Shown here: positions 1-64,000 of the stretch, in pieces
Layout of the letters: each line of letters starts with the position of its first letter
Numbering within the stretch: position 1 is the stretch's first letter
Assembly: GCA_037379345.1 (NCBI GenBank)
Contig: CM074516.1
Span: forward strand, 49,513,626-49,577,625
Source: Perna viridis
Taxonomy: Eukaryota
Reading direction: 5' to 3'
Length of the DNA: 64,000 bases
Program-made: the position numbers and the translations under genes
The notes under the pieces: model-generated
The model's database searches: none
What the model saw: the letters and a program-made list of their open reading frames with translations, nothing else
Told to the model about the DNA's origin: nothing

Positions 1-1150
1 TTGTAGGTCCTTTGGCATTTCAGCCATCAGAGTCATCTGTATATAATAAACATATAGTTTACAACCAATAAAATCTTCTACATCATTCAGGAAAAGAGCA
101 AACATAAAAGGAGGTAGATTTTCACCCAGTCTGACTCCCATTTCACATACAAAATATTCACATGCACCTTTGAAATAAATAATATTGGATTTAATATTCT
201 TATACATATTTTGAATAGCATTTAACATTTTACCATTTACAATGTATACTATTAAGAATACATTTATACCAAAGACCGTTTCTCCAAACTTTATGGTACG
301 CCTTCTTAAAATCAATAAATGCGCAATATAATTTTTCGCTTTTTTGTCTGAAGAATTTCGAAAAATGAATACAAAGTAAATATGTTATCAATGGTAGGAT
401 ATTTTTTGTCTAAAGCCTGTCTGGTTCTCATTCAGTACCATGAAGTTATCTGAAAAAGTGTTCCGGGGTTCGCTTAGTATAGCTATAAAAAGTTTACCCA
501 AACAGCTTACAATCGTAATGGGTCTAAAATTTTTAGGGTCATTGCTATCTCCCTTATTCTTATATATTGGAATAATATTACCAATTAACCAGGTCTCTGG
601 CTTAGTACCTATATCAAAAATCAGGTTAAATAACTTTTCATAAATATATATAAATTTCACTTGCTTTTTATCAACTCATTAACAACATCATCTTCACCAC
701 AAGCTTTGTTATTTTTAAGCTTTGTAATACATTTCAAAATTTCCTTCTTTTCTATATATTTATTTAAATTGTAGCTAATCTGAATGAATTCATCATTTTG
801 ATCATTTGCAAACAAGAGAGTGGAATCGTCATTATTTTCAGAGTGATCACTACTTAAATTTTTGTAATATTCATAGAGGGACTCAATACTGATATTTGGT
901 GGTCTCCTTCCCTGATTAAGTACTTTCCAATATTCCTTAGGATTTGGATCTCATTCGCTTAAGTTTTATGGTCATGTCAGCTCTATATTGCTTCTGACAG
1001 GTATCAAGAGTCTTCTCATATAACTTTTCGGCATTTCTTAACTGTTCCTTGTTTGCCAGTGATCTTGACTTTTTAAATTTACATCTAAATTTTCTGTAAT
1101 TTGTTCTAGCAAATTTGCAGTCTATATTGAACCAAGGCTTATCATTCACG
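1..1150 (-). mobile_element. Degenerate non-LTR retrotransposon (CR1/L2/jockey-like LINE ORF2, RT region)
   Basis: Minus-strand motifs KPWFNIDC, IIPIYKNKGD..DPKNFRPIT..CLGKLF, ENQTGFR, KLYCAFIDFKKAY, GVRLGENL and YTDD, broken by frameshifts and stops. Confidence 0.9.
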
Positions 1151-2102
1151 GTACATCAATGATTTGCCTTCTTAGTATGTCTAGTTAGTTAGTAGTTATG
1201 AACAGTTTATATTCTAATTGATAATTTAGTAGAATACTAGAATTGTCCTTGAATTCTGATTGAGTCCGCCTATTGTATATACATATAGTATCATTTGTAT
1301 TTTCATATATGTTAAGTATATAGTATAATTACAGATACTAATTCCATTAATACAAACATGAGCAATAGCAATATTAAACTTTGTTTTCATTTGTTCTACA
1401 TGTATTTAGACTTGCTTTACATACACAATCATAAATCTTATTGAAAACTAATAATTGTGGTATTTTATACCTTTAAACAAAATGAATGTGACTATAGTGT
1501 TTTTTGGTATAAGGAAAAATTGCATGTATGATGCAACATGGTGTGAAATATGACAGAATCACACAATTACAAAGGGCTTATGATTTATTCATTTTTTGAA
1601 AAATTACTAGATAACATTATCATAAATTTACAGGTATTTTTATTTAGATTAATGACAATAATTACAACTTTTACTTTGACCTGTCATGGGAAACTTTATT
1701 TATTTAACTTACTTAAAATAAACAGAAATTTAAAATTCCCATAAATAATTGGTTTGTCTGAGGATTTAATTAAAAGAAGCAGGCCTTGTCAATGAAGTCT
1801 GTTTGACAGGAGGAGATTGGTTAATTTGAAACTGATTAGCTTGAAAGCCATATGCTAAAACAAATCAGATGCAATGTTTGACATAAAAGTTTGCTTTTCT
1901 AATAATGATCTAGAAAAGTATCACATTTCTCATTTATGCAACAGCATGCACTTGTCTTTTTCATTTTAAACTTGCAAATGTTGTCTATTATTAGAAAATT
2001 TATGGTCAAGGGGTTCTTGGTACAATTATAAATAGCTATCAGTTTAAATATCTTAAAAAGTGTAGTATACCTTCATTCATAACATGTGTGAATAACTAGC
2101 AG

Positions 2103-2108
2103 TATAAA
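2103..2108 (+). promoter_or_regulatory. Possible TATA box
   Basis: TATAAA 65-77 nt upstream of the candidate ATGs; weak evidence in AT-rich DNA. Confidence 0.2.
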
Positions 2109-2179
2109 GTGGAGAGATAAAACGATGATCTTTATTTGAAGTTTTCACCTGATGTGAAGATGATGGAATGTATTATAAT

Positions 2180-2261
2180 ATGGATTTAAATGCATACAGG
2201 ACTATCTTTTATTTTGTCATAGTGAACATTTTATGTTACGTACAATGTAAAAATAGTAGAG
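2180..2261 (+). CDS. Exon 1: signal peptide MDLNAYRTIFYFVIVNILCYVQCKNSR
   Basis: ATG, hydrophobic core, VQC/K cleavage-like site, G|GTAAGG donor in phase 1 matching exon 2. Confidence 0.72.
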
Positions 2262-5200
2262 GTAAGGAAAACAATTATAGATTTGTTCTCATTGATTTTA
2301 TATGGAAAGAGAGAAGAGAATTCCTATTATGTTAATTTTTAGTACAGTTGGTGATTTGTTATCCTTTCTATGGAAATTAAATGTAAACAATAAACTTTTA
2401 AAAATTTGCATTTGCAATTTTTAAAAATCCTATATTTATGACATTAAAAGTGCTTTAATTGGTCTGATTTAATTGTTGAGTAGTAAATAAAGCTGAACAT
2501 AAGGAAGAATGATCAAGATTTATTTTTAAAGGAGTATTTTTGATGCAAAAAAGAAAATAAATCACAGGATACAAACATTTAGTCTATTTATTCACACAGA
2601 AAGCCAGAGTTAAAGGGGGTATAGATTATGAAAGGGTTGTCAAACATTTAATTAACTGCTGGAAAATTTACAAGCTTTGTTCATGAGAAAAAGTCTTGTA
2701 AATTTTTCTGCATCACCATTTTTAAACGGTTATTTGATTTTGTATTGAAACTCGTTACATATGAAAAAAATGTCATTATTATTGGTTTGGTTTGAGATTT
2801 AAATCAAGAAATGCTTTATTGGTGTTGAAATTAGGAACTCAGATCAAATAATGTGTTAAATAGATTGTTAATGGAGGCATACTGTCAGGTGATAGAGATA
2901 AATGAAAATTTAATCAAAAAACATTTCACAAGGTGGAACTAACTACACTATAGATTGGGCTATATATGTAAAGTATTTTGCTTGTCAATTGCAATATGTT
3001 AAAACTCTTGACTATTTAGTTTTCATAGTAGCTTTAGCAGAAAAATCTCATTTATTGGCCCAACAGTTATATCTTGAAATTTGCAGGTGCTACCTTTGAC
3101 CATTGACTGTTTTTTTGGTAATTTAATAATTTCCTTAAATGAGTCATGAAGGTCAGTTATCATAGTATTCACTTCACACCCTAACATGGTGTAGGTATGT
3201 AGGATCATTAACCCCATGTTTTTATCCTGTTAATTAATAGTTCTCTGTTCTATCTACATGTACAATGCTATCTGTATGAATTGTTAGTATATATGTTCCA
3301 GTTCACTGGTATAGGGAAAATGACTTCTTTCCTATGGCTTCTTCAAGGTGAACTGCTCTAATTCAACTGGAGTATTTTAGAAGTCTTATCTTTTCACTTT
3401 GATTTTAAAACATTTAAAAAATTTTTCATTACTCTAAATTTAGTGTTTTTACAAAGTATACAGCAGAATACAGTCTGTTTTTATGTTCATGATTTTATCC
3501 CCCCCACAAAAAAAAAGAAATTTTCTCATTTATGAAAATTTTCTAAAATGGACATTAGCCACTTTTTCCATGATAGTATGAGAGAAAGCTTTTTTTGGAA
3601 ATGTAGAAATATAAATTTCTAGTATTAGACCATATGATAAATTATCAAGTACCATTAAACCTTTACAGACAAACAATTTGACCAATTTGCCAGATTTTTA
3701 CTGATTTCCTGACCATTGTTTTATTGATTGTAATTATCATTATAGAAACTCAAGTATTCTAGGGGCATGAGTTCTATTACAATGCCAGATGACAATATTT
3801 AATATCAATCATGGTTGAAGGAACTCCTTTAAATTATTATTGATAATCCTATGTCCAAGGAATAGATCTGCCATTCACTAGGTCTATATATACCTTCCAG
3901 CATTTAAATGTGAATTATATATGAGTAATTGAAGAGACAATATATAGTAATAAATTTATTGGATTTGAAACATTGATTATTGCTTCAACAGTCATCATGG
4001 ATCACTTGTAACATTCCATGTTAATTTTATTGACATGTGAAATACATGTAATATCCTTAGAACACCTAAAATCCATTTGATATGAAAGATTATTGGTACA
4101 CGGATGTGAATTACAGGATCGTCTCTCTGATTGTATTTAGAGTATCAATGCTGCTGTTCATGTCTTTGGGTTGTTTGGCTTATTAATTTCCAGTAATAGT
4201 GGTCTATTTCTCTGAAATCTAAGTTCATATAACCCTAAAATGTTTCAAAAAGTTACATAAAACTGATTCATTCATATTTGATTTCTATACCAGTAAAGTC
4301 AGCATAAGAATTTTACAAATACCAAATTAAGATATCAATTCCAAATTGATTTAAGATAAGGGTGAAGCCTTAACTACTAACTGCCTTGTTGTATATAATA
4401 TTTTTGGGGATGGGAGTCTAGAAAGCTAACTCAATGTACAAGTTATATTTTAGGGATGAGTGTCTAGAAAACTGCCTAATTGTATAAAATATTTTTGGGG
4501 AATGCAGCTAGAAAACTAAATCATTGTGCTAGTTATTTTTGGGGATGGGGTTTATAACACTATTTCATTGTACAACTGATCATGCTGTTATTCATTTCTT
4601 TATCAAATCTTCCAAAAATACAGGTCATATTGATATAGATTCACCAGAAATCTAAAATCATACACCCAGTACTGGATTTCAAAGAAACTTCACATCAGCA
4701 AATCTTCAATCATAGACAGGCATTAAGTTTAATTGCTTCCATGTAATCTAGTTAGTCAAAGGTTCTTATTTCTTGTTACAGAGGAAATCTATTGAGGCAT
4801 GGGTTTATGTTTTCTGTGGAGAGAAAGGTCGTGTGTGAGGCTTCTAGAGAGGAATCTATTGAGGCAGAGGTTTATGTTTTCTGCAGAGAGAAAGGTTGTG
4901 TGTAAGGTTTCTAGAGAAGAATCAATGAGGCAAGGGTTTATGTTTTCTGTGGAGAGAAAGGTCGTGTGTGAGGCATCTAGAGAGGAATCAATTGAGGCAG
5001 GGGTAAATGTTTTCTGTGCTGTGTGAGGCTTCATGCAAAGAACCTTGTAGTTTATATTACAAAAATGAAGTTTATAAATATTAGATGATCAAGTTTGCCA
5101 TGTGACATTTGTCTACAGATGATGTATGAAGCATGTGATCTTTTCAGTTTTTGAGTAGTAATAGATTAAATTCATTGATTGATCGACCTTCATGGTTTAT

Positions 5201-8200
5201 CATTCTACAACACTAGGATACCTCTCTATAATTATCATGGATAAATCACTGAGTACTCAACATATGAGCCAGACAGAATGGTTCAAAGCATGTGTTATAA
5301 CTCAGTATTATATAGGTAGCAGTGATTTACCAAATGTTTCCAGTGTATTTTTTTTTGATAATTCACACTGAAATAAATTGAGTAATTTCACTCTCACACT
5401 TTCTCCCGCCAAAACACCAATATCAATCCGCCATTCATAAAATTTTAAATTTATGTTGAAAATAACAATGAATAATGGAGGCAATCTATATAATAAATGG
5501 GATAATCAATTTTTGAATAACCAAAATATGATCACTCGTGCCAAGAACACATTCAGATGTAATTTGTGCACAGAACAAGTTCCGCACTCTCGTTAAATCT
5601 ATAGGCGTGCTTAGGCACTCATGGTCATATTTTAGTTATTCACTCTTTCCAATTAATTATCCTATTAATAATGAGGTGTCTTTATATTAGAAATAAAAAA
5701 AAGGATTTAAAACAAGATATTCCTCTGCTCTTCCATATTATATAGATCTATTTATAATTTTAGGTCTGGTTAATGCTGATGATAAATAACTCGGTTTCTT
5801 AATGTTCACCAAGTGAATCAAGTTTCCTGATTTCCTTAGTCATGTGATGAAAGGTTTCAGGCTATATGACAGGTCTCCTATAGTTTTAAGAAATACTGCC
5901 AAAAATACTGATAAAATAAAAAAATAATAAATTACTGTATGTTTTGACTTCAATGAGTACTGCACTAATGTCTTCAATACGCTTATTTTGACTAAAGATG
6001 GAGTATGCTTTTAATGATGATACTTTCAGATGAATTACTTTTGGCTCTCTAGTGTTTATAGGGCATGCTTTTGGCTCTCTAGTGTTTATAGGGCATGCTT
6101 TTAGTTGTCTGGTTGTTATAGGCATGCTTTTAGCTGTCTGGTGTTTATAGGGCATGATTTTAGCTATCTGGTGTTTAGAGGGCATGCTTTTAGGTGTCTG
6201 GTGGTTATATTTTGGTACATGTATAAGGCATTCTTAGCAGTCTTTTCCTTAATTACATTTACATAAATTTAGTTGATTCTTTCTCCGTATCCTACTTTTC
6301 AGAGATTGCCATTGTAATATGTGTATTCCTGATGGCCTTAATTACCCAAATCACCCAGCAGTCCTTTTTATTAAATATATCTTGCAATCCAGCAAAGTCC
6401 TTTGAGTTTTAAATTAGTCCTGCAATGCAGAAGTCTTTTGAGTATTATCTCAGTTTTAAACAGTCCTGCAATCCAGTAGAATCAGGTGTATATTTTGGTA
6501 AATACTTCTATAAAGGGTATTATGTGAAGTACAATATTGATAGTAAATAGTCAATCAAATAGGTCAATATTTTTAGTCCTTAAGAAAAGACACCATTCCT
6601 TAATTGGAGATTAAGTTGTCCTAATGTGTTGAAATAGACTATTTTAAAACACCCATGTACAAAGATGTCGTTGTCTGTAATTATTTGGGTGGAATAAGTC
6701 ATCATACCATATATTAGGGTGTTAGATCAATCTTTTCATTGTTCCAATGTCCCCAGGTTGTAACTTTTTATCACATTTTAACTGATGGCTTGGCCATTGA
6801 CAAATTTTAACATTTCATTAAATATTTAAAAAAAGTATTTTGAAACAGATTTTATGAATATCCTGTCTGTGAAAACTTGACTATAGCTTGGACTTAGCCT
6901 AAATTATTTTGGTTAAATGATAATAGAGTATACTCGTGGACCCCTGGGGATAAAATATTCAAACTATAGTAAAAGTTGGATGTAATCCTTTAACTGTAAC
7001 TCTAGATGTATTATAACTTCCTTGGTATATCAGATTGTTAGGATATTTGTCTTATCTTGATGAGTGTAAGAATTGGGGAATTGCTGATTGATCAGCTTAA
7101 AAATCCAATTTATAATTGAAAGAATTAAGGCAGGGTTTTGATGGGTTACGATTAAGTTTGTTTAGAAAATAGTTGTTACTTTAATCTTTCTGTGGCCTTG
7201 GTTGATGTCTTGGTACTTTGGTGTAGAGTTATCTGTTTCATTTTGTCTGTATGTCTGTATTTCAGAAATATATTTTCAGAAAGTGGATAAACATCAGTTA
7301 TAACTTTTTCTGTCTGTTTGTGATGTATTTATTATAATTTCGTTTGCCTTGTTAATATCACTTAATGTGAAAATAGTATTTATTTCATAAGCTGAATTCA
7401 TCAATACTTCTTTCTCACCACTCAAAGGACACATTTATATTGATGAGTTGAATTTAACTTTCATTGGGTGAACATCATTGTCAAGTATCATATTTCATTT
7501 TATCCTTTTTTCAGTTCTTATCACTTAGATTATACTAACACAGAGTTTCACCCTTTCTTTTCACATTAAAATACCAAAGCACAAGTTTTTTTCAGACTTG
7601 ATGTTACATTTATGTTTGTGTTTTGTTCAGTAAGAGTTTTATTATATCTAGTATAGTTATCTATGGAGGCTGTGATATATTTAACAGAAATTTTGTAATA
7701 ATGGGCCTTATCAAGTAATGGGGTGGTGGATTTGATTGGATTGATGGAATAGTTTCTAAAACATGTATTTGAACACATTTGGTTTGCTGTTGGAAGGATA
7801 AATAGAAAATAGAAATCAAGAAATGTTCTGATGGCACTGGAATCAGACAGCCACGTCAGACTATGATGAAATTAGGAAGTATCAATACTGAAGCTATACA
7901 CAAGTGATAATACTTTCAAATATTATGCATTGGTCATTTAGCAAGTACAAATATCTGAAATGTAGGAATTTGGTAAAATGTGTGTCTTGTGTAAAAAAAG
8001 CTTAAAATAAAAAAAATAAAAACCAAGGGAACAGGTAGAGCTTTTGTCAAATGTTTTTAATGTTTGCAAAGTGAAAGGTATGAAATTAGCATTGGATGAA
8101 TAAATAATATATGGTGTGCACTTCATTGTACTAATCACAGAATATGACCTCTGTTCTTGATTAGGTTATCATGACATATTAAAGATCTAGCATTAATCCA

Positions 8201-11200
8201 GTTTTTAAAGGTTAAAGCAATTCAATAAGGATTAGGAAATGTTCAAGGTTCTTTGCTTGGTTGATCCTTTTGTTTTAACCCAGGGGAGATAATCCAGCTT
8301 ACTACATGGACTTTAGATCATTATCAATTTCAATGATAATTATGTATTACATGAATAAATCTTTAATTTTTACAAGGTCTGTTAATATGTCTCTACACTT
8401 TGCAATACTCAGAATCCAGATCATCCTCAACTGGTGTTCACCGAGTTCCTACCCTTATCTCTTGCCTCCTGTTGTCAGCATGTTCTACATCATGTGATTT
8501 TAGCAATACATGTAATCAGAAGCCATTTACTTTCTTATTAAATTTATCATCAGTTTTTTAACAAAATAGTGCAGCAGATATTTTACAATTTAAATTATAC
8601 AACTTTAATGAATTTATCTTAATAGTGAAACATGAGTGGTAAAAATTGAATTAAATGCGGAAACTGAATACTTATGTCAGTTTTTTATCAATTTAATTTA
8701 ATAGGAGAAATATTTGACGTTTTGGTTCACATCAGGTAGACCAAGAATAGATTCTGATTGTCAGTTTTGATTGCAGCCAAGGAAGTGCAAATTATAGTTT
8801 TAAAAGATTTTCCTAGCCAAGCTGTTCAAAATTTTGAGTCTGTGTGGTTAAAGCAGTAAACAGATATTGTTTAGAGTATATTGAATGCAAATAAAAAAGC
8901 ATTCTTAGGAGAATTCATTGATGGAAAGTAGTTTATTCAGAGAAATACTGATTTTTTCAGCAACACAATTTATTGTAAGCATGCAAAGTTCATCTTGCTG
9001 GGTCTCATTTCCAATCCCTCGGTGGTGAATTTGGCTTTCTATTTCAATAGTTTTGGTTTTGAGTACTTCGTGTATACAATTTTTTTTTTATTTAGATTTT
9101 CCTCCATGTTTGATTCTAATGCTGCTGATGAGAGATGACTCCTTTAAACATATGTACAGCATATTGAAATTTGCAATATATATGATTGGTATTTTTTGTA
9201 TTACGAATATTACAATCTGGGTTAGGTTACATGTATTTTAGTCATTGAATTATTACGGCACAAATGCATTTCAGTTTTAAGTATAATCTTGTTCTTTGTT
9301 GATTTTTATTCCTTTCTAAGCTGAACATACACACAATTTATTTTTACTTTCATATTTAATTGGAAAACAGTGATCTTTGATTGTATTTGAGCATGGCTAA
9401 ATGTTGTGAACTTTCCCATACACCTTACTTAAGGAAATGTGAAAGTTTGAATCACTCCACTGAATACAGTTTACAAATAAGGAGCTTTTCTAGACAAATA
9501 TTTATTTTTACATGATGAAATAGTGTTTAAACTTAGGATAAGGGTATTTACTAATGAGAAATCAACGCCTGTCTTGTTTCATCATAATGATCCTACATAA
9601 TCCTACTGTAATCTATACTTATGACCATGGTTTGGGGACCTTTCATGTCCCCAGGGGAATTATGACAGAGAAAAGTTTGTATGGTCATTATTTATTACAC
9701 AAAACTAAACAATTATGACAGCTAATAGTTTGAGAAATTATAGAAATTTCATTTTATGACCATGTGTTATATTTTGATTGAAATGACTTATTTAACTGTG
9801 ACTTCAGTGTGCTGATGTTTTTTTTATGTGCATGTCATAAATTATCAAAATTTGAAGTATTTTGTAAAAATTGTTAATTTATTGAAACATTTATAACAAG
9901 ATGAAGTTACTTACATGGACCAATATGTGAAGCACAAAAACATGTACTACACTGATGTATTATAGTAGATAATAGCATGTAAACCTTGAATACTTCATCT
10001 TGGTTGTACTTACATGTAGCTACATGTGTTTTTTACTGTCTTGAAAGTAGTTGCATAAATAATGCTTCTATGAAATGTCTAAATGTAAAGAAATCTCCCA
10101 TTTCCTTTTGTTCTAGCAATCCACTAGATCCAGCTAAATTATTGGGAAGATTATGTATTACTATTCTTTTTAACAAGAATGTTTTAATTTAATTAAAGTC
10201 CCATAAAGGACAATACAATCAAATACAATTATGTCAGGTAATAAGAAAATACAAGAAATTCAGGGAAGAAAAATAGATAAGCTAGCTCACCCAGAAAAAA
10301 CATATTTAGCAAAATAATAACAGTAATACCATGGCTATGTTAATTTCTGTGAATTTACAGGGCTGTTGGAAATGCATTGAAATCTAAGATAAAATATGCA
10401 TACAGTATTGTAGAGTAAAGTTAAAAAAGTAGGTCCAGTAAGGAAATTTTTAGCCTCTTAATTTGTGCAATTTTTTAAAGATTTGTTTTAAGCTTATTTT
10501 TAGGTAATAGTAGTATAGTAAAATTTATGCCAATACTAAGGAAGAACTATTTCTGACAAAACTTTGGATGTAATTCCAGAAATAACAGTATGTATTATGC
10601 CATACATGTGTTCACTCAATATATTTGCATATAAGTTGTAATTAACTATTATTACAAAATATTTGAAGTTTGAGAATGAACTCCCATGCAGTCAATATTG
10701 AAAGAGCCCAAAACTACACAAAATTTGGCCTTAATCTGTATTTTTCACAGATTTAAAAAAAAGTTTAGTCAGGTATGAGGGGCTTATATTTTCATATATG
10801 GTCAAATTATTACCATAAACCAATCAAATTGACTAACATTAAAGAGTTTTCGAAACATCTCACAACTTTCTTCATGTGCCTTTGATTTTGTGGCTAAAGT
10901 TTGCCCTTATCAGACCTACTCCTTTAGACTCTTGTGTATCTGTTATTTTCACCAGGTCCTGTACAAGCAGTTGGATTCATTCTTTTGGTGTACTTTTAAG
11001 TCAAACCATTTGTCATGTGAATAAGGTTTAAATGGTAGCAGTTTAAATGTGAATTACATCTGATACAAAAGGAGAAACTTTTGTGGTTTAGCACAGATTA
11101 AAATTGATGTGAATTTCTCTGATCTCTTGCAACAAATCTGAATGGAGTGTATTATTCTCTGTGGAATATGAGGCATTAAAGGGTACACTGGGGTTAAGTG

Positions 11201-14200
11201 ATACTTGCACTCTGGTTATACAATATGAATGTTATATAATAGTACCTTTGTTATTTAAGTGGAAGTATTGGACATCCCTGACAGAATGGAATTAATTATC
11301 TCATAAAAAGAAAATTTTGGGTGTAAAAGTTTGAATTCTGTAGACAGAGTGGTGGCATGAATGTGGGTCATGTTACTTTCACTTCTATTAAGAGATTTGC
11401 ATGAATACTGATGGTGACAAAAAGTTCCAGGTATTTATGTAAAACTCCCACCTTTTATTACCATATTAATTGGATTCCCCCAATATTAAAGGTTACTATA
11501 CCTATGGTACGTTGTAAGCTTTCAGACCCCTAATATTCCTGGTCTTGATTTACTAGTTGCAGGCATTCCATCACCACCCCTGTATACCCAATATAAGTTT
11601 ACTATTTTTCCATCACCACCCCTGTATACCCAATATAAGTTTACTATTTTTCCATCACCACCCCTGTATACCCAATATAAGTTTACTATTTTTTCCATCA
11701 CCACCCCTGTATATCCAATATAAGTTTACTATTTTTCCATCACCACCCCTTTATACCCAATATAAGTTTACTATTTTTCCATCACCACCCCTGTATACCC
11801 AATATAAGTTTACTATTTTTCCATCACCACCCCTGTATATCCAATATAAGTTTACTATTTTCCCATCACCACCCCTTTATACCCAATATAAGTTTACTAT
11901 TTTTCCATCACCACTCCTGTATACCCAATAAAAGTTTACTATTTTTCCATCACCACCCCTGTATACCCAATAAAAGTTTACTATTTTTCCATCACCTCCC
12001 CTGTATACCCAATATAAGTTTACTATTTTTCCATCACCACCCCTGTATACCCAATATAAGTTTACTATTTTCTTGTTATGGTTAAAGATTTTCCATCCTG
12101 CATTTCAGTTGTACATTTATATACTAGTATTGCTTCCAATGCCAATACTCATGAGGTTAACCCAGGAATGTATACAATGGCTATACTAAGTCAGATTGGA
12201 CTGAGAGGGCACATAAAGAACATGTATAAAACAAGTCAGCAATAAAAGTGATTGATCCTGATATAAACAAACTTCTGACTACATTATATAAAGCTGCCAG
12301 AGGCTGTATGTATCTATACTAGCTTTTTATCTATAATAGTCAGGCTTTGTAACTAAGTTGTTTTTTTGTTTGTAGTTAGATTTTGAATAGATAGCAAACA
12401 ATATCAAAAACATATCCTCTGAATTAGCCCATGTCCATCTTGTAATTGACCTGACCTTAAGATCTCAAGGTCATTAAGTGTAAAATACTAAAAAATAGAT
12501 AAAGAAAGAAAATGCTTCTGCTGAGGTATATGATGAATGCTCTATAATTTTAGACAGTAAAGTTTTGGTTCTGTCCTAGGTTTGACAATGTAGCTTAATC
12601 CATCTGACTTTTAATGCCTTCACAGGCACAGGCCCTATGTAATGACTACACAGGCCCTATTTAATGACTACACAGGCCCTATGTAATTGTAGTATTACAG
12701 GTTTGATACTTTAAAGCAGATGAAGATAATTCTGCCTCAATCAGCTGTATCCTACATTACAAATTATTTATATCAGACATGATTGTATCTTTATCTGATA
12801 AACTGACCAGTAAGTCAGGTTAAGTAGCCCTTCCTCTGGCTAAGGACTTGGTTAGGGCTATTAGCTTAAGTCATTTAGCATGCTAATTTTATCAATGAAA
12901 CAATTGTGCTTTGAAGTGGTTTACAATAGTACTATATGATAATAGTTTGACCAAAGGTGAGATCATGTCTTATCTATGGAAAACTCACCAAGAAAACAAC
13001 TGCAATTTTACTTTTTTGCCAAGTATATTTATTTTTAAAAAAATGGCACAAAATGTTGATAAGTATGTATTTTTTATTTTTTACCAAATATTTGTTGACT
13101 CATATTAGCTATTTAAAGTTTATCAGTTTTGTCACCTAGAAATGAAAGATTTATGTGTTATAGTATCTCAATACTAGAAAGTTACATGACAAAAAAATCT
13201 TTATTTTGAAATTCCCATCCCAATTTTTTAAATTTTTGTCAGTTTTTTTGGGCAGGTAGGGATGAGAAAATACTAATTAATTACATTTTGCCTTAATTAT
13301 TATTCACAAAATGAATACCATCAGTAAATATGCACATTTAGTGATAAAAGTTCTCATGCTAATGTTTAATAACTGGATTGCTGATGATAGTAGATGATAC
13401 CAGCTGTCAGTTTTGGGGGGACAACTAAAATTCCTTATTCCATTTTATGGAGGTGATGAATTCAATAAAATGGGGTGTTCATCCAACTCATGTCTGAGCC
13501 ATAGGGATTTCTTAAGAGTCAGATGTAGTTTGCCAAGATGTAGAGGTTATGTGTGCTATAGCAGTATAGAACAGATACTATCAATTATGTTTAGTCATTG
13601 GCATAATTTAAGCATCACCATAAGTTTGTTATAATTTCAACTCTTGTATCTTACATTGTATTGATAGTTTTTCGATTTTTTTTCATCCAGATACAAAAGT
13701 ATCATGTCGTTGATATTTTGTATGTACATACCAGAGATTATCAGACAAGGTGCGGTTGTAGTAGAAGGTACTATGTATGTTTTTATAATTCAATGAACAG
13801 TGAAGTTTAAATACTGACACAAGTGATACTGACACAACACTTGAATCCAGACACACAGAATGACTTGTAAGGTAACCATTGGTCAGTATGATATCCCATA
13901 AATAAGGCTTATCTGACAGCTGGATGTTTCTTTTCACTATTCATACTGACTTTTTTATTTTCTGCCTGGGGTTTATTTATATTCAAAACCCAAGTAAGCA
14001 TCAGATTCCAGTCCTGTTGTCCATTTTCCATCTGTATAAAATCAGTATGGGTTCCTTTGTATGGGTAAGGGCATACAATGATGATTAATTATGGTCAGGT
14101 GAAAGTAAATTTGATTTATTTATTTTTCAGATCCTTCTTTTCAAATTTGATATTTCTGTATACATCAAGTTCTGTTTAATGATGTGTAGATTCCGTACTA

Positions 14201-17200
14201 AGAATTAGAAGTTTAATTTCATACACTGTTTAAAGCGGGGGTGAATACTTTTATTCTGGAAAATATGTGTGACCGAGGATAATTTCTTTCAATGCTGTAA
14301 ATGTATTTATATATATAAGTGGTGTGAGGGTGGTCTTGACTCCACCTCCCTTCCTTCAAAGATAAATGTATCCAATAAAATATTCTCATCTTTTTAGGAG
14401 TTAATTACAATGGCTTTACACAGTGTTTTAGTCAAGTTACTGGGTCTGATTTGATAAATTTGAGTCTAAAAGAAGATATTAAGTTTTCTTTGTTTTACTG
14501 TAAGGTGAATAACCATAGCCTTGACAGGTGGAAGGGGAGGAGATGGCTCTAATTCAATATTTGTAGTCTGCCATTGAAAAACAATTATCATTTTGACTTT
14601 GAATTTGTAAAGTTAAGTTGAGGACACTAGACTAAGTGGAATGTTTATATTGTGTTTGGTATCTGCATGATGTGTTTACTTCTGTCTGTCAAATATAAAC
14701 AGAAATATCTTTGATCAAAAAAGTATTCTTGTCTAATGACATTTAAGTTAACAAATTTATGATTTTATGTTGAAGGTGTATTTTTCTCTAGCTACTCAAG
14801 AAACTGATAAAAATCTTAGGTAGTCTGAGACCTGCAGGGAGCTATTGAATGTCAATCATTTCTTGAGAGAGTTGAGGGAACAATAACTGGTCTCCGATAT
14901 CATTTCAGATATATAGTTGTTGGTGGAAAGAATAAGAAATTATGGTTATTGGGATATATTTGCATTTCAAAGTAATGTTTGACTACATACTGATAGAAAA
15001 GTTTCTACTCTTAGCACCCTCTATGATAAATGTGAAAAGTTAATAAGCTAGACAAGTCTTGCAAGTTGAATTGTTTTTCTCTGCATAATCATGGTATATA
15101 AGGCCATATAGAATTCTGGACCAATAAGAAATTATTCTTCAACAGAACTTGGACTAGTTCTTTAGTGTATATTTTCAGATATTTATGTGGTTTTCAGTCC
15201 TAGTGTATTATTTCTCCATTACTATAGAGTGTAACATCTTTGTGGTTAACTATCAGAGTTTCTGGTCTATACAGATTGTATGCCGGTGTTCCAGTACTTG
15301 TCCACCTATTACATGCTCATGGTACACGACATTTAACAGATTTACTCTGTAACTTCAATTTCAATTTGTAGTTTTATATTACCCCACAAGTGCTGTTGAA
15401 AAAGTAAACTTTGATAAATTACTCCTCATATAGGACTGTTTAATCCAAACTTGATATTTTAAGGTATTCAAAGACATTTCTACAGATGTAATATCAACCC
15501 ATAAAAATTATAGTAACCAATCTTTTACAGATTACATTAGTATGATGTCAAACACATCATTATCAAGGGTATAAATGTTTTCTTTGTGGACGTCTCGTTG
15601 ATGACCTATTGATTTGCGATATTATTAAGCTGTATAAATATTTGAATAATGATAAAATTTTCTTTTAAATTGCACTCAGCTTTTCATACAGTTGTGATTT
15701 GTTTTTAAACTGGCTTGACTTTTAGACCTTATGTGGACATATTGACTGGACCTTGGTCTGGTTTAGTATGTAGCGGTAGGTCACCTTTCTCTGAAACAAT
15801 GGGTCAAATATAATGGACATTAAGTGTTAATTCAGTCAGACACTAATAATGACTATCTTCTATTACTGGTGTCTCTATAATTAAATACAGGGGTGGATCC
15901 AGGGTTTCAGGTGGTGTTAATAGAACTAAAGGCCAAGCTAGTTTCTATAATTAAATACAGGGGTGGATCCAGGGTTTCAGGGGTGTTAATAGAACTCCAA
16001 GCTAAGTAAAGCAAGACATTTTTTGGGGATAGAACTTGTAAAAAAAAAAACAATACTAAACTAGACTGTAACACCAGAACAAAGAAATGATCTGTAACAT
16101 CTATGGATATTATTTATTATCTGTTGAATACCTTTAGATGTCCACCCTACAATTGTCCTACTGCTCTACCTCAGGTGTTGGTTCACTTTTATTAAATTAC
16201 ATTTTAAAATTTAAAAAAAATCAATTAATTTCAAGTTTTGAGCATGCCACAAATTCTGGTTGATCACCATTGAGTGAAATATGTAAGTATACCTAACTAT
16301 AGACCAGCTTATCTGCCACCTGCTGGCCTATCTTTGATCATTACATATTATATCTCCTCAAATAAGTCAGAATTATTTAACTAGAAATATTTACTGTCTG
16401 AATAATTACTCTGTTACGCAGATAGGAGGAAATATTTCTGATATGGTCACACCAGGGCACATCTTGTTCTTGAACCCCTATAACGTAATATAGTTGGTAT
16501 TTATATGTTGTTACAGATAAATAATATCTGAAAATATAAAGGAGGTGAGAATGACATGCATGGACAGTTTGAAGTAGATTATTGAAATAAGAATTACAGG
16601 TTCTTGTACATTACAAGTGTTTAGTCAAAATCTGGGATGTCTCATTTAGATGACGTACTCAAAAACATAGGCTGGCCTCATTAGCCTAGCCTGGTCTCAA
16701 TTTTGGCTTCCCACCAGACCAGAACATAGAATTGGCTTAGACTGACAACTTAATGTGCATTATTTAAATAACGACAAAAGGTTATAAGAACCTTACCACA
16801 GATGGACTTGTCAATTTTCAAGATCCTTCGCACTAAGTGACTTCTTGTTCATTTGAATAGTAAAGCCTTCAATTATAAGATTAAAACATTTAAGATGAAA
16901 TGACTGACTGTGTGATGTGTCTTTTCCTGATCTTCTATGATGCACTTGTTTGGATCCTTGATAAATAAATATGATTGGTCCATTTGGTAAATTTTATAGT
17001 TATATCTATTATTTTGCCCTTTTTCATTTCACATGGATAATGTTTTAAAAATTTACATTAGTTGGATCCCCTGCCGACCACAGTGCTACTCATTCTGAAA
17101 TCAGCATAATGCGCAAATAATATCAGAGGTTTCATTAAGAACTGGCTACTGTCAAAATGTAAGTTCCAAAAGTGGAAATGGATGGTTCAAAATCACAATG

Positions 17201-17348
17201 GGCCCCATTCCCCCTTTGATACATTTTGAAGGTATGCACACTTGCCTTCTTATAATTCATTACAAATTATAATTTTTGCACATTGACTAAACAGTGACTT
17301 CAATTCTATTGCTGAAATGAAATAAGATAGGTTCATCATTTTTAGCAA

Positions 17349-17412
<64 letters not shown>

Positions 17413-20400
17413 AATCCTTCCTGTAAATCCCTCCCTATCCCTTTCTATCACAGACAATTTAAACAGTCTGTAACTTTTGGGAGATAAGCAAAAAATTAGA
17501 CACTATGATATAGTTATTATAACATGTATTATTTATCAAAAAGTTTTTAACAGGTCTATATGTAGACAGATCTAATATCACACAGTCAACCTGGTAAATA
17601 TACACAAAATATATCCACATCAAAATAAATTAGAAATGTTTTTACTGGGTTCATCTACCCATAAACTATATAAGGGTATTGTAGCTGTGTAACCCATAAA
17701 CTATATAGTCAGGGTATTGTGTAGTTATTATTATTCATGTCTCATTTGTAATCATTTTATTGAAGACAACTATGAGGACAATACCTTTATCAGTCTTTTT
17801 GAAAATATGAAGAAAAGTGTTATAAATTGACATTTTTTCATTTAGAAAGTAGGTCAGTTGAAAATTATTACATTTTTCATGTGCTTATTCATCTGAATGG
17901 CCTTTTTATGTCCAAATTTTATTCACTTTTATTATTTATGTTGGACCTTTAATGCAGATTTCTGCAATATGAGATTTTCCACCTATTTGTCAGAGTATTA
18001 CTTGGTCACAGAATGCTACAAATCTACCTCCATGGTTGTAGCTGATGCCAGGCACAAGTGTCCACCATAGTTGTGGCCACTGTCAGGACAAGTGTCTGCA
18101 ATGATTGTAGCCTGTGTGGAGCTGTGTCCTCATGTAATATTTTCTGTGAACTTTAAAGGACTGTAAATCAGACCTTTGCCCCATCTAAATTAAGTCTTTA
18201 TTAAATGGGTCAGTTGATACAGATTTTTTTTTATAATCATTGAGCATCAGACCTTTAAAACTTTATGTGAACTCCACCTCTGACTTTAGATTTCGTTCTT
18301 TGTTGTTAGATCCATTGCTTGGTATCCCTCTTCCTATTCAATATCAGTTAAAAAATTCCATCTGATTTCAATAAGACCACATCAAATTTAATTTAGTGCA
18401 TAAAATTTCACATGGACCACCTTAAATTTATCCATTTTGAAAGAAAAGGTCAATGAAGTTTATTATAAATATATTTTAAATCGACCTGTTGAATGGTACC
18501 TGAAGACTTGTTAGGAATGTTGTTAAGATCTTTTGACAAGTTATTCATGAGAAGAGGTTTTTTTCCTGACCTGATAATGTACCCCCAGTGTTAGCTCTTC
18601 ACAGATCAAACACTTTAGAGAAAGAAGGTGATGAGGGCCAAATTCCTGCATTGTATGTATTCATATTAAAAACTAATCCTTTTCAAACTGTTGGTGTATG
18701 TAAAGTCATATTTCCTGAATGAAGAAAAATGAAATTATACTATTTTTGTTGTGCTACATCGACAAATGTTAATGTCTATGGGATTTTTCTTTCAATCTTT
18801 ACTGAATTTTTGTCTAACATTAAAAAATTTGTATTTAATGTGGTTCCATAAAAATTTGTGGGTTACACACCAATGTTATCAGGTGGTTTAAGCATGTGAT
18901 AATGTATTGAGGCTTGCATCTTGTAAAAACCTTAGTCATTCTTAGTGACTTGATGTGCTAAAAACAAAAATGTTATTGATTATGATAAAGGTAGTATCCT
19001 ATCCTGACAATAAATGTTTAGGTCAAAGGTTACTAACTCTTTTCTAAATTATTTAAGTTCTTCTTTTGAGAATTGTTGATATATTTAGTTACAGAAGAAG
19101 ATTGAAGTTACACTGCCTGAGGTTATAAGTATATAGAAACACCCATTTTGTGTCTTGAATGATATAGTTTGGTAACCTGTAAATTGTCTTGAAATTCTAC
19201 ACAAACAAATAATGATCATTGAGTTTCCTTGTGATATTTAGGATTTTTGTTTGCATATAAGAGATACTGATTCATTCTCATGGCCTTTTACCTTCTGAAT
19301 GTGTCACAGTGATATTTAATACCACATCATTAAACCCAATCTAGCTCATGTCTTAAATCTTATATTTATCCTTCATTTAATTTCTTTTTACTTTCTAGAC
19401 ATGCATGTCAAAATCTGATTAGTGTCTTGCTGATTTGAAATGTCATGACCACTATTGTACTAAACAGTGAAAGTACATGCTATCAATCGCTGAAATCAGA
19501 TAAATGATTGGTATCATGGAAGTAAAAGAAAAAAAGCTACAATTGTGATTACATGATTAAATTATTGACATAAGGAAAATTGTTTGATACAATCTTAATC
19601 TTTTAGCTGACTTGGGATTTTCTGTGTGAAAACTTGAAATTGGCTCCTTTTGAATTATTCCCCATGTTACTGTTTTTTTAGGACATTATGATATTACAGC
19701 TTCTGTTTTTTTTTTTTGGGCACATAATGATATTACAGCTTCTGTTTTTTTTTTTTGGGACATAATGATATTACAGCTATACTGTTTTTGTTGCATCTGT
19801 CTGACCTTATTTATTGATCTATATAAGTTAATGCTTAATTTATCTTGAATGCTTTGTACCATATATTTATATGTCCTTCTTTTGATGATTGTATATGGTA
19901 AACAGTTGTCTGTCAGACTGTCTGTCAAAGTGGCTGTGGCATATAGTTTTACCCTTGTTCACCATTCAGCCCTTCTGCGAAAACCAGTTTCCCTGACTTT
20001 ATCTAAATGCCTTAAGATATTGAACTGATTTTTATTATCCATGTGTATTTTGATGAGTTACCAATCAGTTTGAGTTTTGTTCAGTTGATGTTGTATGAGG
20101 TTGTCCCACTTTTACTTAAAACAAATTCCTGTTACAACCAGTTTTCCTTGCATTTTTTTTTTAAACATCTTGAGATTGAACTGATTTTTTGTAGATTGTT
20201 CAGTTACAATTGGAGTTTGATTTTTTTCCAGTTAGTTGATTTTTGATGGAGTTATGCCCCTTAAACTTAGAAAAAATTTATGTTCTCTAGACTTTTTTTT
20301 CTAAATGCCTTGAAATATTGAACTGATGTTTGGTAAGCAGGTTTATACTGACGAGTTACATACCGAGATCTGTTATGGTTTGTTGATTTTTGATGCAGTA

Positions 20401-23400
20401 TTGCCCTCTAAGAAATTCCTCTGTACTATGATTGATTCTTACATTTGATGCAGGCAGGGGGTTCATGTTTTGCTGACTCATCTAAACATCTCTGATCTTT
20501 AAATTGTTTCATTCTTGTATTGTATCAAAATTTTTATGGCAATTTTCTGAAGGGTATTTATGCTGGCAAATTTTTGTTCTATTCAGTTCAATATTAATCC
20601 TATAATTTAACAAAATTGTAATTATTTCTTGTTTATTTACAGAATACAATGTCCTGTCTAACGTGAGGAGATATAATTCCAGTGGAATAACACCGGTGCG
20701 ACCTAAAGGCTACCAATTTACCAGTGCTTGGACACCTTCCAAATTAAAATTTAGAAATGCAAGGCATTTCCTTAAAACATTTAAGAATGAACTAACTTAT
20801 TTTTTCTCTGGGAATATCTCAGTTACTCATGTAGATTTACCAATTTTAAGTATATTTCATAAAAAGAAGAAACTGCCATTTTTAGAAATTCTTGTAAATA
20901 TCAAGGAGGACAAGTTGATAGTAAGGTACCAAGGAAAAATATCATTCCAAAGATTTGAAACAGTGCTACATTCAGGAGGCAATAGTGATTTTAGTATTTT
21001 AATTCATTGCAATCGGACGCATGTGTCTATAAATAATAATTGCATTGAAAATGTTGTTAAACTTAGACAGCCTTTTGCAAGAATTTCCCACAACGCAGTT
21101 GTTTTCCTTCAGAACAGAAAAAGCTCACAGAAGTTTCAGGTAATACTATCTTTATATATTAGAGTTAAGACATTACAATGTATTCCATGATTGAGGAGAA
21201 ATACCATAGTGATACACATCAATGGAAATATTATGGAATTATTGTGCAAGGTTTTCCATATTGGCTTATTGGTCTGAGGCTAGCCATAATGGACTGAGGT
21301 GTAGCCAAAATCTAGCCAAGGACCAATAACTCAGCCAATATGTAAAACCTAACGCAATTATACCTTTATTGACTAACTTGTCCTAGACCAATATGGATTT
21401 TAACCAGACCAATGTGACATATTAGACGGGTAAAAGCCGTATTGGACAGTTAAACCCTGTATTTTGTATTGTACTGGCAGTTTTGATTATATTATTATAT
21501 TTAGGCTAATATTTGAACATTAGTCAATAAAAAGATTGTACTAACGTCAGGGAAATCTGCTACACATACAGTAAAACCTACCTAAACAGAACCCCATTCT
21601 ACTGATGTCGGGTAAATCTGCTCCACATGCAGTGAAACCTACCTCAACAGAACCCCATTCTACTGATGTCGGGTAAATCTGCTCCACACACAGTGAAACC
21701 TACCTCAACAGAACCCCATTCTACTGACGTCAGGTTAATCTGCTCCACATACTGTGAAACCTACCTCAACAGAACCCCATTCTACTGACGTCGGGTTAAT
21801 CTGCTCCACATACTGTGAAACTTGTCTAAACTTCATTAAATTAAAGATTAGGTTTAGTTTAGGGAGGTGTTTAGTTTACACAATGTATTGAAACTGAAAT
21901 AAGCCTTGTCTGGTTTATACAGGTTTTTTGTTTCATTCAGGATTTCATAGTTGTATCATTTAGAAGACTTGCATGTATATTATTAAAATTAAAAACAGAA
22001 AGTAAGAGATTTATTGATTGAGTCATAACACTTATAATTTGTATAGTCCATTATCATCTGTAGAATTTTGCCCCTGCTCATAAGGTAAAAAAAGGTATAC
22101 TGTTTACTCCTTGTCTGTCCATCTTTATTTTTTTTTTTTTTTTTTGCGAAAACGATATTGTCACAGCAACCTAATATTTTGAAACCAACTTTATGTAGAT
22201 GTGTCATATTGAAGATATTTAGTTCCATACTAGGATGATGAAACTGCCTGTTTGACAATTTGGTTATTTACCCTATACTAAAGTTAGCGTCAATAGTGGG
22301 CATTGGCTGACAGATTCATTTTTTCTTCAATACTCAGAATCCATCTGTCAGATATAAATTAAATCAGTAGAAAAGATGTTTGAAGGTGGCCTCTGTAGAG
22401 AGATTTACTTTTATTTCCCAGTAATTAAAAAGATTAGATTAAGCTAGCTGCCTGAGGTGAATATACAGTTTGAACTGGATAATTTCTGGTTCAACTCCTA
22501 ATACTTCATGAGTTAAGTTTTGAATCTTTGTATGAATATTTACAGATTACTAGGAGTTGTGACTCAGGACACCCAAAGTTGCTTCTAATCATGCTCTTGT
22601 TCAAATACAGGATCAATTCAGGATTTCTCTTATTTGAAAATTTCCATAAACCTGAAATTGATTTAGTTATCTTGTATATTTTGAATTTGACCTTCTGGTG
22701 TGCTCTCTGTTCATCTCTGTGAATCAGTCCTTTGAGCAGTCACTCTAAACTCTTGGAACAAAAGGGAAACGGTGCTATTCAAACGTTGACCTTTGAACAT
22801 GACAGAATTGTTATCACCTTTATCTTATCTCTGTGTAATGAGTAAGATAAACAACTGACTAATTGATGACTACCACTGATTCTGTCAGGAATCCAATGTT
22901 TTTGAAGTTTAACTTAGCACTTTCTCTGTCTAAAAATACTATAGCAAGCTTATCTGTCTTCTGGGTAGGATGTAAACAGTTTCTTCTCTTTATAAATAGC
23001 TGACTTAGTTTTATTTAGACTTTTGCTTGTACAAATAATTGATGTTCATGAGTTATTGTCAAGATGATGTACATGATAGAAAATTAAGGGAACCAGTATT
23101 CAAATGGCAATAAAAGAGTAATCAATGGAACCAGTATTCAAACAGTAATACAAAAGTAATCAAGGGAACCAGTATTCAAATATTAATGAAAGAGTAATCA
23201 AGGGAACCAGTATTCAAACAGTAATAAAAGAGTAATCAAGGGAACCAGTATTCACACAGTAAGAAAAAGTACATAATCTAAACACTATCACGCATCAAAG
23301 AACGTGAAATATCCAAAAAAATGTGCACATGGAAACTGAAATAAATGAGCTCTCAGAGCATGGATCAGGTGCATCAGCAGGGTAAGCATTCTTCAAGTTT

Positions 23401-26400
23401 TCTAGAAACACTTGCCACATTGCTAATAAAATGTCACATCAGGGATAGACAAAAGAGAAAATACTATGACATGGTGAACAAATTAGTTCTCATGGTGCAA
23501 ATACATACACCAAAACAGTCTAAGAGTTTATGATGAAGGCCAGAAACCTTTTGCAGTGATGACATGAATCTCATAGCAGAATAGCCCTCTTCCTGAAGTC
23601 GACCCTTGCAGGTCCGGGTGTCAAAAGAATAGGCCTGCAGCTGCACTAAGCTTGTTGTAAAAGGTGACTAAATAGTGCTCAGAACCCTAGCCGGGGGCTA
23701 GGGCACTTTGCCCACAGAGCAACTGGGTTGTATGCCCCAAGTGGTGGAATGGGGTACCCCTGGCGTGTCACATGCTGGGGTCATCAGGCTATAATACAGA
23801 AAACCTGACCGCAAACCATAATGGTGCACCGTGTTGGGAAAAATGCCATGTTCCTTGCATGTTAAAAAACCCTACTGTGGTATTCTCCTGGCGTAGGAAT
23901 CATAGGGCTCCGCCACAGGAGGCTAAATTGCCCGACCCTACCCACCTCTCCCTATTTCCAGTGGCAATCAAAATTTGTTGACTCCATTATCCTTGTGTCC
24001 CATCCCATTTTTCATTTTATCATCCATTTCATGTTCATCGCCTGAATATAGCTGAAATATTGCTGCTCTGGCATTAAACCCCAACAATCAATCAAACACT
24101 TCCAGAAGTTTAGCTCAGAAGTACAAGAAGTCAGCATAGTTTTGGCAAGCTCTGGCATGCTTTATATGTAAAAATACCTGATTCAATAATAATTTCTAAT
24201 TTCACACAAATATACTATGTGCTGAAACCACAAAACAAGGAACAGAGAAATGAAATGATCTATCTGTAATGTGTTACCAGAATATGCTCTGATATATATT
24301 CTCAAGACTTTCTGTAACCTTTATAGACAAGTTTTAGTTGAGAAAGAAACAAGATTTTAACATATATCAGATCTGATGAGAAATGAAAAACTGAGGGTGT
24401 TGCTGTCTTCTCCTGGGAGATAAACACTACATTTGATCCTTATTTATGGCATACATTTATTTGTTTTTGCAGGGAGAAGTCAGACAATCAAAAGTATATA
24501 GTTACTATAAAAAGAAAAAAGTTGTTTGTCCTGAATCTGGTAAGTATCCATTATATTCCTCTGATTGGCAGGGTAATGTTTTCTCTATTGTCATGTCAAC
24601 ATGAGTCTATAGAAAAGAAGAGGTCTTGGTACCAGCTGTTTTCCAGTAGCTTTTTGGTTATAAAGTGATGAAAATATCTTTCTTATAAAACTTGACTAAT
24701 CTTGTATTTCTGGTATATTTGTCCTGTACAGAATTTCTGTCAGTAGGCTGTTAAGATTGTGTCCTGCATAGAAGTTCTGTTTGGCTTAAGGCTCCATATA
24801 TGCTCTGCCATTCTACCTATCTTAAGTGATCCCGAGCTGAAGATTAGATTATGAAGTAATCTAATGGTGAAAAATATATACTGAGTACTATTGCTTGTAA
24901 TCAGTAAATAATTGAAGTATAGAGTGTCCACTTTCCTTTGGAAATAATGTACTCTACTAGTAATGGTGTTAGAATCTGTTTATTTCAACAAATGTTAACT
25001 TTATTTTTGTATGTGTATTTATTTATATCAATTAGTTTGATGATGGATGAGTTCCCTAAATACCAACAATTAAGTTGCAGCAAAGTTAGAAAGATCTTAT
25101 ATTTAACCTTACATTGATAGAAACAGCATTAAATGGATGTCTATGTGAACTGTTATTGGTTAAGTCAAATTGTATAAGGGAAAATATGAGAAATGTAGTA
25201 TACAAAACTAGGCCTTCTACCTCACATGGCTTTGAATTACTAATAAACTATGACAGTATATGCTTAACTTGAGGAGAACCTTTAATACTGATGCTTAATG
25301 GAAGATGAAATTTATGCAAATTTTTTTTAAAAAGTATACATGTTCTAGGTGTAAATTGCACGGTTTTAGATAACCTAAAGGAATGAATATGTTTGGCCTG
25401 TGAAATGTTATACAAGAATTTGGGTGTGTTTAATGTCAGTATGTCTGAACCCTGATAGGTCACTTTATAAATTTCCTAACCACAGGATTGAGGGTTAAAT
25501 TGTACACCTCTCCTGTTAATGTTGATTCAGCCAGGATCAAAGTCATATAATATCTGGCTTGTACTTCAAATATGACAAGTATTTTATGATACACTGTTAT
25601 GCATAAAATTGGACAGAAGCATAGCACAAAGAATTTGACACTATCCATACGTTTTTTTTGTCTGCACAAAGTTCATATTATTCCAGCTGTCATATGCGCA
25701 TCTATTTATATAGCACACCTGTCATTTTGTAGATTGCTTAATATTTCAAGTTTCAACTTTTTGTGTAGGGATGGTTCTAAATTCAGGTTTTTTTTTCTAA
25801 GTTTGACTTCCTTAAATTTCTCTAAATAGCTAAATTCCTTTGATATTATAGGCTGAAAGAGATTCCTTTGATTTCCTAGGCTGAAAGAAATTCCTTTGAT
25901 TTCCTAGGTTGAAAGAGATTTCTTTGATTTCCTAGGCTGAAAGAAATTCCTTTGATTTCCTAGGCTGAAAGAGATTCCTTTGATTTCCTAGGCTGAAAGA
26001 AATTCCTTTGATTTCTGCAGGTTTTTGTTGTAGACTGTCTCTGCTAGATTTAATAGACTGAAGGCATGATATTTTCAAATATATGTATTGTATATTCATT
26101 GTAGCCTGAAATTGTCAGTATGCAACAATTACATTAAGTTTCTTTGATGTCAGTATGTGGCAATGATTGTATGATTTCTTTGACATCAGTATGTGGCAAT
26201 GACTGTATGATTTCTTTGATGTCAATATGTGGCAATGATTGTATGATTTCTTTGATGTCAGTATGTAACAATGACTGTATGATTTCTTTGATGTCAGTAT
26301 GGGGCAATGACTGTATCATTTCTTTGATGTCAGTATGTGGCAATGATTGTATGATTTCTTTGATGTCAGTATGTAACAATGACTGTATGATTTCTTTGAT

Positions 26401-29400
26401 GTCAGTATGTGGCAATGACTATGATTTCTTTGATGTCAGTATGTGGCAATGACTGTATGATTTCTTTGATTTCAGTATGTGGCAATGACTATGATTTCTT
26501 TGATGTCAGTATGTGGCAATGACTGTATGATTTCTTTGATGTCAGTATGTGGCAATGACTGTATGATTTCTTTGATTTCAGTATGTGACAATGACTGTAT
26601 GATTTCTTTGATGTCAGTATGTGGCAATGACTGTATGATTTCTTTGATGTCAGTATGTGGCAATGACTGTATGATTTCTTTGATTTCAGTATGTGGCAAT
26701 GACTATGATTTCTTTGATGTCAGTATGTAACAATGACTGTATGATTTCTTTGATGTCAGTATGTGGCAATGACTGTATGATTTCTTTGATGTCAGTATGT
26801 GGCAATGACTGTATGATTTCTTTGATGTCAGTATGTGCCAATGACTGTATGATTTCTTTGATTTCAGTACGTGGCAATGACTATGATTTCTTTGATGTCA
26901 GTATGTAACAATGACTATGATTTCTTTGATGTCAGTATGTAACAATGACTGTATGATTTCTTTGATGTCAGTACGTGGCAATGACTGTATGATTTCTTTG
27001 ATTTCAGTATGTGGCAATGACTATGATTTCTTTGATGTCAGTATGTGGCAATGACTGTATGATTTCTTTGATGTCAGTATGTGGCAATGACTGTATGATT
27101 TCTTTGATGTCAGTATGTAGCAATGACTGTATGATTTCTTTGATGTCAGTATATGGCAATGATTGCTATGACTTATCCTTGGGGAAGGTCTCCCATTCAG
27201 ATTTTTTTTCACCCATCAACAGCCAATTGTTTTATATTTTCCTGTGTTAGCAGCCCTTGTAAATAATTTGACTTCATCATATTGTAGATATCTGATTGCT
27301 ACTGAAGTTTGCACACCGCTGTGAGATTAGCAGCGATTACAAATTGTTCTATTTTCGGAACAAAATTGGCATTTGAATAATATCTATTAAGAATCTTCAA
27401 ATCCTGAAAACAAAAATAAATTGTTTGAAGATGAATGTGCCTTTTACACAATCTAGATATTATACTTGATAAAGATATTTAAAGTGCAGTCAAGTTTTAT
27501 AAACAAATTTTCAATAAGGCAGATTTTCTAACTGTTTATCCAAGTACTAAACTGTACCTTTATACTTTGAAGTTTGCTTTTTTTAAAGTCTACAATCTTA
27601 CATAATGATTATATTCCTGTGGCCTTGTGGAGTGATGAAACAATTTAATGATAGGAAAACGCAACAGGGAGTACATGAAGATGTAATAACAATAAATTGG
27701 TAAGATGCATTACTGTTCTTATCAGTGCAAAATTATTGTTGCATAGCGCTAAAGTAAAAACCTTACCAAGCTGTACGTTCTCCAATAACACTGTCAAGAC
27801 AACTTTATAGTGGAGAAAACATTAAAATCATATAAAAGAAGGTAGATATATATATATATAATCATGATTCAAACTCTACAAATATGCAGAATTTTTACAA
27901 AAATGTGAGTTATTTTATTACATATTTCATCAAGTGAGCAAATTAAAAGATTTCTTTCTTTGAAAAAAGTTCAAATCAAATTAAATTCATGCTCTCTGAA
28001 AACAGTTTGAGTTTATATATCTATGAATTGTATTTTTCAAATATGCCAATAGGTATAAATTTGTTTTATTGGAAAAAATAAAAATCCCTGCATGTATCAT
28101 GGCAGTAAAGAAATTCAAGATTTCTACTCCAGGTCTGGTGTAGAAATAAAAGACATATCTATAGATGGTTACTTGATCCGACCAAACCAGGTAGACATGT
28201 CTGCAGATGGTCACTTGGTCTGGTGTAGAAATAGAAGGCATGTCTGCAGATGGTCACTTGGTCTGGCGTAGAAATAGAAGGCATGTCTGCAGATGGTCAC
28301 TTGTTCTGGTGTAGAAATAGAAGACATGTCTGTAGATGGTTGCTTGGTCTGGTGTAGAAATAGAAGACATGTCTGTAGATGGTCACTTGGTCTGGCATAG
28401 AAATAGAAGATATATCTGCAGATGGTCGCTTGGTCTGGTGTAGAAATAAGAGTTATGTCTTTAGATGGAAATAGAAGGCATGTCTGTAGATCGTCACTTG
28501 GTCTGGCATAGAAATAGACATATCTGCAGTTGGTTTCTTGGTCTGGTGTAGAAATAGAAGGCATGTCTGTAGATTGTAGCTTGGTCTGGTGTAGAAATAG
28601 AAGGCATGTCTGTAGATCGTCACTCGGTCCATCATAGAAATAGAAGGCATGTCTGCATATGGTTTCTTGGTCTGGTGTAGAAATAGAAGGCATGTCTGTA
28701 GATTGTCGCTTGGTCTGGTGTAGAAATAGAAGACATGTCTGCAGATGGTCGCTTGGTCTGGTGTAGAAATAGAAATTATGTCTGTAGATTGTCGCTTGGT
28801 CTGGTGTAGAAATAGAAATTATGTCTGTAGATTGTTGCTTGGTCTGGTGTAGAAATAGAATCTGTAGATGGTCACTTGGTCTGGTGTAGAAATAGAAGAC
28901 ATGTCTGCAGATGGTCGCTTGGTCTGGTGTAGAAATAGAAATTATGTCTGTAGATGGTCACTTGGTCTGGTGTAGAAATAGAAGACATGTCTGCAGATGG
29001 TCGCTTGGTCTGGTGTAGAAATAGAAATTATGTCTGTAGATTGTCACTTGGTCTGGTGTAGAAATAGAAGACATGTCTGCAGATGGTCGCTTGGTCTGGT
29101 GTAGAAATAGAAATTATGTCTAGATGGTCGTTTGGTCTGGTGTAGAAATAGAAGACATGTCTGCAGATGGTCGCTTGGTCTGGTGTAGAAATAGAAATTA
29201 TGTCTGTAGATTGTCACTTAGTCTGGTCTAGAAATAGAAGACATGTCTGCAGATGGTCGCTTGGTCTGGTGTAGAAATAGAAATTATGTCTGTAGATTGT
29301 CACTTGGTCTGGTGTAGAAATAGAAATTATGTCTGTAGATGGTTTCTTGGTCTGGTCAAGATCAGGAAATATCTATAACTATCTTTATAGTTTTTGTAGT

Positions 29401-32400
29401 TACCTTTCATTACACCTTGAGGTTATTGTTATGTTAGCTCTTCCATTCTTTTAATGCATGTATTCAATAATTATCAAAAAGTACATCTGAAATAAAACAC
29501 GAAAAAAAAGTGTAAAGTGACGATGTAGGCAACAAATCTGTTAAAATTTTCAGTTAACATGAAGATTTGCATGTTACTGACATGCATTTCCCCACTATAG
29601 TGTTAATTATATTACTAGATGGTTATGTAATTTCTTTGTGATGTTCCCAATGTCATACACATCACAAAGCACCTTAATCTCTCAAAATAATTAATAGAAA
29701 TTCCAATGTGCAATTTAACTTGTACCAGTAAGCAAACACAAATACTGATCTGTCTAAAGCTTGTGTGATATCAGCAAAAATAATACTGATCTGTCTAAAG
29801 CTTGTGTGATATCAGCAAAAAAAAATACTGATCTGTCTAAAGCTTGTGTGATATCAGCAAAAATAAATACTGAAGAATCACACAAAACAGATGAATATGA
29901 AAATAAGTTGGGAGATGTTCCTGCTGTTACTGTTTGTATAGTTTTGTTTTAATATAGTATGGTTTCCATACAGCCATCATTTGACAGACATGTGGTATAA
30001 CCTTGTTTGTCGTGCTGTTCATGGTGGGTCCCAAAATAAAGATGATTATACATGTATAAGTTTTGTATAGAAGACTGCTGTCTGTGATACTTTCTATCTG
30101 AAGTTATTGTATTTAAGATGTATATAAAAGGCTTTGTCATTTTAGAGATCACTGGAAAAAATTCAGAATGGGTCAATAGATTGACAAGTGTACAATTAAA
30201 AAGTATCACTGTATATTGGTTAAGACAAATTTAAAGCCTTTTAAAAGAGCTTAAAAATCTCAATAAATTTTTATTGTCATTGTGAATTTATTCCTTGTAC
30301 AACATAAATGCAGGAATGCTATGCACATATTTATTTATTGCAAGATTTAAATAACTGTGAAACCATTTGAAGGTTTTATATCCATAAGCTTTAAAACGAT
30401 ATTACTAGTATCATTTACATTTTCAAGATAATTATTCACAAATCAAAGTAAATTTTGCTGTCCCTGGCATTGGAAATCAATAAATTAAAGACCCCCATGT
30501 AAAGTAATTAGCTTTAAACACCTGGAATAAACACATTTGTACAATGTAACTGGTAGACTGTGCAATACACAAAATCATGCAATAAGGACAGAATTGGTCT
30601 AATTTCTGTCTAGACAGCATTCTAAAAACTGTTCTACACAATATACTGGTAAAATAGGACAAAGTGCTCAAGTGTACATTTATTTCTTTGTATTTTTCTT
30701 TTCTTTTCTACTTTCTTAATTATCAACCTGCAAACAAAGTTGGGGTTTACAGGAATGGTCCTGTCTGTCCATCTAGCCACAACTCCACCAAAATTGCTTA
30801 ATGGATTATTATGAAACTTAGTTGGAAAATAAAATTTGATGGAGGTTCACAATGGGAAATAATCCAACCAAGGAGTTTTAAATTGTGTTTTTTTTTAGCA
30901 CAATACCTTATTAAATGCTTTGTTGATTATTGTGTAATTTACAGGAAAATTAGGCATCATATTTTGAAAGATAGGTATTGTTTGATAACATCTAAGGGAG
31001 ACGATGAAACCTAAGGGTTTTTTTGAACCCACAATTAAAGTGGGGTATTTTTTGTGAGCTTGGTCACAGTAATGCTGGTTTCATTTACATTCCTCATTTA
31101 TTTTCTGTAATTCTTAGTTTAGTAACGTCTATTGAGAGTTTGTACAAGCGCCTTTCATTGAGGTTTAAGAAAAAATAATGTAATAGTTGTACTTTTAGTA
31201 TGGAATTTCCTGTTACACAATTTTTCAACAACAAAAATATGTTGTTATCTACTCATATTTATAGGCTTCACTGTAAACAATCTGATTTTTTTTTTTAATA
31301 ATGACATGATCTAACAGACTGGACAAAGAATCCTTATTTCTGTGAAATGGTTCCAGGTTGTTTATGATTTATTGCCAGAAGTGTCAGACAGATTACAGAG
31401 AATTCTGTTACAAATCTATGTGTAACATACATTACATAATTTACATCTCTTTTGAAAACTTGATCTGTTTTATAGTTTTTTAAACCTAGGGTATTTGATC
31501 TGTAAAGGGGCTGACAATATTAATGTCATGTATTCATGTTTTTTTTTTTGTTCAATGGAATTAGTCATTAAGATGGTAGTGTTAATGTGTTGATGTTGGG
31601 AAGGGCCAATCCAAGGTTTCAGGTAAGGGGAGGTATAAAAACATGATAAACCATGGTGTAGATCAAGGTGGTTGTTAAATCTGGGGGGGGGGGGTAAATG
31701 TGTGGAAAATTGATATTGCATTAAAATGCTCCCCCTTTATTGCTAATGAAACAAAAATTTAGTAAAAAGTGTGTTTTAAAGAAGCATTAATATACAATTG
31801 TGGATTAATTTTCTTTGGATTTTGATTCAGTAGGTCATCTTATTTGACAAATTGTACATGTGGAACAATTGTACATGTGGAACAATTGTACATGTAGAAC
31901 AATTGTATACAATGAGGTTTTACATCTAAATTACTAAACAGTATTAATTTGATCTCAATCATGTAACATTTTCCACATTTCTGATCTTAACAAGTAAAGT
32001 CTTGTCTTTGTCACCAGATGTTATTGTTTAATGGGAACTCATTAGACATTTAAAGTTATGATATATTACTAAATGGATGTTCCTCACTGCAACACTCATG
32101 TATTATAAGTATGGATTTGTGCTATTTGTTTTTGTGTGCATACTGTGACTTGTTTTCATGGATTTATCCTCCTTTTTACTTGTCAGTGACCGTGTCTTTG
32201 TTTTGTCAATGTATTTACTTTCTTTTTTATCTTTGGTGTTTCTATTTCTTCTCAATCCTAGAAGGAAATACTGCATGTTTGTTGAGTGGAGTAATACTAG
32301 TATAAATTACAAGAATTCATTGTATGGTAACTCCACCAAGAGAATGTAGTGGATAAGACTTTGTAATGTTCATATATATATATGAACTAACAATATGAAA

Positions 32401-35400
32401 AGTTTGACACAGTGATAAATTTACATTAATTTAGAGTAAATTAGGTGAAAGTGCCTTGTCTGTCTATTCCTGCTGGTAAATTACTGGTGAAGTATTTTTG
32501 TCAATATAATGTGATGTTGTTGACATCAAGTGACATGTCTCAAGAGGTGTTGAACTTTTTGATGAGTCAGGATGATAGCAGTTTGACAAATCAGAGTTAT
32601 CTTTCTTTGTTTAAATTTGTTCATCTGTTTATGTCTTTTTCTTTTCAGTTGCAAACCTTCAAAATGATGACAGGGTACTTATATCTGGTGTAACTGATAA
32701 CCGGTTAAACTCACTCCTCTCAAACTCAATTGCAAAGAATAGTTTAGAAGATGATCAGGTCACGCAGCTGAAATTGGTAGTTGATAGCTTAACAACTGAG
32801 GTATTGTTCTTATCCCAAGTATTCAGAAAATTAATGATGGCAGTTAATTATATGTTTATCAATATGTGTATTGAGTTTTCAGAGTTAATCTTATCTTTTA
32901 ATAAAAAGAAAGGACAAAAGTGAATCATAAGACCTTTGTAGTCAAGCCCTTTTCAAAGACTAGTTAATGTCCAACAATACTCATATTACTAATTTATGAA
33001 GCCCTTTTGTATACTCTGTATGTATGTAATAATTAATTAGCATTATTTATTGTCAAGTGACCCACAAGCGTCTTAGGATAAATTAAGTTAATAATATTTT
33101 CCCCATTTTTGTAAACCATTTTTTTATCAGTAATCTGTATTTTTTTCCATATCTGTTATCCCACCCAGACATTATGGTGGGGGAGGTCACTCCTACAAAA
33201 CCAATAAAATATATTAAGAATCTCCTACATGTAGATCTAAGATATGAGGAAAGTATTTAGTTAAAGTGATTATTTTCTATAAAAATAAAAATACTAAAAA
33301 AATAACTTTTACGTAAACAAAATTTGCTTTTATGTCAAGACAGTGTCAATGGAGCAGATATTTCCTCTCATACATGACAAGCTATTTGAAAATATTCACC
33401 AAAACAATTTAGAGTGGTTGTGATGTCATCAGATTTTTAAAAGAGTTTTGAATTTTGAGTATTGAATGATGTCATGCACCAAGTGTGCTAGTCTCTTGCT
33501 TAACAATATATTCAGCATGATATTGTCAGTATCAAAATGGGAAGTAACTATTGTTTTATGTGTGTCTTTCTTTACAGAACACAGGTTTAAAAACTAAAAT
33601 CAGGCAGTATGAAGAAACTTGTGTGTGTTACCCAGAATGTACTATTGGAAACAAAATATATGATGAAGGTCAGACTTGGAGTGAAGGTCGTTGTGTAGTG
33701 TGTACATGTCAGGTATGTAGTGATGTAATACCTATTGGTCATTGTACTCTCATAGTTAATATCATCATACCTGTATATTATCATAGAAACAAACATTTTA
33801 TAGAAACTAGTTATTGATTTAAGAATTGGCTATGATAATAATTTTGTCTATTGAAAAATAGCATAAATTTTCAATGTGCATATTCGTGCAATAAACAATA
33901 TGCACATGGAAAATTTATGTTATTTTTCAATAGACAAAATGTTTATCATGGCCAATTCTTTTAAATTAATTTTAAAACAGATTTTTATCTTTAAACATGA
34001 GAAAAGTAGCTCTTAATTTAACTGAATAGGGGTGTGTCAATATATTTTTATCCACTGAGGTATAACAAAATTATATTTATCCAATCAGATTACAGTATTT
34101 ATCTCAAATTAATTTATTACTAAGTGTAATTTAAGCAAACATCCAATAAAAGCTTTTTCTGAAATTGAAAATTTTGAATTTGATTCAATGGACAAAGAAG
34201 AAAAAGACAATTTTGACTAAAGCACTAAAGAAAAGCCATCCAAGTGCATTTTATTATTATGATTATGTTCAGTGTATTAGTATGCATCATTTTTTTAATT
34301 AGTTGTGTAAAAGAGTCTGTTATTATTTTTTCAGCGAGGAAGAGCAGAATGTAGAACTAGATCTGATTCACCTAGCTGTAAATGTAAGTTACGTCTGATT
34401 CACTTAGCTGTGAATGTAAGTTATATTTGATTCACCTAGCTGTGAATGTAAGTTATATCTGATTCACTTAGCTATGAATGTAAGTTATTTCTGATTAACC
34501 TAGCTGTAAATGTAATTTATTTGTGAACTATTCTTAAACTTAAAGTTGTATTTATTTTCATGATACTAGAAAAAACATAAATTGTAAACATTGCATTTGA
34601 CAACAAACTTCTCCTTTAAACCTAAAAGTTATTTATCCTCACAGCAATAATAACATATTAGACTTCTACATATCTGTTCTAAAAAAAGGAGCATAGCTTT
34701 AAAGATTGCTGTCAAGAACTTTAGTTTTAAGAGTACACTATGATATGATATTAGCAGAAATGTTTATAATACTCATGAATGTTGAAATCTCAATATTTTT
34801 AAATACTGTAATATTTTATTCTTTAGCCCCTTGCAGTTCTAACCCCTGTAAAAACCGAGGATACTGCCAAGAGAATGGTTACAATAATTATAAATGTATT
34901 TGTATCACACCTTGGGATGGACCTAACTGTGAGAAGAGGATTAACCCATGTGTTTTACCACCAGACCCTGGAACCTGTAATAAAACTGTCATTAGATATT
35001 ACTATGATAGATTTGAGGAGAAATGTCTTCCTTTTAATTTTACTGGTAGGTAAATGTTGCAGGTACTTACTGAAGTAAAATTATTGTTCAATTTGAGGAA
35101 GAGGTACCAAACAGATATTTTCAGATGTGTTACAGCATCTAAAAAAATACTTCTCATAAAGGAATGATTGAAAATCTTATTTTGTGTTACTTTCCTGTAT
35201 TTGTATTACCCTAATTCATAGTATTGTGGTTGTACTGCAACTTCATTACCAATCACAGTACTGTGGTGCTACCCCCCTACAATTTATAGTAGAATTATTT
35301 AGACATACTTTTGTATACTCTGACCATTCTCTTTGTAATACCCTCCCAAATGAAATAAGAAGTGCTAAAGTAAAAAGTCTTTTTAGGCATAGATTAAAAA

Positions 35401-38400
35401 TCTTCCTGATGGAACATGTACAACAGGCTGAATAATTCAGCTGTACATGTTCTATAATGTTAAGTGAAAACTTAGTTTGCATGTACTTATGTACCTATAT
35501 TATATAATCATTTTACTGCATTGTAATTTACCTCTGTGTTTTTGTTCATTTTGTGTGAGGGTCTCAGGGAAAATTAATTGTAGACTAAATGTGTAATTAT
35601 TATTATGGTTATACTGCCTATTCTCAGTATTGTGATTATATTGCATTGCCCTTGCCAAAGTCATAGTATTGTGGTTGTACTGCATTCACTTTGTCAAAGT
35701 CATAGTATTGTGGTTGTACTGCATTCACTTTGCCAAAGTCATAGTATTGTGGTTGTACTGCATTCACTTTGCCAAAGTCATAGTATTGTGGTTGTACTGC
35801 ATTCACCATGCCAAATTCATAGTATTGTGGTCATACTGCATTCACCTTGCCAAATTCATAGTATTGTGGTTGTACTGCATTCCGCTTACCAAATTCATAG
35901 TTTTGTGGTTGTACTGCATTCACCTTGCCAAATTCATAGTATTGTGGTTGTACTGCATTCCATTCTTACCTTTATAAGTTATAGGTGGTATCAGTGAATA
36001 TGTGAACATTAATGTTGATATATTGAAAAAAGTGGTAATCTATTAAAATATTTTTTTTTTGCAGGATGTGGAGGAAATGCCAACAATTTTGAGAGCCATT
36101 CAGCCTGTTTGGACATAGCATTGAAAGGAGCCTGTTGTTTTAGAAGGTTCAGAATATCTACCACTGGTCCTCAGCAGGAAGAGAGAAGATGTCAGGTAGG
36201 TTAGGTTACAGATACTACCACTGGTCCTTAGCAGGAAGAGAGAAGATGTCAGGTCGGTTAGGTTACAGATCCTGCCACTGATCCTCAGCAGGAAGAGAGA
36301 AGATGTCAGGTAGGTTAGGTTACAGACACTACCACTGGTCCTCAGCAGGAAGAGAGAAGATGTCAGGTAGGTAAGGTTACATATCCTTCCACTGGTCTCC
36401 GCAGGAAGAGAGAAGATGTCAGGTAGGTTAGGTTACAGACACTTCCACTGGCCCTCAGCAGGAAGAAAGAAGATGCCAGGTAGGTTAGGTTACAGATCCT
36501 ACCACTGGTCATCAGCAGGAAGAGAGAAGATGTCAGGTAGGTCAGGTTACAATTCCTACCACTGGTCCTCAGCAGGAAGAGAGAAGATGTCGGGTAGGTT
36601 AGGTTACAGATCCTACCACTGGTCTCCGCAGGAAGAGAGATGTTGGGTAGGTTAGGTTACAGATCCTACCACTGGTTATCAGAAGGAAGAGAGAAGATGT
36701 TGGGTATGTTAGGTTACAGATCCTACCACTGGTCCTCAGCAGGAAGAGAGAAGATGTCGGGTAGGTTAGGTTACAGATCCTACCACTGGTCTCCGCAGGA
36801 AGAGAGAAGATGTTGGGTAGGTTAGGTTACAGATCCTACCACTGGTTATCAGAAGGAAGAGAGAAGATGTCAGGTAGGTTAGGTTACAGATCCTACCACT
36901 GGTCTCCACAGGAAGAGAGATGTCAGGTAGGTTAGGTTACAGACACTACCACTTGTCCTCAGCAGAAAGAGAGAAGATGTCAGGTAGGTAAGGTTACATA
37001 TCCTTCCACTGGTCTCCGCAGGAAGAGAGAAGATGTTGGGTAAGTTAGGTTACAGACACTTCCACTGGCCCTCAGCGGGAAGAGAGAAGATGTCAGGTAG
37101 GTCAGGTTACAATTCCTACCACTGGTCCTCAGCAGGAAGAGAGAAGATGTCGGGTAGGTTAGGTTACAGATCCTACCACTGGTCTCCGCAGGAAGAGAGA
37201 TGTTGGGTAGGTTAGGTTACAGATCCTACCACTGGTTATCAGAAGGAAGAGAGAAGATGTTGGGTATGTTAGGTTACAGATCCTACCACTGGTCCTCAGC
37301 AGGAAGAGAGAAGATGTCGGGTAGGTTAGGTTACAGATCCTACCACTGGTCTCCGCAGGAAGAGAGAAGATGTTGGGTAGGTTAGGTTACAGATCCTACC
37401 ACTGGTTATCAGAAGGAAGAGAGAAGATGTCAGGTAGGTTAGGTTACAGATCCTACCACTGGTCTCCACAGGAAGAGAGATGTCAGGTAGGTTAGGTTAC
37501 AGACACTACCACTTGTCCTCAGCAGAAAGAGAGAAGATGTCAGGTAGGTAAGGTTACATATCCTTCCACTGGTCTCCGCAGGAAGAGAGATGTTGGGTAA
37601 GTTAGGTTACAGACACTTCCACTGGCCCTCAGCGGGAAGAGAGAAGATGTCAAGTAGGTTAGGTTACAGATCCTACCACTGGTCCTCAGCATAAAGAGAG
37701 AAGATGACGGGTAGGTTAGGTTATAGATCCTACCACTGGTCCTCAGCAGAAAGAGAGAAGATGACGGGTAGGTTAGGTTATAGATGGTACCATTGGCCCT
37801 CAGCAGAAACAGAGAATATGTTGGGTGGGTTAGGTTACAGATCATTTCACGAGCCCTCAGCAGGAAGAGAGATTATGTCAGGTAGCTTTAGTTATATGAT
37901 TTTTCAAGGTGAATTATTGAGAATGCTTATAAAAATTAAACACTGTTCTGGGAATAGTACAGGTATAACTCTTCCTTGGAGATTGTTGTTCTCATATTGA
38001 CTGAATTTGATACTTTTGTGCAGAAAAAGTATCAATATCACGCTTACAGTGGCCTCCATAGAGGAGGTTAAAAATATCACCATTGCAACTATATTTTCGC
38101 TTACTGTAAAGGATTATGGTAATTGTGATTGAGAACCCAACCAGACCTGGAAAACATTTGCTAACTTTGATTATAAAATACCAATCGTATCATAGCTTTT
38201 TCCAAGATAGAGATGACCAAAACAGTCAACAGTATGATGGTGCCCCAATGTTTATGTATGATGTTATCTTACTAACCATAATTCATGGAAATTCAGACAA
38301 TAGGACAACAGTTTTAACTGTACAGTAGTTAGAATAATTAATGAAGGTTTGACAAAGGGAACATTGGTATGAATTACTCCAGGAGCATTTCAGGTATCAC

Positions 38401-41400
38401 TTGTCTCACATTACTTCTCATAGTTCATTTGTCAAGACAATGGCTACACCATTTATGTATGTTTCATAAGTACTGTGTGACACAGTTGGAAAATGTAAAA
38501 TTAGGGAAACTTGAATGTGAACAGAACAAAACACATGGAAAGTTGTATGCTATTTACATGTAATATGAATAATTTTAATTTGATGCTTACCCTACCGGTG
38601 CACCTGGTCCATGCTCCCAGTTTTTAGTGGAGTCCAAGTTGCTCATTTGCTTTTGTTACTTTGTATGTATGATTTTAGTTACTCTGTGTTCTTTGTTGTG
38701 TGTGTCTGTTTTCCATGTCTGATCTTTGTCCCTGGATTACATTCTTTTGATTACCGCTATAACATTGGTGCCCTTGATTACTCTTTTAACAGGTATACAG
38801 CTTGGGAGAATGTAAGGGCATACACAGGAAAACTCAGGTTGGCTATACAAGTGAGGTTATTGGATTCTTCCCTGGACAGATCTGTGCTGAAGCTGGATGT
38901 ACAGAGCCACATAATGGCTGTAACTATGGCGACAGAGTATATCAGCCAGGGGAAGTAAGGCAAGCATGTCAACAGAGATGTACATGTGAAGCAGACATAC
39001 AGTGGAGTTGTAGGTAAGATACATGATTTATTGTTGTATTCGCACGGGTGTGACAAAATGCATGCAGTATTCACACTTAAAAGAATTAGTGATTTGTATG
39101 GAAAATGTTCCAGCTGAAACATATTATAGAAAATTCATTAGGTATGCATTTTCTTAAATCGTTTAGAAACTAATTAAATTGTCATGTGAACATGACATCT
39201 TGTACCATTTGCTTTAAAATAGATATAAAAATATGTTGTTTTCATTAAACCTGTTTTTGGAAGGTTTTGAAAATGTTCCATAACTTCTATGTGAACCCAA
39301 GCATTTTTTAAATATTTCAAAATTTACAGTGATTAGGTTAATTAAGGTATAATTTTTTGGCTTTGCCTTGCACAGTGTACAGGTTTTTTGATTTTTCAGA
39401 CTTATGCAATTGCAATATTTGCAATTTTAAACAAAATTGACAACTGTTATCATAAGAGATCTATTTGTTACCTGTAATTTTAATTATTTTCAATATAACT
39501 ATTATTTTACACTGTAGCTGTGAAAGGCCAACAATCAGAAGGGAGATAAGAGACATGACACATGATGAACTGATTTCTCTACAAATAGCCATCCAGAAAG
39601 TTAAATCTACAGGGCCAGGCAATGTCTGGGATAAAATGAGAGACATGTACATACACCATGGAATGTTCTCACACGGTAGTGCTTTCTTCCTGCCGTGGCA
39701 TAGATACTACCTGAGGCAGCTGGAACAGAGATTACAGGAAGTGGACTGTACAGTTTTTCTCCCTTACTTTGATTTCACTACGGATGTTGGAAGTTTTACT
39801 GATGCAATTATCTGGCAGCCAAACATGTTTGGTGGTGATGGACAGGGAAGAGAAGGTTGTGTTTATGACCATCCATTTGGTCAAAGCTGGCAGCCATGTA
39901 TACGTAGAAGATTAAATCCAAACATCCAGCTGCCTACCATGATAGAACTTGCCCTTGCTCTAAGCAGTGATGACTATACTGAGATGAGCTTATCATTAGA
40001 ATCGTATGTTAGTTATCTCCATCAATATATTGGAGGAGACATGGCAACTAGTACTGCTGCTTATGACCCAGTTTTCATAGCCATACATGCCTTCATTGAT
40101 AAACTGTACTGGGACTGGCAGCAACGTGGAAACAATAAATTTAAATTTCCTCCAACTTTTGGAAATATACCCATGATTCCATTCAACATTCCACCTAGCA
40201 GTGTCCTTGATTCCGAGAATGAAGTTTGTGCGACCTATGCCTTGACCTCTAGGGGTCATCCCTGTAACAGGACAGTACATTCTGTAGGTGGTGATGGTGA
40301 TAGAGGTGATATTCCAGCAGAAGTAGGGAGCAGATATAAAACGTTGTATGGTGCTGATGGATTGGATAGACATGGGTTCACACAGAATGGTTATCACAGA
40401 TCAGGTAAGAAATGGTTTAGTCGTTATAAACTGGGAAATAATGAAATCTTGGGAGAGGTTCGGTTTTACTGGTAATGTGATAAAATCAGTACATGTTTCA
40501 AAAAAAAAAAATTATAGCTCAAAAATTGAAAAGCAGTTTTAATCAATATATCAACAATTAGTTATTTACACTGCTTTATGTTTGGTATATTAACACTTGT
40601 AAATGAAGATACTTTTCTAAGTAAATTTCTATTTAACAGCATAATTTTAAAGTGAAGCAAATAATTATGGTATTTTAATCTTCTGTTTTACACAGGTTAT
40701 AATAGAGATGGTTACAACCTTCAAGGGTTTAATAAAGAAGGATTTGATCGCTATGGTTATGATGTCAAGGGCTATTCTACATATGGATACAACAGAAATG
40801 GATATGATGTCAGTGGTAATCCTGACACATCTGGTCGCTATAGTGATGCTGGGTATAATCAATTCTGTCTAAACAGACTAGGTAATTAGATACACCCTAA
40901 AATTCCTTTAAATTCAGACACCATTGTTAATGACAAAATAATAATTTTAATTAAAGTATCTGATATATCAATAAGGAAGACATTTATAGGAGCATACTGA
41001 GTTCAAAACCTGCAGTAAAGTGTGCTGTTAATAGTTGAAAACCTGTTAGGCAATTCAGATTTATTTTCCTGGTTAAAAGCTTTTTCATGACAACCAGTTT
41101 CCCCTAACAAAACCCAATATAATTGATAAGGGTGCATTTCCACAATTTTCTGAGTCTTAGACCCTTTAATTTGTATCTCTTAGTATGACAGTGCAATGTA
41201 GCCTAATGAACAAGAAGTCATTTTCAGTGAGAATCACATTTCTAACTATTTCAGGGTTTACAAGGGAAGGATATGACCAGTATGGATTTACAGCCAGAGG
41301 TTATGATGTGTACAACTGTAACTATTTGTTTAATGGTCCATTTGCTCCAATACAATCGTATAGAATCTGGGAGATATTGTCTTCACAGGATAAAAGATTC

Positions 41401-44400
41401 CTATCCTCTCTTCCCAGACTGTGTCCTCAACTTAACACAGTTACACCTGCCTGGGCAAGTCATTTCTGGATGGGACAGATTAAAGATGTCACAAGTAAGT
41501 CCTTTTTGCTCTACCATACTGTGTCCTCAACTTAACACAGTCACGCCTACTTTGGCAAGTCACTTTTGGATGGGGGAAAGAGTAATCAAGGGAACCAAGG
41601 TTATAGCAGTAATCAAAAGAATGTAATCCAGGGACAAAGACAAGACATGGAAAATATCATTTGTATGAAATCAATCCTGTTTTTCTAGTGATACAGAATT
41701 ATAGACAAATTTATTTATTTCATCAAAGACATAATTATTAACATAGTGTTATTTTTATACAATGAAAGGCCTTAGATGATATTCTGAAAATTGATAAAGT
41801 AATATTGAAAGGTGATTCTTTACAGAGATATATCTTTGTGTATGGTCATTAAAGACCTGTTATTTTTCAGATATGGTACCAGTAAAGACTCCGGATTCAC
41901 CTTTGATCCTGCCATCCTCTAGGTTCTGTTTTGATACCTCATCATTCTTGTCTATTTGTACCTGTGATAGGTTGGCCAGGTGTACTGTTAACCCATGTCA
42001 ATCAGCTGTGTGTCAGGCCTACCCAGAGGCTGTATGTAGGATAGACCTTTGTAGAGAATGTAGGGCTGTGTGGTATCGAGATGGAAAAAAGGTCAACTGT
42101 AGGGATGATAGGGGTAGGTACTGCTTGGTGTCAGGTCTGCCTAGAGATTGTTTGTAGGATAGACCTGTGTAGGGAGTGTAGGACTGTGTGGTATCTAGAT
42201 GGAAGAAAGGTCAACTGTAGGGATGATAGGGGTAGATACTGCTTGGTGTCAAGTCCGTCTAGAGATTGTATGTAGGATAGACCTGTGTAGGGTGCGTAGG
42301 GCTGTGTGGTATCTAGGTGGGAGGAAGGTCAACTGTAGGGGTGATAGAGGTAGGTTTTTTTTGGTGTCAGGCCTACCTAGAGATTGTATGTAGGGTAAAG
42401 TCTGTAGGGAGGGTAGGGCCTTGTGGTTTCATACTTGGAGGAAGGCCAACTGTAGGGAAGATATATATAGGCCTTCTTAATGTGAGGTCTGCCCAGGGCT
42501 GTGTGTAGGGTAGACCTTTGTAGGGAATGTAAAGTCGTTTGGTATCTAGATGAGAGGAGGGTCACCTATGGATTTTTATAGGAAAAATTTGGTTCCACCA
42601 CTTAAATTTGTCAAATTGATTCAAACTAAATGTGAACAGGTCGAGACTAAATATCCTATAAACTTAAGATCAGAAGCTATGTCGAAGGTAAAGTTCCTAG
42701 TTACTAAAATTTTAAAGTTTTGTGTAGGGCCACATTGCTCACAGCTTTTGTTTGAACTGGCAATATAATATCTTGCTGTAAAATGATATTAATGTATATC
42801 AAGTTATTTTTTTCCCATACAGATTTTTGTCAACCCAGTCCTTGTTTAAATGGTGGCATCTGTACAGCCTCTATATGGACCAACGAGCCTCACCTGGTTA
42901 CATGTAGATGTCCACCTGGGTATGATGGACCTAGATGTCAACACAAAGCTGTGGAAGTCTGTACCCTATCAGTCAGTCATGGTAAATACATTGTAACATA
43001 GTCTCTCTATTTTCTTCAATGATTGAGGAACTTTGCTCTCCTAGTGTCAAAATTAAATTGTGCTTCAGGTAAGGTTAATATTCAGTTATGCCACAAGTAC
43101 AATTGGTATATTATTGTGCTACTGGTATGATTGGTATATTAGTGTGCTCTAGGTACAGTTGGTATTTTATTGTGCTACAGGTATAGTTTATATTTCATTG
43201 TGTTACAGGCATGATCAGTTTATTTTTGTGCTTCAGGTTTGTTTGATATTTAATTGTGCTCAGTTGCAGTTGGTACTTCATTGTTTTTAGGTACCTGCAC
43301 CCAGAGGTTATCAAGATGGTATTACAACTACAGAACTCAGCGATGTGAAGAATTCATCTTTACAGGATGTAATGGTAACTCTAACAACTTTCCTGATTAT
43401 GACTCTTGTCAGTCACGTTGTATGGAAGGAGCCTGTTGTTATAGATATCCTATATTCAGAAACAGGATTGCTGGCTATGATGAAAAGGGCTATGACAGGT
43501 ACTATAATTGATTTAATAAGTATTACCTTAACTTCTATCATCTTGTTTCTGGGTATCTGGGTAATATCTCCACTGATCATTGGCAATATCTCTACTATTT
43601 CTGGGTTATATTCCCACTGTTTCTGGGTTATACCTCCAGTGTTTCTGGGTTATATCTCCAGTGTTTCTGGATAATATATCCACTGTTTTTGGCTAGTATC
43701 TCCACTGTTTCTGGGAAAAATATCCACTGTTTCTGGGTGATATAACCACTGTTTCTGGATAATGTATCCACTGTTTCTGGGTTATATCTCCACTGTTTCT
43801 GGTTAATATCTCCACTGCTTCTTGGTAGTATATCCACTGTTTAAGGTTTAAATCTCTTCTGTTTCTGGGTAGTATATCTACTGTTTCTGGGTTATATCTC
43901 CACTGTTTAAGGTAGTATCCCCACTCTTTCTGGGTTATATCTCCACTCTTTCTGATTTATATCTCCACTGTTTTAGGTAGTTTCTTCACTCTTTCTGGGT
44001 TATATCTCCACTGTTTTAGGTAGTGTCACCACTCTTTCTGAGTTACATCTCCATGGCTTCTAGGTTATATCTCCACTATTTCTGGTTTATTTCTCCAGTG
44101 TTTCTGTGTAATATATCCACTGTTTCTTTGTAATATCTCCAATATTTGTGGGTAATATCTCCCCTATTTCTGGGTAATGTCTCCTCTGTTTTTTTGGTAA
44201 TATCTCCTGTTTTTTTTGTGTTTATTTTTGGTAAAATCTCCAACATTTCTGGTTTATATCTCCACTCTTTCTTGTTAATATCTCCACTGTTTGCTTATTT
44301 GTAGTCTCAGTATTGGATTTATTTAGAGTTTCACATCTCTTCTTTACATTTAGGAAGATATATATTTATTATTACCAAGACAAGCGTCAGGTAGGGGGTC

Positions 44401-47400
44401 CAAATCATGAATGGCTTTAAATCATTTTGTCAGAAATGACATTTAATTAGGAAGTGATTGTTAGATCTTTAAAGGTAGGCACTGAGAGCTGTTCTATGAA
44501 TTCTAGATCTTTAAAGGTAGGCACCGAGAGTTGTTCTATGAAGTCTTGCATTTTCAAGTTGGTTGACATCACCAGTAACAGCACAACAAAACTATTATTT
44601 GAGTACAAATAGTTGTTCCTCAAAGCCTTAAATCAAATTATATGTGTATTTAATGTAAGCTTTGTATTAATGATATGAACATTTGTTTATGATATAAATG
44701 TAAAGGTAAGTTAAAGCCATTATATGTTTATATTTTCACTGTAGATATGGATTTACATTGGGTGGTGTCAACAAAAGGAAAGAGAATAGAACTTACAATA
44801 ACAGTCTGTGGACAGGGAACCAGATTTATAACCGAAATGGTTTTGACAGACAAGGTACTCTGTATAATTGTATTCTACCTATATAATATTACTTGCTAAT
44901 TTTTTTTCTCTTCAACTAATTTTTATATTTATTGATTTAATTTAAATTTCCATTCAAGGGATAATTAATAATCATTGGTAATGTTAAATTGAATCCACAG
45001 TTTGATTCTTATATAATTCTATATTCATAATGAGTATTTTTATAAACCTTGAAACTCATGAGTGGAAATATTGAAATTTTTGTCAGGAATTTAGACCTCA
45101 GAACTAGAGGCTTTTAAATCATAATATTTTTTATATGACCCCCAAACAAATTGCTGTATATTGGTATGGCGCTGGCTCTGTGGTCCGTGTTGTTGTCAAT
45201 TATAGACACTTGGTTTTCTTGCGATTACTTGACTATTAGTTGGTTGATCTTTGAAAAAAATTTAACAGGGTTTCAAACCACAAAAGGAAGATTGGTATAG
45301 ATTTTGGGTGCTATAGCCCCAACCACTTAGAAATAAGGGGCATGAGCGGCCTTAAACAAGCATTTCATAGAGCTGAACTATTAAACTCCAGTAAAAGTAT
45401 AGGAATGTCTAGGCTAAAAACCACTAATTCCACTTCCCATAGGCTTCTATGCTAATTTCACAATATTCAATGGCTTCTCTGGACTTTACCTTAACTTTAA
45501 CCTGCAGATGACTATATATCAGCATGACTCTACATATGTCAGCTCACAATCCTCAGAATGGCATGTGGGGTTAGCAGACTTGCAGTGCAGTACTGGTCAC
45601 CGGAAGTGAAGGGTCTATAAATAGCATGGGAAATCCCAGTGTTTTCACAAGATAGGGGTACATTTAAAAATCATTATGGAGATTAGGCTTCACATCACAA
45701 GAAGCAAAATGCACCTATAAAATGTACAGAAATGTTTTTCCTTTCAGAAACTGTTTAAATTTTTTAAATAAGATGAGAACTTTTTTCACAGCACTATGAG
45801 GAACAGGGGTAATTTCTGCGTAGGACTATTTTTGCGTACGTTCCAAATGCTCATTGGTTGAATTGGTGGTCTGTAACCTAAATCTATGGTATTGTTTCAC
45901 AATTATCTATACCACAATGATCAGAGTTGAATTGATTTTTGGATAAAAACTAGAATGTTTTAGAAACTAAGGGCCAAAAAGGGGGTAAGAAAAATACATT
46001 TTCCAGATGTTTAGACAATATCCTGTTTATTTTTGGTCCGAATTTTTTTTATTGAATTCATTATGAAAGTCCTTGCCTGGACCTCTGAAATCAGATTTCA
46101 GATATCTCCTACAGTTTTCGAGTTATATAGGATCAAAGGAGCCACATCCTGACATATTAAATTTTTAATTTTTGGTCTGATTTCTAAATTATTGCATTCC
46201 GTATGAAATTCCCTGCCTGCATTTGTCAATCAGACTAGGTATCTCTTACTGTTTTCAAGTTCAGGGGTCACACCCCAGTAAATTGACTTTTAAATTTTTT
46301 GTCTGATTTTGAAAAGTTTTAATTTAATTTTAAATTTTGTGCTATGTTGTGTCCAAACCAGTTGTTATGTCCATGATGAATTGTAAGTCCCTATGTTTAA
46401 GTGTGTCAAAAACTAATATTGTGTCCACATTTGCCCAAACTTTCAGGCAAAGCGAAAACTGCTGTTGTATCATGCTGCACTCCTTGAAACTATTAATGTT
46501 TTTCAGTTGCACCATATGTTTTTACTGTAATATTCTGAATGAAAATGAAAAATGTTTCAATGCAGTTTGATCTCCTGAGAGAGTTTAACTTCCTTTCGAG
46601 GGATGTGACGATCCCAGTGGGAGGTTCAATTATATGTTGAAAATCTATTGATGTCTACTTAAATTTCAGGTACCTACATTTAGGTTCAGTTTAAACAATT
46701 TTTTTCTGATATCTGATTTTCAGGTTTTGATAGAGATGGCTATAATAGACATGGACAGGACAGACAGGGATATGACAGAGCTGGGTTTGATACTAGTGGA
46801 TATGATGTGTTAGGCTATAATAGACATGGAGAATATGATGGCAATGTAGAATATGGCAATGATGGTTATAATGTAGAAGGCTTCAACAGGTAATATTTAC
46901 TAATAAAATAATAAGCTCCATTTATCTAACCAACATAACAATGGCCAATCAATTGTTTAAACTTATACATAATAAGTATGAGAATTTTTTAAAAAGTACA
47001 ATGTATTTAACTATACATGTAAGAGAGTAGGCATGCATGTATTAATGTTGACTTTTTACTTTCGTGTCTTTTTGTATATATATGACTAAGTCCCTGTTCA
47101 AGTTATTTTATTTTGTTGTTTTAACAGTTGTGTTATTTGTTTTCAGGGCTGGATATAATTGCCATGGTAACAATAGGAGGGGATATGATATATTTGGACT
47201 ATCACATGGTTACAATCATAAGTGTAGATCTTTGACCTTAAGTCAGTGTCAGTCAATAGAATTAAAGAAGAGCCATCTAGTTGTGACCTTCAGCCAAGGT
47301 CGAAAATGTGAAGATGTTGATTGTGGTGAGTCATGTGGATGTAGCTATGGAAACAGTACATATAAAATTGGGTCAAAAGTCAATTTAGGATGTCAGGAAT

Positions 47401-50400
47401 GTGTTTGTGATAGTAAAGGAGTATTGAGATGTTCATGCCAGACTTTAAGCAAAAGGAAGGAAATAAGAGAACTATCTGACTTTGACCTTAGAAAGTATCA
47501 AAATAATATCAGAAGACTGGCTATGGAAACAGGATGCCCTTCACGATGGTTTAACATTGCTAGAATGTATGCAGATCATAAACCACAAGCTGTTGGAAGT
47601 GATGCCTTTTTACCTTGGCATAGGTACTTCCTGCGATATGTAGAGAGAGAAATACAGCGGTATGATTGTGATATCACAATACCATATTATGACTGGACAA
47701 TAGATGCTGGTAGTCCTGATAAATCTATTGTTTGGTCTAACAAATATTTTGGAGGGAATGGTGATGATACAACTGGATGTATACCATCTCATCCGTTCAA
47801 GGGACATAACTCTGCCTATTGGATCCCTTGTCTAAGGAGACAGTTTAGTAAGAATATAAATCTTCCTGATGCTGTTAATTTACAATTAGCTCTGAATGAC
47901 CCTTCATACACAAACTTCAGATTACACATGGAAGTTGCATCTCAGTTGTTCCATTCTTGGGTTGGAGGTCACATGGGGTCAGATTTAGCACCATTTGATC
48001 CTGTTTTCTTGTCTCATATAGCTTTCATAGACAAAATATGGGACAGCTGGCAGAAGAAGCATGCTGATGGATATTTATCCTACCCCAGCCAATTGAGATA
48101 TTCACCAATGTCCCCATTCCATGCCTCACCAGATGATGTTCTGGAATCAGAGGAACAGATGTGTGTTCAGTATGTTCCACTGACAGAAGGTTTACTGTGC
48201 AATGTTAGAATTCCTGTCTATGGTTATGATCAATATGGCTATGATCGCCATGGATACGATCGTGAGGGTTATGACAAAGATGGCTATGACATCAGAGGAT
48301 ATGATAGGTCAGGAAACATGGACACCCGGGGTATTTTTAGTGTGGATGGTTATGATAAGGAAGGTTATAACAGACAAGGGTTCGATAGAAATGGCTTTGA
48401 TAGGTTTGGATTTTACATTGACATGTACAATTTGGATGGTTTTGATGCTAGTGGTTTAGACAAGTGGGGCTTTGATAGATATGGTTTTGATATGAATGGT
48501 ATGACACCTTTTGGATTCAACAGGAATGGTACTTGGACAATTGATGGTTACAAACGTTTGTTTGACTCTGCAGGCTTCAATCGCTATGGTTACAATGTGT
48601 ATGGATTTAATCGTGAGGGATATGATATGTTTGGCTTTAATTCAAAAGGTTTTGACTTCAAAGGTTGTAACAACTATTACATAGGTCCTATGTATGTAAT
48701 CATCAAACGATGGGCTGAAGTGGAACTTGATAAAAAAGATGATGCCACCATACGAGTAATAGTTCGTATTTGTCCAGCTGTTACCACCTATCCATCATGG
48801 AGGTATACTACTAACTGGTTACGTAGAGGAGACCAGGTTGTCCTGATAGAGAAGTTACAAGAAGAACAAGCAAGGAGACATCAGGTCGACTTGAACTATA
48901 TGCCAAGAGAATCGAGTGTAACTGATGAGAGACTCTGGTTACCTATAGAACCAGATAAAAGGTATATGTAACTAGTTAATGGTATTGTTTCCCTTTGTAT
49001 TTACATTGAATTTATTCAATTAAGTTTATTTTTTCCAGAAACAATAATCTAATAAGTCATTTACTACATAAAATTATATATATAATGCCACACAAACAGT
49101 ATTCCATGTTAATGAAGGAAATATCTACTTTCAGGTTATGTTTTATCACCTACTACTTTTCTAAGTGTCCATTAGGTAGATACCCAGTGACATGTGCTGA
49201 GAACATATGTCAAAGAAGACAATGTCCAGGTAAGTGGACACTTAATAGTCAATGTAACAGTCTGTTAGCCTTCCTATGGAAAGTCATTACGGTATGTGGC
49301 AAATATTAGTCTGTTAGTCTTCAATGTGTTAATCACTACACTTTTTTGGTGAATGTTACAGTCTGGAAGTCTTTCTAAAGCATATCATTACACTATGTGG
49401 CAAATGTTACAATCTCTAAGTCTTCCTAAAGCATGTCATTACACTGAGTGGTGAATGTCACAGTCTCTAAGTTTTCCTAAATCAAGTCATTACACTAAGT
49501 GGTGAATGTTTCAATCTCTAAGTCTTCCTAAAGCATGTCGTAACATTAAGTGACAAATGTTACAGTCTCAAAGTCTTCCTAAAGCATATCATTACACTGA
49601 GTGGACAATGTTACAGTCTCTAAGTCTTTCTCAAGCATGTCATTACACTGAGTGGTGAATATTACAGTCATGTTATCATATGTGGCACTTTTGATTGTTT
49701 ATGGTAAAGACAAATATTTAGGCAAGAATTTTTTTGGTGAAAATGAAATTTAATGGTAAGGAATTTATATTTAATAAATCCAGATATCCTAGAAATAAAT
49801 ACAGTGAATGATGTAATAAATTTTATTTTATGCTACAGGAATTCCTGATGCTGTATGTAGAATAAATACATGTGGAAGTTGTTCATTGGAGTGGTACAAT
49901 GTACAGACTGGTAATACTGTACAGTGCAGTGGTGAGTATATATAAAAAGATAATTATTTAAAAAGTGTGAATAATCAAAATGTGATCATGAGTGTTAAAG
50001 AATGGCTAGATTTAATGTGTTTGCAGAACATGTTCCACAGACAAGTTAAATCTTCCAGCATTCTTGGCATGAGTAATTATAATTTGGTTACTCACAATAA
50101 CCAGTTGATTGTCCCAACTCACAACAACCAGTTGATTGTCCCAACTCACCATAACCAGTTGATTGTTCCAACTCACTATGTACAGTTGATTGTTCCAACT
50201 CACCATGACGAGTTGATTGTACCAACTCACCATAACCAGTTGATTGTTCCAACTCACTATGTACAGTTGATTGTTCCAACTCACCATGACCAGTTGATTG
50301 TCCCAATTCACCATGACCAGTTGATTGTACCAACTCAACATGACCAGTTGATTGTCCCAATTCACCATGACCAGTTGATTGTACCAACTCAACATGACCA

Positions 50401-53400
50401 GTTGATTGTCCCAATTCACCATGACCAGTTGATTGTACCAACTCACCATAACCAGTTGATTGTCCCAACTCACAACAACCAGTTGATTGTTCCAACTCAC
50501 CATGACCAGTTGATTGTCCCAACTCACCATGACCAGTTGATTGTCCCAACTCACCATAACAAGTTGATTGTACCAATTATTATATAGATTCTCTCCATAA
50601 TTTGTTGCTGTATTTCACAATTAAAAATGAAAAATTTTGTGATCAATGTATTGATATTATTATTGTGATTCTTTTGGAAGGAGAAAGTTCAAGAGTGAAA
50701 TTACCAAATGTATTCCACTGTGTATTATTGAAAGTTTTTACACCAGGGACATTCGATAAATCATTGCTGCTTTTATAATAAATTGTTTTACAGCTAGTAT
50801 GTACACTGTTTAATTGAACTTTCATAAACAAACAGTATCTTGAATTGAGAATTTTGACAGAAATTAAATTAAAGGGTAAGATATAATAAGATTTATCCTG
50901 AACCAATATCATTTTGAAAAAAAAAAATTAAAAAGGGTACTGTGAATTATCAAGATATTTTTAGAAATGGAACATTTGATAAATCACTGATCTATAAAAA
51001 AATATTTGAATATAAAAATTGATCTCCATTAAGAACTTAATTTACCTGGATGATTTTATCTTATTTAAGCTGATATGAATGGTCACTTCAGTCACAAAAA
51101 AGAAATGTTGGGTCACTATAATGTAAATATTTATTTTAAAATAGGGGTCATTGAGAATTTGTTTATTTACAGGCTGTGTAGATGATCAAGGTGTAGATCA
51201 TATAGAAGGATCTTCATGGAGAACATCTCCTTGTCAAACATGTCAATGTCTGGTAACTATCAAATTTATTGTGTGATTTTACATTTATGAATTCGATTTT
51301 AATTTTGTGAAGTTAAATATAAAAATTGTGGTGAATTAGGATGAAAATAGAACCAGGAATGTTTTCCACAGTAATGAAATCTTCAAGGGTTTTATATTGA
51401 TGGGATAATTAATTTGAAAGAGTGAATAACCAAAGTATTATCACGAGTGTTGAAGAGTGCCTAAATTTAATGAGAGGGTGTGGAACTTGATCCGCGCACT
51501 AATTAAATCCTCAAGTGTTCTTGACAGAAGTGGTCATATTTTGGTTATTCATGATAACCAATTAATTATCCTATTTATTTTATAGATTTTTTTCATAATA
51601 CGGTGTGTATATTGATATTTTCAACATGGATTGGCAGATTGATATCAATGTTGTGACGTTTTGGCGGGAGAAAGTCAGAGAGTGATATTACCAAATTTAT
51701 TTCAGTGTAAATTATCAAAATTTATTTGATAAAACACTGCTATCTATATAATAATACTGCATACTCCATATCTGTCTGTTTCTTACTCAATCTTTTCATT
51801 CCTTCACAATTCTGTAATTGATTTCTCAGGATAAAATGATTCCATATTTTAGTTACCATTTCAGCAGTTTGATTTGTACTGTGTCTCCCTTTTTAGTTTT
51901 CCTGCAAACTCTGTTTAACTTGAAACCAAGATTTTCTTTCCAGTTTTTAATGTATTAAGTGTCAGTCTGTAAGAATCAGGCATAGGGTGAACCATTCATT
52001 GAACTACAATATTTTATAATTCATAATCATGTATTCACTATTACAGAACAGTATGATTACATGTGCAAAGAAAGTATGTGACTCTCCCAGATGTCGATAC
52101 CCTATACAGAGTCCTGGACAATGTTGTCCTACTTGTGAAGGTAAGTATGTGACCCTCCCTGGTGTTGGTAGTACCCTATACAGAGTTCTGGAGAATACTG
52201 TTCTACTTGTGAAGGTAAGTGTGTGACTCTCCCAGATGTAGGTACCCTATACAGAGTCCTGGACAATATTGTCCTACTTGTGAAGGTAAGTGTGTGACCC
52301 TCCCTGGTGTTGGTGGTACCCCAAAGGAGTTCTGGACAATATTGTCCTACTTGTGAAGGTAAGTGTGTGACCCTCCCTGGTGTAGGTGGTACCCCAAAGG
52401 AGTTCTGGACAATGTTGTCCTACTTGTGAAGGTAAGGTTTACTGGTCTTGGATCATTATCAAACTCTTAACCTTCTCATTGGAATACTTGAAAGCAAGTT
52501 ATTATTAAGAAGTTCATATGCTACAATAACACTGATTGTAAAAACTGTTCATGAAATTTTGCATGTAGACTAATTTCTGTAGACTTTTTTTTTAGCAAAA
52601 TGGGTATTGTCCTATTTTCACCTGGTAGGTAAATAGCAACCTAAATACTTCTAATTTACCTCTGTTAAAAGATTTACATTTACTCAAAGTTTTATGCAAG
52701 AAATCTGTACTCTTGATTCATAGATTTAAAAAAAAACATTTTTATTCCTAGGAGGTTGTTTTTATGACGGAAGAATTTACATAACAGGAAGTACATTTGT
52801 ACAAAGGAACGATCGTTGTCAGAAGTGTATGTGTGATCAAGGTGAAGTAACATGCCAGAGAAAGCCATGTCCTGATATTGGCCGATGTAGAACTCCAATA
52901 ACTTTAGAGGGGAAATGTTGTCCTACATGTATGGATTGTGGTAACCGTGCCAATGGAACAAGATGGAGAGATAGTCCATGCCAGCACTGTAGCTGTGTTG
53001 TATGTTTAATTTGGTTTACCATACTTACCTTTGAATAAAAAAGCCACATTAAAATTAATAGTGAAGCGATAAAATGTTTACATGTACAGGTAAAATGATT
53101 CTAATGATAAAATCATATGAGAAATAACAATAGATAAAACTGTTAATACATGTTGAATGTTTTTTACCATATTGAACATTTCTCTTTTGTTTACAGAATG
53201 GACAAGAACAGTGCCATACCATCAGATGTGGTTATCCAGATTGTTCTAATCCTCATATACCACCAGGGGAATGTTGTCCTGTCTGTGAATGTAAGTATCA
53301 TACCACCAGGGGAATGACCATCTGGTGGATGTTGCCCTATAAATGAATGTAATTTACATTGATCATAAAAGATTCTCTAATTTGTGAAAAAGTAATCAAG

Positions 53401-56400
53401 GAAACCAAGATTCTAGCAGAAATCAAAAGAGTGTAATCCACGGACAACAATCAGATGGGGAAAACAGACACACATAACAAAGAACATAAAATAACCAAAA
53501 TAATTTGTACAAAAGAACAAAAGCAAATTAGCAACTTGGACTTCACTGAAAACTGGGAACTGAGTTGCTCATAAAAAGTCAGTTCAGGAGTAGACAAAAG
53601 AGGAAAGGAAAACTATGACACTTTGAATAAATTGGTGCTCATGGTGCAGATGGATACACTGTACTGATCCAAGAATTCATGATAATGACTGTAAAAATTA
53701 TGTACTGATGACTTCAATCTTCTAGCAACATAACCCTGTTTCAGAAGCCTAATTGTGAGAAGTCTAGCAAGGTACAAAAAGTCTGCAATAAGGCAAGCTC
53801 TGGCATAATGTATGAGTTATGATATGAAAACTCGATATGCAGTTGCTGAAGAGGTATTGCCACAGATAATAGGAAAGTTGACATTATGGAATGAAAAGTA
53901 ATTGTGATTGTGGTATAGTTTTGTCAATAGTTTTCCTTTACCATTAATCTCTAATTGTAGGTCAAGAAATGAGGCTGACATCACAGTGCCTCTAGTATCC
54001 TTTATTTCAAGTTCTTTGGGGTAGATCCAATGTATAAAATCCTTTGGATCAGGTCAGCTGTAAAGCCAGCCTCATAAGAGTGAAGGAATAGGTCAGCGAG
54101 TAGAGGAGCACAATTTGTTCCCATTGGAATGTCAATCTTTGGTTCAAATTATGTGTCTACCACACTGGGCAAATATTTTGTCGATCAAATATGTTGTGAA
54201 TCGTAGTTAAATAGCACCAGATTAACAGTTGGATGTAGTTAAATAGCACCAGATTAACGGTTGCATGTTAAAACTATCTGAATTCAGGATGGTCATTTAA
54301 AAATAGGTTCACATCTTTATAGCACTTCTTAATTTTGAATTTGCCATGTCTACACATTTGGTTATTCTTATGAGATTATTGTTCTTGTTTCAGCATGTTT
54401 ATTTGAAGGAAAGGTGATTAAAGATGGAGAGACATATAACCCAGATAAATGTACTACATGTACCTGTAACCATGGAAACATGGACTGTGCCAAGAAAGAT
54501 TGTCCTTCCGTTTCCTGTAGTAATCCAGTCTTTCAGCCAGGAGGATGTTGTCCTGTTTGTGATAGTGGTATTAACTCCAAATTTATTTACACACTGAAGG
54601 GAAACATTTCTAGATTGACATAGTTTAAAAAAACTAAAAAGATACAAGGACAAAAAACAAAAGTGCAAATTACTGTTCTTGACCTCAGATAATGAACAGA
54701 TAATATTTTAATGTCACATCAACTTGAAACTGGGTAAGAATGAATTCAAGATACATCTGTGCACAAAGAATGTAAAAAAACTACTTTATTTTTGTGATGT
54801 CCATGTAGAATATAAATAAATAATATTGTTTTGATAGTCTTGGCAACCTTAATGCTTTCAGAAAGCAACAATTCCATGTTTTTCAGCTTGTGAATATGAC
54901 ATGAAGACATATGTACATGGAGCAACATTTGTTGCCAGTTATGATCCTTGTTTGAACTGTTCCTGTCGGAATGCTATTGTCAGGTGTATTCCCATCCATT
55001 GTTCACTATCTGCTTACCCATGCAGAAATCCAGTTAGAAAGGGAGGCAACTGTTGTGACTTTGAGTGTCCAGGTTTGTGAATGTAGTTAACTTATATAAC
55101 TATCAGTAAATTTATTAGTGTTCAAGGCAAATATAGCTTCTAATTAGTGATAATAAAAAGTCCTTTAACTTGCAAGCTGAGCAATGTATACTGGGAACAA
55201 TATTCCTGAATCTTCATGCAATAACCCTTTATTATTAACCAACTACTCAAAATACGTCAAAAACTGTCCAATTGATATGAATTCAAACCAGGCATCTATG
55301 CGGGGCCAATATGAAAAAAGAGGGCTAATATGGATCAAATATGGATCAAATGCCAATACGGCATCATAACTTCCGGTCGTTTGACACCGCCATTTTTTGT
55401 TAGAATTGGATTTAATGAACTTTGATCACCAGAACTAAAAGCTGCAGAAACACAAAAAAAATCTTCCATTTTATACAAAGTGGATATTTCAGACTGAATA
55501 ATGCAAATAAACCTTTATATTTTTTGGTAAAACATGAAAACAACTGTTCTACAAATCATCTAGTTTAGTTGGTTAATAAAATTATCAATAAATATGTAAT
55601 TTCATATTGGCCCTGTTATAGGTTTCGGTCAATCATATTGGCCTCGACAGCTGTATTGGCCCTCGGGGATGCCTCAGGACCAATACAACTGCCTTGACCA
55701 ATAAGACAGACCTCAAACCTATAACAGGGCATATATGAAATTACTTATTTATTAACATATATTATTAACCAACTTACTACAATATGTATAGAAATGCCCA
55801 TCCTTTATGAACTGAAAATTTCGACAACTGGTCATTACGAACTGGAAATTCCTACAGCCGGTCATCATGAAATCACAGCCATGCATTATGAATTTCAAAA
55901 CAGGGCATCAATACAGGGCCATTAGGAACTAAATCAAAATGGCGTTCATACAAAATAAGTGACAACTTTAATTAAGAGTGACCTAATAATTCAATTAATT
56001 ATTATGAAATAATTTTGAATTGAACAGAAGTCCAAGACAGTAATATAGTATTAATGTATGGCCTTTTCCATATTGGCCCTGTAACATGCCATTGATATTA
56101 ATAATGGCCTCGGATGGCTGTAATGGCCCTCAGCATTGCCGCGGTCCATTACAGTCATCCTTGGCCATTATTAATACCTCGGGCATGTTACAGGGCCAGT
56201 ATGGAAAAGGCTGTACATTAATACTATATTACTGTCTTGGTCTTCTGTTCAATTCAAAATTATTTCAGCATGCCAGCAATCATTATTTCTGTTCCTAAAT
56301 TTGATAGTGAAAAACACAATGTTTATTAATACATCAGACATATTTCAGTAGATTAGTTGCTACATTTTTCATTGAAAGATTGATGAAATATTTTGATTTG

Positions 56401-59400
56401 CAGCATGTGTAGATGGTGGTGTTGAATATCAGGAAGGGGATAAATGGCCATCTACCAGTGATCCCTGTAAAGTTTGTACATGTTCTAGTGGTCTGGTGTC
56501 CTGTAGAAACAAACAGATCTGTCCAACATCTTGTACTCATGGTCTACAGAGGAGGGGGCAGTGTTGTAAGGATTGTACAAGTAAGTCATGTACCCATGGT
56601 CTACAGAGGAGGGGACAGTGTTGTAGGGATTGTACAAGTGAGTCATGTACTCATGGTCTACAGGAGAGCAGGCTGTGTTGTAGGGATTGTACAAGTGAGT
56701 CATGTACTCATGGTCTACAGGAGAGCAGGCTGTGTTGTAGGGATTGTACAAGTGAGTCATGTACTCATGGCCTACAGAAGAGCAGGCTGTGTTGTAGGGA
56801 TTGTACAAGTGAGTCATGTACTCATGGTCTACAGAAGAGCAGGCTGTGTTGTAGGGATGGTACAAGTGAGTCATGTACTCATGGTCTACAGAGGAGGGGG
56901 CAGTGTTGTAGGGATGGTACAAGTGAGTCATGTACTCATGGTCTACAGAAGAGCAGGCTGTGTTGTAGGGATTGTACAAGTTCTAATAAAGTGATTAGCA
57001 TATCCTCTAGGTGTTGAAAATATAATTTACAGAAAATATATTATGATGGTCTTTTAAATTCAGATTGTCTTTACAATGGAAGAGTATACCATGATGGACA
57101 GACCTTTACTCAGCCTGGAGATAGATGTCGCCAGTGTACCTGTAATCGTGGCAACGTAAAATGTGAGAGAACAGGAATATGTCCATTATTGTCATGCCGA
57201 GTGACAGAGACTCAATCAGGGGCATGTTGTCCTATTTGTAAAGGTAAGACTTGTTATTCCATTGACCAATAGGCTGTATAGAAGATACATGACTACAGTT
57301 TATAATATCGTTTCTTACCAGGAATTATGGTTTTAGGGAAATTTCTGTTAAATATTGTTTTAGAGTAATCAAGGGAACCAAGGTTATAGCGGTAATCAAA
57401 AGAATGTAATCCAGGGACAAAGACCAGACATGGAAAACAGACATACACAACAATGAACATAAAGTAACTAAAATCATACATACAAAGTAACAAAAGTAAA
57501 TGAGCAACTCCGACTCCACTAAAAACTGGGAGCATGGACCAGGTGCACTGGTAGGGTAAGCGTCCTCTGCTTTTCTAGAAACACCCGCTGAGTTGCTCAT
57601 AAAAAGTCAAGTCCAGGGTAGACAAACAAGGGAAAGGAAAACTATGACCTGTTGAATAAATCAGTTTTCATGGTGCTGATGGATACACAATAATGATCCA
57701 CAAGTTGGTGAGTATGATAACGGCCATAAAACTTCTGTAGTGATGACTTCAATCTTGTAGCAAAAATAACTCTGTTCCAGAAGCCTATTTGTTAAAGTTC
57801 TAGCGCGATACAAAAAGTCTGCGTAGTTTCAGCAAGCTCTGGCATAACGTATGAGTTATGATGTGAACACGCCATACACAGGAGCATATATTGTGTTTGA
57901 CAAATGATCAGTTATGATTATTAAAGAAGTTTACAAATTAAAGTGAGAAACACATAAAAAAACAGTACACATTTAGAATAATTCAAGTATTATTACCCCA
58001 ATCATATTAATTTTTTACCGGTGAAAGTAGGTCAAGCAGTTTCTCAAAATCATATGTCTGTCTGTCAAGCTTAGAGGGTACCTACTTTGTATGATCTGTA
58101 ACTCAAAAATTAACGGAAACTTTGCACAATGTTTATATATATACTGAAGATGTGCACCACATATTATGGAGAAATTTATGAAATGTTTTCCCTCGTTTTT
58201 AGGATGTTGAATTTGTTGCCAGTTAACTTGCTTATAATTTATGCTTATATACGTTTAAGATATTTGTGTGCTGACAAATATATGAGAGTGGCGCAGGTAT
58301 TGACTTGTATGGATCTTGTTTCTTGTAGGTTGTATTTATGAAGGTAGAAATTATCGCCATGGTGATACAATATCAGCTGACCAGTGTACAAGATGTACTT
58401 GCTTGGAAGGTAAAATTTTACAGGAATATTTCCTTATATATCTTGCTTCAAATAATATTCAGAAGTGATAAATATTTTGTTTTAAAAAATGTGTTACATT
58501 TGTTTATATTTCTGCTTTTAACAAACACATCTAATAATTTTGAAAGGAATTTTATTATCATGAATTAATGAAGTTCTCTAAATTGATATAATTTAGTTAA
58601 ATTGTACATTTTCAGGCCAAGTAAACTGTCAGAGACCTCAGTGCTCACCACCTCGTTGTAAGCACCCTACAGTCCAGCCTGGAGACTGTTGCCCAACATG
58701 TGCTGAATGCATATTTGGGGGACGAACATATCAAAATCTAGAACAGTTCACCCCTCCCAACAGGCCTTGTGTGTCTTGTCTGTGTAAGGTAGGTTAGAGA
58801 GATCCATCCCTTCCAACAGGCCTTGTGTGTCTTGTCTGTGTAATATAGGTAGGAGAGATCCAGGCCTATTATGTTATGCTTGTTTGTCCCCATGGTTTTA
58901 GCTGAAGGGGACTTTAGATTTGCACTCCATCGGTCTGTCTGTCAGTCAGGAAAAAATTTGAAGTTTTCCACCTTTTTTTTTTATAAGACTTGCAGATATT
59001 AAACTGATTTTTTTTATGTGAGTCAACCTTGATGAGTTACAGATCAACTTTAGGTTTCGTTTCCACTTTGCTGATTTTTGTCAAAGTTATGGCCCTTGAA
59101 TTTTCTGAAATTTTATATGCGTCTATCATTATGAGTTACAGATCAATTTTACGTTTGGTCTCCTCCGCTAATTTTTGTCAGAGTTATGGCCCTTGAACTT
59201 TGAAAAATTTACCGAAATTTAAGTTTTCTTCACTTTATTTCTAAACTTTTGTAGAGATTGAGCTGATTTGTGGTATGTGAGTCTACCCTTATGAGTTACA
59301 GATCAAGTTTCAGTTTCGTTCTGCTTTGCTGATTTTTGTCTGAGTTATGGCCCTTGAATTAACCAAATTTTAAAATTTTTCCGCACTTTTTTTCTAAACG

Positions 59401-62400
59401 CTTGCAGATGTTGAGCTGATTTATGGTATGTGAGTCTACCTTGATGAGTTACAGATCAAGTTTACATTTCATTCTGTATTGCTGATTTTTCCAAAGTTTC
59501 AAATCAAGGTGATTTCTTCAGTTTGTCATTTATACTTGATGATCAAAGGTAGTATTTGGGTCAATGATATAAACAGCAGGTAGGGTACTGTGTATTGTTT
59601 TGCAATACTCTCAGAGGGCTTGTTATACCATCAATCAAATACAATATACACTTTTACTTGTTCTTAGAATGTAAGTAATTGTTACTTTGTTAATGTAAAT
59701 TGCATTCTTTAACTCACATTTTGTTTTATTAACTTAAATTGTGTTTTAGTGTTAACTAATAAATTAAATTATGTTTTGTTAACTTAAATTGCGAATTTAT
59801 AGGTACAATTTGTATGATTTATAATTTTTTTCTCTAGTTCTTTCATTACTTTTAGAGAGGACATTTGACATGTGAGCAAAAGAACAAGAACACTTGTTCC
59901 CCTACTTCCTGTAAACATCCTGACACACCTCCCGGTCAGTGTTGTCCTACATGTGATGGATGTTTCTTCATGAGAAGAATGTTCAGAAACAATCAGAAAT
60001 TTGTACCTCCTGGTGGAGATATGTGTAAAATCTGCCTGTGTCAGGTAAGCTGTTCAAATTGTCTGTTATAATCTGTTTGTGTCAGGTAAGCTGTTATAAT
60101 CTGCCTATATCAGGTAAGCTGTTAGAATCTACTTGTGTCAATTCAGCTGTTATAATCTGCTTGTGTCAGACAAGCTGTCAGAATCTGGCTTTGTCAGTTT
60201 GTCAGGTAAGCTGTTCAAATAGTCTGTTAGAATCTGTTTATGTCAGGTAAGCTGTTATAATCTACTTGTGTCAGGTAAGCTGTTATAACTGCTTGTGACA
60301 GGTAAGCTGTTATAATCTGCTTGTGTCAGGTAAGCTGTTATAAATGCTTGTGTCAGGTAAGCTGTTAGAATCTTCCTGTGTCAGGTAAGCTGATATAACT
60401 GCTTGTGTCAGGTAAGCTGTTTAAATTGTCTGTTAGAATCTGCCTGTGTCAGGCAAGCTGTTAGAATCTGCTTGTGTCAGTTCAGGTGCTATAACTGCTT
60501 GTATCAGGTAAGCTGTTAGAATCTGGCTTTGTCAGGTGAGCTGTTCAAATTGTCTGTCAGAATCTGCTTGTGTCAGTTCAGCTGTTATAATCTGCTTATG
60601 TCTGGTAAGCTGCTTAAACTGTCCATTATAATCTGCTTGTGTCAGTTTAGCTGTTATAATCTGCTTATGTCAGGTAAGCTGTTATAATCTGCTTGTATCA
60701 GTTCAACTGTTATAACTGCTTGTGTCAGGTAAGCTGTTAGAATATGCTTCTGTTAATTCAGCTGTTATAATCTGCTTGTGTCAGGCAAGCTGTTAGAATC
60801 TGGGTTTGTCAGGTTAGCTGTTCAAATTGTCTGTTAGAATCTGCTTGTGTCAGTTCAGCTGTTATAATCTGCTTGTGTCAGGTTAGCTGTTATAACTGCT
60901 TATGTCAGGTAAGCTGATATAACTGCTTGTGTCAGGTAAACTGTTAGAATCAGCCTGTGTCGGGTAAGCTGATAGAGTTTCACTGTTCTAATCAGCTTGT
61001 TACAGGTAAGATGTTTTAATCTGCATGTGTCTGTTCAGCTGTTATAATCTGCTTGTGTCAGTTCAGGTGCTATAACTGCTTGTATCAGGTAAGCTGTTAG
61101 AATCTGGCTTTGTCAGGTGAGCTGTTCAAATTGTCTGTCAGAATCTGCTTGTGTCAGTTCAGCTGTTTTAATCTGCTTATGTCTGGTAAGCTGCTTAAAC
61201 TGTCCGTTATAATCTGCTTGTGTCAGTTTAGCTGTTATAATCTGCTTATGTCAGGTAAGCTGTTATAATCTGCTTGTATCAGTTCAACTGTTATAACTGC
61301 TTGTGTCAGGTAAGCTGTTAGAATCTGCTTCTGTTAATTCAGCTGTTGTAATCTGCTTGTGTCAGGCAAGCTGTTAGAATCTGGGTTTGTCAGGTTAGCT
61401 GTTCAAATTGTCTGTTAGAATCTGCTTGTGTCAGGTTAGCTGTTCAAATTGTCTGTTAGAATTTGCTTGTGTCAGTTCAGCTGTTATAATCTGCTTGTGT
61501 CAGGTTAGCTGTTATAACTGCTTATGTCAGGTAAGCTGATATAACTGCTTGTGTCTGTTCAGCTGTTATAATCTGCTTGTATCAGGCAAGCTGTTAGAAT
61601 CTGGCTTTGTCAGGTTAGCTGTTCAAATTGTCTGTTAGAATCTGCTTGTGTCAGGTTAGCTGTTATAACTGCTTATGTCAGGTACGCTGTTAGAATCTGC
61701 ATGTGTCAGGTAAGCTGATATAACTGCTTGTGTCAGGTAAACTGTTAGCATCAGCCTGTGTCAGGTAAGCTGATAGAGTTTCACTGTTCTAATCAGCTTG
61801 TTACAGGTAAGATGTTTTTTTAATTCATGTGTCTGTTCAGCTGTTATAATCTGCTTGTGTCAGTTCAGCTGTTACAACTGCTTGTGTCAGGTTAGCTGTT
61901 ACAACTGATTGTGTCAGGTAAGCTGTTAGAATCTGCCTGTGTCAGGTAAGCTGATATAACTGCTTGTGTCAGGTAAGCTGTTATAATCTGCTTGTGTCAG
62001 TTCAGCTGTTACAACTGCTTGTGTCAGGTTAGCTGTTACAACTGCTTGTGTCAGGTAAGCTGTTAGAATCTGCCTGTGTCAGGTAAGCTGTTATAATCTG
62101 CTTGTGTCATGTAAGCTGTTATAGTTTCATTGTTCTAATCAGCTTGTTACAGGTAAGATGTTATAATCTGCTTCTGTCTGTTCAGCTGTTACAACTGCTT
62201 GTGTCAGGTTAGCTGTTGTAACTGCTTCTGTCAGGTAAGCTGTTAGAATCTGCCTGTGTCAGGTAAGCTGTCAGTATCTGCCTGTGTCAGGTAAGCTGAT
62301 ATAACTGCTTGTGTCAGGTAAGCTGTTTTAATCTGCTTGTGTCAGGTAAGCTGTTAGAGTTCCACTGTTCTAATCAGCTTGTTAAAGGTAAGATGTTATA

Positions 62401-63850
62401 ATCTGCTTGTGTCTGTTCAGCTGTTACAATCTGCTTGTGTCAGGTAAGCTGTTACAACTGCTTGTGTCAGGTTAGCTTTATAACTGCTTGTGTCAGGTAA
62501 GCTGTTAGAATCTGCCTGTGTCAGGTAAACTGATATAACTGCTTGTGTCAGGTAAGCTGTTAGAGTTTCACTGTTCTAATCAGCTTGTTTCATGTAAGAT
62601 GTTATAATCTGCTTGTGTCTGTTCAGCTGTTACAACTGCTTGTGTCAGGTTATCTGTTATAACTGCTTGTGTCAGGTAAGCTGTTAGAATCTGCCTGTGT
62701 CAGGTAAGCTGATATAACTGCTTGTGTCAGGTAAGCTGTCAGAATCTGCCTGTGTCTGGTAAGCTGTTACAACTGCTTGTGTCAGGTAAGCTGTTAGAAT
62801 CTGCCTGTGTCTGGTAAGCTGATATAACTGCTTGTGTCAGGTAAGCTGTCAGAATCTGCCTGTGTCTGGTAAGCTGTTACAACTGCTTGTGTCAGGTAAG
62901 CTGTTAGAATCTGCCTGTGTCTGGTAAGCTGATATAACTGCTTGTGTCAGGTAAGCTGTTATAATCTGCTTGTGTCAGGTAAGCTATTAGAGTTCCAATG
63001 TTCTAATCAGCTTGTTAAAGGTAAGATGTTATAATCTGCTTGTGTCTGTTCAGCTGTTATAATTTGCTTGTGTCAGTTCAGCTGTTATATTCTGATTATG
63101 GCAGACAAGCTGTTGTAAACTGCTTACTTCAGGTAGACTGTTAGAATATGCTTGTTGCAATTAAGCTGTTGTAAACTACTTGTGTCAGGTAAGCTGTAAA
63201 AATGTGCTTCTGTCAAGTAACCTGTTTTATACTGCTTGTGGCAGGTAATCTGTCTTAATCTGCATGTGTCAAGTAAGCTGTTGTAAATGCTTATGTCAGT
63301 CAAGCTGTTATAATCTACTTGTGTTAGGTAAGGTTTTTAAATCTGTTTATATCAAGTTTCCTGCTGGAAGACATAAAAAAATAATTTATCAGGTGAGTAT
63401 TAATCTTACAAAACTTGCCAGAAAAATCCAATGTAACAAAATTCTATTGGGCTGAAATTCTGAAACATTAGTTAATATATCTTAACTTAACTTTGTTTCT
63501 TTGAATGTCACAATGAAGTTAGGAAGCAAAAGAAAATAAAATACTATTGAAAATCTGTGGTTAAATCAATGGGTATATGACTTGTGCAAGTAAAAGTAAA
63601 CTCTGAATTTTAATATTTATGTTACACAAATTTGCAGTTCTCTAATTTATTACAACAAAATATATTTCAGAATGGAACAGTAGACTGTAAAGACATGGGT
63701 TGTCCTCCTTTGAATTGTATCAACCCTGTTAAACCACCAGGACAGTGTTGTGGGACTTGTCCAATGGCCTGTACTGTTCATGGCAAGTCCTATGCTGAAG
63801 GTCAAACATTTGATGATCCCAAGGACAAATGTTCTGTCTGCATGTGTACC
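2180..63850 (+). CDS. Multi-exon gene (32 exons in window, 3'-incomplete): secreted kielin/chordin-like protein with two EGF-Kunitz-tyrosinase-like-GYD-repeat cassettes
   Basis: All introns GT-AG with matching phases; exon lengths sum to 7611 nt with no stop; domains continue across junctions (e.g. FT|GCGGNANNF, CTCQ|RGRAEC). Confidence 0.88.
4782..5030. repeat. Minisatellite, about 62 bp x 4
   Basis: Unit like agaggaatctattgaggcagaggtttatgttttctg...tgtgaggcttct. Confidence 0.85.
5335..5670. mobile_element. Non-autonomous palindromic element; inverted copy at about 51400-51742, fragment at about 50680-50775
   Basis: ctttctcccgccaaaac and gaataaccaaaatatga...aattaattatcctat occur in reverse complement at 51.4-51.7 kb. 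Confidence 0.7.
6040..6208. repeat. Minisatellite, about 29 bp x 6
   Basis: Unit like ttttggctctctagtgtttatagggcatgc. Confidence 0.85.
10421..10927. mobile_element. MITE with imperfect terminal inverted repeats (possibly Kolobok-type)
   Basis: agtaggtccagtaagg (10428) versus ccttatcagacctact (10905-10920), with TTAA-like flanks. Confidence 0.55.
11566..12071. repeat. Minisatellite, 39 bp x about 13
   Basis: ttccatcaccacccctgtatacccaatataagtttactattt, near-identical units. Confidence 0.95.
15874..15998. repeat. Direct duplication, about 70 bp period
   Basis: tctataattaaatacagggggtggatccagggtttcagg occurs twice. Confidence 0.8.
17353..17410. repeat. (GA)n microsatellite
   Basis: About 29 GA units. 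Confidence 0.98.
19905..20485 (+). mobile_element. Helentron/HINE-like non-autonomous element with degenerate internal repeats
   Basis: Shares gatattgaactgatt...gatgagttac...gagttatgcccct motifs with 58880-59625. Confidence 0.5.
20643..21139 (+). CDS. Exon 2: TSPN/laminin-G-like N-terminal domain
   Basis: tttacag acceptor; open frame EYNVLSNVRRY...KGYQF...HCNRTHVSINNNC...QKFQ; CAG|GTAATA donor. Confidence 0.82.
21545..21830. repeat. Minisatellite, about 59 bp x 5
   Basis: aatctgctccacatactgtgaaacctacctcaacagaaccccattctactgacgtc units. Confidence 0.9.
23085..24165 (-). mobile_element. Penelope-like retroelement 3' remnant with a 38-bp tandemised end, split by a nested insertion
   Basis: Minus frame EGYSAMRFMSSLQK...HHKLLD...MRTNLF and ARAC motif; same terminus (agagtaatcaagggaacca) as the other copies. 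Confidence 0.75.
23600..24098 (+). mobile_element. SINE-like insertion with 11-bp target-site duplication
   Basis: GC-richer island ending gctgaaatattgc...taaaccccaacaatcaatcaa; flanked by cttcctgaagt and cttccagaagt. Confidence 0.7.
24473..24539 (+). CDS. Exon 3: end of TSPN-like domain (GEVRQSKVY...VCPES)
   Basis: ttttgcag acceptor, G|GTAAGT donor; completes KFQ|G motif; phase 0/1. Confidence 0.8.
25835..26015. repeat. Minisatellite, 28 bp x about 6
   Basis: attcctttgatttcctaggctgaaagag units. Confidence 0.9.
26138..27170. repeat. Minisatellite, 36 bp (some 34 bp) x about 29
   Basis: gatttctttgatgtcagtatgtggcaatgactgtat units. Confidence 0.96.
28133..29357. repeat. Minisatellite, 44 bp x about 28
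   Basis: ggtctggtgtagaaatagaagacatgtctgcagatggtcgctt units. Confidence 0.96.
29741..29872. repeat. Tandem repeat, about 42 bp x 3
   Basis: aatactgatctgtctaaagcttgtgtgatatcagcaaaa units. Confidence 0.9.
32649..32800 (+). CDS. Exon 4: linker and coiled coil (...QVTQLKLVVDSLTTE)
   Basis: ttttcag acceptor, GAG|GTATTG donor; phase 1/0; heptad-like pattern continues into exon 5. Confidence 0.75.
33578..33712 (+). CDS. Exon 5: coiled-coil end and N-half of a VWC domain
   Basis: NTGLKTKIRQYEETCVC...CTIGNKIYDEGQTWSEGRCVVCTCQ; tacag and CAG|GTATGT sites. Confidence 0.9.
33821..33960. repeat. Long inverted repeat (about 64-bp arms)
   Basis: aagaattggc...gtgcatatt pairs with aatatgcac...gccaattctt. 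Confidence 0.85.
34335..34383 (+). CDS. Exon 6: truncated VWC end (RGRAECRTRSDSPSCK)
   Basis: ttttcag acceptor, T|GTAAGT donor; phase 0/1. Confidence 0.82.
34362..34521 (+). repeat. Exon 6 donor-spanning tandem repeat, 32 bp x 5
   Basis: tctgattcacctagctgtaaat|gtaagtta unit. Confidence 0.9.
34827..35045 (+). CDS. Exon 7: EGF domain 1 and N-part of Kunitz domain 1
   Basis: PCSSNPCKNRGYC...YKCICITPWDGPNC; CVLPPDPGTC...RYYYD...C.PFNFT. Confidence 0.93.
35285..35600 (+). mobile_element. 3' end remnant of a CR1/L2-type LINE
   Basis: LFRHTFVYS..SLCNTLPNEIRSA...FRHRLKIFL resembles the ORF2 C-terminal WN.LP..IR...FK..LK motif. Confidence 0.55.
35625..35960. repeat. Minisatellite, 42 bp x about 8
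   Basis: catagtattgtggttgtactgcattcactttgccaaagt units. Confidence 0.92.
36065..36195 (+). CDS. Exon 8: Kunitz 1 C-part and start of GACC module
   Basis: GCGGNANNFESHSAC...KGACCF...ERRCQ; CAG|GTAGGT donor. Confidence 0.92.
36158..37895 (+). repeat. Exon 8 donor-spanning tandem repeat, about 56 bp x about 31, with a higher-order period near 560 bp
   Basis: ctaccactggtcctcagcaggaagagagaagatgtcag|gtaggttaggttacagat; identical ORFs at 36640 and 37200. Confidence 0.95.
38583..38784 (+). mobile_element. Penelope-like element 3' terminal fragment next to the exon 9 acceptor
   Basis: Reverse complement of about 57362-57565; near-identical pseudo-ORFs MLPVFSGV...YRYN. Confidence 0.85.
38793..39013 (+). 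CDS. Exon 9: GACC module end and half-VWC
   Basis: VYSLGECKG...PGQICAEAGC...GCNYGDRVYQPGE...CQQRCTC; phase 0/2. Confidence 0.88.
39518..40404 (+). CDS. Exon 10: tyrosinase-fold domain 1 and start of GYD repeats
   Basis: IRREIRDM, HGSAFFLPWHRYYL, LPYFDF, FGGDG, HQYIGGDM, YDPVFIAIHAFIDKLYWDWQ. Confidence 0.95.
40696..40881 (+). CDS. Exon 11: G-[YF]-[DN]-x-x repeats
   Basis: GYNRDGYNLQGFNKEGFDRYGYDVKG...; phase 1/1; not in the + strand ORF track. Confidence 0.92.
41255..41494 (+). CDS. Exon 12: GYD repeat end and helical linker
   Basis: GFTREGYDQYGF...CNYLFNGP...RLCPQL; A|GTAAGT donor. Confidence 0.9.
41579..41654 (-). mobile_element. Short Penelope-like terminal fragment
   Basis: agagtaatcaagggaaccaaggttatagc...ccagggacaaaga, matching 57362. 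Confidence 0.8.
41871..42113 (+). CDS. Exon 13: Cys-rich module
   Basis: CTVNPCQSAVCQAYPEAVCRIDLCRECRAVWYRDGKKVNC; phase 1/1. Confidence 0.88.
42008..42570 (+). repeat. Exon 13 donor-spanning tandem repeat, 118 bp x about 4.5
   Basis: Donor copies at 42114, 42232 and 42350; sequence decays distally. Confidence 0.9.
42823..42981 (+). CDS. Exon 14: EGF domain 2 and start of Kunitz 2
   Basis: DFCQPSPCLNGGIC...CRCPPGYDGPRC...VCTLSVSH. Confidence 0.93.
43291..43498 (+). CDS. Exon 15: Kunitz 2, GACC motif, start of GYD insert
   Basis: GTCTQRLSRWYYN...CEEFIFTGCNGNSNNF...CQSRCMEGACCY...GYDEKGYDR. Confidence 0.93.
43540..44290. repeat. Minisatellite, about 22 bp x about 34
   Basis: ctccactgtttctgggttatat units. 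Confidence 0.9.
44745..44854 (+). CDS. Exon 16: GYD-repeat region
   Basis: YGFTLGGVN...YNRNGFDRQ; phase 2/1. Confidence 0.85.
46724..46889 (+). CDS. Exon 17: GYD repeats
   Basis: GFDRDGYNRHGQDRQGYDRAGFDTSGYD...GFNR; phase 1/2. Confidence 0.9.
47147..48961 (+). CDS. Exon 18: GACC module end, half-VWC, tyrosinase-fold domain 2 (about 47451-48174), long GYD repeat, linker
   Basis: Inside the 635-aa ORF; KRKEIRE, AFLPWHRYFL, IPYYDW, HSWVGGHM, DPVFLSHIAFIDKIWDSWQ. Confidence 0.95.
49135..49229 (+). CDS. Exon 19: Cys-rich module 2, N-part
   Basis: LCFITYYFSKCPLGRYPVTCAENICQRRQCP; phase 2/1. Confidence 0.9.
49240..49670. repeat. Degenerate minisatellite, about 48 bp
   Basis: gtcattacactgagtggtgaatgttacagtctctaagtcttcctaaagcat units. 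Confidence 0.8.
49839..49931 (+). CDS. Exon 20: Cys-rich module 2, C-part
   Basis: GIPDAVCRINTCGSCSLEWYNVQTGNTVQCS; homologous to exon 13. Confidence 0.9.
50090..50575. repeat. Minisatellite, 33 bp x about 15
   Basis: actcaccatgaccagttgattgtcccca-type units. Confidence 0.93.
51173..51252 (+). CDS. Exon 21: VWC
   Basis: GCVDDQGVDHIEGSSWRTSPCQTCQCL. Confidence 0.9.
52047..52140 (+). CDS. Exon 22: VWC C-half
   Basis: NSMITCAKKVCDSPRC...GQCCPTCE. Confidence 0.9.
52072..52437 (+). repeat. Exon 22 donor-spanning tandem repeat, about 73 bp x 5
   Basis: acttgtgaag|gtaag with GT at 52141, 52215, 52286, 52359 and 52432. Confidence 0.92.
52752..52999 (+). CDS. Exon 23: VWC plus half-VWC
   Basis: GCFYDGRIY...CQKCMC...GKCCPTC..C...W..SPCQHCSCV. 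Confidence 0.92.
53197..53290 (+). CDS. Exon 24: VWC C-half
   Basis: NGQEQCHTIRC...PPGECCPVCE. Confidence 0.9.
53391..54205 (-). mobile_element. Penelope-like retroelement RT remnant, internally deleted
   Basis: Minus-strand PMGTNCAPLLADLFLHSYE, IYPKELEIKDT, SASFLDL, VNFP and LIHYARAC. Confidence 0.88.
54394..54567 (+). CDS. Exon 25: VWC
   Basis: CLFEGKVIKDGE...CTTCTC...GGCCPVCDS; donor could be 3 nt earlier. Confidence 0.88.
54887..55072 (+). CDS. Exon 26: VWC
   Basis: CEYDMKTYVHG...DPCLNCSC...GNCCDFECP. Confidence 0.9.
55567..55773. repeat. Palindromic non-autonomous element (hairpin)
   Basis: gtaatttcatattggccctgttataggttt pairs with aaacctataacagggcatatatgaaattac. Confidence 0.75.
56005..56267. 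repeat. Long inverted repeat (about 90-bp arms)
   Basis: tgaaataattttgaattgaacagaag...ccctgtaacatgcc pairs with ggcatgttacaggg...cttctgttcaattcaaaattatttca. Confidence 0.88.
56404..56580 (+). CDS. Exon 27: VWC
   Basis: CVDGGVEYQEGDKW...DPCKVCTC...GQCCKDCT; A|GTAAGT donor. Confidence 0.9.
56532..56980 (+). repeat. Exon 27 donor-spanning tandem repeat, 57 bp x 8, in frame
   Basis: tgtactcatggtctacag...gattgtacaa|gtgagtca; ORF 56496-57017 reads through. Confidence 0.95.
57064..57243 (+). CDS. Exon 28: VWC
   Basis: CLYNGRVYHDGQTF...CRQCTC...GACCPICK. Confidence 0.92.
57362..57885 (-). mobile_element. Penelope-like retroelement 3' remnant
   Basis: Minus-strand PVYGVFTS*LIRYARAC*NYADFLYRAR...RLKSSLQKFYGR followed by the conserved terminus. 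Confidence 0.88.
58329..58409 (+). CDS. Exon 29: VWC N-half
   Basis: GCIYEGRNYRHGD...CTRCTCLE. Confidence 0.9.
58616..58788 (+). CDS. Exon 30: VWC halves
   Basis: GQVNC...GDCCPTCAECIFGGRTY...PCVSCLCK. Confidence 0.92.
58880..59625 (+). mobile_element. Helentron/HINE-like element with internal tandem units
   Basis: 5' gtctgtctgtc microsatellite; about four gatgagttacagatcaa...gttatggcccttgaa units; short 3' hairpin gtattg...caatac. Confidence 0.6.
59856..60044 (+). CDS. Exon 31: VWC halves
   Basis: RGHLTC...GQCCPTCDGCFF...CKICLCQ; CAG|GTAAGC donor. Confidence 0.92.
60029..63335 (+). repeat. Exon 31 donor-spanning satellite, about 29 bp x roughly 100, with higher-order blocks
   Basis: aatctgcttgtgtcag|gtaagctgttat; the first unit is the real exon end; a block recurs about 580 bp apart (60481 and 61062). 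Confidence 0.95.
63671..63850 (+). CDS. Exon 32: VWC halves; gene continues beyond window
   Basis: NGTVDC...GQCCGTC..CTVHGKSYAEGQTF...CSVCMCT|GTAAGT. Confidence 0.92.
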
Positions 63851-64000
63851 GTAAGTTACTCTTTCATTTTCTAAGACTATCCATTATATCTGTTATTTGT
63901 GATTTCTTTGTTTGATTTGACCGGTAGATATTTTCATTGGATGTTTTTTATGCATTTATTTTTGTTTTGATTACACTTTTATTTTGTGTCTTTTGTCATG

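What the first reader, a model, noticed from the sequence alone, without database searches (positions are those of the whole stretch)
2180..63850. Giant secreted chimera: kielin/chordin-like scaffold carrying two EGF-Kunitz-tyrosinase-GYD cassettes
Seen: 32 phase-consistent exons give >2500 aa ordered SP, TSPN-like, coiled coil, half-VWC, [EGF, Kunitz, GACC, half-VWC, tyrosinase fold, GYD repeats, Cys module] x2, then at least 11 VWC. Established: TSPN plus a long VWC array is the kielin layout (BMP/TGF-beta binding), and molluscan tyrosinases are usually single-domain tanning or shell enzymes. I know of no characterised protein that combines these. Inference: a multifunctional extracellular-matrix protein linking growth-factor or collagen binding with a phenoloxidase-derived fold and Tyr-rich repeats.
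Basis: partly seen in the sequence, partly recalled or inferred. Interest (0 to 1): 0.9.

Follow-up and report, generated by a model that had tools for sequence, protein, structure and literature searches.

The report
Giant kielin-like gene with dead tyrosinases
The window holds the first 32 exons of one very large bivalve gene, the mussel copy of an ancient animal kielin/chordin-like protein whose long form carries two tyrosinase-like modules that have lost their copper sites; the gene is real and in databases, but this part of the family seems never to have been studied.

Summary
I rebuilt a 32-exon model on the + strand: all AG/GT, phase-consistent, no stops, 2,537 aa, from 2180 to 63850. 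Pfam confirms EGF, Kunitz, two tyrosinase domains and about 11 VWC domains. The gene runs about 31 kb past the window and ends in VWD-C8-TIL.

It is not a mussel oddity. The model aligns in a single HSP with scallop and freshwater-mussel proteins. Orthologues of 3,000-4,900 aa with tyrosinase, VWC and VWD occur in molluscs, a brachiopod, spiders, horseshoe crab, echinoderms, tunicates, sharks, sturgeon, coelacanth and salamander, mostly auto-named kielin/chordin-like protein.

All 38 embedded tyrosinase domains examined lack copper ligands: mussel T1 keeps 4 of 6, T2 keeps 2 of 6, and CuB His1 is never present. They look like conserved pseudo-enzymes. The two cassettes were duplicated before protostomes and deuterostomes split.

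Function is inferred: an oligomeric BMP/TGF-beta-binding scaffold with two non-catalytic modules. The only paper I found mentions these proteins in passing. The scan had already noted the donor-echo repeats on other DNA of this genome.

The parts
2180..2261 (+). Exon 1: start codon and signal-peptide-like hydrophobic segment (an in-frame ATG also at 2168)
   Evidence: The donor is GTAAGG and the phase fits exon 2. Residues 11-27 align with the Sinanodonta orthologue. No RNA junction was checked.
20643..21139 (+). Exon 2: N-terminal beta-rich domain (TSPN-like by position)
   Evidence: tblastn to Argonauta q56-126. hhalign to the N-terminus of 13 orthologues: 98.7%, E 3e-16. Related mytilid fragments are 69-78% identical and diverge right after the donor. 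Fold not verified.
24473..24539 (+). Exon 3: end of the N-terminal domain
   Evidence: The only candidate with the right phases and strong splice sites. The motif G-x-V-x-x-S-K-V-Y...C-P matches Argonauta. It has a counterpart in scallop.
32649..32800 (+). Exon 4: linker and first half of the heptad (coiled-coil-like) segment
   Evidence: Aligns with the orthologues' segment before the C-x-C motif. Heptad spacing was read from the sequence.
33578..33712 (+). Exon 5: end of the heptad segment, C-x-C, N-half of the first VWC
   Evidence: tblastn to Lingula, Argonauta, shark and hemichordate. VWC profile 1-26.
34335..34383 (+). Exon 6: short Cys-rich end of the first VWC; followed by a donor-echo array
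   Evidence: Matches Argonauta q307-322. GTAAGT donor. Four echo copies follow.
34827..35045 (+). Exon 7: EGF 1 and first part of Kunitz 1
   Evidence: Pfam EGF and Kunitz. 56% identical to scallop.
36065..36195 (+). Exon 8: end of Kunitz 1 and the G-A-C-C motif; followed by a 25-copy donor-echo array
   Evidence: Pfam Kunitz positions 29-50. Echo array at 36158-37885.
38793..39013 (+). Exon 9: Cys-rich segment with a VWC N-half just before tyrosinase 1
   Evidence: tblastn to Lingula q453-525. No Pfam call. 41% identical to scallop.
39518..40404 (+). Exon 10: tyrosinase-like domain T1 (4 of 6 copper histidines) and the start of GYD repeats
   Evidence: PF00264 E 9e-28. PDB hemocyanin and tyrosinase alignments. 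Ligand table Y H H V H H.
40696..40881 (+). Exon 11: G-[YF]-[DN]-x-x repeats of cassette 1
   Evidence: Motif count. tblastn to orthologues. No Pfam family.
41255..41494 (+). Exon 12: last GYD units and the conserved post-repeat domain of cassette 1
   Evidence: tblastn to Lingula q911-991. Acceptor chosen from sequence and phase.
41871..42113 (+). Exon 13: end of the post-repeat domain and the 8-Cys module of cassette 1; a donor-echo array follows
   Evidence: tblastn. No Pfam family. Echo array at 42010-42552.
42823..42981 (+). Exon 14: EGF 2
   Evidence: PF00008 E 2e-8.
43291..43498 (+). Exon 15: Kunitz 2 (six Cys, Thr at the P1 position), the G-A-C-C motif, first GYD units
   Evidence: PF00014 E 1e-16. 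Sequence.
44745..44854 (+). Exon 16: GYD-type repeats before T2
   Evidence: tblastn to Lingula q1201-1238. Phases consistent.
46724..46889 (+). Exon 17: GYD repeats before T2
   Evidence: tblastn. Motif count.
47147..48961 (+). Exon 18 (1,815 nt): GYD units, VWC N-half, tyrosinase-like domain T2 (2 of 6 histidines), about 20 GYD units, post-repeat domain
   Evidence: PF00264 E 9e-27. RNA depth and the donor junction. AF2 core pLDDT 80-94 and Foldseek TM 0.75 to tyrosinases. Ligands Y V H S H I.
49135..49229 (+). Exon 19: first half of the 8-Cys module of cassette 2
   Evidence: Both junctions seen in stranded RNA reads and in three runs' contigs.
49839..49931 (+). Exon 20: second half of the 8-Cys module of cassette 2
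   Evidence: Both junctions seen in RNA. tblastn.
51173..51252 (+). Exon 21: N-half of the first VWC of the long array
   Evidence: Both junctions seen in RNA. Too short to appear in the ORF list.
52047..52140 (+). Exon 22: C-half of that VWC; followed by a 4-copy donor-echo array
   Evidence: RNA uses the first donor. VWC profile 26-57. Echo copies.
52752..52999 (+). Exon 23: one whole VWC and the N-half of the next
   Evidence: The acceptor junction is in RNA, and the loose end at 52999 continues with the first letters of exon 24. VWC E 2e-11.
53197..53290 (+). Exon 24: VWC C-half
   Evidence: VWC profile 25-57. Matches the RNA loose-end letters.
54394..54567 (+). Exon 25: VWC
   Evidence: VWC E 2e-13.
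54887..55072 (+). Exon 26: VWC
   Evidence: VWC E 2e-6. Acceptor.
56404..56580 (+). Exon 27: VWC; followed by an in-frame 57-nt donor-echo array (56532-56981)
   Evidence: VWC E 2e-8. The first donor, GTAAGT, was chosen. Scallop has no extra residues here. Donor use was not checked in RNA.
57064..57243 (+). Exon 28: VWC
   Evidence: VWC E 5e-11.
58329..58409 (+). Exon 29: VWC N-half
   Evidence: Model and phases. 59% identical to scallop.
58616..58788 (+). Exon 30: VWC C-half and the next N-half
   Evidence: VWC E 7e-7.
59856..60044 (+). Exon 31: VWC C-half and the next N-half; followed by a 3.3-kb, 81-copy donor-echo array
   Evidence: tblastn. Echo array at 60063-63332.
63671..63850 (+). Exon 32: VWC C-half and the next N-half; the gene continues beyond the window
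   Evidence: tblastn to Lingula q2669-2729. The downstream exons reach a stop near window coordinate 95,369.

Best explanation
The window holds exons 1-32 (2,537 codons) of a single gene of about 93 kb. It encodes a secreted protein of roughly 3,900 aa. This is the bivalve orthologue of the long form of kielin/chordin-like protein (KCP/Kielin), which is conserved across Bilateria.

Layout, in order:
- signal peptide
- N-terminal beta-rich (TSPN-like) domain
- heptad coiled-coil segment ending in C-x-C
- one VWC
- two copies of a cassette: EGF, Kunitz, G-A-C-C motif, (GYD repeats), VWC N-half, tyrosinase-like domain, G-[YF]-[DN]-x-x repeats, an unnamed domain of about 100 aa, an 8-Cys module
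- about 25 VWC
- VWD-C8-TIL

Shown here: the gene structure, the single transcript across the cassette/VWC boundary, orthology, the duplication of the cassette before the protostome-deuterostome split, and the loss of copper ligands.

Inferred: the protein works as an oligomeric extracellular scaffold. Its VWC array binds BMP/TGF-beta-family ligands, as established for vertebrate KCP, Xenopus Kielin and Crossveinless-2/BMPER. The two cassettes are non-catalytic binding or anchoring modules. They keep the type-3 copper fold but cannot hold the binuclear copper centre. The Asp- and Tyr-rich pentapeptide repeats may bind calcium or matrix.
For: One gene:
- 32 phase-consistent AG/GT exons with no stop.
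- GT..AG junctions 48961>49135, 49229>49839, 49931>51173, 51252>52047 and 52140>52752. They appear in stranded raw RNA reads and in contigs of three other runs from three studies.
- One 12,522-nt contig covers all of these. It extends 3,844 nt upstream of exon 18, against 3,752 nt of modelled CDS, and 6.25 kb downstream.

Orthology:
- Colinear tblastn to Lingula and Argonauta.
- A single HSP over model residues 27-2536 to scallop (50% identity) and 11-2536 to Sinanodonta. There are only four small indels, none at an exon junction.
- VWD, C8 and TIL lie downstream.
- Giant tyrosinase+VWC+VWD orthologues occur in about 35 species of 7 phyla.

Pseudo-enzyme:
- Ligand table: T1 keeps 4 of 6 and T2 keeps 2 of 6.
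- CuB His1 is absent in all 38 KCP-type domains. Seven reference tyrosinases and one choanoflagellate relative keep 6 of 6.
- The fold is kept: PF00264, Foldseek TM 0.75.
- The cassette exons are at least as conserved as the VWC exons (50-61% against 41-59% identity to scallop).

Ancient duplication: the T1 and T2 clades (99/97 and 98/96 support) each hold protostomes and deuterostomes.
Against: - No binding or activity was tested. The BMP role is carried over from vertebrate KCP/Kielin/BMPER, which I know from memory rather than from a paper read here.
- Orthology to the characterised mouse and Xenopus genes rests on database names and layout. I did not build a tree that includes them.
- RNA junctions were checked only for exons 18-23.
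- The TSPN fold is not verified.
- T1 keeps four ligands and has two extra histidines nearby (I-H-H), so a remodelled metal site cannot be excluded.
- The GYD region of the model has only moderate confidence (pLDDT about 58-80), and calcium binding is a guess from composition.
Confidence: 0.75

Rival explanations
1. The protein is an active phenoloxidase built into a matrix protein. The tyrosinase domains would convert the neighbouring Tyr-rich GYD repeats, or partner proteins, to DOPA/quinone and cross-link the protein. That would make it a self-tanning shell, byssus or cement component.
For: - Tyr-rich repeats lie directly beside each tyrosinase fold.
- T1 keeps 4 of 6 ligands plus two spare histidines one helical turn away.
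- Mussels rely on DOPA chemistry, and small VWC proteins named kielin/chordin-like turn up in adhesive and eggcase proteomes.
Against: - CuB His1 is missing in all 38 domains, and T2 keeps only 2 of 6.
- The same architecture is kept in sharks, coelacanth, salamander, spiders and starfish, which make no byssus or shell.
- The proteome hits in the papers are small VWC-only proteins, not this one.
Confidence: 0.1
2. The locus holds two or three neighbouring genes: an N-terminal TSPN gene, one or two tyrosinase-cassette genes, and a kielin-like VWC gene. They only look continuous because exon phases happen to fit.
For: - Intron 1 is 18 kb, and no RNA junction was checked upstream of exon 18.
- Several database orthologues are shorter fragments, for example Ptychodera at 1,515 aa and teleost pieces of 534-1,218 aa.
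Against: - Spliced RNA links cassette 2 to the VWC array, and a VWC domain is split across that boundary.
- The 12.5-kb contig has just the length upstream that the 17 upstream exons need.
- EGF 2 starts 710 bp after the cassette 1 Cys module, at an acceptor and with no start codon or signal peptide.
- Scallop and Sinanodonta proteins are colinear from residue 11-27 onward in one HSP.
Confidence: 0.03
3. The cassettes are mainly calcium- or mineral-binding modules. The G-[YF]-[DN]-x-x arrays would act like D-x-D-G calcium loops, so the protein would be a calcium-dependent matrix organiser rather than chiefly a BMP modulator.
For: - There are 52 Asp/Asn-rich pentapeptide motifs in three blocks.
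- Specific Gly, Asp, Tyr and Arg positions in the repeats are invariant across 13 orthologues from molluscs to vertebrates.
- The region is modelled without regular secondary structure but with moderate confidence.
Against: - There is no match to any calcium-binding family. Pfam finds nothing even at E up to 10.
- Similar repeats occur in anaerobic Firmicutes proteins of unknown role.
- This reading does not exclude the best explanation.
Confidence: 0.12

Closest known systems
Vertebrate kielin/chordin-like protein (KCP, CRIM2) and Xenopus Kielin
   Same: Both are secreted, carry a long tandem VWC (chordin-type CR) array and end in VWD-C8-TIL. Kielin also has an N-terminal TSPN-type domain. 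Database orthologues of the mussel gene in sharks, sturgeon, coelacanth and salamander carry this name.
   Different: As I recall them, the characterised mouse and Xenopus proteins have no tyrosinase, Kunitz, EGF or GYD parts. The mussel protein and the long forms carry one or two such cassettes between the first VWC and the array. BMP binding was not tested here.
Crossveinless-2 / BMPER
   Same: VWC repeats followed by VWD and TIL. BMP binding through a VWC is the best-documented mechanism for this layout (established knowledge).
   Different: BMPER has only five VWC, no N-terminal TSPN or coiled coil, and no cassettes.
Type-3 copper proteins: molluscan tyrosinases and hemocyanin functional units
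   Same: The central domain is the same (PF00264 E about 1e-27; best PDB sequence hits are molluscan hemocyanins at E 1e-70; Foldseek TM 0.75 to bacterial tyrosinases).
   Different: Two (T1) or four (T2) of the six copper histidines are replaced. The domains are embedded in a 3,900-aa multidomain protein.
Copper-free relatives of type-3 copper proteins (arthropod hexamerins and pseudo-hemocyanins)
   Same: They are a precedent for the fold being kept for a non-catalytic role after the copper ligands are lost (established knowledge).
   Different: They belong to a different branch of the superfamily, are free storage proteins and are not matrix modules.
Choanoflagellate multidomain Kunitz-tyrosinase proteins (Salpingoeca urceolata 2,386 aa; S. 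rosetta 'mantle protein 9')
   Same: They are the nearest relatives of the KCP-type domain in the tree (99/99 support). Kunitz lies upstream of tyrosinase in the same protein.
   Different: S. urceolata keeps all six histidines. Pfam finds no VWC array or VWD in it; it has TIG domains instead.
Thrombospondin-1/2 N-terminal region
   Same: The order is the same: N-terminal globular domain, heptad oligomerisation segment ending in cysteines, then a VWC (sequence; thrombospondin layout from established knowledge).
   Different: No TSR, type-3 repeats or thrombospondin C-terminal domain. The resemblance is one of layout only.

Membership tests
Kielin/chordin-like protein (KCP/Kielin), long form | Long tandem array of VWC (chordin-type cysteine-rich) domains | tested here: met
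   Pfam VWC on 10 exon translations in the window, plus 7 in one downstream exon and more beyond. About 11 fall inside the window.
Kielin/chordin-like protein (KCP/Kielin), long form | C-terminal VWD followed by C8 and TIL | tested here: met
   Outside the window, at window coordinates of about 87.7-95.4 kb: VWD (E 2e-11 and 2e-9), C8 (E 3e-22), TIL (E 1e-8).
Kielin/chordin-like protein (KCP/Kielin), long form | Signal peptide and N-terminal TSPN-type domain | tested here: inconclusive
   Exon 1 reads as a signal peptide. Exon 2 is homologous to the orthologues' N-terminal domain (hhalign 98.7%). There is no Pfam or PDB hit and the AF2 model has pLDDT 38. Laminin_G_3 is found only in the crinoid orthologue, below its cut-off.
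Kielin/chordin-like protein (KCP/Kielin), long form | Colinear orthology with proteins annotated as KCP | tested here: met
   Colinear tblastn to Lingula and Argonauta. Single-HSP alignment to scallop and Sinanodonta. The names come from NCBI and UniProt pipelines. No tree including mouse KCP was built.
Kielin/chordin-like protein (KCP/Kielin), long form | Binds BMP/TGF-beta ligands and modulates signalling | not testable with these tools
   Needs binding and signalling assays.
Tyrosinase / type-3 copper protein | Central four-helix-bundle domain (PF00264) | tested here: met
   E 9e-28 and 9e-27. AF2 core pLDDT 80-94 and Foldseek TM 0.73-0.77 to tyrosinases.
Tyrosinase / type-3 copper protein | Six histidine ligands (CuA x3, CuB x3) | tested here: not met
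   T1 reads Y H H V H H and T2 reads Y V H S H I at the six columns where seven reference tyrosinases all have His.
Tyrosinase / type-3 copper protein | Monophenolase or diphenolase activity | not testable with these tools
   Needs an enzyme assay.
Kunitz/BPTI inhibitor | PF00014 match with six cysteines | tested here: met
   Kunitz 2: E 1e-16 with six Cys. Kunitz 1: split over exons 7 and 8 (E 7e-8 and 4e-6). By my by-eye alignment to BPTI, the last Cys is replaced by Ala and two Cys follow in G-A-C-C.
Kunitz/BPTI inhibitor | Basic P1 residue for trypsin-type inhibition | tested here: not met
   The residue after the second Cys is Asn (Kunitz 1) and Thr (Kunitz 2). The P1 position was assigned by eye against BPTI recalled from memory.
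Decapeptide repeat region (PF25296) | Profile match | tested here: not met
   No Pfam hit for the three GYD stretches even at E up to 10. Bacterial look-alikes found with the same stretch do carry PF25296.

The most novel reading that the evidence does not exclude
The ancestral bilaterian KCP/Kielin was not a plain VWC array. It already carried two Kunitz-pseudo-tyrosinase-GYD cassettes. These derive from a module that is still copper-competent in choanoflagellates, and they serve as a conserved ligand-binding or matrix-docking device that tunes BMP/TGF-beta signalling. If so, the characterised mouse and Xenopus proteins are reduced forms, and a whole functional half of the family has gone unstudied.
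Probability: 0.35. Interest if true: 0.7.

Novelty: new member of a known kind. Interest (0 to 1): 0.5.

Why it matters
- KCP/Kielin is known as a modulator of BMP and TGF-beta signalling, and its function has been studied on forms that lack these cassettes.
- In most bilaterian lineages the orthologue is twice as long. It carries one or two highly conserved tyrosinase-derived modules that have been copper-dead since before protostomes and deuterostomes split.
- That makes a clear, testable question: what does a 550-million-year-old pseudo-tyrosinase do inside a growth-factor-binding scaffold?
- For tyrosinase surveys in molluscs, these domains should not be counted as enzymes.
- For genome annotation, the locus gives an RNA-supported example of a 93-kb, 12.5-kb-mRNA gene whose introns are full of donor-echo repeats that can mislead gene finders.

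Tried and rejected
- My first two automatic exon chains added spurious micro-exons inside intronic minisatellites and chose wrong acceptors. I replaced them with a chain constrained by RNA junctions, orthologue cover and a split-codon check, followed by hand refinement.
- A search for the missing exon 3 with a W-x-C motif found nothing. Relaxing the motif found it.
- Pfam finds nothing for the GYD repeats, the post-repeat domain, the 8-Cys module or exon 2.
- PDB sequence search with exon 2 found nothing.
- AF2 of exon 2 with three close mytilid fragments gave pLDDT 38, so I ran no fold search on it.
- MAFFT of the short exon against giant orthologues scattered it along their length and was discarded.
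- The protein Atlas was busy on both tries.
- Rfam and tRNA scans of the window were empty.
- Literature searches pairing kielin with tyrosinase, Kunitz, hemocyanin, mollusc and thrombospondin found no characterisation. There was only a passing remark in PMC11667028, plus small VWC-only 'kielin/chordin-like' proteins in adhesive and eggcase proteomes.
- The joined 32-exon protein was never sent to a search tool. Exons were searched one by one by reference. The joined model was built only inside scripts from the window file, for the phase check and for local alignment to proteins that the tools had returned.
- Complex prediction was not used, because the report does not rest on any claimed pairwise binding.

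Full report
**1. What is in the window**

The window is AT-rich animal DNA (28-46% GC) with no N. It lies at G000:C6:49513626-49577625. Another agent's note calls the genome a mussel. I did not check that, but the closest named relatives of the protein are bivalves.

Stop-free stretches on the + strand carry obvious cysteine-rich and tyrosinase-like translations. Pfam scans of single exon translations, each given by reference, found the following:
- EGF at 34703-35050 and 42756-42998.
- Kunitz at 34703-35050 plus 36019-36201, and at 43254-43508.
- Tyrosinase PF00264 at 39456-40472 and 47052-48968 (E about 1e-27 each).
- VWC on ten exon translations between 33548 and 58794.

**2. Gene model**

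Two first automatic chains were poor. I then combined four things: RNA junctions, tblastn cover by orthologues, a check on split codons, and inspection of the sequence.

The result is 32 exons from 2180 to 63850. All have AG/GT sites, the phase is continuous, there is no stop, and the product is 2,537 aa.

The joined protein was not sent to any search tool. It was built only inside scripts. There it aligns in one HSP with two independently predicted proteins:
- scallop: model 27-2536 against 30-2532, 50% identity;
- Sinanodonta: model 11-2536 against 14-2541, 47% identity.

Against scallop there are four indels of 4-11 residues, none at an exon junction. Every exon has a counterpart.

**3. One transcript**

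Fourteen probable RNA runs from five studies hold 85-98% of the words of exon 18. I laid one stranded raw-read RNA run and the contigs of three runs on 47150-53100. This shows GT..AG junctions joining the following exons:
- exon 18 to 19 (48961>49135)
- exon 19 to 20 (49229>49839)
- exon 20 to 21 (49931>51173)
- exon 21 to 22 (51252>52047)
- exon 22 to 23 (52140>52752)

A loose end at 52999 continues with the first letters of exon 24.

The raw reads lie on one strand only. Exon 21 (80 nt) had been missed by the ORF list, and it completes a VWC that is split across the supposed gene boundary.

One contig of 12,522 nt covers all of this. It has 3,844 nt upstream of exon 18, against 3,752 nt of modelled coding sequence upstream. 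That leaves about 90 nt of leader. It also has 6.25 kb downstream of 52999.

A contig is not a molecule.

**4. The rest of the gene**

I fetched 70 kb downstream and 20 kb upstream from the window's own assembly. The orthologues continue to align colinearly up to window coordinate of about 95,360. Pfam finds there:
- seven VWC in one 1.3-kb exon, and further VWC;
- VWD;
- C8;
- TIL.

The reading frame stops right after the last aligned residues. Nothing aligns upstream of the window. The gene therefore spans about 93 kb and encodes roughly 3,900 aa.

**5. It is a member of a widespread family**

A full-library search with exon 18 found giant proteins. Their names and domains are given.

A second search used the Argonauta protein, restricted to its cassette 2, and looked among proteins of 2,000-6,600 aa. 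It lists tyrosinase+VWC+VWD proteins in the following groups:
- six bivalves, five gastropods, two cephalopods
- Lingula
- three tunicates
- two spiders and Limulus
- two starfish (a crinoid came)
- sharks, rays and a chimaera
- sturgeon, coelacanth, a salamander and a teleost

Most are auto-named kielin/chordin-like protein.

The only paper I found that touches this is PMC11667028. It remarks that some very long spiralian tyrosinase sequences contain kielin/chordin-like domains. The other 'kielin/chordin-like' proteins in adhesive and eggcase proteomes are small VWC-only proteins.

**6. The tyrosinase domains are copper-dead**

HMMER alignments to molluscan hemocyanin units and a MAFFT alignment of 49 domains fix the six ligand columns.
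- Seven reference tyrosinases, one unnamed Logan-derived protein and the Salpingoeca urceolata protein have His at all six.
- Mussel T1 has Y H H V H H (4 of 6).
- Mussel T2 has Y V H S H I (2 of 6).
- None of the 38 KCP-type domains from 24 species has more than four.
- CuB His1 is never His in these domains.

My first table used a wrong column for CuA His1, which I corrected.

The fold is intact. AF2 of exon 18 gives pLDDT 80-94 in the core, and Foldseek gives TM 0.73-0.77 to bacterial tyrosinases.

The cassette exons are as conserved to scallop as the VWC exons (50-61% against 41-59%). So the modules are under constraint although they are not oxidases of the canonical kind.

**7. Age of the cassettes**

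I built a maximum-likelihood tree of the 49 domains (rooted at the midpoint for drawing only). The rows are those listed; other hits were left out. It gives:
- a KCP-type clade (100/98 support);
- a split into T1 (99/97) and T2 (98/96), each holding both protostomes and deuterostomes;
- vertebrates and Limulus with only T2;
- echinoderms and the partial amphioxus model with only T1;
- choanoflagellate multidomain proteins as the nearest outside group (99/99).

One of those choanoflagellate proteins has Kunitz upstream of a six-histidine tyrosinase.

**8. The other parts**

*GYD arrays.* The 52 motifs fall into three blocks, at model residues 804-891, 1151-1272 and 1610-1752.
- They have no Pfam family.
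- Particular positions are invariant from molluscs to vertebrates.
- They are modelled without regular secondary structure at pLDDT of about 58-80.
- Look-alike repeats in anaerobic Firmicutes proteins carry PF25296. I take this as similarity of repeat type, not shown homology.

*Kunitz domains.* Kunitz 1 and Kunitz 2 have Asn and Thr where BPTI has its P1 lysine. Kunitz 1 lacks the last canonical cysteine. Both points come from a by-eye alignment to BPTI recalled from memory.

*N-terminal domain.* Exon 2 is homologous to the N-terminal domain of the 13-species alignment (hhalign 98.7%). Its TSPN fold is not verified.

*Heptad segment.* The segment before C-x-C has the 3-4 spacing of a coiled coil in the mussel and in the consensus. 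This is read from the sequence, not computed.

**9. How it most likely works**

Shown:
- one secreted multidomain protein;
- orthology to the long KCP family;
- two ancient cassettes;
- loss of the copper site.

Inferred from established knowledge of KCP, Kielin, BMPER and thrombospondin:
- oligomerisation through the N-terminal heptad and cysteines;
- binding of BMP/TGF-beta ligands by the VWC array;
- the cassettes acting as non-catalytic binding or docking modules, perhaps calcium-dependent.

I put about 0.95 on the gene structure, 0.9 on orthology, 0.8 on the pseudo-enzyme reading and about 0.5 on the BMP-scaffold function.

**10. Verdict**

It is a new member of a known, database-annotated kind whose cassette half appears unstudied, so interest is moderate.

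Noticed in passing
window 34361-34520, 36158-37885, 42010-42552, 52098-52436, 56532-56981, 60063-63332: Six of the 32 exons (6, 8, 13, 22, 27, 31) are followed by tandem copies of their own last bases plus the 5' splice site. The copy counts are 4, 25, about 4, 4, 6 and 81. For exon 22 all four runs use the first donor. The array after exon 27 is in frame (57 nt), but scallop has no extra residues there. The scan has already noted such donor-echo arrays elsewhere in this genome.
   Followed up: partly
window 51329-51925: This intronic stretch has very high contig depth (up to about 340 summed) and reads on both strands. Many loose ends lead into other sequence, as expected of a dispersed repeat or transposon that is expressed elsewhere.
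   Followed up: no
window 11566-12071, 26139-27171, 28132-29356, 35626-35960, 43556-44207, 49347-49669, 50090-50576: Further intronic minisatellites with periods of 22-51 nt and up to 30 copies. They do not contain a splice site of this gene, but they give long false ORFs in several frames.
   Followed up: no
window 2100-2180: A TATAAA lies at about 2103. Short upstream ORFs and an in-frame ATG at 2168 sit four codons before the ATG at 2180. The true start codon and transcription start are open.
   Followed up: no
proteins P0024, P0021, P0036, P0032 (choanoflagellates and an unnamed contig): Multidomain choanoflagellate proteins of 1,900-2,800 aa group next to the KCP-type tyrosinase domains. 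P0024 has TIG, Kunitz and a tyrosinase with all six histidines.
   Followed up: partly
proteins P0020, P0200-P0214 (metagenomes; Syntrophomonadaceae, Pelotomaculum): Bacterial proteins of about 1,500-2,500 aa carry long G-F-[DN]-x-x-G-F-D arrays (Pfam PF25296 'Decapeptide') that score up to 340 bits against the animal GYD region. Whether this is homology or convergence of a simple repeat is open.
   Followed up: no
window 48358 and 52861: A>G differences from the window occur in all four runs at full depth. They are most simply allelic or strain differences inside exons 18 and 23.
   Followed up: no

Follow-up and report, generated by a model that had tools for sequence, protein, structure and literature searches.

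A conserved tyrosinase-fold domain lacking the canonical dicopper site in a kielin/chordin-like protein of Perna viridis

What does a tyrosinase domain do once part of its copper site is gone? The question is raised by one exon in a 64,000-nucleotide stretch of Perna viridis DNA (assembly GCA_037379345.1, contig CM074516.1, positions 49,513,626 to 49,577,625 of the forward strand; hereafter the window, with coordinates counted from its first letter), which encodes a tyrosinase-fold domain, D1, that has kept four of the canonical six copper-ligand histidines. We find D1 to be real, old and conserved, and most likely a copper-less type-3 derivative carried as a module of the ancestral kielin/chordin-like protein (KCP).

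Results

The locus encodes a kielin/chordin-like protein with two tyrosinase-fold domains

The window gene encodes a roughly 4,000-residue KCP protein in which D1 is the first of two tyrosinase-fold domains. Relatives are 2,576-4,925 aa long, many of them named kielin/chordin-like in databases, and the full-length ones align colinearly with the window in 24-26 pieces from 20669 to 63847 (tblastn). The parts of the gene are:

20669..21148, + strand: N-terminal exon (39% in tblastn to Argopecten residues 46-201)
34827..39013, + strand: three upstream exons with EGF, Kunitz and a Cys-rich/VWC-like module (Pfam EGF and Kunitz; contig joints)
39518..40404, + strand: exon with tyrosinase-fold D1 and the first G[YF]D repeats (GT-AG joints in 4/4 runs, open frame)
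39519..40265, + strand: D1 domain, Cys1-Cys249 (Pfam PF00264, model, structure matches)
40696..46889, + strand: seven linker exons with G[YF]D repeats, Cys module, EGF, Kunitz and repeats (tblastn, joints, Pfam)
47147..48961, + strand: exon with the second tyrosinase-fold domain, D2 (about 47436-48209; Pfam E 8.8e-27)
49133..63847, + strand: VWC-array exons (tblastn chains); the gene continues past the window end

Joined, the twelve exons from 34827 to 48961 give 1,527 codons with no stop. Contigs from four of four runs (4 studies) covered the D1 exon with 0 differing letters, and in three runs (X3, X5, X18) D1 and D2 lay on one spliced contig. Splicing was deduced from contigs in which the GT-AG introns flanking the D1 exon are skipped, depth being left unused; three of the runs were guessed to be RNA by the tool and the fourth was untyped, none being recorded as RNA.

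From the N terminus, the protein runs through an N-terminal domain, a VWC-like module, EGF, Kunitz, a Cys module, D1 and Gly-Tyr-Asp repeats, and after those through a Cys module, EGF, Kunitz, repeats, D2, repeats and the VWC array. The N-terminal exon corresponds to a stretch that reads as LamG in the orthologue from a crinoid (Laminin_G_3 match in P0016); on the exon itself Pfam gave no LamG match, and the third of the upstream exons (Cys-rich/VWC-like) had no Pfam match either. Hydrophobic N-termini were seen by eye in two orthologues. Pfam VWC was found on seven of seven tested window exons, five of them above the curated cut-off and all within 52751-63847; with 14-32 Pfam stretches in orthologues, the long VWC array expected of a KCP is present. 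No VWD was found in the window exon chain, whose gene extends beyond the window end, and one was found in models from Argopecten, Littorina, Argonauta, Lingula, amphioxus, crinoid, Limulus, shark and Hypomesus. A VWC array with terminal VWD characterizes 8 of 10 orthologue models longer than 2,500 aa, those of Sinanodonta and Styela having no VWD match. Orthology to mammalian Kcp is putative, resting on database names, architecture and the placement within the D2 clade of proteins from shark and teleosts that carry the name KCP.

The D2 exon also holds about 20 G[YF][DN]xxG repeats. Such pentapeptide-like repeats occur in the window at 40340-40881, 41255-41320, 43480-46889 and 48220-48660, and on the tested window exons they matched no Pfam family. 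They follow the domain at 5-21 per 250 aa in 33 of the 34 D1/D2 rows with enough flank, Owenia having 0. At the DNA level, two introns hold degenerate tandem repeats of an exon end, one set at 42113-42560, right after exon 41871-42113, and the other at about 56590-57000, right after the exon at about 56406-56590; high-copy intronic repeats, marked by very high contig depth, are found at about 38580-38780, 41576-41630 and 45410-46220.

D1 retains the type-3 fold without a complete set of copper ligands

D1 matched PF00264 with E 5.4e-28 over residues 41-203. Its predicted structure (pLDDT 90.3, pTM 0.90) superposed on Bacillus tyrosinase 3nm8 with Z 30.6 and an rmsd of 1.7 A over 235 residues, on 4j3p with Z 26.7, on human TYRP1 with Z 24.5, and on Streptomyces tyrosinase with TM 0.85 (Foldseek TMq 0.85); an ESM Atlas search with D1 returned generic tyrosinase clusters only. 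Both the PF00264 domain and the four-helix-bundle fold seen in type-3 copper proteins are thus found by Pfam and model, the four-helix fold being predicted intact and the frame staying open through the exon, as the original prediction had supposed. The copper site itself, numbered from Cys1 at 39519, reads as follows:

39648..39650, + strand: Tyr44 (TAC), HA1 slot; Tyr in 36/36 D1 rows by alignment column
39654..39659, + strand: His46-His47 (39654 and 39657); His47 is HA1+3, the helix-break position, and His in 35/36 D1 rows
39666..39668, + strand: Phe50, HA1+6; His in 29/36 D1 rows, lost in window D1
39672..39674, + strand: His52, HA2 slot, poorly conserved; His in 9/36 D1 rows
39699..39701, + strand: His61, HA3; His in 32/36 D1 rows
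40008..40010, + strand: Val164 (GTT), HB1 slot; His in 0/36 D1, 0/23 D2 and 8/8 choanoflagellate-type rows
40020..40022, + strand: His168, HB2; His in 33/36 D1 rows
40083..40088, + strand: Ile189 (seventh-His slot) and His190 (HB3, 40086); His in 0/36 and 28/36 D1 rows, respectively

The Tyr in the HA1 slot, the Val in the HB1 slot, the four remaining His at HA2, HA3, HB2 and HB3, and the His-His pair two to three residues after HA1 had all been predicted, and each was read from the window at exactly the predicted coordinate. HA2, which the prediction counted as kept, is His in just 9 of the 36 D1 domains, and the 'seventh His' before HB3, on which it was silent, is likewise absent. With HA1 being Tyr44, D1 lacks the three-His CuA motif H1(n)-H2(8)-H3; with HB1 being Val164, it lacks the three-His CuB motif H1(3)-H2(n)-H3. 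Phe57 and Phe186 (four before HA3 and HB3) and Asp194 (four after HB3) are present, the Asp in 36/36 D1 rows. In the model, helix 153-171 is unbroken, with Val164 and His168 at i and i+4.

Tyr44, not His47, occupies the HA1 slot

In 82 of 110 outgroup rows, HA1 and HA2 lie 17 and 9 residues ahead of HA3, a spacing that puts Tyr44 on HA1 gap-free. Six of those 82 have a His at HA1+3 besides intact HA1 and HA2, the commonest residues there being Asn (27) and Tyr (16). The D1 model has helices at 36-46 and 48-51 with a break at 47, and His52 follows directly. The same pattern appears in a six-His control, P0089 (pLDDT 92.8), which likewise carries a His at +3: helix 43-51 containing HA1 His49, a break at His52, helix 53-56 and HA2 His57. 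In both models the HA1 slot stands two residues before the helix end and the +3 His at the break; the HA1 residue is therefore Tyr44, and not His47. The idea of a shifted HA1 at His47 came from one MAFFT alignment with a fungal enzyme that opened a 3-residue gap, and is ruled out by spacing and helix pattern. A motif test (an aromatic seven before HA1) discriminated poorly, agreeing with the Tyr44 register in 33/36 rows and with the His47 register in 24/36. Match starts against AoCO4, which are not a residue-level alignment, give an offset of 58; this would place Tyr44 on AoCO4 residue 102, which we take to be its HA1. The hint that the His-His pair might replace HA1 was therefore not borne out: His46 is outside the set of D1 columns conserved at 85%, and His47 sits at the helix-break position.

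Ligand loss is shared across Bilateria

We counted residues in 36 D1 rows (the window and 35 others), 23 D2 rows, 8 choanoflagellate-type rows and 102 other rows. Duplicates (P0173, the window's own; P0159, P0160 and P0167, Lingula isoforms and a duplicate; the near-duplicate P0161) were dropped, as were P0007 (a frameshifted model), P0008 (without the CuA segment), fragments below 200 aa and other rows below 90 bits. P0167 is a 5,988-aa record whose repeated D1 and D2 domains are identical to those of Lingula, and is probably a mis-joined gene model. D1 was found in molluscs, brachiopod, annelid, hemichordate, crinoid, amphioxus and tunicate, to which D2 adds arthropods, shark and teleosts. 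Mollusc sources were Patella, Elysia, Littorina, Batillaria, Ruditapes, Sinanodonta, Argopecten, Tegillarca, Octopus and Argonauta; the others were Lingula, Owenia, Ptychodera, Anneissia, Branchiostoma, Styela, Limulus, Tachypleus, Macrobrachium, Meganyctiphanes, Hemiscyllium and six teleosts. Both domains occur in molluscs, Lingula, Ptychodera and Styela, D1 alone in amphioxus and crinoid models, and D2 alone in Limulus and shark models; gene models may be incomplete.

The substitutions proved conserved in orthologues, with Tyr at HA1 in 36/36 D1 domains (34 by fixed offset, two rows having a one-residue deletion) and His at HB1 in 0/36; because rows within the D1 and D2 sets are related, these counts are not independent events. 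Where the original prediction saw a local oddity of a tyrosinase, the substitutions are an old, fixed trait of a domain inside a KCP protein. HB1 is His in 0/59 D1 and D2 rows together, being replaced by the non-ligating V, A, I, L, S, G or M. None of the 36 D1 and none of the 23 D2 rows has six His, as compared to 5/8 choanoflagellate-type and 75/102 other rows, counts by fixed offsets that underestimate rows with other loop lengths; the maximum is four of six in D1 and three in D2. The fold residues W60, R62, E69, D183, P184, D194 and W200 are invariant in 59/59 rows, and D1 identity across Bilateria is 42-63%.

Even the better-kept D1 ligands HA3, HB2 and HB3 (32, 33 and 28 of 36) fall short of the 100, 99 and 98 of 102 seen in outgroup rows. 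Their losses are scattered over the tree, HA3 being lost in Elysia, amphioxus and Styela and HB3 in octopods, crinoid and amphioxus; amphioxus D1 has 0/6 His, though it is 51% identical to window D1. A Glu three residues ahead of the HB1 slot occurs in 28/36 D1 rows.

D2 of the window carries Y,V,H / S,H,I in its slots and is 35% identical to D1. Across the 23 D2 rows HA1 is Tyr in 13, Arg in 5, His in 3 and Gln in 2, and His is found at HB1 in 0, at HB2 in 8, at HB3 in 0 and at the seventh-His slot in 20. D2 is more degenerate than D1, yet it has a His after a Gly-Gly motif in 20/23 rows; this His and the seventh His might possibly form a separate binding site.

The domain has sister sequences in choanoflagellates

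In a quick-search tree of 111 domains (midpoint root, SH-aLRT support only), KCP domains formed one clade (99) split into D1 (96) and D2 (98), and window D1 grouped with bivalve rows (95). The sister clade (own support 99, join 82) comprised Salpingoeca and Hartaetosiga sequences and three further proteins, the choanoflagellates being Salpingoeca urceolata, S. rosetta and Hartaetosiga balthica. Choanoflagellate and KCP cassettes also share flanks: Kunitz and repeats upstream (BLASTP E 5e-12), repeat and Cys modules downstream (BLASTP E 3e-27). HB1 is retained throughout the choanoflagellate-type rows; the site is incomplete in 3/8 of them (one a truncated model), which indicates decay there too. 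The 30 proteins traced to source included no carrier of the cassette from cnidarians or sponges.

Several further records deserve mention. P0024, P0028, P0029, P0031, P0035, P0037 and P0040 are choanoflagellate-type giants in which a tyrosinase domain, six-His in most of them, is joined to Kunitz modules and Gly-Tyr-Asp repeats; they are possibly self-cross-linking extracellular enzymes. Shark and teleost KCP models (P0022, P0023, P0027, P0032, P0164-P0166) carry a D2-type tyrosinase-fold domain. P0039, P0043 and P0061, from Macrobrachium, krill and a spider, are PF00264 matches of the KCP-domain type; the available text of PMC11803259 states, contrary to the Macrobrachium and krill matches, that malacostracans lack PF00264 proteins.

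The substitutions are ancient, and the domain likely descends from a probably active enzyme still seen in choanoflagellates. A cassette predating animals, likely with an active site, would have joined a VWC array. HB1 would have been lost before a duplication of the cassette in an early bilaterian gave rise to D1 and D2; an early loss is suggested by HB1 being the sole slot with His in no animal row and by its mostly multi-step replacements. The duplication would have preceded the protostome-deuterostome split, the copies then shedding different ligands.

Discussion

Alternative readings of the D1 site

The original prediction offered a mononuclear or altered-metal site or a pseudoenzyme. The canonical dicopper site is indeed lost, and of these options a pseudoenzyme fits best: D1 is probably a non-catalytic structural or binding module, a pseudo-tyrosinase and not an oxidase. 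This reading follows from the invariant fold combined with ligands lost lineage by lineage, down to the empty amphioxus site. The models that keep just one of the two domains, the inactivity on L-tyrosine of a Streptomyces tyrosinase short of one ligand (H63F, PMC6312201) and the hexamerin and Hcl-1 precedents also count in its favour. With HA1, HB1 and the seventh His all gone, neither copper retains three His, and no conserved ligand in the D1 alignment stands in for HB1. Tyr44 and Val164 may fill the vacated CuA and CuB spaces, and the D1-specific conserved R41, D42, Y44, H47, M49, F86, T88, Y166 and W198 may form packing or partner-binding surfaces, which would make them the place to look for whatever the module binds. 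Any metal still bound would be incidental or structural; growth-factor binding, if retained, would sit in the VWC array as in vertebrate Kcp. Against a pseudoenzyme, the His flanked by Tyr44 and His47 are less conserved than these two residues themselves, and Tyr44, HA3, HB2 and HB3 co-occur in 26/36 D1 rows, which a functional pocket could explain. Nor is ligand loss proof of metal loss. In the available text of PMC6312201, Streptomyces tyrosinase has ligands His38, 54, 63, 190, 194 and 216, and its H63F variant, inactive on L-tyrosine, still formed a dicopper centre under forcing conditions.

That intact quartet is what a selected mononuclear site would use: His168, His190, His61 and the phenolate of Tyr44 would hold a single Zn, Cu or Fe close to the former CuB position, with a role in sensing metal, binding a ligand or a new chemistry. 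Tyr/His metal sites occur in other enzymes. The set is present in the window, every bivalve with an assigned source, Patella, Littorina, Lingula, Owenia and Ptychodera; Tyr44 is invariant, and D1 keeps its His far better than D2 does at HB2 and HB3. We nevertheless consider such a site doubtful: 10/36 D1 rows, in several separate lineages, miss part of the set, buried His may be retained for packing, His-to-Tyr is one base change, and wherever HA1 or HA3 (or, in D1, HB3) is not His, its residue is a one-step neighbour of His, as decay under lost constraint would produce. The fuller scenario, in which a Kunitz-tyrosinase cassette of choanoflagellate age was taken up by the ancestral bilaterian KCP and the dicopper centre in the first copy was turned into a one-metal Tyr/His site, is unlikely. 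A dicopper oxidase with rearranged ligands, with CuA built from His47, His50 or His52, and His61 and CuB from two His plus Tyr or water, seems highly improbable to us, although His47, one of His50 and His52, and His61 co-occur in 28/36 D1 rows, MAFFT aligned His47 with a fungal HA1, the Glu ahead of HB1 is largely kept, and the Tyr-rich repeats after D1 could be substrate. His47 lies at the helix break, where the six-His control has a His besides its HA1; HB1 is unreplaced in an unbroken helix 153-171, the only conserved ligand nearby being Tyr166 at i+2, which by its geometry would point to another helix face; and the seventh His is absent from 36/36 D1 rows. The HA1-HA2 spacing would moreover be 5, where short-spaced types have 7-9 according to the available text of PMC11803259. 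Finally, nothing beyond the ligand loss itself speaks for a sequencing artefact or pseudogene decay in the P. viridis genome, to which we give practically no credence: it is ruled out by the unanimous contigs of all four runs, the stop-free 12-exon frame and the same substitutions in 35 homologous domains.

Comparison with known systems

With type-3 copper proteins (short-spaced type 1 polyphenol oxidases; Streptomyces and Bacillus tyrosinase, Aspergillus AoCO4) D1 shares the fold, the PWHR and DP.F motifs, a Phe four residues ahead of HA3 and of HB3, an Asp four residues past HB3 and short HA1-HA2 spacing; it differs in its HA1 Tyr, HB1 Val and Ile at the seventh His, and in lying inside a roughly 4,000-residue multidomain protein. 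Human TYRP1, a tyrosinase fold with altered metal use, is a possible comparison to D1 and, unlike D1, retains all six His. Zn-bound TRP1 is named in the available text of PMC6312201, and the type-3 motifs are defined in that of PMC3658974. Arthropod hexamerins and Biomphalaria Hcl-1/Hcl-2 likewise keep their fold with copper His replaced, and are copper-less precedents whose oxygen function is thought lost (PMC5201427, available text). Those proteins are hemocyanin-derived, lineage-restricted and free, whereas the KCP domain is of short tyrosinase-type origin and Bilateria-wide. D1 lacks the molluscan hemocyanin thioether Cys two before HA2 (Phe50; His in most orthologues), and the hemocyanin beta-sandwich domain PF14830 had no Pfam match in the window exons or scanned orthologues.

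Window-type proteins share with KCP/Kcp the VWC array and, in most orthologue models, the terminal VWD. In its available text, PMC10315795 describes mammalian Kcp as 18 cysteine-rich repeats plus a VWD and as a BMP enhancer, with tyrosinase unmentioned; unlike Kcp as so described, the present proteins add one or two N-terminal EGF-Kunitz-tyrosinase-repeat cassettes. The choanoflagellate Kunitz-tyrosinase giants have the same cassette on both sides of the domain and form the sister clade of KCP domains; unlike KCP proteins, they gave 0 Pfam VWC/VWD matches in 7 scanned and keep HB1 in 8/8.

The tyrosinase domain's presence is already in databases and was noted in passing; the loss of its site and its history appear undescribed in the literature searched. 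Spiralian sequences above 3,000 aa with tyrosinase and kielin/chordin-like domains are mentioned as outliers in PMC11667028, from whose main text, as available, the word histidine is absent. In its accessible parts, a recent PPO classification (PMC11803259) lists the D2 domains of Lingula in its Table S2; a small number of 'type d' and unclassified PPOs are reported there for chordates and molluscs, and kielin is never named. The argonaut eggcase matrix contains kielin/chordin-like proteins, described as VWC-only in the available text of bioRxiv 10.1101/2021.07.10.451900, and the accessible part of PMC9395347 yielded nothing for kielin. We found no description of the lost ligands or the choanoflagellate link in a literature search that left most subscription papers uncovered; figures S2/S3 of PMC11803259 may show the lost ligands.

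Implications

Were the one-metal Tyr/His site real, a BMP-modulating matrix protein would sense or use a metal or catechol ligand, and the type-3 fold would have a new kind of active site, found from mussels to acorn worms. On the favoured pseudo-tyrosinase reading, a family whose vertebrate members are known as BMP modulators has kept a tyrosinase fold that lacks its copper site, and this retention implies a non-enzymatic job for the fold. KCP tyrosinase-fold domains should be left out of tyrosinase gene-family counts. The choanoflagellate six-His proteins, whose activity is presumed from their six His, provide a natural active control, and the presence of D2 in teleosts and shark makes the module genetically testable in fish. 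The retained fold also points to mammalian Kcp as a reduced version of a larger ancestral protein.
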